Numbered from the stretch's first letter, positions 1-64,000 are shown. The stretch is DNA of 64,000 nucleotides from Amoebidium appalachense (GCA_963693365.1 CAVNZM010000013.1:6834713-6898712); one strand, 5' to 3'. The notes: generated by a model not told the origin, from the letters alone. Translations and numbers: made by a program.

Positions 1-56
1 AGGCCAACCTACCCACCGAGCACACACGCAAGGCGCTGGGCAAGGGGGGCAACCTC

Positions 57-3000
57 ATGGATCGCAAGGACCACCACGTGCTGTGCCACCTGCTGACCCC
101 GGGGGATGTGCTGGGGGTGGGCAACGTCGTCAGATCTTCCGGTTGTGGGGTGTGCAACCTGCTGATGCCCCCACCCAACTACCGTGCCTCCTTCCAGGAC
201 CGTTACCTGCGGAGACTGGTGAGGGCAACCCGTGTGCTGTGGGCCAAGTACGACCTGCCCGTGCCTGCAGAGGACGGCCTGACGGTGGATGAGCTGGATG
301 CAGCCGTGGATGCCCTCAACACGGCCATTGCCGAGCAGCCCGAGTCCGTCACCCGCCTGCGGCTGGTGGTGGTGGACATGGACAGCAAGGGCAGGGTGCT
401 ACGCCGGTACGGGGACCTGAGCACGGCCCTGCCCCCCTCCAAGCTGTGCACCATGTACTTGGCCCACTCCCAGAAGCTGGGGCACTTCACGGCCATCACC
501 TCGAGTGTCAGCACGGCCATCGAGCGCCTGCGGCACGACAACCACACGGGGGAGGCACGTCGGAGCCTCAGCACCTGCTTCCACTGCAACCAGACCGTGC
601 AAGCCAAGAACATGGGGGTGCACCGTTGTGTGAACCGGTGTGAGAACTGTGGATCAAAGGGGGACCGCAACGACCAGGCCAACGCCTGTGTGTGGACCCC
701 CGAGCGCCGTCTGCAGCTTGCACGGGCAGGGGAGGAGGCATGGCCTTACCGTTGTGACGACTGCTGTGGTCTCTTCCCTTCAGCCAAGTGCATGGCCAAC
801 CACAGCACCAGGCTCAAGGGGGTGGGGGCCAGGGCCGACGGCCGGCAACAATCCTTCTGTGACACCGTGTTCTGGTGCCGGCTGGCCACGTGCACCCACG
901 GTCTGCAGGGGTACCGGGTGTTTGGCAGTGGGGATGATGCCCGTAGGGTGTGTGTTTCGGGCAACCCTGCCGGCCGGTTCATCTACAAGTTCAAGTACGC
1001 CAGCGTGTGCCGGCTACGTCGGCTGCACACCGCCCAGGAGCAAGGGGGGTACGATGCAGGTGCAGATGCCGGCGCCAACGACGAGGGGGAGGGCTGGGGC
1101 TGGGGCACGGACACGGAGGAGGAGGACTCGGATGCCGAGGGTGCCGACTCAGACCCCCCACCCAGCCTTGCCGACTCGTCGGACGACGAAGGTGACGATG
1201 ATGACAACGGCGATGGCATCGACCTCATGCAGATGTCTGAGGGGGAGGGGGATGACGGGGGTCAGCACGGGGGCAAGAAGAAGGACGACACGTGGACACA
1301 GCACCTGTGCACCGACTACGACTGCAAGGGGTGTGGGGGGTACATGCCCGGCAACCACACGTGCCTCATACGCAGCAAGCGTGACCAGCGACGTGTGTAC
1401 ATGTGCACGCACACGGATGCAGACGGCACGGCGTGCGACAGGGTGGCATGCTACTCCAACGAGCATGGGCAGGGGGAGGAGGGGGAGGAGGGGGAGGGGG
1501 AGGGGGAGGGGTCACCTGCACGGCAGAGGGCCAGGGTGGATGGTGCCGACGGCAGGGTGGGTGCACACGTGTGCAAACGGCACGTGCCCGACGACGATGG
1601 CAGCAGGGGGCCGTGGAAGCAGACCCGACAGCCCATCAGGGACATCGTGCTGGACTTCGAGACCATGCCCGTGCCTGCCCCCGACCACACGGCCGAAAAC
1701 CCCCACTTCATCCACATCGTGTACCTTGCAGTGGCCATGTACGTCGAGCCAATGGACGGCCAGCCCTCAACCCCCATCGTCTTCTGGCCGGAGGACTCTG
1801 CCGACGGCAAGAACGGGTGGGATGTGCTGCTGGAGGACCACCACCACGTGATTGACAAGGTGGTGGCATGGCTGTTCGACACACCAGCCCATGCCGGTGG
1901 CCGGGTGTACTGCCACAACGGCAGTGGCTTTGACTTCCACTTTGTGACCAAGAGGGTGGTGGGCAGCCAGGACTACGTGTACGTGCCCATCATGGCCAAC
2001 AGCAAGATCAAGTCCTGCCGTATACGCCACTACGTCAAGAATGCCGGTGCACCAGCAGCCCCCGTGCCCATGCGGGTGGATGGTGATGGTGATGGTGATG
2101 GTGATGGTGCCGATGGCCATGGCCATGGCCACGATGGCAATGGCCATGGTGATGGCCATGGTGATGGCCATGGTGATGGCCATGGTGATGGCCATGGTGA
2201 TGTGCAGCAGGCAGCAGCAGCAGCAGGCACCGGCCGGAAGAGGAGGCACGGGGGGCAGAGGGGGGACGGCAGCCGCACGACGGTGGTGGAGCTGACGTTC
2301 GTGGACACCCTCAACTTCCTCACCATGTCGCTGTCGGACGCTGGCAAGGCCATGGGGTGCCAGGAGACGAAGGGCCACTTCCCCCACCATGCAGCCACCT
2401 TTGCCAACTTCAAGGCCGGCCACATCCCCTTCCCCGGGCCCGAGGACTTTGGGGCCCAGGACATGAAGCCCAAGCAGCATGCTGCCTTCATGCAGTGGTG
2501 GCGGGAGGAGCAGGCACGGCTGCAGGGGCAGGCACCGGCGGGCACGTGCTACGACATTGCCCAGCAGTGCGAGGACTACTGTGTCAAGGATGTGGTGCTG
2601 CTGCAGCAGGTGGTCAAGGCCTTCATGTCGAAACTCATCGAGCTGACGGGCATCGACCCCTTCACGTGCGTCACCCTTGCTTCCCTCGCCATGCACTTCT
2701 GGATCACGCAGGCCATGCCCAAGGACGTGGCCGTGATGCGTGACCAGACCATGGGCAACGTGAACAGCAGCAAGAAGGAGCAGGAGTACATCGACTACGT
2801 CACCCACGGCCTGGGGGTGGGGCCAGACGACGTTGCACGGCACGTGGCCACCGGGTACGACCCCCACGGCAGGGCCACGGCCGATGCCAAGGCCACCCAC
2901 GACGACGGCACGTGCACCCACTACTTCTTCCACGGGTGTGTGTTCCATGGGTGCCCCGACTGCAACAGGCACGAGGATCTGACGATGAGGGTGGTGAAGA

Positions 3001-4751
3001 GGCCGGCCAGGGAGGCCTACGACAGCACCATGGCCCACGAGAGGTACATCCGTGCCCAGGGGCACAAGGTGCAGAGCATGTGGGAGTGCAGGTGGGACAG
3101 GCTGAGGCAGAGCCCCGAGGTCAAGGCTGCCCTTGCAGCACAGGCGGCACGGAGGGAGGGCACCGGCAGGGTGGCCCCCGTGCCCACGGGCCCGGTGCAG
3201 TTCCGTGATGCCTTCTTTGGTGGCCGTACGGAGGTCATCACCCGTCACATCGAGGTCAAGGAGGAGGACTGGCCGGAGGCCGGGCTCAAGTACGTCGACG
3301 TCACCTCCCTCTACCCGTACGTGATGATTGACAAGTACATGCCGGTGGGCAAGTCACAGTGGTTCACGTCACTGCCCATCAAGACGGAGGACCACCCCAC
3401 GGCCATCGTCACGGATGCCCAGGTGCTGAAGGACTCGGAGAGGCTCGACAAGACGTGCCGTATGACCCCCGGCTCCCCCCAGGCCAGGACCAAGGGGTAC
3501 TTTGGTGTTGCACGTGTGAGGGCGCTCCCCCCCAAGGACCTGTTCATCCCCGTGCTGCCTGTGCGTATGACGGGTGCCCAGGGGTACGACAAGCTGGGCT
3601 TTGTGCTGTGCCGGGCCTGCAGCAGCAAGGAGGAGGCCCGGGCCACCTGCATGGACGAGGACGGCAACCCCAGGGTACGTGAGCACACACTGTGCACACA
3701 CACGGACGAGGAGAGGGCACTGGTGGGCACGTGGACGACGGAGGAGCTGAAGGTGGCCGTGCGTGATGGGTACACCATCCTCGACGTGTACGACGTGGTG
3801 CACTTCAAGAAACGCACCAAGAACCTCTTCCGGAAGTACGTGCAGACGTTCCTGAAGGTGAAGCTCACCAGCACCACCGTAGATCCGGCCGACATCCCCG
3901 CCCTCGTGCACCTGTTCAAGGAACACTACGGCATCACGGTGGCCGCCCACGAGTTCGAGCCCAACCCGGCCCTGCGTACCATCAGCAAGCTGTTTCTGAA
4001 CAGCCTCTGGGGCAAGCTGGTGCAGAGGGCAGGGCTGGACACCATCGAGTTTGTCGACGACGTCGACAGGCTGAGGCTGCTGGTGACGAACCCCAACCTG
4101 CTGGTGCTCGACGTCGAGCCCATCGGTGAGCAGAGGGTGGCCATCAAGTACCGGCCCAAGAAGGAGACGGCCCCACCCCCCTCCTACGCCAACATTGCCA
4201 TCGGCACGTTCGTGACGGCCCATGCCCGGCTGCACCTGTACGGGGCCCTCCGGTCCCTCTCCCCCCAGCAGGTGGTGTACATGGACACCGACTCCATCGT
4301 CTACCACTACGACAGCAGGGTGCCCCACCTCAGCCACAACATCGACTCCACCAACGGGGACTTGCTGGGCAACTGGAAGAACGAGACGTCGACACCCATC
4401 GTCGAGTTTGTGGGGGTGGCCCCCAAGACGTATGCCTACCGCACCCAGGACGGCAAGACCGACGTGAAGGTCAAGGGCATCACCCTGTCCCGCCGGGCGG
4501 CCGACATGGTGAACCTCCCCAGCCTGCGCATGCTGGTGCACGGCGAGCTGCCGAGTGTGAGCGTCACCAACCACCGGCTGCTGCGGGAGCCCGTGCCCGG
4601 GGTCCCCCACAACTACCACCTGGCCAGCAAGGACCAGCGCAAGACACAGTCGGGGGCGTTCGACAAGAGGGGGGTGTTCGAGGCGGCCGACGGCAGTGTA
4701 CGCAGCTACCCCATCGGGTGGGCGGCACCGGAGGGGAACCTGCAGTTTTGA
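57..4751 (+). CDS. polB: Protein-primed family B DNA polymerase (Polinton/adintovirus type); frame is open to the window edge, so the true start is probably upstream
   Basis: Exo I IVLDFET, Exo II YCHNGSGFDFHF, FVDTLNF, KGHFPH, Exo III YCVKDV, FFGGRTE, motif A YVDVTSLYPYVM, motif B KLFLNSLWGK, motif C YMDTDS, KTYAY, KVKGIT. N-terminal vOTU-like 'YLAHSQKLGHFTAITS' and Cys/His zinc motifs. Vsr-like insert 'FHGCVFHGCPDC...VQSMWEC'. No stop codon from nt 3 to the ATG at 57. Confidence 0.96.
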   Translation: MDRKDHHVLCHLLTPGDVLGVGNVVRSSGCGVCNLLMPPPNYRASFQDRYLRRLVRATRVLWAKYDLPVPAEDGLTVDELDAAVDALNTAIAEQPESVTRLRLVVVDMDSKGRVLRRYGDLSTALPPSKLCTMYLAHSQKLGHFTAITSSVSTAIERLRHDNHTGEARRSLSTCFHCNQTVQAKNMGVHRCVNRCENCGSKGDRNDQANACVWTPERRLQLARAGEEAWPYRCDDCCGLFPSAKCMANHSTRLKGVGARADGRQQSFCDTVFWCRLATCTHGLQGYRVFGSGDDARRVCVSGNPAGRFIYKFKYASVCRLRRLHTAQEQGGYDAGADAGANDEGEGWGWGTDTEEEDSDAEGADSDPPPSLADSSDDEGDDDDNGDGIDLMQMSEGEGDDGGQHGGKKKDDTWTQHLCTDYDCKGCGGYMPGNHTCLIRSKRDQRRVYMCTHTDADGTACDRVACYSNEHGQGEEGEEGEGEGEGSPARQRARVDGADGRVGAHVCKRHVPDDDGSRGPWKQTRQPIRDIVLDFETMPVPAPDHTAENPHFIHIVYLAVAMYVEPMDGQPSTPIVFWPEDSADGKNGWDVLLEDHHHVIDKVVAWLFDTPAHAGGRVYCHNGSGFDFHFVTKRVVGSQDYVYVPIMANSKIKSCRIRHYVKNAGAPAAPVPMRVDGDGDGDGDGADGHGHGHDGNGHGDGHGDGHGDGHGDGHGDVQQAAAAAGTGRKRRHGGQRGDGSRTTVVELTFVDTLNFLTMSLSDAGKAMGCQETKGHFPHHAATFANFKAGHIPFPGPEDFGAQDMKPKQHAAFMQWWREEQARLQGQAPAGTCYDIAQQCEDYCVKDVVLLQQVVKAFMSKLIELTGIDPFTCVTLASLAMHFWITQAMPKDVAVMRDQTMGNVNSSKKEQEYIDYVTHGLGVGPDDVARHVATGYDPHGRATADAKATHDDGTCTHYFFHGCVFHGCPDCNRHEDLTMRVVKRPAREAYDSTMAHERYIRAQGHKVQSMWECRWDRLRQSPEVKAALAAQAARREGTGRVAPVPTGPVQFRDAFFGGRTEVITRHIEVKEEDWPEAGLKYVDVTSLYPYVMIDKYMPVGKSQWFTSLPIKTEDHPTAIVTDAQVLKDSERLDKTCRMTPGSPQARTKGYFGVARVRALPPKDLFIPVLPVRMTGAQGYDKLGFVLCRACSSKEEARATCMDEDGNPRVREHTLCTHTDEERALVGTWTTEELKVAVRDGYTILDVYDVVHFKKRTKNLFRKYVQTFLKVKLTSTTVDPADIPALVHLFKEHYGITVAAHEFEPNPALRTISKLFLNSLWGKLVQRAGLDTIEFVDDVDRLRLLVTNPNLLVLDVEPIGEQRVAIKYRPKKETAPPPSYANIAIGTFVTAHARLHLYGALRSLSPQQVVYMDTDSIVYHYDSRVPHLSHNIDSTNGDLLGNWKNETSTPIVEFVGVAPKTYAYRTQDGKTDVKVKGITLSRRAADMVNLPSLRMLVHGELPSVSVTNHRLLREPVPGVPHNYHLASKDQRKTQSGAFDKRGVFEAADGSVRSYPIGWAAPEGNLQF
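2079..2201 (+). repeat. In-frame GATGGT / GATGGCCATGGT tandem repeat encoding (DG)n-(DGHG)n inside the PolB exonuclease domain
   Basis: 6-bp and 12-bp units read directly from the sequence; reading frame preserved. Confidence 0.9.
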
Positions 4752-5213
4752 GTGGGGGGAGGGGTAGGGGGGAGGGAGGGGGGTCAGTTAGGAGGTAGTC
4801 TAGCAGTGGAAAATTATGTGGTGTGTTTGTTAACTTAGCATTAGAAGAAAGAAAAATGGGGTGCAGAGTGCACGGGCAGGGGGGTCACCGGCAGAAGAGG
4901 AAAAAGATGGTGTTTTTAGGCATACACCACGTGCACCGTATGCACGAGGGGAGGCAGCCAATAAATTCAGAGCTTAATGCAAAACCAAGCATGTCCAATG
5001 TGTCCTTCGGCAAAAGCAACACCAACACCGGAACCATACACGTGTACAAGGGCGGGAGGCTTGGCAAAAAGAGCAGGCACCAGCACATATAAAAGGCACA
5101 CACGTGTGCACAGACACGTCACTTTTTTCCAACACAAAAACAGTCAACATCACGAATTAGGTGAACTTCGGCCGAAACACACACACACACACACACACTG
5201 ACACGGAAAAAAA

Positions 5214-6098
5214 ATGGACGAAGACACGTTGCTAAGTATGGTGGCCAACACCACGGACCCTGAGAAGCTGCTAGACCTGTGCCCCTTCCTCTACGACATG
5301 TACTGCAACACCACCACACAGCCACGGCCACGGCCACAGACACAAGGGTGCTGGTGGGCATACTGCAAGGAGAGGGAGACGTGCACGGGGGAACACGACG
5401 AATACGAGCACGACGGAGGGGACCAGGAGTACGTGTACGAGGAGGGGGGAGGGAGGGGGGAGGGGGAGGGGGAGGAGGAGGAGGAGGAGGACTGGGTGTA
5501 CGACGGGAGGGGGTGGGAGGGCAGCGACGGGGAGGGGAGGAAGACGTATGAGGGGTGCACGGCCTTCTGGGACAGAAAGAGGTCACAGCCATACAGACAC
5601 ATTAACCACTTCAAGCAGCTGCTGCAGTCGGTGCAGGGCCTGAATGCGAGTATGGGTGACATGCAGGAGGGGGTGGTGGCAGCATTCAGGGGCGTGCAAG
5701 GCATAGAGAACGCCGACCAGGCAAGGAGGGTGCTGAGACAGAACAAACTCACCCAACACTACACACGCGTGCCTTACATACTTAACAGGTTGTACGGGCA
5801 CCCCCTCCCCAGGTTTACGTGCGAGCAGTTGGAGGTCTTGACGGGCATGTTTAAGTTTTGCTTGTCGTGGCACCGGAGACACAAGGAGGACACACGGAAG
5901 AACTTTGTGGGGTACCCCTTCCTGTTGGTGAAAATGGTAGGGTTAGTGCGTGGTATGGACGCGGGAGTAATAGCCAGGCTGGTGCCCACGGTCAAAAGCA
6001 AAGTGACTAGAGTAAAGAGCGATAGGGTGTGGGCACGGCTGGAGAGGGACCTTAAAAACTACCACATGCTAGTGGAACATAACATGTTCTGCCTGTAG
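5214..6098 (+). CDS. VLTF3-like (poxvirus A2 / NCLDV late transcription factor 3 family) protein
   Basis: YRHINHFKQLLQSVQG, VLRQNKLTQHYTRVPYIL, RKNFVGYPFLLVK and KSKVTRVKSDRVW match, in order, the VLTF3 blocks YKRINHF..LxQxQ, LKKL..YYEHIPYI, RKNFLSYSYVL.K and KS..K....D.IW. TATA-like CATATAAAA at about 5086. Confidence 0.85.
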   Translation: MDEDTLLSMVANTTDPEKLLDLCPFLYDMYCNTTTQPRPRPQTQGCWWAYCKERETCTGEHDEYEHDGGDQEYVYEEGGGRGEGEGEEEEEEDWVYDGRGWEGSDGEGRKTYEGCTAFWDRKRSQPYRHINHFKQLLQSVQGLNASMGDMQEGVVAAFRGVQGIENADQARRVLRQNKLTQHYTRVPYILNRLYGHPLPRFTCEQLEVLTGMFKFCLSWHRRHKEDTRKNFVGYPFLLVKMVGLVRGMDAGVIARLVPTVKSKVTRVKSDRVWARLERDLKNYHMLVEHNMFCL

Positions 6099-6230
6099 GC
6101 GGGTAGCCAGGTGCTACCTGCTCTGCATTTAGAGACAACACTGTGCACAATAGAATGGGGTTGTGGCAGGCGTGGGGTGGTAGTGGGGGTGTGCCAGCAC
6201 GTGCCCACACTACCGTCGACCCGCCCAGGT

Positions 6231-6422
6231 TTATTTGAACACCACAGGTGCCGTACGAATGGGTCTGTTGGCGTTGACGCCGGACAGTTTTACGGTGTAG
6301 GCCAGGGGACGTTGCCGAAAGTCCCGTATGGTGGACACGTCCATGACATTCAGGTTGTTGTTCTGTTCCGGGAAGATAAACGGCCTCTTGCGTGTGGGGG
6401 GCCCGCCAGGGTTGAGCTCCAT
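6231..6422 (-). CDS. Small hypothetical viral protein (63 aa)
   Basis: ATG in ATC-ATG-G context; co-oriented and tightly packed with the capsid gene block. Confidence 0.45.
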   Translation of the reverse strand: MELNPGGPPTRKRPFIFPEQNNNLNVMDVSTIRDFRQRPLAYTVKLSGVNANRPIRTAPVVFK

Positions 6423-6461
6423 GATGGTGCTGCAGGCTGTTTACACTAGCACACACAATAT

Positions 6462-6683
6462 TTAAAAGTTTTGGAAGGAGCTCTGGTCGGCGGCCACGGG
6501 CCACGGTGTGTAGGTGGGGGGTCTGGGCCTCATGGTCCCCCCTGGCCCCTCGACGACGTTGCCCGGGCCGTAGAACGGGCGGGTCTGTGGTGCGGGTCGG
6601 GCGCGGTAGGGTAGGGGTACGGGGAGGGGTGCCAGCGTGTGGGGCAAAGCGTGCATGCGCATGTGCTCGGTGCTGTGTGCCAT
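6462..6683 (-). CDS. Small Pro/Arg-rich hypothetical viral protein (73 aa)
   Basis: Fills the gap between neighbouring minus-strand ORFs; ATG start. Confidence 0.45.
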   Translation of the reverse strand: MAHSTEHMRMHALPHTLAPLPVPLPYRARPAPQTRPFYGPGNVVEGPGGTMRPRPPTYTPWPVAADQSSFQNF

Positions 6684-6714
6684 GTCTGCCGCCGCTGCTG
6701 CCTAATGACGTAGA

Positions 6715-9498
6715 TTATTTGCCGGCACCCTTCTTCCTCTTCTTCTTCTCCTTGCTGGCTGTCTTGGTGCGGTACACGCCACGGGCAGACTTAGGGACCG
6801 GGCCACCCTCGACATACCCAGCGGCATGGCTGGCCGGCACAACCCCTTGCCTGTGCACGTGTGCACGCACGTGCGGGTGGTGTGGGTGCATGGGCATGTC
6901 CCCCCTCCCGTAGTTGGCATGATGGTCACGGTGCACGGCCGCTGCCAGCCCAGGGGTGGCTGTGGGTGAAGGGGCACCGGTGGGGGTGGGCACGGGGAAG
7001 CTCGGACCATGTGGCCACGTGGGGGTGCCTGTGGGGGTGGGGTGAGCAGTAGCCGTGGCTGTTGGCGTGTACGGTAGGCGTGGTACGCCAGTGTTGTTAC
7101 CTTTGGTAGCAACCTTCAGCATGTGCAGAGCTACCCCCTTTGCTACCTTCTGGAGTTCTCCGAGGGTGTCACGGTTCCCCAACACGGCCTCTTGCAGGTT
7201 CGGGCCACCGCCACCAACACCGCCGTCAGCAATAGCCGGCGGGCCACCGTCACCATGGTGGCCCCTTACCACGTTGCCCAGAAGCTGGCGTGCTGCCCCC
7301 ATGAACACCCCCCTCACGTAGGAGGCCACGGCAGGGTGGTCCCACCCCGTCTGGTCCTCCCTCACCCGCCTTGTGAACTCCTCCGGGCTCTCCCGCCCGA
7401 GCATGTCGAGGTGTTCCCGCAACCCCTGCCAAAAGGGACTCAGCACCCCCTCCTCGTCGGGTCGGGCGGGGGACGTGGGGGGTCTCCACACGGCGGCAGC
7501 ACCCCCTGTTTGCGAGACCGCCCTCTTGGTGCTTGGGTACGTCGTCACGTCACCGTCATAGCCGATGGCTGCTGGGGTGGGGCTGGGGCTGGGGCTGGGG
7601 GTGGGCGTGGTGGTGGTGGTGGTGGGGCCGTCAATACCGAGGGGCAGGTCTGAAAGCTTCCCCCCTCGCACACGGTACTCATACAGGGCCTGCCTCGAGG
7701 CCTTGGGCTCTTCCTTCTTGAGTCCCCAAGCTACGAATTTGATGGCTTGGTACGGGGCGAAACCCTGCAGAGCTTGATAATACTCGGGGTGTTTGTCCAA
7801 CAACTCTTTCTCAAAGTCCCACATGGGCTCCTGGAACTCGTAATTGGCTGGTGCCAGAGCGTTTGCGACGTCCAAGAGCGTGACGTTGGACAAGGGTAGT
7901 TTCATTTTCCACACATCCAGCTCGTTGGTGGGCGTCGGTGTAGGTGTGACTGTGGGGTGGGCCTGGGACTCGGGCGTTGGGGGCGCAGGCACGAGGGGGA
8001 AGGCTTCGGCCCAAATTTGCAACGGCCACCCGCCAGACTTTGGCGGCCGTGGGGGTATCATGGCCGGCGGGTCGGGTCCACGGTAGGCAGGAGACTGGGG
8101 GTATGGTGTTGGTGCCGGTTGTAGTGGTGGGGGGAAGGGTATGGCCGGGGCAGTCGGCCTCCGCCGTGGCCCGTTACGACCCATGGGCAGGCCGGTACCG
8201 TTCCCTTTGGCGGGCGACTGTGGCGGGGGCTGAACCGTCTGCGGTGGGAAGGGTATGGGTGGTCCGTCCGGCTTGGCCGGCAGGTGGGGGGCCATGGGGG
8301 TCTGTGTGTTGAGCTCCGGGGGGAAGGGTACGGGGGTGGCCGGTTCCTTGGGTGCCTTCCAATACAAGGACTCTGGCGGGGTGGGCATGGTGGGACCGGT
8401 CATATGGGGTGCCAAGACCCCCACATGGAGTGGGGAGGGGCGGTTGGGGTCGTTGCCGGCCAGGGTAACCGGCCGTGGACGTGGCCAGGCACTGGTCGTT
8501 GGCTCATCGTCGTCGTCGTCGTCATCGGGAGGCGTGTGTAGAGGTTGTACCGGGGCTTCGGTGGGTCCGTGGGCTACCGCAGGCTCCACTGGCACAACGT
8601 CGACGTGCTTGCTTGCCACGGCCACCGGCCCGGGCAGTGACCCAGGACGGGTTGTGCTGGTCCGTGTCACCGGCAGACCGGTGCCTTTCCCTTTGCCGGG
8701 CAGCCTCGACCGGTCTGGCTTGGACGTCGGAAGGGGCCGGCCCGTCGAGGGGGGAAAGGGTATGGGTGGACCGTTGGGCTTGGCCGGCAGGTGGGGTGCC
8801 GTGGGAGTCTGGGGGTCAAGCTCTGGGGGGAAGGCCACGGGGACACGGGCCGGGGGAGGCACCTCCCATTTCAGGGACTCTGGCGGGGTGGGCATGGTGG
8901 GGCCGGCCACATGGGGCGCCAGGGGCCCGAAGGAGGGTGCGGGCTCGTTATGGGGCCGGCGGCGTGGTGCGTTTGGGGCAGGGGTTTTGGGCGGTGGAGG
9001 TGGCTTGGGAGGTGGGGGGTACGGTATGGCCGGAGCCCGGCCCGGGGGTGTGGCCGGGACAGGTGGGGGGAGGGGTGGGGTCGGCAGGGGGGCCACGTCG
9101 GGCAAGGGGGGCGGAGGTGCCCTAGGTCTGTTCCACACGTACGTGCTACCGTACTTGTCACCCAAGTGCTCATAGCCAGGGTGGTAGGCTACGTCTACCT
9201 TCACCACCTCCGGCAACCGACCACCCCACCGCTCCAGTGGCTGGTTGGGGTCCAGATATGTGTGGGCCTTCTTGAAAAATGCCTCAACCCCACCCCTGAC
9301 CAACACCTTGTAGCTATGTCGGAGTAGTGAAAGTTTGGGAGTCCCAAAGTACCCAACGGTGGTCTCCCGCCACTTGCCTGAATGCACGTCTTCCGGGTAC
9401 TGGTACTTGACAGTGTACCTGCCCAGGGGCCAAACCCTACTCGTCTCAGAGTCCAAGTCATCAGCGTGCCCACGAGGCTGCTGCACGTTGGGGGACAT
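6715..9498 (-). CDS. Large proline-rich viral protein (about 927 aa) with an internal ~57-aa duplication and a basic C-terminal tail (KEKKKRKK)
   Basis: Long uninterrupted ORF, ACC-ATG start at 9498, co-oriented with the MCP; no family recognised. Confidence 0.75.
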   Translation of the reverse strand: MSPNVQQPRGHADDLDSETSRVWPLGRYTVKYQYPEDVHSGKWRETTVGYFGTPKLSLLRHSYKVLVRGGVEAFFKKAHTYLDPNQPLERWGGRLPEVVKVDVAYHPGYEHLGDKYGSTYVWNRPRAPPPPLPDVAPLPTPPLPPPVPATPPGRAPAIPYPPPPKPPPPPKTPAPNAPRRRPHNEPAPSFGPLAPHVAGPTMPTPPESLKWEVPPPARVPVAFPPELDPQTPTAPHLPAKPNGPPIPFPPSTGRPLPTSKPDRSRLPGKGKGTGLPVTRTSTTRPGSLPGPVAVASKHVDVVPVEPAVAHGPTEAPVQPLHTPPDDDDDDDEPTTSAWPRPRPVTLAGNDPNRPSPLHVGVLAPHMTGPTMPTPPESLYWKAPKEPATPVPFPPELNTQTPMAPHLPAKPDGPPIPFPPQTVQPPPQSPAKGNGTGLPMGRNGPRRRPTAPAIPFPPPLQPAPTPYPQSPAYRGPDPPAMIPPRPPKSGGWPLQIWAEAFPLVPAPPTPESQAHPTVTPTPTPTNELDVWKMKLPLSNVTLLDVANALAPANYEFQEPMWDFEKELLDKHPEYYQALQGFAPYQAIKFVAWGLKKEEPKASRQALYEYRVRGGKLSDLPLGIDGPTTTTTTPTPSPSPSPTPAAIGYDGDVTTYPSTKRAVSQTGGAAAVWRPPTSPARPDEEGVLSPFWQGLREHLDMLGRESPEEFTRRVREDQTGWDHPAVASYVRGVFMGAARQLLGNVVRGHHGDGGPPAIADGGVGGGGPNLQEAVLGNRDTLGELQKVAKGVALHMLKVATKGNNTGVPRLPYTPTATATAHPTPTGTPTWPHGPSFPVPTPTGAPSPTATPGLAAAVHRDHHANYGRGDMPMHPHHPHVRAHVHRQGVVPASHAAGYVEGGPVPKSARGVYRTKTASKEKKKRKKGAGK
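8246..8922 (-). repeat. Two diverged ~170-bp direct repeats (about 8246-8415 and 8753-8922) within the Pro-rich ORF
   Basis: Both encode LAPHxxGPTMPTPPESLxWxxPxxxxxPVxFPPELxxQTPxAPHLPAKPxGPPIPFPP. Confidence 0.9.
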
Positions 9499-9531
9499 GG
9501 TGGACACGGTGTTGTTGTAAACTGGTGTTTA

Positions 9532-9909
9532 TTATTTCGCAGCGTACTGCGCCATGGGTTGCCGGGCAAAGCTGCCCTGGGGGTCACTGCTGTGCCCCAC
9601 CCTCACGGGCGTAAAGTCGACATAGTAGGACTTGCTGTTGAGGGGGAGCCCCCTGCTGCCCAGACCGCTCCTGCCGGGCATGGAGGGCACGTGGTTGTCG
9701 GTGGGCAGGTTGTTGAAGGTCGGCAGCCGGCTGAAGGGCACACCGTAAACGCCGGCCTGGAAGGCGGCGTCCGTGTGCCGTGCCCGGTAGGGGGCCGCAT
9801 AGGCAGCCTCGTACTCGGCCTCGGGTGCCAGCTTGTAGCCGTACACGGCCGCCTGCGTGGGTGTGGGCGCCAGTGGAATACCGTTGACGTTGGCCATGGC
9901 CGCGTTCAT
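9532..9909 (-). CDS. Small Ala/Tyr-rich hypothetical virion or core protein (125 aa)
   Basis: Directly downstream of the MCP on the same strand, with strong C/G third-position bias. Confidence 0.65.
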   Translation of the reverse strand: MNAAMANVNGIPLAPTPTQAAVYGYKLAPEAEYEAAYAAPYRARHTDAAFQAGVYGVPFSRLPTFNNLPTDNHVPSMPGRSGLGSRGLPLNSKSYYVDFTPVRVGHSSDPQGSFARQPMAQYAAK

Positions 9910-9948
9910 ACTTGCTAGGTGGCCCACACAATTTGCACCTTTGAGTTA

Positions 9949-11688
9949 TTAAGCCTCCACCGTCACCTCACGGGCACCGGACAGCACCAGCACGTTCTCG
10001 TGGTGCACGAAGGTGTCGAGGGTCAGGTCGTCCTGAACCGTGGGTTCCCCGACCCCGGCGGAGAACTTTTCCGTGTTCAGGTGCAGCAGAATGGGGGTGG
10101 CGTCGGAGCTGGTGTCGAGCCCAGAGTACAGGTCACGGTCCCTCTCGAGGTCCAGGGCGATCATGAACTGCTTGTCGGGCCAGGACGTGGAGTTGTACAT
10201 GCAATCGGCCGTGACGTCACCCAAGAAGTAGAGGGCCTTAGCCAGCTCGGCCCATGCCTCGGCGCAGTTGTTCTTCGACACACGAATTTCGTCGAGGGGC
10301 TTCTGGTAGGGGCCTATCTTGATCTGGTAGCTCGTTATGTTGCTGCGTTCCGACCTAAACGACTCGTAGCCGGCCTGGGCCCACGTGTTGCCGTTACGAA
10401 CGAGGGAGAGCAGGGACTTGACGTTTCTCCCCCGGAACGAAATGTGCAGGTCGGCAGGGCTGCCCCCCTTGACGTAGCTCTGGAAGTGGGTGAACGTGCT
10501 GTAGGGAATGTACACGTTCTTCTCCATCAAGGCCTTTTCGAAGCCGGCCGTGTAGACGGCGTTCCACTCGATGATTTCGCAGTGGAGGACGGGGTTGATG
10601 ATCTCGTAGGCGACGTCCTTGAGCCAATTCTCGTTCTCGGTGGGCACGTACAACACTTGGTTTGCCTCACCCAACGACAGCTCGATCTGCACCTCCCCCA
10701 TGTACGACAGCGGGAGGTACCGGCCGGACCGCATGAGGCCGAGCTTGAGCTGGTGAATGTAGGTGAAACCGTCGGTGGCGTCGATTTGGGCCTGGATGTT
10801 GGCCTGGTGGGGAGGCCACTTGGCGGCGCGGGCGGTGTAGTCGAGGAAGCGGTCGGCAGGAATGCCGTCCTTGCCCGGCAGCTTGTCGACATCGGGGGCA
10901 AACAGGGCCTCGTTGGGCAAGGGGTCCGTCCCCCTCGCCTTCTCGATGCCAAAGAGCTTTTTGAGGGGGTCGGGGTTGAAGGACGAGTACTGGGCGGCCG
11001 TGGTGGTGTTCCACTTGTCCGCATACTCCCAGTCGGCGTCCTGCGGGCTGTACGTCCCGTGCATGCGGCCGGCGGGGCTGTTGCCGTAGTCGGCCGACGA
11101 CAGGAACCGTTCCAGGTTGATCATCAGGTGGTTGTAGCCTGAAATGTCCTCGACGGTGGTGCCGTTGATGGACACACGGGCCCGTTCAAACGGTGCGGCC
11201 GAGGAGCAGAGGTGGCCCCCCATCATGGCCATCCCCTCCAGGTTGCGGACCTTGAGGGGGAAAATGTCGGTTGCCGCCGCGTTGTTGTTGAGGGTGTTGT
11301 TGGCCAACGTCTCGCTCTGGGGCACGGTGGTGCCCTCGTAGTCCCTTATGGTGGTGTCGATCTCGAGGGGGTGGGCCAGCTGACCGGGGAGGGGGAACCT
11401 GCGCAGCCTCTCCACCTTCACGCCCACGTACTCGGGGGCGTTGGGCACGTTGGCCTTGAACTGGAACGTCATGTAGGAGTTGAGACAGTCCAGGAAGCCC
11501 ACGGCCAGCAGGGAGAACCGAATCACGCGCTGCCCCTTTGAGCTGTACGTCGAGCCGGTCACCGGGTAGGTCTTGACCGTCGACCGGCGGTTGATGTGGC
11601 TGAGCTCCACGGGCGAGTACGTGCCGGCGTCCGTCAGCTTGTGGTAGGCCATGTTGAGGGGCACGGAGGCGTCGTAGGGGGCTGCCAT
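9949..11688 (-). CDS. Major capsid protein, double jelly-roll, PLV type (579 aa from AAC-ATG at 11688)
   Basis: PLV MCP-like blocks YPVTGSTY..VIRFSL..GFLDCLNSYMTF, FERARVSINGTTVEDISGYNHL, LGLMRSGRYLPL..IELSL, ITSYQIKIG..P and FMIALDLE..SGLDT. Adjacent to the packaging ATPase. Confidence 0.85.
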   Translation of the reverse strand: MAAPYDASVPLNMAYHKLTDAGTYSPVELSHINRRSTVKTYPVTGSTYSSKGQRVIRFSLLAVGFLDCLNSYMTFQFKANVPNAPEYVGVKVERLRRFPLPGQLAHPLEIDTTIRDYEGTTVPQSETLANNTLNNNAAATDIFPLKVRNLEGMAMMGGHLCSSAAPFERARVSINGTTVEDISGYNHLMINLERFLSSADYGNSPAGRMHGTYSPQDADWEYADKWNTTTAAQYSSFNPDPLKKLFGIEKARGTDPLPNEALFAPDVDKLPGKDGIPADRFLDYTARAAKWPPHQANIQAQIDATDGFTYIHQLKLGLMRSGRYLPLSYMGEVQIELSLGEANQVLYVPTENENWLKDVAYEIINPVLHCEIIEWNAVYTAGFEKALMEKNVYIPYSTFTHFQSYVKGGSPADLHISFRGRNVKSLLSLVRNGNTWAQAGYESFRSERSNITSYQIKIGPYQKPLDEIRVSKNNCAEAWAELAKALYFLGDVTADCMYNSTSWPDKQFMIALDLERDRDLYSGLDTSSDATPILLHLNTEKFSAGVGEPTVQDDLTLDTFVHHENVLVLSGAREVTVEA

Positions 11689-11701
11689 GTTGGTGGTGTG
11701 T

Positions 11702-12505
11702 TTACCTATGCCGTACATTTTTTTCGCCGTCACTGTCGCCGCCACCGTCGGACCCCGGGGACCCCAGCACCACCTCCTGTTCGAAATTTCGAAACATCCG
11801 CCCCTCGTTCAAGCGGATAAAGAGGAAGTCGTGCTTGCCCCGGTAGACCGTGTCCATCAATTCGAAAAATTGGGGGGTCTCGAGGGCGGGCAGGAACTCG
11901 TCCCGCAACACCTTGAGCTCGGTGTTGTTGGTGTTCTTGAAGTAGGCCAAGGCGTCAGCCTGGCTGCGCAGCTCGAGGGGTATCTTGTTGAGCTTCTGCC
12001 CGACCATCATCACCGACACACCAATGTGTCGGCGGTTCTGCGCCATGCGCACAAACTCGCGCAGGTTGCCCGACTTGCGAAAAATGTGGGACATGTCGTC
12101 AAACACCAGCAGCATGCGGTAGTTGGGGTTAACCTTCTTGTGCTGAAGCGACAGCTTGAGAATCTCGGGGAGGAACGACACGTCCTGGTGCAGGCGGGCC
12201 TTGGGGATTTTCAGGGCCGTGCCCAGGGTGTGCATGCTCGGGCTGAAAATGTACACGCGGTCAAACAGTTTATTGTAGAACTGACCCTCCCGGGCAATCA
12301 AGTTGACGAGCAGGTTGGACTTGCCGGACCCGGGCTGGCCAATGAGCAGGAAGAAGAACACGTTGTCCATCAACGGGTAGGGCACCCTCAGCTTGGTGTC
12401 GCACGTCATTGGTATGTGCTCCACCGAGAGGGGTGCGGGCAGGGGCTTGACGGCAATGGGCGGGGGCGGGTGCATGATGGTGTCACTCTCACCCAACAGG
12501 CCCAT
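11702..12505 (-). CDS. A32/FtsK-HerA-like DNA packaging ATPase
   Basis: Walker A LLIGQPGSGKS, Walker B MLLVFDD, and the A32 signature NRRHIGVSVMMVGQ. Confidence 0.93.
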   Translation of the reverse strand: MGLLGESDTIMHPPPPIAVKPLPAPLSVEHIPMTCDTKLRVPYPLMDNVFFFLLIGQPGSGKSNLLVNLIAREGQFYNKLFDRVYIFSPSMHTLGTALKIPKARLHQDVSFLPEILKLSLQHKKVNPNYRMLLVFDDMSHIFRKSGNLREFVRMAQNRRHIGVSVMMVGQKLNKIPLELRSQADALAYFKNTNNTELKVLRDEFLPALETPQFFELMDTVYRGKHDFLFIRLNEGRMFRNFEQEVVLGSPGSDGGGDSDGEKNVRHR

Positions 12506-12509
12506 AAAA

Positions 12510-12746
12510 TTAGTGCCTGCAGCCGTCGATTTGCACGTTGTAGACCGTGAAGTCGTCCAGGCACTCGAAGCTGCAGAGGTACATGGGCTCGTCACCCAGC
12601 CACGTCATGACGCACCCACAGTCAAAGTCGTAGCCCGGCCCCTCCTCCTGGGTGGCGCACTTGAACCAGTGCCCACAGTAGTCGCACGCGTGCTGCCATG
12701 GTTCGGCGTCCGTGTCGGATGCCGCCTTGGTTGTCGGGTTGGCCAT
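12510..12746 (-). CDS. Small Cys-rich putative zinc-binding protein (78 aa)
   Basis: CDYC...C...CGC...YLCSFEC. Ends 4 nt before the ATPase start, with an AAAAAATGT box about 30 nt upstream. Confidence 0.6.
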   Translation of the reverse strand: MANPTTKAASDTDAEPWQHACDYCGHWFKCATQEEGPGYDFDCGCVMTWLGDEPMYLCSFECLDDFTVYNVQIDGCRH

Positions 12747-12840
12747 GTCGGTTGCCGTGTCTGTAATACGGCACACATTTTTTGGACGTTGGCACCGTCC
12801 AACGTCGGTAAAAAAAATGTGTGCGTACTGGTAACCAACC

Positions 12841-13449
12841 ATGTCGGCCGAAGACAACCAAATCGAGCGCGTGTCTGACGGCGAAGTCCACCAACCCGTG
12901 TCCAACGGCGCCACCGGCATGGGTGTGGAGCCCATGGTGTTGGACGCCGGCCACGTGGCCAAGGCGAGACGGCAGCCCACGGCCCGGCAGCTGGAAGCCC
13001 TGGAGAAGGGCCGGAGCACCAGGGTGGAACGCATGCGGCGAAACAAGGACTACATCCGTGAACTCGAGCAGAAGCTGCAGGTGCTGGAGACCCGCCCGCC
13101 CGGCCCCCCGCCGGCAAAAGCAGAAGCACCGGCACAACCCCCAAAAGCACCCCGGCCAAGGCAGAAGAAGGCACCACGGAAGCCCATGACGAGGGTGGTG
13201 TTCGAGGAAGGGGACAGCGATGGCGGCTATGACGACTCGGACCCGCACGGCAACCCCTACTACCAGTACTACATGCCCCCGCCGGTACCACACCCCATGG
13301 GTGCACCGGGTGGGTACGCACCTCCACAGACACGCCACAGTGCCCCCCACACGGGCATGGGCTACGGTCCGTACCACCCTCCTGCAGCAGCAGCACCCCC
13401 TCCCCAGCGCAGCTACAGCGACCACATCGCCAGCCTCATTTCGTGGTGA
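12841..13449 (+). CDS. Hypothetical viral protein with a short coiled coil and Pro/Tyr-rich tail
   Basis: ACC-ATG start with an AAAAAAATGT box upstream; helix RQLEALEKGRSTRVERMRRNKDYIRELEQKL. Confidence 0.7.
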   Translation: MSAEDNQIERVSDGEVHQPVSNGATGMGVEPMVLDAGHVAKARRQPTARQLEALEKGRSTRVERMRRNKDYIRELEQKLQVLETRPPGPPPAKAEAPAQPPKAPRPRQKKAPRKPMTRVVFEEGDSDGGYDDSDPHGNPYYQYYMPPPVPHPMGAPGGYAPPQTRHSAPHTGMGYGPYHPPAAAAPPPQRSYSDHIASLISW

Positions 13450-13505
13450 CGTAGGAAGGAAAAATTCGTGTGCCCCCACTAGTAGCAAGCTACCGGTGCA
13501 CGGCC

Positions 13506-13796
13506 ATGGCTACCCCTAGGAGCACGAAAAACCTGCCGTCGGCGTACTCGTCGCCGTTTACGTTCGACGACTACCTCGAGTTCTACATACGACACGGCAC
13601 GGACAAACAGTTCGACCCGGCCGACAAGGCCGGGAAGAAGCCCGAAAACAAAATCGAAAAAAAATTCCTGAGGTTGAAGAAGAGGGTGCCGGTCGACCGG
13701 CAGGAGGAGCTGAGGAAGGTGCTGGAATACGAGGCCGAGCTCGATGCCCGCATGCTGGCCCACATACAGAAGCAGGAGGGGGAGACCAACATCTAA
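13506..13796 (+). CDS. Small charged helical hypothetical protein (96 aa)
   Basis: GCC-ATG-G start; codon bias like neighbouring viral genes. Confidence 0.65.
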   Translation: MATPRSTKNLPSAYSSPFTFDDYLEFYIRHGTDKQFDPADKAGKKPENKIEKKFLRLKKRVPVDRQEELRKVLEYEAELDARMLAHIQKQEGETNI

Positions 13797-14039
13797 AAAT
13801 AGGACCGGCCACCGCCCGACCGACCGGCCCGGAAAGACCTCTGCAGGTAGTTGATGTTGCTGCCGGCGTAGGCAATGCCCTGGGCGGCACGACCAATGTC
13901 CATGACCGTCCGGAACCTGTCCCAGGCCTCGTTGGGGTGGACGATGACGGTGTGGCTGCGTGGTGTGGCCGTGCGGTCCGGCAGTGCCGGCCGCCAGTAC
14001 TCGGAGTCGTTGACGTGCCCCACCCCCTCGAAAATCCAT
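13793..14039 (-). pseudogene. Small basic/Gly-tailed protein (MDFEGVGHVNDSEYW...RSGGGRSYF) with one extra T after codon 2
   Basis: ATG GAT TTT C GAG GGG GTG: removing one T joins the ATG at 14039 to the 13793..14023 frame. Confidence 0.5.
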
Positions 14040-14095
14040 GTTTGTTTGTAAGGCTCCCGTTAACCGTTGTATGTCAAAATATAGCCACCGTGACG

Positions 14096-15184
14096 CTAGC
14101 CGAACCGTTGGGGTTTGGCCATGGGCCGGATCGCCGTGACCCCCGTGGGGCTCGGGATTCGCCGGAGGCACAATAAAACCGTCATGTCCCCCCTCAGCCC
14201 CACCACGTCCCCGTAGCAGCTGACCAGCTTGATGCTGAGCGGAGTTGATGTGCGTGCTGACGTCCAGAGGCAGCTCGACGACGGCCCCGTTGTCAAAGAG
14301 GGGGAGGGCGTACTGCGGGAAGGTGGGTATGACGGCCAGAATGTCCTTGCTCGGATAGGACGACTGGAACTTGACGTCGGCGTTGGCCACGCTCACCGAC
14401 GACTCCGAATTCACCCCGTGCAGCTCAAGGAAAAAGTGGCTGGGGAATGCCGGTATGTTGGGGGCCATGACCTCTCCCTCTGCCTTGGAGGCGGCCAGCT
14501 GGCCGTCGAGGGGCATGGGCCGGCCGCTGCAGCCATGACCGGGCTGTCGAACCACATGACCACCCGGTAAAACTCGTTCGCATTGAACAGCGTGATGCGG
14601 CTGGCTACTTGGTGACACCCCACCCCCAACGTGTCCACGTCGTTCACAATCTCGTCCTTGATGGCGTCGGGTAGATTCGGGTGGTAGACTTCCTTCAAGG
14701 CGTAGTTCAACCAGGCAGCCACGAGCGTGCCCACAATGTTCTCGTCGTCTAGTTCATACGCCTCAGAGTCATCCGCGCACAGTTTTCTGGACCCACGGCC
14801 GACGTACTCCCCCCTAGGGTCCACCCCAAACTCGTACAGGGGTATCTGCTTGAAGGTCGACAACGACGATTCCGGCACGTCCGCAGGGAGGGGCTCCAGG
14901 GGTATGCGTCTGTGCTCCATGCTGGGCCCCCACCCGCCCGGGGAGCCGGGGTCGACCGGCCGCAGGGCAATGTTGACGTAGCACTTGTCACGAGGGAAGG
15001 GGTAGTAGAAGGTGTTGGCCGACGTCATGGTGCTCACCCAACGGGCACCCAACGACGTGTTCTGCATGAACCCGATGGGCGGTGAGAGCATGGCCTTCAT
15101 CTGCACAGGTGCAGGCTCCTGCTGGCCCTGCACAAAGTCACCGACGTGCTGCATGACAACCAGGTGTGTGGGTGCGTGGTCCAT
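14096..15184 (-). pseudogene. Minor capsid (penton) protein, split by two single-base frameshifts (about 14519 and 14240)
   Basis: Joined frames read MDHAPTH...WFDSPVMAAAAG / MPLDG...SHFFLEL...SKDILAVIP...VELPLDVSTHINS / LSIKLVSCYGDVVGLRGDMTVLLCL. 'DILAxIP' and 'I..l.i.l.x.yG..v.l.G' are typical Polinton/PLV penton motifs. Confidence 0.7.
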
Positions 15185-15242
15185 GGTGGTGGTTGTTACG
15201 TAATGAGGTACAAAAAATCGCCGTGTAACAGTAACGTGCAAC

Positions 15243-16712
15243 ATGCCGAGCACAACCGACTGGACCGTGGCCACCGGGCTGGCCCTCGCCAACCGGCGCA
15301 GAAACGGCTACTACGTGGGGCTCCTGCCCGACAACGCCGCCCACGACCACGACGCATACGAGCTGACGTTGCCCACCACCCGGCCGGCCACCGACTCGTA
15401 CGTGGCGTGCGGTGCAGACGGCGTGCTCTCGTTTGTGGCTGCCGCCGACGTGCCCACGGACATGACGGTCAAGAACCTGGAGGCCAGGGTGGTCGCAGTG
15501 GAGGGGGTCAACACCACCCAGGACACCGACATTGCCAGTCTCAAAACCACCACGGGAGGCCTGGACACACGGCTGGCGGCGGTGGAGACGAAAGCCACGA
15601 GTGCCCTCGACACGGCCAACGGTGCGGTGACGATCAACACCGCCCAGACAAACGACATTGCCGGCCTCAAAACCGCCACGGGGAGCCTGGACACACGGCT
15701 GACGGCAGTGGAGAGCAAGGCCACCACCGCCCTCGGCACGGCCAACGGTGCGGTGACGGTCAACACCACACAGAACACGGACATTGCCGCCCTCAAGACC
15801 ACCACGGGAGGCCTGGACACGAGGCTGACGGCAGTGGAGAGCAAGGCCACCACCGCCCTCAGCACCGCCAACGGTGCAGTGACGGTCAACACCACACAGA
15901 ACACGGACATTGCCGGCCTCAAGACCACCACGGGGAGCCTGGACACGAGGCTGACGGCAGTGGAGAGCAAGGCCACCAGCGCCCTCAGCACGGCCAACGG
16001 TGCAGTGACGGTCAACACCACCCAGACAAACGACATTGCCGGCCTCAAGACTACCACCGGTACACTCACAACGGACATGACGGCCATCAAGAACAGACTC
16101 CCTGCCAACACCAACAGGCTGGCCGATGAAGCGTGGGTGAGGCAGAGGACCGGCCCAGCGTACAAGGCAGTGAAGGTGTACCACATTACCAACCGAACGT
16201 GGAGCTCCCTCTTGGGCGATACAGCCGCTGCATGGGGTGACATTTTTAGCCTCAAGTCGGACACCGACCCAAACATCAACCTTGGGTGGATGACACAGCC
16301 AGGGGCCGAACTGCTCATCGTGCACGAGTTTTGGAAGGCGCTCGGCAACAACCAATTCCAGTTCATGGTGCAGGAAGGTCGGGTGTCCATGGCCTGTGTG
16401 GACCCTGTTAGTCCGAACGGCCATTACCCGTTTGCCATAGGGTGTGGTCTGATCGAGGGGGAACTACAGCCCACAGGAAACGGGACAGATTTCTGGCTAC
16501 GAATAAGGGTGACCAATAGAGCCTCTGACACCTATAGCTTTGGCAATGCGTCAGGCTACAATGCATTCAACGTGCAGGTGATTGCCAGGTACCCCCACTT
16601 TAGCGAATATGTCAACAAATCTAGCATTCCGAGAACAGACCTCAACTTCCACGATCCAAACTACTTTGCCGACTACCCATATGCAACCGAGACAGGTAGC
16701 TGGCTACCGTAG
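15243..16712 (+). CDS. Fibre/spike protein: N-terminal anchor module, 42-aa coiled-coil repeats, C-terminal beta-rich head
   Basis: Six-heptad repeats (VNTTQNTDIAGLKTTTGSLDTRLTAVESKATSALSTANGAVT); transcribed divergently from the adjacent penton gene. Confidence 0.8.
   Translation: MPSTTDWTVATGLALANRRRNGYYVGLLPDNAAHDHDAYELTLPTTRPATDSYVACGADGVLSFVAAADVPTDMTVKNLEARVVAVEGVNTTQDTDIASLKTTTGGLDTRLAAVETKATSALDTANGAVTINTAQTNDIAGLKTATGSLDTRLTAVESKATTALGTANGAVTVNTTQNTDIAALKTTTGGLDTRLTAVESKATTALSTANGAVTVNTTQNTDIAGLKTTTGSLDTRLTAVESKATSALSTANGAVTVNTTQTNDIAGLKTTTGTLTTDMTAIKNRLPANTNRLADEAWVRQRTGPAYKAVKVYHITNRTWSSLLGDTAAAWGDIFSLKSDTDPNINLGWMTQPGAELLIVHEFWKALGNNQFQFMVQEGRVSMACVDPVSPNGHYPFAIGCGLIEGELQPTGNGTDFWLRIRVTNRASDTYSFGNASGYNAFNVQVIARYPHFSEYVNKSSIPRTDLNFHDPNYFADYPYATETGSWLP
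15507..16060 (+). repeat. 126-bp tandem repeat, about 4.4 copies (fibre shaft)
   Basis: Units start at 15507, 15633, 15759, 15885 and 16011. Confidence 0.95.
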
Positions 16713-16754
16713 GTGCCAAGGTGAATTTTTCTCTACGGGGTATTAAGACTCACC

Positions 16755-16814
16755 ATGAGTCATTTGCAGTGGCACGTTTCCCAGGGAATTCCCCTACTGG
16801 CACCGAGAAACTAA
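16755..16814 (+). pseudogene. 19-codon stub paralogous to the N-terminus of the 16844 gene (MSHLQWHVSQGIPLLAPRN)
   Basis: actcaccATGagtcatttgcagtggcacgtt resembles actcaccATGaacagtttgccgtggcacgtt, 89 bp downstream. Confidence 0.6.
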
Positions 16815-16843
16815 TTTATTTCTAACACACTAGTAAACTCACC

Positions 16844-18862
16844 ATGAACAGTTTGCCGTGGCACGTTACCGAGGGAGTCTCCCTGGTGGGTCCAAAAAGC
16901 AGAGACTACTACGTCGGCATCCGACCCGACTCGAGCGGGCACGGGCACGACAGCTACTAGCTGTACGTCCTCGAGCTGCCCAAAAGCCTCCCCCGAGCGG
17001 GGCCAGCCTTCTTGAAGGTGGACGAGGTGGGGGCCGGTACCTTCATGCCCGTGGCGGAGGTGACCGACCGGCTGGACGACCTGGAGAGGAGGGTGGTGCT
17101 GTTGGAAAAGGGCATGGTCAAGAACTGGGAGGAGCACACCGTCTACGACACCATGAAGGAAACCTTGGACACTATAGTAAAGGTGCTGTGGGGGGACGAC
17201 AAGGAGAACTTTGAAGACAACATTGTACGTCGCCTGCCTGAGGCTGGAAGGCCTAACCCCCGACCCGATATTTCCCTACTCCATGTGGGTCCGGCCAAAC
17301 TTTTTGTTTTCCGACGGGTGGACGTCGGTGCGTACCATAAACAGACAGATCAAGACAGCCCTGCCCGAACGCCCCGACTTCCCCAAGTTCCCCATGATAA
17401 GCAACCCAGACACCCCACACAGCATGGGCACCCCCCTCTTTTTTGGGAGCTGGGACGAGGAGAGACAGACCATCACGTTCCAGGCCCACCACTACCCCAT
17501 GTCTGCACGAACCGCATGCTTCAAGTTCGACCATGTCGGCATAAACGGACAGGACAAGGACGACGGTCACACGTACACCCACTTCTACGAAAACGAAACG
17601 GACGAGGCAAGACACGCCACCCTTTGGCCCTACACCCCAACCATGGAGGCCGTCATATCATCAAACACGTACCCCCTCAACAACAACTACGCCTACAACA
17701 AGAAGGGCATCAGCAGGGTCTTACCGTTCATGACGTACGACATTGTCATGGGCACCGTGCCCCGGGGGGAGCCGCTGCAGCAGCACATTGCCGGCAAGCT
17801 CACCGCCAACCTAGACAGCAGCCAGCTGTACGAGCTCAACCAGGTCGTCGTCGAGAAGGCCGAGTACCTGCACGACGTGCCCATCATCAACACAGAGGTT
17901 GACCAAGCACGGACCTGCACGACACCAACAACGACTGGCACATGGACTACATCAACGAGGACAACCCCGACCTGCCCGGGGGCGGAAAGTTCCCCTACGA
18001 CGACAAGGTTCTCACAAACTGGATAAAGAGCAGGGTGTGGGCACAGGAGCAAGAGACCATATCGGGCACAACCAAGACACGGTACTTCAGGCCGGGCCTC
18101 CTGCACTTCTCCAACAGGGGCCCCAACGACTACACCACCACACGCATGGGCTACGTGAAACTTGACCACAAGGTCCACTACAAGTTTCCCAGCGTCATGT
18201 TTCAATACGAAACCACCGTCAGCGCCGTCGGTGATTTGGGGGGGACCAACAAGAGCGTGTATTCGGGCCCCAAAGGGTCACTACCCCACCCGGAAATGGA
18301 GCTCACGTACAGGGTGACAAGCCGGGTGCTACGTCTAAACTACAACGAAGCCGTTTCCCCCGACCCCTGGGACGAGGTGGACCAGCTATGGGAACCGGTG
18401 GGCTCGGCCCTCAAACAGTACCTCAACACCATACGTGCACACATGCCCAACGGAAAGGTGCCACAGAGCATGCAGGAAAACGACCTGTGGTTTATGGTGA
18501 GGCCTAGGGAGATCAACTTTGTGCCCGTGCTAAGAGACTTCGTCGAAGAGGAAACGTTCAAACCAAGCCCGTTGGACATTGTGGAGAGTGTGATGGACTT
18601 GATGGGGGTCATACCTGTGGTCGGCGATGCCGTGTCTGCCGTGGGCAAGGGGGCATGCAAACTCGCACAGAGGTACGGAGGTAAGCTAGGCACGGGCATT
18701 GGCAAGATGGGCAAGAGGAAGGCACGCCGGGCCGCCACCGACTACGACAACTACGCCGCCGAGCTCGAGGCCTGGAAGAACAACCAGGGTAAGTACGGGC
18801 CCGACCACAACGTCGTGGATGTGGGCGACTGGGACAACGGGCCAAAATGGACCATGCCCTAA
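16844..18862 (+). pseudogene. Second fibre-family protein (about 670 aa) interrupted by an in-frame TAG (16958) and two frameshifts (about 17236 and 17905)
   Basis: N-terminus WHVTEGVSL...DYYVGIRPD...HGHDSY*..LELP matches the 15243 fibre (WTVATGLAL...GYYVGLLPD...HDHDAYELTLP). A coiled coil follows, then the ORF pieces 17012, 17211 and 17942 overlap in succession. Confidence 0.65.
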
Positions 18863-18864
18863 AA

Positions 18865-19634
18865 CTACGTGTAGGGGCCCAGCACGTCCATGCAGTAGAG
18901 TATGAGGTACCAGAGGGCACGGCAAGCAGGCAGCAGGCGAGCAGTGTGTACCCCAACGTGGTCAGAAACCCGTTCTCCAAAAACCCAAACTCCCACAAGT
19001 TCCAGTGGAGCTCGTCAAACACAATGCCTGCCAGTGCAAGGCCTGCATGCACGCACACGCACAGCACAATGTTCCTGGTGAGCACGGGCACGGACAGGGA
19101 GAGCATGTACCGTGCACAGACGAGGGTGGCACACGCCAGCACGCCCCTCAACACAAGAAACACGTAGCCAAACACCGACGGTTCAAACACGCACGTCATG
19201 CCGTAGAAAGCACTTAGGGGGAGGAGGGAGGCACACACCATGTACGCCACGGCCCGTGGGAAGAACAACGTGGTCGTCACACGCATGGATCGGGCCCAGC
19301 ACGCTGCTGCCAGCATGTAGGCGAGGGGGGAGGCCACATACAGCCACGAGCCCAGCCAGTAGGGTGCCCACATCACACAGTGCCCGGCCACGTCAGGGTG
19401 GGTGTCCACGTCGAGCCAGGCATACGCCACCCATTGTGCCTGGCACATGACCACACCTGTGAGGGGTAGGATGATGAGCCAAAACATGCATGTACGTTTG
19501 GCAAGTTCCGGTATGAGTACGGCTGTGCCGTAGGACGCCACCACGAGTGCAACACACATGATGGCACAGCAGGTGGTAAAATATATACGTGCAAGGTCGA
19601 CAATCATTCTCACAACTGAGTTGCCTACTACCAT
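18865..19634 (-). CDS. Seven-TM membrane protein resembling microbial (type-1) opsin-related proteins lacking the retinal Lys; one apparent single-C deletion near 18915
   Basis: About 7 hydrophobic helices. WAPYWLGSWLYVASPL resembles WARYxDWLFTTPL, and LHWNLWEFG...LGYTLL resembles IAWGLSEGG...FYGIL. Restoring one C gives ...LLAVPLWYLILYCMDVLGPYT* (256 aa), ending 2 nt from the convergent gene's stop. Confidence 0.5.
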
Positions 19635-19685
19635 CTCCGTACGAAAAAATGTGCAACCATAATAAAAGGGAAAAACAAGACCAAG

Positions 19686-20542
19686 ATGTCTAACGTAACC
19701 AGGCTCAATCTGCTCACGCGTGCAGGCGGGTACGTGGGTGTGCTAGCCCACCCATCTACTGAAGCCTACGACCTCGTGTTCCCAAAACACCCACCCAAGG
19801 AAGGGGAGATGTTGGTTTGCACAGAAAAGGGGCTAGAGTGGAGACCCTTTACAGAGTGGTTGAAAGAGAATGCAAGCACCATCAGGGACGTGCTACTGCA
19901 CGAGCACCCTGTAACAGTTGGAAGAGGAAAGGCGAGACAACTGAATAAAATAAAGACAGAGACGGGTGAAAGGCACACGCGGCCAGGTTGCACATGGGCC
20001 GACTCAGTCTCCAGACCACTGATGTGATCCCCGACTGGGACGGCATAGCCCCCAGGTTTCGGATCAAGGCCCAGGAGCACCCGCCAGCCGGGCAAATGCC
20101 ATACTGTGCGGCCAGTCAGACCTGTCCTGCCCATGGTTCATGGGATATCTTCTTAGTACATTACAGTTCATTTACAGTTTTTACACACCCCACCCCCTCC
20201 CCCCGGCCAGACACCCCTTTCCCCCACGACCTCCTCTCCCCTACACCCCCCTTTGAGCCCCTCTTTGCCTTCCCCTCCCCACACCCGTCACCCCCTCCCC
20301 CACCACAAGAGCTACAATCCGCCGTGCTCACCCTACTCGACGATGATGAGGGTATGGCCTCAAGCACAGGCAGCACGGACACGGAAAAGGACGTCACCCC
20401 ATTGCACCCACACCCCCTCATCCCCGACCACCCCATCAAGCTCCAGGCACCCCCTGCCCCCAAGGCCAAAAAAACGACCAGAAAGACCACCAACACCCGC
20501 AGGCCAAGAAGGGTGCCCAAGGAGAAAGTGTCAACCGACTAG
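19686..20542 (+). pseudogene. Third fibre-anchor-family protein (ORF 19686..20027, probably continuing by frameshift near 19960-19985 into 19988..20542)
   Basis: LNLLTRAGGYVGVLAH...AYDLVFPKHPPKEGEMLVCTEKGLEW matches the shared N-terminal module; AAAAAATGT box upstream. Confidence 0.55.
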
Positions 20543-20563
20543 TAGCGAGCGCAGGAAACCACC

Positions 20564-21886
20564 ATGGTGGCCAGAGACAAGGGCATTGAGCAGGTGATTA
20601 AGGAGACCTACGCCACCTTCAAGCTCCCCCCCACCGTGCAGGCACTGTGGCGGCGTGCAAAAGCAAAAGACAAGAGGGTAGGGCAACCGGCCGTGCGTGC
20701 CTACCTGTCCAGAAGAAACACCGGGCAGCAGGAATCCCTCAAGGAGGTGCTCGCCCCCCATCGTATCGAGAGGAAGGACTACCTCCCCACCACAGCACGG
20801 CCGAACAGCGTGGCGGCGGATCTGTTTTTCATGCCACGTTACTCAAAGGCAAACAGGGGGTACAAGGGGGGATTGAGCATGATTGACATGAACACGAGGC
20901 AGGCAACGGTCGTGCCCATAAAGACAAAGAGCTCAGGGAGCGGGAAGAACGAGCACCTCACCATCAGCAACGGGCCGGAGATGCAGAGGGCTGTGCACAA
21001 AGCCTTAAAGACCATCAGGGAGATGAAGGACGAAAGCAACAAAGGGGAGGAAAACCTACAACCTACAGAGGTCAAGCAGATCTTTACGGACAAGGGCACG
21101 GAGTTCCTCAGCAATACAATGAAAAAGTACTACGATCAACACGACATCACCATCCTGTTTCCTCAAAAGCCAGGCCGAAAACCACGCAACGTGGCCATGG
21201 TAGAACGGTTCCATCGCACCCTAAAGCAAGGATTGAGCAAGTACATGGAGGCCAACGACACGGGCAAGTGGACGGGGGAGGGGTTGGAAAACGTGTTGGA
21301 GGATTACAACGACACGTACCATGGTTCGATCGGTAGAGAGCCCAACAAGATGACCCAGAGGGCCGAACGGTGGAACAGCATCAACACGTGGCTGGAGAAC
21401 AGGAAGCAAAAAGGTAAGCTACGTGCCAAGATGGGGCACACGGAGGGCGTGCACGTGCGTGCACTCAAAAAGCCAAAGGGACCGTTTGAAAAGGAGGGAA
21501 GAAACTGGTCCAAGGACGTCTACACGCTCGCCTACAAGGATGCAAGTGGGTGGGCGCTACGCAACGCGGCTACAGGGGAGATGAGGAAACACACGCCAGG
21601 CCTACGCTACGCTTGGCCAGACACCATGCTAAAGAAGGTACCACCTACCAGCGTGTCTGTACCGCCCAGCAGCGGGATGCGTGCAGCTCGCAAGGAGACA
21701 GCCAAGGAGAGGGCTCGCGAGGAGCTGGCGTTTGAAGGGCGCGAGCTGGTGCGCCAGAAGGGCACGCGTGCACAAGCCCAAAAGGAAAAGGAAAAACGAA
21801 AGGCACAGGAACTGAGAAAACTGGAGTTTGCCCACCAACAGGAGCAAACGGGTCTGCGTCGCAGTGAAAGGCGTGCACGCCGCTAG
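20564..21886 (+). CDS. Retroviral-like (rve) DDE integrase, Polinton type
   Basis: VAADLFFM..MIDMNTR, IFTDKGTEF, MVERFHRTLK and YNDTYHGSIGREP; Polinton-like N-terminal helix-turn region; no chromodomain seen. Confidence 0.93.
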   Translation: MVARDKGIEQVIKETYATFKLPPTVQALWRRAKAKDKRVGQPAVRAYLSRRNTGQQESLKEVLAPHRIERKDYLPTTARPNSVAADLFFMPRYSKANRGYKGGLSMIDMNTRQATVVPIKTKSSGSGKNEHLTISNGPEMQRAVHKALKTIREMKDESNKGEENLQPTEVKQIFTDKGTEFLSNTMKKYYDQHDITILFPQKPGRKPRNVAMVERFHRTLKQGLSKYMEANDTGKWTGEGLENVLEDYNDTYHGSIGREPNKMTQRAERWNSINTWLENRKQKGKLRAKMGHTEGVHVRALKKPKGPFEKEGRNWSKDVYTLAYKDASGWALRNAATGEMRKHTPGLRYAWPDTMLKKVPPTSVSVPPSSGMRAARKETAKERAREELAFEGRELVRQKGTRAQAQKEKEKRKAQELRKLEFAHQQEQTGLRRSERRARR

Positions 21887-21929
21887 GTGTGACCTGCCCA
21901 TTCTGGAAAAACCATCCCTCTTGAAAAAA

Positions 21930-22210
21930 AAACAGAGACGCCCCACCAACCAGCCACCGCGAAAACTGGCCATTTTGGGATGATTGCGCAAACAGGGGAC
22001 GCCCCACCAACCAGCGACCGCCAAAACTAGCCCAATTTGGTCACCTTCCAAATCAGGCTAATCCTCCATGTGCGGACCCCAGGCCCAGGTCCGGATCAGG
22101 CCCGTGCGGGTCGGTTCGGGCCGGCCTGGTCAGATTTGGGTCGCGTCGACCCGTTAACGACCCGGACCGACCCGACCCGGGCTAATCTGGACCGGCCCGT
22201 GGCCCGCGAA
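21930..22210. repeat. Non-coding structured region: two ~50-bp direct repeats (21930-21978, 21990-22040) plus a GGGTC/GACCC pentamer cluster and imperfect inverted repeats
   Basis: aaacag..gacgccccaccaaccagc..cg..aaaact.gcc..tttgg occurs twice. Hairpin gggtcg-cgt-cgaccc at 22138-22152; arms 22117-22136 and 22184-22199. Confidence 0.75.
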
Positions 22211-22245
22211 ATTTTCACAGCACACAGGTGCGGGACTGTGTGATC

Positions 22246-22791
22246 ATGGGGCTGGGCAGCTGCTGCGGGGTGTACAAGGTCACACAGGACAAGAGGAAGG
22301 CCGGAGTGGACACTGACAAGGTGCAGACACCAGCATGGGTGCTGGATGCACTCGAAAAGGAGTTTGGCGCACTCAATGACCCCTGCCCCATCACCTGGCG
22401 GGAGGGGGAGGACCCTTGCGCACTCACAGACGACGACGTGTGGTCCACCGAGAAAATAAACTATGTCAACCCTCCCTTCTCTGAGATTCCCCCATTTTTA
22501 CGCATGGCCATACGAATGTACATATCCAAGGGTAGAAAGAGCGTGCTGCTCGTGCCTGCACGCACGGAGGCACGCTGGTTCCATGACCTGGCCTTCAGGT
22601 ACGCCGCAGAGATACGCATCCTGAGGGGTAGGATCAAGTTTGAGGGGTTCAAGAGGCCATCGCCAGAGGGCGTGTGCCTGCTTTTGTTCACAGAGCCTCA
22701 GCCTGTCGGTGGCCCGCGTGTAGTGTCGTGGATGCCTGAGGCATACCCGCGCAGCTCAAAGGCAGGGGCCGTGTTGGGGCTGGATTTCTAG
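22246..22791 (+). CDS. dam: Phage-type DNA N6-adenine methyltransferase (Dam, T1-like family)
   Basis: DKVQTP...LEKEFG..DPC, catalytic YVNPPFS, VLLVPART..RWFH, IRILRGRIKF. Confidence 0.88.
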   Translation: MGLGSCCGVYKVTQDKRKAGVDTDKVQTPAWVLDALEKEFGALNDPCPITWREGEDPCALTDDDVWSTEKINYVNPPFSEIPPFLRMAIRMYISKGRKSVLLVPARTEARWFHDLAFRYAAEIRILRGRIKFEGFKRPSPEGVCLLLFTEPQPVGGPRVVSWMPEAYPRSSKAGAVLGLDF

Positions 22792-22872
22792 CTTAATTAC
22801 TAAGATCTACTAGACTAAGTAGGGTCTAGATCATAAAAATGTGTGTTAGAGTGTATGTAGTGCGTGCACACC

Positions 22873-23136
22873 ATGGCCAACACCTACCAAATCGTGCTGA
22901 ACGACCAGTTTCAACCCCTCACTGCGCGTACGTCAAACGCCACGCACACAGACTTTAGCTACTATGGCCAGCAGGCGATGGCACAGGCCGTTGCGGACAA
23001 GATATGCCCGCACGGTACCCGCCACCCCTTCTTCCTCAAACCAAGCACCATGGCAGGGTCTGCAGCAGGCCGATTTGCTCGCCCCAGACCCACCTTTGCG
23101 GCACTCAGGCGTGCACATGGCAGGCCCATGCACTGA
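22873..23136 (+). CDS. Small basic hypothetical viral protein (87 aa)
   Basis: ACC-ATG-G start with AAAAATGT about 31-38 nt upstream. Confidence 0.6.
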   Translation: MANTYQIVLNDQFQPLTARTSNATHTDFSYYGQQAMAQAVADKICPHGTRHPFFLKPSTMAGSAAGRFARPRPTFAALRRAHGRPMH

Positions 23137-23233
23137 CCGTTAGTGTACGTAGTAGGCCAGGGCCAAGCGGGCAATTGGCAACCAAAAATAAAAATAATGT
23201 GCATGCATAAGTAAACGTGCAAGTCACGTCACC

Positions 23234-23815
23234 ATGGGGGTGTCATCGCAAGGCAGGAGCGGCAACACGCGTGTCATCTACGTGCAGAACCGGCCAAACA
23301 AGGCCTCAGAGGTAGCCAAGTGGGTGGGGGCCCTGGCGGGCGGTGCTGCCTTGGGGGCAGGGGGGTACTATGCATGGAAGCACAAGGGGGACATTGCGAG
23401 GGGGGTGGGCAACTACATGTACAACAAGGCTGCGGATGCTGCCACCTACACTGCAGGGAAGGCGGGGGAGGCGGGGGGGACGGTGTTCAAGGGCCTCAAG
23501 GGGGTAGCGCGTGCCACAGGCGATGCTGCCATGCAGGGCACGCAGCGTGCAGGGCAGGGCGCGCAGAATGGTGCATTCAGTGCGTGGAAGACCCTGAGGA
23601 ATGGCACGAGGGATGCGGGCAACTACCTGCTGCACAACACCCAGGATGCGTTGGGATATGGTCCTTATAACTTGAATGCTGCAGGCACACGCACGGGAAA
23701 CAGCTACGAGTGGAGAGGGGGTGGAGGGGGCGGTGCGCAGGTGCTTGTCGGCGGTAAGCCCTACGTCTGGCCGCCAGCCAGGTCGCCAAACGTATCGGGA
23801 CGCGGCATCCTCTAA
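23234..23815 (+). CDS. Gly/Ala-rich protein with Met-Gly start, GxxxG hydrophobic helix and amphipathic region (putative membrane-active virion protein)
   Basis: WVGALAGGAALGAGGYYAW followed by KHK; ACC-ATG-G start. Confidence 0.65.
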   Translation: MGVSSQGRSGNTRVIYVQNRPNKASEVAKWVGALAGGAALGAGGYYAWKHKGDIARGVGNYMYNKAADAATYTAGKAGEAGGTVFKGLKGVARATGDAAMQGTQRAGQGAQNGAFSAWKTLRNGTRDAGNYLLHNTQDALGYGPYNLNAAGTRTGNSYEWRGGGGGGAQVLVGGKPYVWPPARSPNVSGRGIL

Positions 23816-24100
23816 TGGAACCTTCCGTTTATGGTAAGTGTGCAGGGAAAAACCGTTGGCGGGCGGTGCGAGCGGCCAATCAAATTTTGTAGAATTTGTT
23901 GACTTGCATTCCATTGGCGACTCCCCTGCGCTCCTATTGGACGCCTAGGGCAACAGGAGTCACCGAATTTTGGAGCACGGTAGCGTGTGTGCACCGGAGG
24001 GCACAAAAGCCACCTGCAAACGTTCCTTCTTCAAACACTTTTTCTTATATTCTAAGCCACTCTAGCCTGGTCTTTTTGCAAGCAGCGAACTTTGGAAACC

Positions 24101-24469
24101 ATGGCAGACCTCTCCTTCCTGCCCCCTCTAGATCTAGACGATGCTGATGTTCTTGCTGCCGCCGCAGCAGCCATTTCTGTGCCAGCCCGCAGGCCTCCTC
24201 CTGGCCGCACCTTCTCCTGGCATCTCAAAGATTTGGATCTTGACACTGTTCTGCTTCAACCCTTCTACGCATCCTACCGCACGCTTGCTGAGGGGTATGC
24301 AGCACAGCCCAGTGTTTCCGCCAACGCAGCATCCTTCCTCCTCTCCGCCAAGAAAGGTGACTTCTTCGCTGGCTATGATGCAGGGGGCGAAGTCTACTTC
24401 CAAAAACGCTTCACGGGTCTAGATGACTTTGATGGGGCATGGCTCCCTGAGATGCTGGTGCGTGGTTGA
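24101..24469 (+). CDS. Hypothetical protein (122 aa)
   Basis: ACC-ATG-G start; CCAAT/ATTGG motifs upstream at 23875-23945. Confidence 0.6.
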   Translation: MADLSFLPPLDLDDADVLAAAAAAISVPARRPPPGRTFSWHLKDLDLDTVLLQPFYASYRTLAEGYAAQPSVSANAASFLLSAKKGDFFAGYDAGGEVYFQKRFTGLDDFDGAWLPEMLVRG

Positions 24470-24737
24470 AACAACTGACACATGAACTGTACATGACAAA
24501 GAATGTGATCACAGCACACAATCGCGCAAAATCACATAAAATATGTCCCACCAATAGGAACAATCACCAAGAAATGAACAAGACACCGCGCAACCAGAAG
24601 GAACCAAAAGATGTGAAAAAGGACGAAGGCTGACTGGCGGACCGCACCAGAACACGAAGCGGCCACCCCGCGGCCGCGGAGAAGCAACCGGGCCGACCGA
24701 AACCTGGGGCACAGCCGTCCCAGTACGGGGACACACA

Positions 24738-25949
24738 GTGAAGGAGACAGACGAGCGCCAGAGCAACGCCCCACCCACCGCCCCCCCCCAAGAAGCCACG
24801 GCCACCACCGAAGGAGAGACCGGGACCCCGGCACACCCAGCCCCCCGCCCCCCCCCCGCCCCGGCGCGCACCCCCCCCGCGCCCCCGCACCCTCGCAGAG
24901 AGAGCGGGGAAGGCGACGCACAGAGCACAGGAGAGCGCGCCCCCGGCCGAGGGCCACCCCGCGCCCCCCCCAGACAGAGGGCCCCGAGCACGGGCCCCCG
25001 GAAAAAGGGAAACTCTACTTGCAGCAGCTGGCGAAGAATTTCGCTGAAGGCGTCTAGCTGTGGGCCACAGGGAGGAGAGGGGGGGCGCCGGGGGGGGGCT
25101 ACAAAGCGCGTAGGGGAACAAGTGAAGGAGAAGAAGTGGCGTAGGCGGTGCTTTCTACCCGTTCCTTTTGATGTTTCTCGCCTTATCCCAACTAGTTCAA
25201 CTGTTTACAGTGGTACCATCTCTGAGCCTGCAGAACTGGCTGAACTGCACGGCAAGTCGCTTTTGGCAACACTCGCGTGCCGCAACGCCCTCATGCTCAA
25301 GGGGGTGGCTGCTGCTGTGGTAGACATCCTCCTACCGCAGTTCACAGAGCATGAGAGATCCACTAGGCACAAGGTAGAGACAGACCCTCAGTTGGTTGGC
25401 AACTACATGCAGAGGTACCTGGAGGAGATAGAGGCCAACTGGGAGCCCATCGTCGGGATGTGCAAGGCAGGACTCACTCCCCACAGGGAGAGAGAGGTGG
25501 CCCGCCACCTGGCTCGTGTTGTTGCTGGCTTCCTGCAGACCATGGTGGCCACTGCAAAGGCAGCCAAGTTGAAGTCCACGCCCCTCTTCAAAGGGGTCGC
25601 CATGGATGTCCTCCATGACATGCAGGCATTGCTGCGTGGGGTTGCGAATGAGCGTATGTATGGTGCAGGTGAGAAGATTGTGTTTGCAGGGCTGATCAAG
25701 AAAAACATCCACAAGGAGGCACCATCACGGCGCAAGTCCGGCACGTTCATCGACATTGCCCCCAAGGAGAAGGAAAACCTTGCCCCCCTCCGCAGCAGCA
25801 GCACCAACAGCAACACCCCCTACAACAACAACAACAACATCATGACGGTCGGTGCCCCCTACTTCTACGGTAGGACCCGGGTGCCTAACTTACTCCGTAC
25901 CTCAGCGGCACCGCCCCTCAAGACTGTGAACCATGGCTACATGGGCTAG
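24738..25949 (+). CDS. Hypothetical helical protein; 5' part low-complexity, start uncertain
   Basis: Portion after about 25190 has viral-like codon bias and globular composition; no ATG at the ORF start. Confidence 0.5.
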   Translation: MKETDERQSNAPPTAPPQEATATTEGETGTPAHPAPRPPPAPARTPPAPPHPRRESGEGDAQSTGERAPGRGPPRAPPRQRAPSTGPRKKGNSTCSSWRRISLKASSCGPQGGEGGRRGGATKRVGEQVKEKKWRRRCFLPVPFDVSRLIPTSSTVYSGTISEPAELAELHGKSLLATLACRNALMLKGVAAAVVDILLPQFTEHERSTRHKVETDPQLVGNYMQRYLEEIEANWEPIVGMCKAGLTPHREREVARHLARVVAGFLQTMVATAKAAKLKSTPLFKGVAMDVLHDMQALLRGVANERMYGAGEKIVFAGLIKKNIHKEAPSRRKSGTFIDIAPKEKENLAPLRSSSTNSNTPYNNNNNIMTVGAPYFYGRTRVPNLLRTSAAPPLKTVNHGYMG

Positions 25950-26074
25950 TGCACAGGATAGGGGGGCAGTGCCCTAAACTTTGCCATTTTTAATTTTTTA
26001 GTAAAGTACCTTAAAGTTTGAGCATGCCATGGTCTCATTAACATAGACACCGTTGTGATTTGTGTATACATAGT

Positions 26075-26378
26075 GGGCAGTGCCCTTTATTTTCACGTTT
26101 TTTTCTTCTTCTTCTATACAAAGAATTGAACCGACGGCAAAAATAAACTTTTGTTTTTTTACGAAAGTTCCAAGAAAAAAAACAGAGCACAAGCTGAAGA
26201 CTACCATGGTGCATTGCACACGTGTGCCTGCACGTGTGCGTGTGTGTGTGCATGTGTGTGCATGTGTGTGCTTGTGTGTGCCAAAACACTCTAACAAAAA
26301 TCTATGAAGATTTTAACGATAAAAAATAAAAAAACTTTGTGATCTGTGGATGCATTGGGCGGAGCCCTTTATTTTCAC

Positions 26379-26409
<31 letters not shown>

Positions 26410-26502
26410 CCTACAAAGAAAACCGACGGCAAAAAGATCCAAGGAAAAAAAACAGAGCACAAGTTGAAGACTACTATGGTGCATTGCACACGTGTGCCTG
26501 CA

Positions 26503-26567
<65 letters not shown>

Positions 26568-26626
26568 ATGTGTGTGCATGTGTGTGTGCATGTGTGTGTG
26601 TGTGTGTGTGTGTGTGGGTGTGTGTG

Positions 26627-26699
<73 letters not shown>

Positions 26700-26710
26700 A
26701 TGTGTGTGTG

Positions 26711-26759
<49 letters not shown>
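26075..26759. repeat. Diverged tandem duplication (about 26075-26280 and 26357-26520) running into a ~250-bp (TG)n tract
   Basis: Both copies contain gccctttattttcacgtttttt...accgacggcaaaaa...aaaacagagcacaag.tgaagactac.atggtgcattgcacacgtgtgcctgcacgtgtgcg(tg)n. Confidence 0.9.
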
Positions 26760-26760
<1 letters not shown>

Positions 26761-27734
26761 TAAACGTTGCTGTTTGGCCCGTGGGGTGGCTCTGCCACAA
26801 CCACTTGGTAGACCTTCGCGGTCTCTGATGTTTCTGGCCTCATCCGTTTGTTGTCACGTTCCGTGACAACGAGGCTGAACAGTTTGGACTTGATGCCCTC
26901 GTTAAGGGCCGTCAGAATGTCCCGTGCCGTTTCCTCCACCCACAGGCGATCCATCACCTCGAACAGGAAGTTGTGCACAAGTCGTTGCAGGTTATCCCGC
27001 AGCCCTCGTTCCTTGTGCATTATGCGGGGGTGGCAGTTTGGGGGTGAGACCATCCAATCGACCGTGATAAACTCGACGTACTTCTTCGACTCCGACCACG
27101 TCGTGTCGACAAACGTGATGAATCGCCTAACGTCGTTAATGTTATCGTCGTCGAAAACTCTCGGGGACACCGAGTCCAGGAAACCACCCACACGGCCTTC
27201 GTACACGTACAACCCCCATGCATCCCCCTCGGCCCACTTCTCTAGTTCCCCCAAGTCTCTCTTGAACCGTGTCTCGTGCCCATCCTCGTAGTTGGGTGCG
27301 GTGATAGTGAACGTCCATTCCCCCTGCTCGTTGATTTCCCCCTTAAAAATGTCCGTGCCTAACACTTGGTTGAGACGTCCTGGTAGGGCCTTCTTTTCCT
27401 CCATCGACCACGTGCCTGTGTGTGTGTTCACCTTGGTAATTGCACGTTCCCGCTCCATCACTTCGTCCTCGAAAAACTGCCATACTTCCACCCTCTCCAT
27501 GCTCGTCTTGGCCCAGTCGGCAATCATCTCCCTATAGGTGGGTGAAACGGGGCGTGTGACCCACTCTTTAGTACGGTGATTGTAGTACCTGTAGGTACCG
27601 TTGAAAATGTGCAGGTGGGGTTGGGCTGCCACGTCGAGATAGTGGCCAAACATGGGTTGGTTGGTTGCTTTTCTTATGAAGGGGGGACCAAGTTCGAGGT
27701 CGTCCTCTGAGGAATCAATACGATGAGAAGACAT
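26760..27734 (-). CDS. Hypothetical globular protein (324 aa)
   Basis: Uninterrupted ORF, AAC-ATG start, normal amino-acid composition; no family recognised. Confidence 0.7.
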
Positions 27735-28128
27735 GTTGGTGTGTGGTGATTGATTGTTCTAAGTCTCACTGAGTAAAAGGATGGTGTGGTGTCTTTTAAA
27801 AGTCTTTATTCTGTGCGAAAAGAGATGATTGTGAAAATGTTTAAGAGTTTTTTCTAAGTTTTTTTCTTCACAAAAAACGAACGAAAACGAGACGAGACTG
27901 AGAGAATACGTAATATTACGTAACATTCAATTTCGCTTGATTTCATTGGCTCATAAGTTACGCAAAGTTCAAGTTGGCGCAATCATTTACTCTCTCACTC
28001 ATGTACGTACTAAGTCAACTCAGTCGCGGCGGCACACAGTGTTTTTTTGTTTTTTTTTTTTGGGAAGAAGTTTATTTCGTGGCATCACCCGGAGGTAAAG
28101 AGATTCTGAATAAACAGACATGTGCCTA

Positions 28129-29049
28129 TTACATCCTGAGCATTTTGGCCTTGTCCTCCCCAGGCATGGGCGTGCCAGCACGCTTAGCCTGCCCCATGTC
28201 TACATCACCCCCCTCCCCCTCACTACCCGCACCATCACTGACCAACTCCATCAGACCATCTAACTCAAACACCTGAACCTTGCGGGCAACGAGCTTGGTG
28301 CGCACAGTGTTGTTTTTCTTGTTGTAGATGACGCTGGTGGCGGCAGCAGACACCCATGCAGTAACCTCACGGCACTTGGCACGCTGGGAGTTCATAAACT
28401 CCACAAACTCATCCACAGAGGCCGCGTTGTTGCCCAGCTTGAAGAGGCAGGCGTTGCGGCCATGGGGGTTGGGCAATTCCAACGTCACGTTGAAGTAGGT
28501 GTCGCCCAGTGCCCCCTCCATGTCCTCCTTGCCGACGGGGTCGGCACCCAGCACCTCGTACAGGTTGGGGGTGTGCTTGCTCCAGAGGTTGCTGCTGGTC
28601 TTGACGGGCACACCATCCAGGTCGACACCCTTGAGCATCTCGTGGTCCTTGTGCATCCACAGCACGTCCTTGGCCATGCTGCACACGTAGGGCCACAGGT
28701 CTGTGGCGTAGGCCACCTCAAAGGGCTCGGGGCGGCGTTGGGACTTGATCTTAATGGTGGGTTTGGTGTCCCAGGCAGCCGTGCTGGGAACCAGCTCGAT
28801 GAGCATTTGCCCGTTGATGTTGATGTTGGGCAGGTTGTACAGCTGCACCACCAGCACGTCGTTCATGACCCAGGGTGCACCCATGGTGGCCTTGCCCACA
28901 CCGTTGAGGAACACCTCCTTGTACTGCACCATCTTGGCCCCCTCAACGCTGCTGTTGATGTCTTCTTTGCCACTGCTTGCCGCGACGATGCTGGTCCTTT
29001 TGACGGTGGACAGACCAGTCATTTGACGCAGCAGGGTTGGCTTGACCAT
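28129..29049 (-). CDS. Putative single-stranded DNA-binding protein (T7 gp2.5 / NCLDV SSB-like OB fold)
   Basis: Clear coding bias. C-terminal strand KLVARKVQVFEL followed by an acidic Gly-rich tail resembles gp2.5-family 'L.L.AVQV.EL' plus acidic tail. Function is inferred. Confidence 0.5.
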   Translation of the reverse strand: MVKPTLLRQMTGLSTVKRTSIVAASSGKEDINSSVEGAKMVQYKEVFLNGVGKATMGAPWVMNDVLVVQLYNLPNININGQMLIELVPSTAAWDTKPTIKIKSQRRPEPFEVAYATDLWPYVCSMAKDVLWMHKDHEMLKGVDLDGVPVKTSSNLWSKHTPNLYEVLGADPVGKEDMEGALGDTYFNVTLELPNPHGRNACLFKLGNNAASVDEFVEFMNSQRAKCREVTAWVSAAATSVIYNKKNNTVRTKLVARKVQVFELDGLMELVSDGAGSEGEGGDVDMGQAKRAGTPMPGEDKAKMLRM

Positions 29050-29189
29050 TTTGCTGTTGCTTGGGGGGTGTGGTGAACGTTACTGTGGTGTGCACCTCGA
29101 CTGTGACTGTCTGGCTCATGTTTGGTTGGTGAGATGTTGCCTGTGTGCGGCTGTTTATGTACACGGCGGTAGGATGCAGGGTGCGTTTC

Positions 29190-29400
29190 TGGCCAATGAG
29201 GACCGTAATCCCTGTTCCCTGTGCCCTCATTGGACACCTAGAACCACATGTGCCTGTCTAGATTCCGATTGGACGCCTTGTGCGGCAATTTGCTTTTTTG
29301 AGCCGAATTATCATTGGCCGCCCTGCGCATCCGTAATACCATTGGACGCCTTGTACATGGAATTCAGAATTCGAATTCCCATTGGACGCCTTGCGCAAAC
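29190..29400 (-). promoter_or_regulatory. Array of CCAAT-box motifs (ATTGGACGCC consensus on +) upstream of the SSB-like gene
   Basis: ATTGG copies at 29229, 29268, 29313, 29341 and 29381; three are exactly ATTGGACGCCTTG. The same 10-mer occurs at 23936. Confidence 0.65.
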
Positions 29401-29778
29401 CTTCGCATTCCTTTGATCCGCACTTGTGTACATGTACGCACCACATGTACGCGTACACGTACGCGTACACGTGTTCCGCCCTCTCTCTCTTTAATTGTTT
29501 AATTCTTTAATTAAAACCACGTGCTCTGCACGTGTTTTACACACACACAGTGTGTGCACGTGCTCATGTACATATATCCACCCATATCACATATCCCATA
29601 TCGCGATATGTGTACACAGATATCACATATCTCATCATGGCCACACATCGATTCAGTCGCACACATCGATTCAAATGTCGCTTTTTATTATCTGCTAATA
29701 AATAGTATCCTTCGCGCATCCACCCCTAAACCAGGCCATCCGTGGCCCTAAGGGCCGGGGAACACCCCCATCCATGTC

Positions 29779-30963
29779 ATGGCACATGCCTATAATCGTT
29801 TCAGAACCTCTTTCAAAGTTCCATCTACACCCATCACACATGTGCGACCATTAAAACGTCCAGCAGATACACCTACCACAGATGCACAACCAGAAAAACA
29901 TCGCCTTAGACTAAGCGCAACACCTATTTACAATACACTACCCATTCAGAATAACACCACACCACTCCGTAGAAACACAATAACAACCATGCCGAAACTT
30001 TCGGTTGATACAGTACTGGCAGAACTTGCCCTCGTTAAGAAACAGCTAAATGAGCTGTTACCACTCAAGAACATGATAGAAAAACTCCAAACAGAAAATA
30101 CCCAACTCAAGCTCACCATTGATTCACTCACAGCCCAGCTAAACATTAGTGGATCGCAAAACCCCAAAACTCATGAGCAAACATCTCGCGACGGAGACAT
30201 TTCCACCCCAACACAAAACAACACAGGACCGGAAGCACAGCTCCCGGCAGAGTTCCTAGAATATGCGAACTCTCGTAAAACACCCGAGCTCCGCCAAATT
30301 GCCAAGGAAACATATGCCAGCATTCTTGCAGGCAACGAGTACCGCCGCAACTCCCCTCCCAAACCGCCGGCTAAGGGGAACACCCAAGCAAACGGTAACA
30401 TCAACATCCCACCCAAATACGAGAGGGTGTATCTCAAAGTCAAGCACGGCAGACGCCCACACAGGGCCATGTGGTCCATCTTCAAGGCTCTCGGCTTCTG
30501 GTGCTCTCGCATCCTTTGTCTGTCCTTCATTGGATACGATGTGCTGGAAGTAGCAGTACGGGGCGACTATAACCGTGCGTTCATCCGTGACGCGACAAAG
30601 GGGTGTGGAAGCTTCTTCACCCACCTCCCAAGCTACGACCCATGCGCGCCGGAAAACATTCAGAAAGCAGACAAAGAACGTAAAGTGTCTGCTAAGAATG
30701 CGTGCGCCACACGTTGTCGTGTACGCATCAGCAAGGCAAAAGAGTTCCTCGCAAAGTTGGAAAACGATGCTACGAGCGTGATAGACACGGACACGAAGGA
30801 ACCAATGTTTTCTGGTGAGAAACTGCTCGAGCGCAAACGCCGATGCGAGATGGAAATCGAGCTCTTCTGCGAACTGTTCGCGCTGGCGGAAGGTCGTGCA
30901 TACGACCCCGTAAGCGACAAGTGGGAACCAACCCCACAGGTGTCGGACCAAACCGATGCCTAA
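29779..30963 (+). CDS. LINE ORF1 protein (coiled coil plus putative RNA-binding region)
   Basis: Heptad region VLAELALVKKQLNELL..IEKLQTENTQLKLTIDSLTAQL; overlaps ORF2 by 8 nt. Confidence 0.8.
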   Translation: MAHAYNRFRTSFKVPSTPITHVRPLKRPADTPTTDAQPEKHRLRLSATPIYNTLPIQNNTTPLRRNTITTMPKLSVDTVLAELALVKKQLNELLPLKNMIEKLQTENTQLKLTIDSLTAQLNISGSQNPKTHEQTSRDGDISTPTQNNTGPEAQLPAEFLEYANSRKTPELRQIAKETYASILAGNEYRRNSPPKPPAKGNTQANGNINIPPKYERVYLKVKHGRRPHRAMWSIFKALGFWCSRILCLSFIGYDVLEVAVRGDYNRAFIRDATKGCGSFFTHLPSYDPCAPENIQKADKERKVSAKNACATRCRVRISKAKEFLAKLENDATSVIDTDTKEPMFSGEKLLERKRRCEMEIELFCELFALAEGRAYDPVSDKWEPTPQVSDQTDA

Positions 30964-33900
30964 TTTATCCTTCTTCTTCTGGAATGCTCGGACACTGGGC
31001 CCCCAAAAGGGCCTCCCCCCCGGGACACTCGACGATAAAATCAGCTACATACAACAACAGACAAACAACCACACGTTTACAGTGATTTGCGAAACACAGT
31101 TTAAAAACCACCACAAATTCAACTCTACATTGGTCGACACATCCACACACCCCGGTTACGCGAAAAACCGAGGCATTATTGTACTTGCCGCACCACACGT
31201 GAGAGTGAAGTGCAAACCGGTAGCAAAAACGGAATTCTCGGTTTCTATAGAGTTTCTTTCTAATGTTTTTACTTTTGTATATTACCCACCATCTATGTCG
31301 GTTGTCGAATTGACTCACGAGTTGTCACAGTTACCAATGTCCACTGTTATTTTAGGTGATTTTAACACGCGACTCCACCACACAGACACACTGCAAGTGA
31401 GTGTCGGGTACCCATCTAAGCCCCCGGAGCGTGCTATCCCTTTAGCAAGGTATGTCCAAAGTCACACTTTGCGGTTCCCTCAAATATCCCATGCCCACAA
31501 CACCGACTGGGGAGTGGCCTTTTGGCCATCAACCATGTTAAAACTCTCTCTCCCTCCTAACCTCTCTAGGTCATCTGACCACTCTCCTATCCTTTTCCTA
31601 CCTAAGATCTCCCTTGATCTGCTCCCCCCTCCCCCTCCCACCTTTCGCCTCCGTCTATCCCAGCTTAAGTCACAGTGGGGTAGAGTTGATGTATGTGTAT
31701 GCTATGCTACGAAACACCCTATATATATGCGCCTATTAGAATCTGCACAAGCCAGGCCAGATTCACATCTCGTACTAGATACATGCACTAACTTTATTGT
31801 TGATGATTTGATAGATCTCGGTGATTATGCTGGCGGTGGTAGGAAGGAATATCCCGATGCTCTCTTGTTACCAAACACCACTCCCGCTAGACTAGGTGAA
31901 CCCCTGTCTCAAAAGGAAAGCTTGCGCCGGCTTGCTAGTATGAATCGATTTGGCCCCCCTGCTCGTATTATTGGTGATACCACTGGAGACCCCCTCATAG
32001 ACTCTGATAAGTATTTCTCGGAACTGTTTAAAGATAGGACCCCCGCTCAGAAACCTATTGTGTGGCCTGTAGACCCATCTATCCCCATAGAATCGATCCT
32101 CCCCTTTTTCAGTCCCGATGCCATATGGTCTGTGATATCTAGTTATAGCTCTAGTAAGTCTTGTGGACCTGATGGACTCCCTGCTGGGTTTCTTAAAATC
32201 CTTGTTCCCTCCTACCCACAAAAGGAAAGTGATCGTGCTATTAAACCTGATCTTACTATCATGTTAAGCTCTCTCTTTTCTTGGTGTGTTAAATGTGGAC
32301 ATGTCCCGTCATCTTGGTTAGATACCTTAGTGATCCCCATAGTTAAGAAGGACTCTGAGGGCCCCATATCATCCTTTCGCCCCATTACACTAACCCAGGT
32401 TGTTCGTAGATTCTTTGAAGCTTGCTTACTTAGGTTATTTGCACATCACCCTAGGTTTCAATCTATTCTTCACATACACCCATGCCAATCCGCTTTTCGT
32501 AAAAACAATTCATGTTATGTTCAAATAATGGCACTGCACGATTCTATGCAAGTTGGTGCACAATATGTTGGCTTTATTGATTGGAAAACTGCTTACGATT
32601 CTGTCTCCCCTGGTCTCCTATGGGAAAAGCTTGCTGCACGGGGTGTACCACACTGCATTGGTGTTCTGTTAGAAGCACTCTTGTCTCAAACCTATGGTAG
32701 AGCTGTGGTTAATGGGCATCTTTCATATGGTTTTGCTCGTACTAGAGGTCTCTTGCAGGGTTCATTGCTTAGCCCCTTTTTGTTTAACCTATTTATAGAT
32801 GATTTGGCTGTCAAGATTTACGCCGAAAACGATGACCCTATTAATAACTTTCCGCCTGCACTTCTCTATGCTGATGATCTGTCCCTCCTTGCCCGTACCC
32901 CTAGACGCCTGCAAAGATTGTTCGATGTAGTGTCAGAGTGGTGCAAGGCAAACCTTATGATCCTTAACATAGACAAATGTGGTGTTCTTGTACCTGATAT
33001 AGCTAACAATTTACACACATTTACATTATCATCTAAACCTGTACCTATAGTTCCAGAATACAAATATCTTGGTGTTCCGGTTGATTCTGTTGGTGTTATG
33101 TTTCCCCATATGGTCGAAAAGAGGGTAGAGTTGGCTCGTAAGCGGTTAGCTTTCTTCTCGGCTAATATTTTTAAAGACACACCCCTCCATCCTTCTATTA
33201 GACTTACATTTATTCGCACTTTTGTCTTCCCGGCATGTGAATATGGTTTACCCCTTCTCGCCGCTTGGATCAAGAAAGAGAGAACTAGAGCGCTTAAACC
33301 CTTGGCAAATTTCCTTGAAGCAGAAGTTGCCTCCTTTCTATCTAACAACTGTTGTAAACCTGGGCCTGTAACGCTCTCGATATATGGTCTGGTCCCAATA
33401 GCTGCTAGAGTATCCTATCTCGCGCTGAAATTCAATAAGCACATAAGCCGCTTAAAGAAGTATTTGCCCTCCCACCCTCTCTTCTCTATCCGACCTGTCC
33501 CCTCCTCACCTCTCCCCTCTTTCCTCCCCTCTCTCTCCCCTTCTCCCCTGGGCACAAATACAAATAAACCCCGCAATAGTGTGTGTGTGACTTTGGACTG
33601 CCACTTACTTATTAAACATGTACACAATCACAAGATAATCACGCAATATAACAAATGGAAAAAGATACCACACGACACTAGACCCGATGAAAGCATACAC
33701 CTTGAAAAACTAAGCCTTATGTCTCGTTTTATATATACTGACCGCCTCAACCATATTGCCAAATATGGCACTCGCAAGTGTATAACACCTAAATACATAT
33801 TACCTTCCTGTAGAACTGGTCTTTCTCTAGCTGATGGTATTATTGATCAATTACCACGCTTTTACTGTACACGTGCTATACAGTGGAGATCTAATAAGTA

Positions 33901-34150
33901 TAAGGTGGCATCATTTGCATGCCCAAACAACACACACACACACCAGTTTAACCGGTCATGTATCGCCAAATGTAGTTTGATAGACCACATAATACCGCAA
34001 CACACACACGTCACATTCACAACAGACACCCAGAAAGATAGCCTACCTGTAAATTACAACATCCTTGATTTTATACTAAACACGCGTAACTACGACCTGT
34101 TTATTAGATGTATTGATTGGCTTGAGAAACACATCACTACAAAATTATAG
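30956..34150 (+). CDS. LINE ORF2: AP endonuclease plus reverse transcriptase plus C-terminal Cys/His region
   Basis: APE motifs WNAR, ICET, YYPP, ILGDFN, SDH. RT motifs GPDGLP, FRPITL, FIDWKTAYDSV, GLLQGSLLSPFLFN, LYADD, YKYLG. Confidence 0.96.
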   Translation: MPNLSFFFWNARTLGPQKGLPPGTLDDKISYIQQQTNNHTFTVICETQFKNHHKFNSTLVDTSTHPGYAKNRGIIVLAAPHVRVKCKPVAKTEFSVSIEFLSNVFTFVYYPPSMSVVELTHELSQLPMSTVILGDFNTRLHHTDTLQVSVGYPSKPPERAIPLARYVQSHTLRFPQISHAHNTDWGVAFWPSTMLKLSLPPNLSRSSDHSPILFLPKISLDLLPPPPPTFRLRLSQLKSQWGRVDVCVCYATKHPIYMRLLESAQARPDSHLVLDTCTNFIVDDLIDLGDYAGGGRKEYPDALLLPNTTPARLGEPLSQKESLRRLASMNRFGPPARIIGDTTGDPLIDSDKYFSELFKDRTPAQKPIVWPVDPSIPIESILPFFSPDAIWSVISSYSSSKSCGPDGLPAGFLKILVPSYPQKESDRAIKPDLTIMLSSLFSWCVKCGHVPSSWLDTLVIPIVKKDSEGPISSFRPITLTQVVRRFFEACLLRLFAHHPRFQSILHIHPCQSAFRKNNSCYVQIMALHDSMQVGAQYVGFIDWKTAYDSVSPGLLWEKLAARGVPHCIGVLLEALLSQTYGRAVVNGHLSYGFARTRGLLQGSLLSPFLFNLFIDDLAVKIYAENDDPINNFPPALLYADDLSLLARTPRRLQRLFDVVSEWCKANLMILNIDKCGVLVPDIANNLHTFTLSSKPVPIVPEYKYLGVPVDSVGVMFPHMVEKRVELARKRLAFFSANIFKDTPLHPSIRLTFIRTFVFPACEYGLPLLAAWIKKERTRALKPLANFLEAEVASFLSNNCCKPGPVTLSIYGLVPIAARVSYLALKFNKHISRLKKYLPSHPLFSIRPVPSSPLPSFLPSLSPSPLGTNTNKPRNSVCVTLDCHLLIKHVHNHKIITQYNKWKKIPHDTRPDESIHLEKLSLMSRFIYTDRLNHIAKYGTRKCITPKYILPSCRTGLSLADGIIDQLPRFYCTRAIQWRSNKYKVASFACPNNTHTHQFNRSCIAKCSLIDHIIPQHTHVTFTTDTQKDSLPVNYNILDFILNTRNYDLFIRCIDWLEKHITTKL

Positions 34151-34154
34151 CGCA

Positions 34155-34227
<73 letters not shown>

Positions 34228-34260
34228 CCAGCTGATACCGAGTGTCCCGAGGGGAGCCCC

Positions 34261-34297
<37 letters not shown>

Positions 34298-34511
34298 GGG
34301 GAACCCCAACTAGTTGATTTCTCCTTGTAGTCTTTATGGTGTCTCGTAGAGAAAGTAAACCCTGATATATAGTCACCACCCGACATCTATGTACGTGATC
34401 ATGATATACCGCTGAGGGGATATTCCGAGCAAACCCCCCCCCCCCATACCTGAGACTGGTTCTCTTTGCCTCGAGTAAACAGCGTAAACCCCCATTCACA
34501 TATCCCATATC

Positions 34512-34916
34512 CTAAGGGGTGCGGATAATGGTCGAGGTGACGTCATCTTTGATGACGTCACGTCGACCATGTGCCGCGCCCCTTATTGTAGTCAGGCAAA
34601 CTTGAAGACCGTGTGGGCGGACTGCTACTCGGGCGGGTGCGGGCAGGAGTATTTCTGGCGCAAGGAGTGGGAGAAGCACGGGTCGTGCATGGTCGAAGGG
34701 AAAATCGTCCCGGGCCAGCAGGAGTATTTCAACATTACGCTGACGCTTTTGGACACGTACAAGAAAACAGGTGCACTGGGGCGCATCTGCCGCGACACCT
34801 GGACCACATGCAACATTAAGGTGAGGGATGATGAGATTGCGGCGGCCAAGGCGGCTATGGGGATCAAGGCTGCTGCTGCACTTCCCGTGGGCATGACAAC
34901 ACGGCCTCAGGCTTAA
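34512..34916 (+). pseudogene. 3' half of a ribonuclease T2 gene (CAS II present; CAS I and start not found in window)
   Basis: LKTVWAD...FWRKEWEKHGSC...EYFNITLTL matches RNase T2 CAS II (FWxHEWxKHGxC); frame open from about 34512. Confidence 0.75.
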
Positions 34917-35969
34917 AGAAAGTGGCATGGCCTGAACGTGGTTTTGTATGTAATGCTTGGGGTGACCGGCATAGTAGTGGGCGCGCAATATTCATAGCAA
35001 CTGTGTAATAACATTATGCCATTATATCATATCGAATCATGTGGCTGTGCTGGGTACCTGTATGGATTGTGGACTGTTGACTCCGCTAAAGTCCCCGTCA
35101 ATGTGTTTCTTTTACAGTGGGTTTTGGGAGGTGTTTAACTATTTAGCTTCAGTTGCCCAACCTTCGGGCATGACGTGGCGGCGGCCTGCCTGCCCTTCTG
35201 CTATCTTTGTAATATAACCGTTTACGAATATTTGCATTATTAGCACATGCCACTCTGTGGTAGCCTCTACTGTGTTAGCTGACATAGAGGGGGGGGGGGG
35301 GGGGGGGGGGGGGGTGCCTCGACATGCCTGTGTGGCTTATCAGTAGGAAAGGAGGGTGGAGGTTAGGAATGACAGGTTTTTGTTTGTTTGCTTGTGGTTG
35401 CTAGTTTCAAAGTTTTGGGGTTGCCATAGCGCAGTCAGTAAGTACGGTCGTGCTTCAAGTTGTTCAAACCCTAGAGAGACTATTCCCTAATGGTTGTACC
35501 AAGCACGTAAAGCCAACATTTACGTTTATATTACAATAATTTTCTCCTCCTGCAAGCATGCTGATATAAGGCAATTTCGGGTCCTGTGAGCATGTTGTGC
35601 GCAAAGCTGGGAACTATTTATTGCATCAAAGCGAAGATTTGGTCAAATAAAGGTTATCACAGTGAGATAGGTACAATTATTGCACGTCCGTATCAGTGAT
35701 TATAACAGCAATTCGTACTCGACTGCACCAAACAAAGATTTACGCTAATATTAGCTTTCTGAGTTTCACTCGATAAAATATCATGGGATTTACAAAAAGC
35801 ACCGAGCGTTCCCCTTGCACCAGAAGGGATGCCGATGTCTGAATCGGCTCTGAACGAAAATGCCTTGACCTAATTAGGCATACCCTGTTTTCTTTCATTA
35901 TCTGCATCTTTCTTCGATGCCTTCTTTCGTTCTTATTACCCCCCTTTTTTCAATTTGTCGGGGCTGCGG

Positions 35970-36008
<39 letters not shown>

Positions 36009-36121
36009 GGGGGGGGGGGGGGGGGGGGGGGGGATTATGGTGATGGTGGTAGCGGTGTCACCGGGTGGTGGTGGGGTTATGTAGGGTTGACGGAGCTGTG
36101 GGGTAGGGTGTACATGTGTAC

Positions 36122-36173
<52 letters not shown>

Positions 36174-36699
36174 GCAGGGCGCCTGCCTATCCCTCCCGCC
36201 TTGTGCCCTCCGCTTACCACATAGACACTGATATTAGTTATTACACCTGGACCATTGGAAACACCTGACATTTTAGCGTCTGCACACATTAGCCCCCAAT
36301 GTTCGACTTCGTTGCTTCCGTGTGCGCGCTGAACATTTGTGTTCAACACAATAGTCTTATGCAACCTACACGTGCACCAGGCACGTCCTGACTGTGCCCT
36401 CACAGTGGCTGCCGTACGCCGTGATTGAATTGGATAGGGTACGGGCCAGTCACTTCCGCGGCAACTCAGTCCGGGCCCTTGAAAAATAAGAGCTCCCTCA
36501 GAATGTGGCTGAAGCAACATCACTATGCATATGTATCAGAACATGTGCCTGCAACTAACCAGACTGAGAGTCCCTCCCCATCCTAGGCATCCGGGGTTCT
36601 TCCATCGATGTATCTTTGCAAATTTCTCTTTTCCCCATCAACAGCCCTCATGCATGTGTACAAGCACGTGCGGGCTAGAAAGATCCACACAGATACCCA

Positions 36700-36737
<38 letters not shown>

Positions 36738-36757
36738 CCCCCTCCCCTCCCCCCCCC

Positions 36758-36794
<37 letters not shown>

Positions 36795-36975
36795 ACACCC
36801 TCTTTTAGGGGGTGGGGCAGGGAGGCGGGAGAGGGAAGTTCCACCACAACGATTACGACCACTCACACGACCACGACGACCACAAACTCTTACATCACCA
36901 AAAAAAAAAAAAAAAAAAAAAAAGAAAAAAAGAAAAGAAAAAGAAAAGTGGTGGTGGTGGTGGTGGTGGTGATGT

Positions 36976-37017
<42 letters not shown>

Positions 37018-37991
37018 GGGCAAAAATTTCGCTGTTCAGTGTCACTTTTTATTCCGAGAAGAAAAGGAAGAAAGCCGCATGTGTCATCAAGTCATTCCAC
37101 AGGAACGCAACTTGGAAGTGGCTTGTCATCAATCATATTGTCCCAACGAAATTTTGAATAATCTGCCAATTTACACTTTGCCAACATCGGTACCTGCAAT
37201 CTCAGGACCCGATGACTCATTACTCAACGACAGAATTTTACATTTGCCATAGGTATTCACTTCAGCCCAACATCATTAGCTACCAAAATTTCAGGGAGAT
37301 ACAACACATACTACAGCTGCAATTCACATACTGCATCACATTCAGATCCATGCAACATACCTGTCCGTGCAAAGATCTACTGTACATGTTACAACAACAA
37401 ACCACCGAAAGAATCTACACACATACTCATGAGCTTGCTCGTGTATGTTTGCTCGTGTGTGTTTGTGCGTGGAGCGCGTATCTGAGGTACATCATTCACA
37501 TGCATATGCACATGGTACCAACCAGGGGGAAGGACACTAGGTGCGACAATGCCAAATGTGGAAAGTTTTGTAATGTCAATAACATATTCGAAACACTTGC
37601 ATGCATATCATTGCCAAGCAAAAAAAAAAAGTGTGTGTTTGTGTGATAGGAATATACATGTACAATATTCTGTATGTGCCTGCTACAGCTTGTGTCTGCC
37701 GACCTATGCAATGCGGTTGCCCATACTGGGGAATTTAGATCCCGAATAAGTGTGTGTGTGACTTGTGCGTACACGGGTGAAAATACATCTGCCTATTCAC
37801 ATACATCAGCCAAACGTGCCCACTACTCGTATAGCCCTGGCATGTGGCAAAAAAAAAGGCATACAACAACTCGTATCTCAATGCGAACCTACGACAACGC
37901 CGCAGTAAAAAAATTAAAATAAAACCCCACACTTCCAAAACAAGGACAACCCAGTACAAAATTTCACCCTATAATTATGCATCAACCAACT

Positions 37992-43655
<5,664 letters not shown>

Positions 43656-44530
43656 GTTGTGTCCAAGGAGTGACGAGAGCCACGTGACAAATGCGTTGCC
43701 TATGGGATATACGTGGGATAGCCGTCAGATTACACGATAGCTATGACACGTTTTTATTTATCGTAGGGTTATAGTGTTCCCAAAGCTACCAAACCCCCAC
43801 CCCCTTCACCCTGAATATGGCTGCCTTGCCCGGGGGTGGAGGAGGGAGCTGGGGGGGGGGGGGGGGGGGGATATTTAGGATTGGCAGATGTGTTTGCCGA
43901 CCCTAAACTAGCACGTCTATTATCCGAGCCACCGACTCAAAGAAATCGCAGTGAAGGCAGGCCTTGGTATAAAGGTATAAAGGTCCATGTTATGTATAAT
44001 CGAGTGCCAGAAAAAGAGAAAGAAAAGTGAATAAAAAAGGGTACATACACGTGTTGGTGCAAGAAGTGCCAAGAAACGCGTTGTGAGGAAGGCGCAAATT
44101 TAGACGTCTTGTCCATGCGGGTAGCTTATTATAAATGGATGTTTTTACTAATGCCTTGTAGAAAATATACAAGAGGGTTGCAGATAGGCAGATGTTAAGC
44201 AACCGTGGTTGTCCCCAGAACTTAACAATGTAAGAGAAACTTCTCGTTTGATGCGTACCTCCCCCCCCCCCCCCCCCCCCTTTCCACCACCACCACTGCC
44301 CTCCCCTCCCCCCCCCTGGGTCCTATGCACCTTACATCTGGGGCATCTAATTCGGGGGCAAAAGAAAGGAAGAAAGAAAAAATAAATGCCCGGTCCTTCC
44401 AACCCCCTTCTTCCACAAAAAATATAAAAGACAAAACACACCAAAGAAAAGGGGCACATGTATGGAGCCCATCCCCACCCTTACACAGACACAAAAGGGC
44501 ACATGAGCGTGCACGGGTATACACACACAA

Positions 44531-44567
44531 GCACGCACGCACGCACACACGCACGCACGCACGCACA

Positions 44568-44631
<64 letters not shown>

Positions 44632-44635
44632 CCCA

Positions 44636-44687
<52 letters not shown>

Positions 44688-44690
44688 CAC
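44531..44690. repeat. (GCAC)n tetranucleotide microsatellite
   Basis: Read directly from the sequence. Confidence 0.95.
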
Positions 44691-45091
44691 ACAAATATAC
44701 ACACACACGTAATCAACAATTTGGGTAGGAATGAAAACACACAGGCAACATAAGGAATAGCAGATATAGACAGCACCCTACCCCCCCCCCCCCCCCCCCC
44801 ACAAACCCCCCTCCCCCCCTTACCCCCCAAGGTCAAAGAAAAGAGCAGTAAAAATTGAAAATAGTATTCGCTGTGGGCAGACAAGCAACAACACAGGCAA
44901 GCTAGTATAGCAGGTCTTCTCGTGCACATGCACATGCGCCCATGACGTCACGAACACAAAGGACCTGCTTGTGCAATCAGTTGCCAGGCCTGCCCAAATA
45001 AAAGATTGCCTAGAGAGAGAAGTCTGACACATACGGCAGACGAAGAACGTCGTGTGTGCTCAGTTCGTGTGCACATGTATGCAGACACTCG

Positions 45092-45127
<36 letters not shown>

Positions 45128-46746
45128 CCCTCCTCCTCCCCCCCCCCCCCCCCCCTTTTTTTTTTCGCCGAAAGACACGCCCGAGCCAGAGCGAAATCAT
45201 ACCTGCCAGGTTTATTGATGAAAAAAGAGCAGTGTTGTCAAAAGGTTGCTGTTCTAAACCAGAACACGAAGTTTTTTTCGAACACTGGGGAGTTGAGCAG
45301 AAAGGAAGGAGTGGGTGGGTGCGGAAAAGGAAGGTGGTAGGTTGGAGTAGTGGTCTACCGGGGTGGGGGTATAAGAATTGCTGCATCTGGCACGGTTGTG
45401 TGGGTGTGCGGTGATAGTATGTGTGAGTAAGGGGAGGGAAGGGGGATAAGGGGAGAGGGAGGGAAGGAGACAGCGATGACCACCAAGGAGGGTTGAGGGG
45501 ACTCGGGGAAAGAGGGGAGGTGGGGGAGGGGGAAGGGCGGCGAGGGAAGGAGGGAAGGGGAGGGGAAGGGAGGGGTTAGTGTTTGGTGGTGTGTCACCCC
45601 CGGTACACTAACGTTAGGTTTTAGTAAGCATAGGCGCCCGTAGCTCCTGTAAATAGTGTCCTTTCTATTTCTCTGTTTTGCACCGTGCCTCGGCCTGGCT
45701 GAGCGGAGAATGAAATTGCATTAATCTGTAGCACCCATGACATCATTAACGCCTGTTCATTCTATCGAATTTACGCATAAACATCTCAGTAGAGTCGTCA
45801 TAATAGACTACAAGTGGCTCACACTGAATGAATGACGTCATACTGCATCTTATTCGGTTTCCTAATATGGATTATCTATCCCTTAACCAATCATATTGCG
45901 TCACAGAAGAGGAAGGTGATGATTGGTCTAGACGTCACCACGGCTGCCAGTTCAAAGTTTTGGCGCAAGCACCAAGGGGGATTTATCTCCTCTAAATTCC
46001 AAATTCCGCCTACTGAACTTTCATTTTTCATGTATTCGACAACAGCATGTGGTAGAAATTTCTCGGAACAAAGAATTTACAAAATAATATAAATTATACT
46101 TGTTTATGTATAAAATTCAGGCAGGTAAACAGCTAACTCAATTCTCAAGAGTCAAGTGCTGGACTGCTGGTATGAAGTTTTTTGTTCCGTGGAAAATATA
46201 CTTTGAGGGGTCTAATAGATTGGGTTGTCCCCGTTGAATTTTGCGTGTGTTTTCGAAGCTGACCCGCGGCAACCACAACGAAGAAGTCACAAAGCATAAA
46301 CTGTAACCCTATCAATCATCAAAGTATCTTTATAGGTGAGAGTTTGGAAAGAGAATTAGGAAAAGAATAAAGGAGAGAGAAGGTGACGTTGGGACTGTCT
46401 AAAGCAAAGAGCATAGAAATAAGAGTAAGAGAGGGGCAGTCAGTTCAGAGGATACCTGGTTTCAGATCCAACTTTCAAAGCATCACGTTTAGGTGAACCA
46501 CAAGAGCTAAAAACACAGGTGGGTGGAAGTCATGATCAAGACGTAACTTATTACCACCGTTTCCTCGTTCTGTGTCTTAGAGGGAAAGAAACGCTAACCA
46601 TAAGCCTTTGCCTGCTTATGGATCTGCGGCGCAGGCATTTACTATAGCTTAGGTTTCACCCCATTTTCCTCAAGGACCAGTCACGCAGCACTTGTCTGAA
46701 ACCTCCACCATAAAAATTTTCTCTTTAATCTCGAATTTATTGGACT

Positions 46747-46791
<45 letters not shown>

Positions 46792-46799
46792 TCAGCAAA

Positions 46800-47630
46800 A
46801 TGGCCGACGACGGGTTGAACAAGGTGGATCTCAAGGAGATCACCCTGGCTGAAGCCACCGCTTTCTCGGAGCAGATCAACAACCTGCTCAGACACAACGA
46901 GGAGCTCAAACAAGTTGGCTTGATGCCCATTAACATGCAAGAGCCACTAACGGTAGGTGTTACACTTAGGAGTTATTCTACTTCTTGGAAGATCGCGTTT
47001 TTTTCCAGTGAGTTTTGTGGCACCTTTGGTGCACTTCAAAAGACCAAGGGATGCGCAGCATGGGGTGCACCACCGATGTTTTGGACATTTCCACTAGCTC
47101 CTGGTATCCCTAATCATTATTTTCACGGCCTGGATATAAAGTGAAATGCTCATAAAACCACTAAGCTGACTTCTTCTTTTTTTTGCAGCTATTCGACAAG
47201 TGCAAAGATGGACGACTGCTGTGCCACCTCATCAATGCCATTAGGGAAGGTAAGCAACTAAGGTTTGTTTCTCTGCGTGGCCATGTGGCCCTTCCTTGGC
47301 AGCAAAGAAGAAGTTTTTATGAACCAAATAGGTGATGTTTCAGAGCCAGTAATTTCTCTGTTACTAATGTTCTATGGTTTTTCTGCAGACACGATTCCAA
47401 AGAAGTCTATCAAGATGAACGTGGACAAAGCAAATCTGAAGAAGGTCGGGTGCAACGACATATTCGAGATTGCAAATAACAACAATGCAGTGATTGAGGG
47501 TAAACCACCCTCCCCCCCCTCCCCCCCCCCCCTCCCCCCCCCCCCCCCCCCCCCCCGCCCCCCTCCATCCTTCCTGCTCTAACTGCTAAATCTGATTTGT
47601 CGTCCACTGTGAATGTGCACTTCGCCAACA

Positions 47631-47665
<35 letters not shown>

Positions 47666-47865
47666 CCAAAAAGAAAGAAAGAAAGAAAAGAAAGAAACAC
47701 CCACCATATCTTATTCTGGTGTTGCGCTCCTTGCACACGTGTCCCATTCCGTTATTCACACAGCTCCGTGTATTGCCTGCAATATAGCGCTGCCCCATAC
47801 CTTACATTATGTCCCATTTCCTTACCATATAAACTTTTTGCCAATTGGAGTACACACACTGCCAT

Positions 47866-47901
<36 letters not shown>

Positions 47902-48996
47902 CACCTCCACCACCACAATCAACTGCCCCCTCCCAGGCCGACACTGTCGGTGACTTGCATATGCTAAAGTAGAGTACAGATATGCACGTGTATCATAACA
48001 AACAACACATTAAAATATGCGCATTATGATTATGATAGGCAAACACATGTGGACGCCTTTTCACATTACCAGGATACAGAGATGACATACACACACACAC
48101 ATCATTACACACCCATACGGTGTTCGTTTGCCCCTATCATTTCTTATCGTGGACCATTTTTGAGCGTTTTTACTGGGAGAAAGAAAACAAAGAGCAAAAG
48201 AACACGAAATACATAATCGCTTCTAATACGGGTACTGGGTATGCAGGTGCCAAGAAGTTGGGGTGCAAGATTGTCAACATCGGGGCCGAAGACATTGTGG
48301 GTGGCAATTCAGACCTCATTCTTGGCTTGGTGTGGCAGCTCATCCGTGCTTATTTGATGAAGAACATCAACTTGGCAGGGTGAGTGTGCCTGCTTGGGAC
48401 ATGAGACAAGGGTTTGACCACAACGATAAAGCTACCTGCCCCACACACTCAACCTTGTGCCTGCATGCCATTCTGCCCTTGTCAGCCATATTCGAGTTAT
48501 AGGTCATGTTACCTCTCGTACAGAAGACATTCGAGGGGGGGGGGGGGGGGGGGGGCACTGGAGGGGGAGGGGGGGAGAGGGATTGGCTTCATTGGATATG
48601 CTGACATGCACTAGGAAAGTCACATATTGGGGCGCCTCGGAGAGACACAACTTGTAAAGAGAGCAACACCGAACTATTGCATGCGGCCAATTTGACGGTA
48701 AATGCACTCTGCAGGCACCCGGAGCTGATTCGGCTGCTGAAGCCCGGCGAAACCCTCGAGAAAATGATGGCCGTGAGTGCCGAAGACATCATTATGAGGT
48801 GGTTCAACTACCACCTCGAGAAGGTGTGTGCTCTCTGTGTGTGCGGCACTTGTGACACCACAAGAACACGTCTTGCACCTGTGCTTCTGCACACACACAA
48901 ACACACACACGCACACGCACACGCACACAACCACAGTCTCACACGCACGCGCGCACACACATACACACACAAGCACACACACACACACACACACGT

Positions 48997-49040
<44 letters not shown>

Positions 49041-52000
49041 ACACGTACAACACGTGCCTAAAACCAGGCACATTGCACCCGCGGGTTTGAGATGTTGGCA
49101 CATTCGTCACTCGCATGTAAATTCCACCAGTAGTGGAATCAACCAGCTAAAAGGGGAGGTGGCAACGTGTAGAACATGCAGTATTCACGAAATGATCATG
49201 TGTATTGACAAGGCAGGGGCGCCGGGTTAGAGGGCGAGTCCACAGTGGTTAGTGTTAGACGCATGAATAGAGGGCGAGGAATTTTATGATTACAAATTCG
49301 CAGGAGGACACACATTTTTCGGATTGTGGCGGCCACGGCCTCTACCTAATGTCATAATATCAATGGCCAAAAGAAATGGAAGGATAAAAAAAGCGGAAGG
49401 GGCAAATCATGTGTTGGGATGCTGATAAGTTTTCTTCACAGGGTGGGCATGACGGACAGGTCAAGAACTTCGGCAAGGACATGGCCGACTGCACCAAGTG
49501 GGTGACACTGTTCAAACAGGTAGGGGGCAGCCACATGGCTACCTTTATTATTATTATTATTATCATCATTATTACTATTAATATTTTATTTTTTTGGGGG
49601 GGGGAGGGGGGGAGGGGGTGGAGGAGGGTGGAGAGGGGGGGGGGGAGGGGGAAGGGGGGCAGGGGGATAGGAAGAGAGGATAAACAAAGCCAGAGAGGGG
49701 GAGAGACGGTGGGGAAGATGGGAAATTGGGAGGGGGAGAGGGGAAGGGCGGGCCATTTAGGGGAAGAAGAGGGAGACGGGGGGAGGGGGGGGGGGGGGGG
49801 GAGGGGATGTCAGCAGAAAGGGGAGGGGAAGGTGTTCGGGCACGGTGGTTAGGAGGGTGGAAGAGAGTATGGTTGAGAGAACAGGCCAAATATCGAAGCA
49901 ATATAACTCAGTTGGCTTGATACAAGCGATGAGAACCACCGGTTGACCAATCACGACCCCCTGCAGGTCACTCCTCGCTATTCTGTCGAGGCCGGTATTG
50001 ATGAGGTTCTGCAGACAGACGACCCGATGGAGGTATGCATTTTACCACGTGCGCTCGATCTAGCCTTTTCTGTCAGTTCATGCACACACATCTGATGCAT
50101 AAGTGATTTAAGCCCCCCCCCCCCCCCCCCCCCCCCCTGAGGATGGGCTCTGCTTATTATGCATACTCTTTATGTATGGCTTGCATTCTGCATCGTGTTA
50201 TCCGTTTGTTCTTGTGTACTTCGTACTTTTTGACGCATTCAACCCCCCCCCCCCCCCCATTTCCGTGTGGGGTTGTGGTTCGTACTGTGCAACGGTTTCT
50301 AATCCCCCCCCCCCCCCATTCTCCCCCAAACACACACACACACACATCCCCACCCAGAGGCACAACCGCTTGCAGTTGTCCGTGCACTTTATGTGTCATA
50401 GTCTAGGCGAGAATAAATGCACATCAGAAACTAACTACGTGCTCTGTGATAATCTTCACATGGACGTAACAACATAACAAAACAGACACATGGGCAAAGT
50501 GTCCACAAATGTAGCCGATCGTTAGGATAACGGCTGTGACTTGAGACATCCAGGTGTGTGTGTGTGTGTATTTTTTTTTTTCGTTTGCTAATGTCCACGT
50601 TTGTATAACAGAGGGCGAACAGACTCCTAACTGTTGCCGAAGACCTCGACTGCCGAGAGTTCACCTCTGCCAAAGGTATCTACGTGACCTTGCAATCTAC
50701 ACCATCACCCCTCGGCTAAAACAATTCCCTGCTTTTCCCTATACTCAGTCTCTCTGTGTCTCATGTACCCCCATTTTCGTGTTAACCTTTCCTCTTTCCA
50801 GCCTCTCTTACTTTTGAACTGTGTCGATCGTATGCCCCCCCCCCCCGCCCCCCTCCCCCCCCAAAAAAAAATAAAAAAATAAAAAATAGAAGAAGATGGC
50901 AAAGAAGAAAAGGAAGAAGGACTATTCGAAACCACAAAAATACACTTCGTTTTTCAACCCACTACACCGATACTCCCTTGCCTCCCCATAAGTTGCTTAT
51001 CTGCCCAACCCGGACTCTCTGATCCTCTCCCTTACTTTCTTTCTGAACAGCCCACACCTCACCACCACACATCCCGACTTCTACGAGCACCTTTACTCTT
51101 CACGTGTAGCGAATGCCAACCACACACCAAACAATCCTTCAACCAAAACAACCTGCAACCACTACCTAACCATCCCTGTCATCCCTCCCATGTGCGCACA
51201 GACATTGTCAAGGGGCATGCACGTCTCAACCTGGCGTTCACTGCCACCATCTTCAACCGGCACATCGGCATCCAGCTGCCTACAGAGGATGAGATTGATG
51301 GCATCTTTGCCGAGCTCGAAGTTCTCAAGAAGAAGGTACACATCTTTTTCTCATCCCCCCCCCCCCCCCGCCCCTTGATAAGTCTGAGTTGGGGTTCATA
51401 TACGAGCTGAATGGACCGAACCTCGGGTGTTGTGATGACTGCCCCCCCCCCCCCCCCCCCCCCCCCAAAGTCTTCTTTCAGAGGTGTCCTTTCAGGACAG
51501 ACCACTGTGTGGAGACCGCTTTACTTCCATGCAACCGGGCATGGTTGCTCTGTGTCGTGCATCTGTAAGCACATACGCATTTTTCGCTGCGCTGCATTAG
51601 TTTGCACACACATATTCACCGTTTTGCTCACCTTGCTTGCATAAGCAACCCTGCTTGTCTTTGATCAAGACGGGTTGACCCTCCCAAGTTCAGTTGATGC
51701 TGCTGTCTGAGTTGGAGAGTCGTATATACGCGGGCTAAGGATCGAAACTCAGACGCAATTGATGACTTGGGCCCTCCCTGAGGATGGGCTCTGCTTATGG
51801 CGCATACTGTGCGCATGGCTATGTTGCATACTTGAATGTTTGCCTTTGCATGTGTCCTTCGTGTATGCGTACTTCGTACCGTGTTACGCATTCAAACCCT
51901 CCCCCCCCCCCCCCCCCCCCCCCCCTCTTTAGGTCGGGCTCTGCTAATGATGCATATTCTTCTTGTTGACCCTGCAACTTCGGTATTGTCTTGTCGTCCG

Positions 52001-52511
52001 TCGTATATTTATTCATCGTACTCTGTAACAACTTTTATCCCCCCCCCCCCCCTCCCCCCCCCCCCCTCCCCTTCACTTTTGATGTCGTGAACAACGCCAA
52101 CTCCCCCCCCCCCCCCCCCCCCCCCCTCCTCCCCCCTCCCCCCAGTATCTCACCTGACTCTACGTATTACACGAACACATACACACAGGCACCCATCCGC
52201 ACACTCGCACGCACACCAACACACATACCAACACATAAGACACACACAAACACACACACGAACACACCACACCCGGCAATACACATACTCTTTCTTACAC
52301 AAACACACACAATGTGTATACAAATACTGATGGGCATGATGCACATACATCCACACACATACGCACGAACACACACACCGCTTGAATCGTTGATATTGAT
52401 GCGCGCGCACACACACACACACACCCACACATCTCGAGTATTCACTACGGCACACACACCTACACACACATACACACACGCACGCAAACACACAAACACA
52501 CACGCACACGC

Positions 52512-52542
<31 letters not shown>

Positions 52543-53072
52543 GTATGAGGACTGCTGCTCCGCCGGTGCCGCCCTTGAGGGCAAGATCACCAGCCTGGAG
52601 GAGGAGAAGGCCGCCCTTAAGGCCCTGGTTGCCCAGCTAGGTGGGTGGCTGATGAATTTCATGCAGATGGTTATGTTTGCGCTACATTTGGACACAAAAA
52701 CACACGATATGAGGAGAAGCCATTTAGACAAGATATTAACATAAACATTCACTTCATTTGAGCATTGCAACACGCACACGGGAACCATGTAGACCCCAGC
52801 ACATGCTAACTACTTCCCCCTTCCTCCCCCCCCTCCCCCATCTCCCCCCCCCCCATCTTCCTTCCCTCCCTCCCTTTTCGCCCGAATGCCGTTTTTCCAC
52901 TTTGAAACACACAGAGAAACAACTCGAGGAGAAGGAGGTGGCTGTTGTTGAAAAAGACGAGGCCCTTGGGAGTGTGAGCAGGAGCAAGAACGGGGAGGTG
53001 TCTCGTCTGAAGGCAGCCCTTGCCGAGAAGGTGGCTGAGCTCGAGGCGCAAGGTGTGTGTGTGTGTGTGTAT

Positions 53073-53103
<31 letters not shown>

Positions 53104-55269
53104 CGTGCTTGTGTGCGACTGTGTGTGTTTGTACGTGTGTGCTGGGGGGGGGGAGGGGGGGAGAGGCGCGGGGAGGGGGGGGGGCGAGGACTGAGGGGGG
53201 ACGGGAGGGAAGGGGAGAAGCTGGTCGGCACGTGGAGATGCTTGTGTGAAACTTATGGGAACGAAGAGATGGGTGTTTCTCTTGACGAGATGTTTTTCTT
53301 TGCAGGGGAGGGGGGGGGGAGGGGGGGGGGGGGGGAAAGGGGGGGGGGGGGGGGGGGGGGGGGCTGTCCCTTCGTGTTTATGTGGGAAAGAACAACTGAA
53401 AGGAGATGAATAGGGCGTTGGTAGAGCTCATTGCCATGTTCGAACCAAGAAACATGAGAATAAAGCTCATACTAGGTAGGGGAAGAGAGGCCATGACGGG
53501 GAGCCGGAGGGTGGGGGTGGGGGGAGGGAGGGAGGGAGGGGGGGGGGGGGGGGGGGGGAGGGCGGGGACAAGCATCAGCCACGTATTATCCCGTTGCTAA
53601 CACATCCTTACCGATTTGCAGATAAGGCGCTTGCGACGATCAGAAAAGAGCACGCGGATGTGGAACACGAGAGGGACAGCCTAATTACCGAGGTGGGTGA
53701 ACGATTTCTCGTTGATAAACCCGGCGCATACCAAACACTGAAAAGTGCTGTGCTATGAAATGCCCAGTGCCACATGATATGATATGATACATAAGTGAAA
53801 ACATGCTCTTAAAGAAAAAAGATAGTCGATTTTTGAAAATGGGTTGAACTAAGGTGACTCTAACTTCTAGCCGAAGCTGCAATGACGATTGGTGCTGAAT
53901 GCTTTGGCCAGTTTTGACTAGTTGAAAACATGTCTTCAAAAACCGTGATTGTTATACCGTTGATAAGTCAATGATGTCCGGATTGAAATACTGTTTCTAT
54001 TCACTGCATACATGGTGATAAAAGGGTCTAGATCATTATTGTGCTCCTACCACCTCAAACAGGCAGCGCAAAAGGCAGGGATCCATATATGGGCTTTTGT
54101 GAGGCCGGTAGTGTGGTGTTATGAGTAATTCTTTGCGGGGTAGCTGGATGATAGAGGTGTGCCCACGACTAACATTTGCATTTCTCTGGCATGCAGCAAA
54201 CAGCCAAGATTGGCAAGCTCAAGGAAGAAGTCGACCGGCTCACTCAGGAGAAGGCGTCTTTGCAGAGTACATACTCCCCCCCCCCCCAAAAAAAAAATAA
54301 AAAAAAAAATAAAAAATCCTCTTTCTCTACTTTTCGTCCAAGCACACCCGAACTTTCTGAAGTTGAAGTGGTAGAGAGAGAGGGGGGGGATGTGTGTGTG
54401 GTTTGGCGGCTGTGGCCAGCTTAGTGGTAACCGGATTATCATCGGAAGTTGGGGAAGATATCACATTCTGGGAGACTGGGTCTTCTTGTTTGTTTTCTTT
54501 TTTCTTTCTTTCTTTTCTTTGTTTCTTTCTTTTTCTTTTTCTTTCTTTTCTTTTTTTTCTTTCTTTCTTTTTTTTGGAGGGGGTGGTGGAGGAGGTTTGA
54601 ATGAATATAGATATGCTATAGATAGACCAGTTTCGACACCTTGTTTCTGAACTTTTCCTCATGCCATCCATGTTCGTGCAGAGGAGATGGAGGAGCAGCA
54701 CGGGGACATGGCCTCGTTCACGGCCAAACTGCTCGAAAGCGACGGCCTGAAGACAAAGCGCCAGAGGGCACTGGCTGAGGCAAGTTTCAATAGTTGTTTG
54801 CACTTGGTCTGACACTGTGAGGATGCAAGCACAAAGCCAATATTGGGACCTGGTTGGTACACGTGCTGGGTAGTGATTGCTTTTGTGTGTGTGTGTGTGT
54901 GTGCTTGGTGGTGGTGGTGGGTGGTGGTGGTGGGGGGGGGGGGGAAGGGGGGGGGGTGGGGGGGGGGGGGGGGGGAGGATGATGATTTTTTCGCTTACTT
55001 CCGCAGGCTACGAACACAAAACGAATTGGTGTATGGAAAACCAAAAAAATGAATGCACATTTTATACAACGACAGCGCGCGAGAATGAAAATTACTGAGG
55101 GTATATGGTATTTGTGCTGACAATCCCTCCCCCCGTGCAGCATGTAAAGGAGTCCAATGAAGTCATCCAAACCCATCGCCTGAGACTGCAGCAGCCCGAC
55201 ATGTCCCTCGAGAAGCAGTACGACGGTATGTGCCCCGTGAAAGATAGTTCTATTTATTTATTTATTTAT

Positions 55270-55313
<44 letters not shown>

Positions 55314-55516
55314 AAAAAAAGAAAAAAAAAAAGGAAAAAAAAAAAAAGAAAAAAAAAGATGAAGAAGCATATTTAAATATAATTCTTAGCTCACGCGCCC
55401 CATCAATTCGGGTAGCAGTTTTCTTTAAGGGGTTGCATTGTTTTTCGTCTTTACTACCCTCGTGCAACGTTTTCTGAATTATTATCCTTACTTTTTGTCC
55501 TGTGAGCTTTGAAGGG

Positions 55517-55553
<37 letters not shown>

Positions 55554-56471
55554 TGGGTAGGTTTGGAGGAGGGAGGGGGGGGGGGGGGATGAACATGCGA
55601 GAAAGCGTGAGTGGCTCATTCCTGCCTCCCCCCCCCCCCCCCCCCCCCCCCCCCTTCCCCCCATTCTTTTTGCCTGTTTCATGCATTTCAAGTTTTCTTA
55701 TTGAAACGGTGCTGATGTAAAGTGATTTTTTTTTTTTACAGATGAGGTGGAGGCCATGCAGGTCAACCTTGCAGCGCAGGAGAAGCTTCTGGCAAAGTAC
55801 ATGGCTGACCTTAGGAAGGCCGACGTGGAGTTTGAGCAGCACAGGGAGGCCGAGAAGAAGAGGCTCGAAGGTATGTGCATTGCATGTGGGTGGTCCATTG
55901 ATCTGGTTGGTCGGTTTTGCGTTCTCGTTAAAGTCGTGGGGAGTGGTGGTGTTGCTGTATTGCGTAATGTGTTGTGTTTATTGTCTAGGAAAACAAGTCC
56001 ATTAGGAACAACGTGGTCCTTGGTTGTTCTAACGCTAGTTGGTCGTTCGTCAAGCTATTTTTGTGGATTTGTGCTGCTGTATGATGTGCTGCATTGGGTG
56101 TTATTGCGGCTGAAGTCAAGCCATATCTGAGCCATACCGTCTGTTCTTTGAAACGCCAGGATCAGATACCGAGGCGGTGTTCAGTAGTTGCGTCGTTCCT
56201 TTTGTGTAGTAAGTCGTGTACAAGTGGTTAAAAGAAACAAAATCAGTTATTCAAGCCCTCGTATGTTGATGCTCAGCCGGAAGAAGTTTCCACAGTTTTT
56301 TTGTGTGCTTTTGTTACCCACATGCAACGGCAGAGACGCTTGGGACAATGGGGGCACAGATACGTGCATGTCTAAGTGTGGTTACTGACACATATTATGC
56401 AAAAACAGAGCTCAATTCATCAGTCGCCCAATTCCTGGGCGAGGGACAAAGAGACCCTGGGGTATGTGTCT

Positions 56472-56517
<46 letters not shown>

Positions 56518-57038
56518 AAAAAAAAAAAAAAAAAAACACACACCCACTAAAAAAAAAGAAAAAGAAAACAAAAGGTGCACAGATCATAGTAAATTCGGGT
56601 CTTGTGATACCATAACGCTTCGGGATTGTGCATGGCCGGGATTTGAGTTGCCCGTGGGACATATCTCCCGAAATCTTGCCAGACTGAGAGTGCAAATACG
56701 TTTTACCACATATTGGTTGTTTTCCCCACTTGCTCCATCTTTCTCTTTTTGGTTCTTTTCTTTTGAGAGGTGGAGGGAGGTGTTACCCAGAGACAGGCAA
56801 TTACATGCGCATTTCTGCACAACATTTTGTATACAAACTACCTTTAAAGGCAACTCCGAAGTTTTCCAAGCGAGATGCAATAGTAACTATACCTGCTCGT
56901 ATGGGTACGTGATGTAGCCAGTGACTTACGTAAGGTGCTCACTCCCACGCAGGATGCCATCAACAACATGAAGAGGCTATTAGAACTTATGATCGAGAAG
57001 TGCAAGAAGCAGGTACAGTCCAACATCTGCCTCCTCCC

Positions 57039-57069
<31 letters not shown>

Positions 57070-57074
57070 AGAAA

Positions 57075-57107
<33 letters not shown>

Positions 57108-58073
57108 ATTGCCGGCGCCATCCCTTATTCCCCTTATTTCTCTGCAATAGTATTTATATATTCACGATTCACAGGTGGAGGCGCGGCCCATCTCTTGCAC
57201 TTCATGTCCTCTTTTTTCTAACTCTAAGCTGTCTGGCACCCAATATCTTGAACAGTGTTCTTCGTTGCGTATATTTCTACTTTATACAGCGTGTCAGCGT
57301 GCCTTATGGGCCAGTGTTCTCCTTGTGCCAGAGGCAGTTTACATACCCTCAGAATATGACTACCACGATCTTGATCTGACGGAGGTGTGGAATTCCCCAA
57401 GTTTACTCTTGTCTTCTTCTTCATCCGTTTTATTGTCTCCCCCTCTTTCCTTCCTTCCTTTTTTTTTTTTTTTTTTTTTTTTTTATTGACGCTTGGTGGG
57501 TTTGCAGGCTGTGCAGGTTAAGACGCTGGAGATCACCATCGAGAAGAAAAACCAGCTGAACGTGAGTGCTCAACCCCATTTTGGCTAGTGATTCCCTGAA
57601 AAGGGGCCTTACATATTCATATTGCGCACTCTGATTGCGAATTCTGCTGCCTTCGGGACTTGATTCTTTTCAGCTGGTGTAGTATGTTAGCCAGGGAAGT
57701 ATCGACTTAGGTAGCGACGGGGGAGCTTCCTAGAAGCCCCGTCTCCTGAGTTCCTATCTACATTTTTCTTGCTTCTGCTTACTGCTGCAACTTTAACCCC
57801 CGGCCTTTCCCACTGCCCTTGCCTGCATAAGCAACCCTGCTCGTCTCTGATCAAGACGGGTGACCTACCCATGTTCAAGTGAAACAGTATCTGAGTTGGG
57901 TTTCGTTAATGAGGTGAATAGGTCGAAACTCGGGTACTGTGGTTGACGTGGGCCCCCCCTGAGGATGGGCTCTGCTTATTATGCATACTCTTTATGTATG
58001 GCTTGCATTCTGCATCGTTTTATCCGTTTGTTCTTGTGTACTTCGCACTTTTTGACGCATTCAAACCCCCCCC

Positions 58074-58104
<31 letters not shown>

Positions 58105-58425
58105 ACACACACACGCCACCGCCGCCACCACCCAGCGAAACCAAAGCATCCACACACACAATTTGCGCAACTCTACCATGCCACAATGAAACTGGGAGCT
58201 CCTCCCCTTGCTGCTAATAGTCAAATTTGAGGAAGGCTCATAAGAGCCGATCCAATTACTCACTTATGTGTGGTGATTATGTTCCATTAGTGGAGTTCAT
58301 GTACACACACACCTCATGTTTATATTGAAGTTTGGCTTTTGCCCCGTCAGGACGTGTATACGGACAAGATCCGTGTTATTGCCGAGAACCAACTGGAGAA
58401 GAAGAGGAGCCAGAAGAAGAAGTGA
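46800..58425 (+). CDS. Fimbrin/plastin-type actin-binding domain (CH1-CH2) fused to a long coiled coil; about 20 exons
   Basis: Exons encode [64 protein letters not shown]...[37 protein letters not shown] and [19 protein letters not shown]. Glu/Lys heptad exons (52544, 52915, 54197, 54682, 55141, 55742 and others) follow, ending RSQKKK* at 58425. Confidence 0.88.
51641..51798 (+). ncRNA. Candidate intronic structured RNA or repeat, copy 1 (copy 2 at 57827-57979)
   Basis: Terminal ATAAGCA/TGCTTAT stem; internal stems preserved between the diverged copies with G-U and compensatory changes. Confidence 0.4.
57827..58064 (+). repeat. Intronic repeat family, copy 2; its 3' module (57959-58064) is near-identical to 50137-50242 and diverged at about 51779-51897 and 51936
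   Basis: ctgaggatgggctctgcttattatgcatactctttatgtatggcttgcattctgcatcgt...tgacgcattcaa followed by poly-C in each full copy. Confidence 0.85.
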
Positions 58426-59750
58426 AGGTATGTGATTGCTCCTTTGCCGTATAAATATGGTTCTAACACACTTTCTGAAGTATACCTTAACTTGACAATG
58501 TACTTATCAACCCCCCCCCCCTCCCCCCTCCCCCTCCCTTCTCCTCCCCAAAACGTGCACACACACATACACAGACGCTCACACGTGTTTACGCATAATA
58601 CATAAATCTGTGGTGAATGTGGCGAATGAGTGTCGTGTGGATCACTGCCGACAAAGAGAGGGGAAAAATCCACACCATCTTTTCTCGACCAGGTTTTTCT
58701 AGGGATACGATCTCCTAGTTATACGCAGTCTTTACATTTTTGGATTCCTGTGCTGTTGTGTGGTGGGACGAAGGGCTCAATCTCATTTAGGGACTTACGG
58801 TTCCTTGCTTTCTTTCTTACAGGACCGCATAAACCTTCACTCAACTCAGATCATCCGAGCACATCAGTTTCGGGTACTGGCATGATGATGCTCAAAGCAT
58901 CACTCGCTTGCTTGTACACGCTACCAACAGACAATTCATACAGACACCCAAACATGTTCAGCAGAATTTAGCACATATTCACATGTCCCTCCTTTTGAGC
59001 ACACACCCCTGCTTGATATCAGACACCATAAACATTCTTGGTCTATATGTACTGGTTCACTGGTTGAACAGTCTGCGCTCTCGCATATTTTTAACTGTTT
59101 TTAACTTGTGTGACTTTGTCTCATGTAGCAGCTATATTTAATGTAGCTGCAAGATGTATAAGCTGGTTGCAAGTACCTAGTACAGTAACTCAGCTAGCTT
59201 TCTACCCAATGTTGTTAGAAATGTTTTTCCAGAGTAGGGTTGAGAGTTTTCAGCTCCACCCAGCTACCTGAAGGGGTCAACACATATAGGCTATCTATTC
59301 GAATTCGTTTCAAGTACCACTAGAACTAAATTTGTTATGAAGAATAATTATCCAAGTTATGCTGCATGCAGTGTTGGCAAAAACAGCAAGTAGCTTGTTT
59401 TAACCGAAGGACTGAGGAAAAATAAAGAGTGGTGTTTTGTCAAAGTGCCACCTAACCTTCACGGCTCATTGCAATTGTAATATTTAAAACAAGTCACAAT
59501 ACCCGTGATCTGCCTGTCATGGCGACCTGAATAACCATGTTACGTGCACAGCGCAACCAACCAACCAACCCCCCCCCCCCCCCCCCCCCCCCCACCCCCC
59601 CCCCCCCGAAAAAAAAAAAAAAAAAAAAAAAAGTAAAAGTCGGAAAGGGGAACAGCTTATCAGAACCGGGGGATCAAGGATCATACGGTGACCAAGCTAC
59701 ATAGCGCTAGGGGCTTTTCTTTCTTTTCTTTTCTTACTTTTTTTTTTTTT

Positions 59751-59781
<31 letters not shown>

Positions 59782-59834
59782 GGGGGGTCCCTCTTTTCTC
59801 TTTTTTTTTTTTCCCGGGTTGGGTGGTGGTGGTG

Positions 59835-59867
<33 letters not shown>

Positions 59868-59884
59868 GGGGGGGGTGTGGTTGG

Positions 59885-59918
<34 letters not shown>

Positions 59919-60573
59919 GACAATGCATGGACACTTCGCATTGACACCAAGGACCTCCGGATGGACACGGTGACGGAGCCCCGGTTCCGCGGGTGCAACG
60001 GTCGTAACGCTGCAACCGTTCAAGTCAACAGCGATTGGCTTCTGCCGGCTTTGTGGAAACCAATAGGAAAGGGTTGGTGGTGCCGTATAGGCCAATCAAA
60101 TTACCCCAGCAATTCCCCCAACAGTTTGGAACAGGGCTTGTACTGCATGTCCTGGGGTGGGGGTACAGTGCACTGAATTCAGCGGAACAGGCGACTGAGC
60201 CGAGCTCGAGTGGCGTTCCAGTCTCACCCTCAACACTGTGAAAGGGCCAGGAGAAAATAATGGGTGTTGCTAGACCGTCGACCATGTATGAGGAAAGTCC
60301 CGTGAGTAGCGAAAACCGATGGCATAGTTCGATGCACCAGGAATAAAAGTCACTTTTTTTGCTCCAGACGCAATCTTGGAACTTGAAGCCAAACAGGAAT
60401 CATCTTGAGTCAACCAGTCGATTGGTTGAAGTGTAAGAACACGCGCATCTTTTTCGCTTGAGATTCAACGAACAGAAGCTCAACAATTGACAAGTTGAAA
60501 AAAGATTTACGTTCATTTACCCACCACGCTTGTAAATTAGTCTGTCGTTTCTGCACTAGGATCCTAATCGAAG

Positions 60574-64000
<3,427 letters not shown>

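Follow-up and report, generated by a model that had tools for sequence, protein, structure and literature searches.

A Polinton-like DNA virus of about 30 kb embedded in host DNA, with an adintovirus-class polymerase and a capsid probably of protist lineage

Extent and gene content of the viral element

The window, that is, the whole stretch of 64,000 nucleotides that we analyzed, contains a gene-dense viral element extending from base 1 to approximately base 29,634, and its right half is host DNA rich in microsatellites. The viral part has a GC content of 55-69% across its first 26 kb and is about 78% coding by the ORFs that were kept. In all, 29.6 kb of the element is visible, with the left end beyond the window and the right end cut by a LINE. 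Family or fold matches were obtained for a protein-primed family B DNA polymerase (pPolB), an rve integrase, a capsid protein, an A32 ATPase, a VLTF3 and a Dam methylase, bearing out the core gene set that an earlier note had read from the sequence. The double-jelly-roll capsid, the A32 ATPase and a size between 15 and 45 kb are those of Polinton-like viruses (PLVs) in the broad sense.

The description of this gene set as near giant-virus-like was overstated, as it amounts to one or two borrowed genes. Among the 26 ORFs of the window taken into the Pfam scan, no families were found for RNA polymerase, D5 primase, VLTF2, RuvC, HUH or SF3 helicase or an NCLDV-type capsid, and in place of the genes expected of Mriyaviricetes or Nucleocytoviricota the element carries pPolB and rve. 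No Rfam match reached the gathering score and no tRNA was found.

Polymerase, integrase, VLTF3 and methylase

The polymerase gene occupies bases 1-4751 on the + strand (frame 3/57-4751), matches Pfam DNA_pol_B_2 with an E of 4e-39 and contains both exonuclease and polymerase motifs. Since the reading frame is already open at base 3 and about 75-260 extra residues precede the common zinc-finger region in most of the homologues listed, its start likely lies outside the window, as does the left end of the element, in agreement with the earlier note. The protein belongs to the protein-primed PF03175 (Alpha) class, as do the polymerases of adintoviruses (Polintoviricetes). Its 62 homologues are 25-33% identical to it, and those with a name come from coral, reptile and insect genomes. 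In a FastTree phylogeny of 68 rows it forms a long branch of unsure placement outside the main animal-rich group. Its top-scoring homologue is found on contig L031 alongside a PF21738 capsid, PLA2, TBP and rve, which, judged by gene layout, is an ordinary adintovirus; the TATA-binding protein gene of this Alpha-adintovirus-like contig spans L031:7175-7729. A PolB scan of viral contigs returned 14 weak, single-segment matches.

A VLTF3-like late transcription factor follows at 5214-6098 (+), matching Pox_VLTF3 (E 4e-10) over profile positions 10-165 of 168. The integrase (20564-21886, +) is a DDE enzyme of the Polinton type: an IS481-type model matches at E 1e-9 with the D-D-E residues in place, the Pfam match is weak (rve_3, E 0.023), and the acidic triad aligns with that of the homologues, three of four of which carry rve. 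Two of these also have a chromodomain, which is absent from the integrase of the window. The pairing of an rve integrase with an A32/FtsK ATPase is likewise that of adintoviruses and Polintoviricetes. Finally, a phage-type N6-adenine methyltransferase with an NPPF motif is encoded at 22246-22791 (+; Dam E 2e-13, TIGR01712 E 4e-11). GATC frequency in the window is not depleted (ratio 0.96). A methylase is encoded by over half of the PLVs and virophages in a 2021 survey (PMC7805220), and a Dam is listed for the Amoebidium adintoviruses in a further report, where one such enzyme expressed in E. coli gave no gain of 6mA (10.64898/2026.05.21.726589).

The capsid module

The gene for the double-jelly-roll major capsid protein lies at 9949-11718 (-), with the second Met, at base 11688, as its likely start. 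This 589-residue candidate had no match in Pfam, and neither its sequence nor its profile found anything in the PDB by sequence. A profile search recovered 389 relatives, of which 121 were aligned for structure prediction. The resulting model (pLDDT 77.8) superimposes on the PBCV-1 capsid chain with Z 28.0 and an rmsd of 2.9 over 358 aligned residues, and further fold matches were to Faustovirus (Z 26.4), mavirus (18.6) and an adenovirus chain (16.5). The predicted fold thus establishes the protein as a capsid protein; it cannot place it, since none of the 50 matches listed is named as a Polinton or PLV capsid.

A single close homologue (52%) was present among 5.8 billion proteins, and the nearest named relative among the best 10 looked up was SARC_11267 of the ichthyosporean Sphaeroforma arctica. 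In a capsid tree of 57 rows, in which the grouping is partly built in because rows were picked by likeness to the window protein, the capsid grouped with P0001 at a support of 100, then with P0003 and Sphaeroforma (84), and three Polinton-type rows stood apart from it. The profile of the window capsid matched the capsid of contig L044, a PLV-like lake contig, with an E of 2.5e-34, as against 7e-5 for the Polinton-type capsid of L031 and 2e-7 and 1e-3 for two others; the profile-profile probability with the L031 capsid was 7%. Contig L044 (L044:1-10411) is a metagenome contig with a pPolB, a DDE-integrase-like ORF and a 1036-residue capsid of the same broad family. PF21738 was matched by none of 60 capsid relatives, out of 150 listed.

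These comparisons bear on the possibility of a genuine adintovirus (Polintoviricetes) in which divergence has carried the capsid and protease past detection. The polymerase and integrase are what would be expected of one, the best named polymerase matches being animal Polinton polymerases and the integrase homologues rve-chromodomain proteins; the published label for such elements says adintovirus; and the capsid profile does match three Polinton-type capsids weakly (E 2e-7 to 1e-3). Moreover, one Polinton capsid with an adenain neighbor likewise misses PF21738. Against this stand the far stronger match of the same profile to the lake contig, the absence of PF21738 from all 60 relatives, the low probability with L031, and the failure to find an adenain gene in 627 six-frame segments. 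In addition, the virion proteins of adintoviruses are restricted to animals according to Starrett et al. (PMC8502044). We consider a diverged adintovirus unlikely and favor a capsid from a protist PLV-type lineage, which the sequence comparisons make the likely origin. Because the capsid groups with this lineage and no adenain was found, the label 'adintovirus' may fit the polymerase only.

The earlier note had recognized no adenain, and within the visible part of the element neither Pfam nor a small profile of limited sensitivity found one; the profile was built from five sequences, and the small-profile method also missed the penton candidate. The A32-like packaging ATPase is encoded next to the capsid gene at 11702-12505 (-; Pox_A32 E 4e-9). 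Relatives of the capsid, the ATPase and VLTF3 were not found in IMG/VR viral contigs. A probable penton, the minor capsid protein, lies at 14130-15181 (-), where the copy at hand has the gene broken across three frames. It is placed between the ATPase and the fibre genes and carries motifs that we take to be those of a penton; its predicted fold reached a pLDDT of only 31.8 and a seven-sequence penton profile gave no match. We keep the penton label proposed earlier as a lead. Three further ORFs lie to either side of the capsid and ATPase genes: a 202-residue ORF (12841-13449, +) with a short basic helix that by eye resembles an ORF neighboring the L044 capsid gene, a proline-rich ORF of 927 residues with a basic tail (6715-9498, -) that matches no family, and a 125-residue ORF (9532-9909, -), also without a family, that is present in a second subfamily of the element.

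Fibre, membrane and orphan genes

Of the several fibre genes that had been proposed, one is intact, a second is broken and a third is doubtful. The intact gene (15243-16712, +) encodes a 42-residue coiled-coil repeat (126 bp x 4.4) followed by a variable C-terminal head. The second fibre-like region (16844-18862, +) has the N-terminal motif of the first, but a stop codon and shifts of frame break it up, and the third candidate, a short ORF at 19686-20027 (+), shows a likeness to the fibre N-terminus of 24% in alignment that is not significant by BLAST. Sequencing depth over the fibre head (16205-16871) falls far below that of its flanks in two DNA runs, which suggests that receptor-binding tips are swapped between copies.

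The gene at 18890-19634 (-), read earlier as opsin-like, encodes a membrane protein and not an opsin: it has six hydrophobic segments in place of seven helices, its sole lysine is at residue 46, and the retinal-binding lysine of the last helix is absent. It had no match in Pfam or, at E 10, in the PDB. Nor was the proposed SSB confirmed; the 306-residue ORF at 28129-29049 (-) is a possible single-stranded DNA-binding protein on the lead of an Atlas Pox_I3 cluster (0.86, with the family on 12% of members), and it had no match in the PDB. The remaining ORFs match no family or are orphans, namely three short ORFs at 22873-24469 (+; starts 22873, 23234 and 24101) and two orphans within 25293-27734 (25293-25949, +; 26760-27734, -) that are separated by a GT microsatellite. 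Between these two, at 26070-26760, there is a direct duplication of about 290 bases whose second copy enters a GT array of 256 bases.

Copies, subfamilies and the right boundary

The capsid-ATPase stretch is present in 20 of the 24 sequencing runs listed. Two DNA runs contain contigs nearly identical to the window as well as a second, colinear set that is approximately 85-87% identical, and one run holds a 7.6 kb contig matching the ATPase only, at about 82%. Contigs of the second subfamily span three junctions (capsid-ATPase, penton-fibre and Dam-ORF), and between 9.5 and 25.3 kb their genes come in the same order. Contig depths are no copy numbers, and the depth comparison covers 6.2-26.2 kb and the part of the element beyond 26.8 kb; a run that we guess to be RNA covers parts of the element thinly. 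The element is one multi-copy family with at least two subfamilies.

Colinearity of the second subfamily is also what decides against a mosaic of independent insertions, which the earlier note had named among the findings that would overturn its reading. A mosaic could account for a copy-specific stretch of about 950 bases, for the lower depth at the fibre head and at the ORF of 26.8-27.8 kb, and for the LINE that adjoins the end. Set against these, the second subfamily is colinear from 9.5 to 25.3 kb, and composition and CGC loss extend through nearly all ORFs, so that a mosaic is highly improbable. In this the earlier note was right: there is a single Polinton-like element of about 30 kb with a capsid unlike that of animal Polintons, no adenain that could be recognized, a VLTF3 and a methylase.

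Over the penton and fibre regions, a few gap letters separate the window from the short-read contigs that are nearly identical to it, so that the breaks in these genes may be copy-specific or assembly errors. Either partial decay or mis-assembly thus affects the penton and the second fibre gene here. The stretch at 24317-25267, skipped by the second subfamily and nearly T-free from 24.6 to 25.0 kb, is likely an insertion or poorly assembled. Part of it (24600-25230) is an inverted, T-poor likeness of a repeat at 19949-20076, with 0-4 T in every 100 bases along a run of 400, and the repeats at 19.9-20.1 kb and 24600-25230 form an inverted pair on either side of the integrase-Dam block. The 130 bases of 19949-20076 match very deep contigs, at about 10,500 in a DNA run and about 23,700 in the putative RNA run, whose ends are loose at either side; they probably represent a fragment, within the virus, of some abundant host repeat or RNA. 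They match nothing in Rfam and were not found in the metagenome contigs searched. A ribozyme is not claimed for this repeat, which folds no better than shuffled sequence (z -0.35) and has only partial hammerhead-like words, judged by eye.

At its right end the element runs into a full-length, two-ORF LINE that does not belong to the virus (29642-34296, +; RVT_1 E 6e-28), inserted at the virus end and terminating in a CA repeat and poly-A. In two DNA runs other copies of the element run past 29,634 in different sequence, and the LINE begins at about 29,642. The boundary, earlier set at 29,602, is therefore a LINE junction at about 29,634-29,641 and no clean terminus. The LINE itself is intact and ends in (CA)34 and poly-A; its depth climbs steeply toward the 3' end, as for many truncated copies, and in a run with another organism code it shows four differences over 4.5 kb. 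The word CATATCCCATATC occurs at 29581-29602 and again at 34490-34520; the second occurrence may mark where the viral terminus resumes, or it may belong to a duplication on both sides of the LINE. Beyond it, host exons encode an RNase T2 (34569-34916) and a calponin-homology (CH) domain (48039-48380), the only domains above the cut-off in a Pfam search of 112 of the 123 segments of the host flank.

Loss of CGC/GCG and the host

The coding sequences of the element are depleted in one class of CG site. In a codon-shuffle test that counts CGC/GCG across codon borders, observed against expected, 15 of 16 viral ORFs fell below expectation. The effect is clearest in PolB, with 38 CGC/GCG observed against 155 expected (ratio 0.24), other CG classes at 0.78-0.90, and the deamination products enriched (TGC/GCA 1.49, CAC/GTG 1.57); GCG serves for nine of its 135 alanines, as compared with ACG for 46 of its 101 threonines. 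Controls were the 24 ORFs of at least 500 codons from 80 metagenome loci, the rest being too short and a few of the 24 not being PolB; one of these, on contig L044, stood at 0.31 and seven more at 0.48-0.65, and the window capsid gene, at 0.56, is within this control range. A low ratio is thus not peculiar to this element, and the host flank shows no more than a mild deficit (0.37 against 0.42 expected). In Amoebidium, mCGC/GmCG is methylated to about 70% and other CG to about 20%. No report of a CGC/GCG scar in these viral genes was found in the literature searched.

From the Sphaeroforma capsid relative and the CGC/GCG loss we infer that Amoebidium is the host. An undescribed lineage in some other host would be consistent with the single close capsid homologue among 5.8 billion proteins, with the lack of capsid, ATPase and VLTF3 relatives in IMG/VR, and with the presence of the stretch under four organism codes. 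Nevertheless, size, gene set and methylation context all match Amoebidium, and the databases searched may lack its gene models, which leaves another host improbable.

Promoter boxes and a proposed life cycle

Two kinds of candidate promoter element were seen. The right terminal region (29050-29634) holds four ATTGG(A/C)CGCC (reverse CCAAT) boxes, all upstream of the SSB-like gene; the total of five, against 0.28 expected, suggests host CCAAT-box promoters. In addition, a AAAAATGT-type box lies 29-43 bases upstream of five of 18 gene starts, including the second Met of the capsid gene, as compared with a background of 0.65% of all 50-base windows; the pattern was chosen after looking and the background ignores AT-rich spacers. 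The exact AAAAATGT box is absent before the ATPase, penton and fibre genes.

Polintons replicate by protein priming, integrate through rve and package through A32. By analogy, the protein-primed PolB would copy the viral DNA, the rve integrase would insert a copy, and the A32 ATPase would pack DNA into the double-jelly-roll capsid. Transcription would take place in the nucleus with the host's RNA polymerase II, and CCAAT boxes would drive the SSB-like gene. As a guess, VLTF3 could turn on the genes of the capsid module at the AAAAATGT box, although a helper giant virus could read the box instead. Integrated copies would be silenced through host cytosine methylation, and deamination of methylcytosine would leave the CGC scar while selection keeps the core frames open.

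A helper is the center of a second account, in which the element is a virophage-like parasite whose integrated copies wake on giant-virus infection and use the transcription machinery of that virus, the VLTF3 and AT-rich box matching the helper and the methylase protecting the DNA against nucleases of the helper. Many giant-virus insertions are present in Amoebidium, and Sarre et al. raise this idea and regard the VLTF3 as probably of giant-virus origin (PMC11244446); several isolated PLVs depend on giant viruses, as stated in another report (10.64898/2026.06.19.733378). On the other hand, a life in the nucleus is indicated by the scar of cytosine methylation and by the CCAAT-type boxes ahead of the SSB-like gene, and the sequence bears no sign of a helper. 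Nuclear and helper lifestyles are not exclusive, and we hold a virophage-like habit to be possible, albeit doubtful.

Relation to described viruses

Sarre et al. (2024) describe 44 endogenous 'adintoviruses' of about 30 kb in Amoebidium, whose genes include PolB, VLTF3, Dam and both capsid proteins, minor and major (PMC11244446). The present element likewise unites PolB, VLTF3, Dam and major capsid in one compact unit, and shares with those insertions an apparent size of about 30 kb, compactness, multiple copies, several clades and the decay of some copies (PMC11244446). Compared by description, the available text names no integrase, ATPase, fibres or SSB, leaves the capsid unclassed, does not discuss adenain and reports no CGC loss (PMC11244446), and no classing of the capsid was found in what is accessible of the Amoebidium adintovirus literature. 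By size and gene content, the element likely belongs to a kind already in print, and its gene set is not new. Since a matching size and gene set have been published for 44 Amoebidium appalachense insertions, the earlier note's distinct, expanded lineage does not stand as a novelty: a described family of equal gene content, which the note had named as grounds for refutation, largely exists. The best explanation overall, which we regard as very probable, is an integrated Polinton-like DNA virus of about 30 kb, likely among the published Amoebidium 'adintovirus' insertions.

Other groups are alike in part. Alpha adintoviruses, or group 2 Maverick-Polintons, share the PF03175-class PolB, rve, A32/FtsK and double-jelly-roll capsid, whereas the window element is larger, has VLTF3 and Dam, yielded no adenain or PLA2, and has a capsid only faintly related to theirs (PMC8502044). 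In the same source, Starrett et al. describe MELD viruses as chimeras of PolB and a foreign capsid in protists; those of protists and fungi have an adintovirus-like PolB and integrase with unrecognizable virion proteins, as well as fibres, and one legend names a VLTF, but their hosts differ from that of the window element (PMC8502044). Sphaeroforma has a novel capsid gene, and PLVs usually lack a protease, according to the 2021 survey (PMC7805220). VLTF3 occurs in about 30% of two Zephyrvirus clusters, VC123/VC126 (10.64898/2026.06.19.733378), and in Mriyaviruses (PMC11253617). Going by these sources, both groups share a mid-size genome with VLTF3, and some members a pPolB or SSB (10.64898/2026.06.19.733378; PMC11253617); unlike them, the window element has no VLTF2, RuvC or HUH family and its capsid is unmatched by Pfam NCLDV capsid models. 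Zephyrviruses are not known to have integrated copies (10.64898/2026.06.19.733378).

Taken by sequence, the genome is likely chimeric: the polymerase is of the Alpha-adintovirus class and the integrase of the Polinton type, and they are joined to a capsid module of the protist PLV type in which no adenain was found. Its VLTF3 was probably borrowed from a giant virus according to a figure legend of Sarre et al. (PMC11244446, fig. S5 legend). More tentatively, and with somewhat less than even chances, the Amoebidium 'adintoviruses' may be no adintoviruses at all but an ichthyosporean clade of protease-less PLVs shared with Sphaeroforma, with a late program that combines the giant-virus VLTF3 and host polymerase II at AAAAATGT, residing long-term in a CGC-methylating host that has burned the motif out of their genes, in which case a scar of this kind could identify a virus's host.

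Element type, size and the VLTF3 and Dam genes are already in print; what is added is modest, namely the relabeling of the capsid, the scar left by methylation and the candidate late box. If the capsid is of the protist PLV lineage, the published label needs revision, and the element would be another case of an animal-Polinton polymerase on a different capsid module, here in a close relative of animals. The CGC/GCG scar would be sequence evidence of long-term host methylation of viruses that nonetheless stay intact. Finally, a VLTF3 without a viral RNA polymerase offers a small system for asking what this poorly understood giant-virus factor does.
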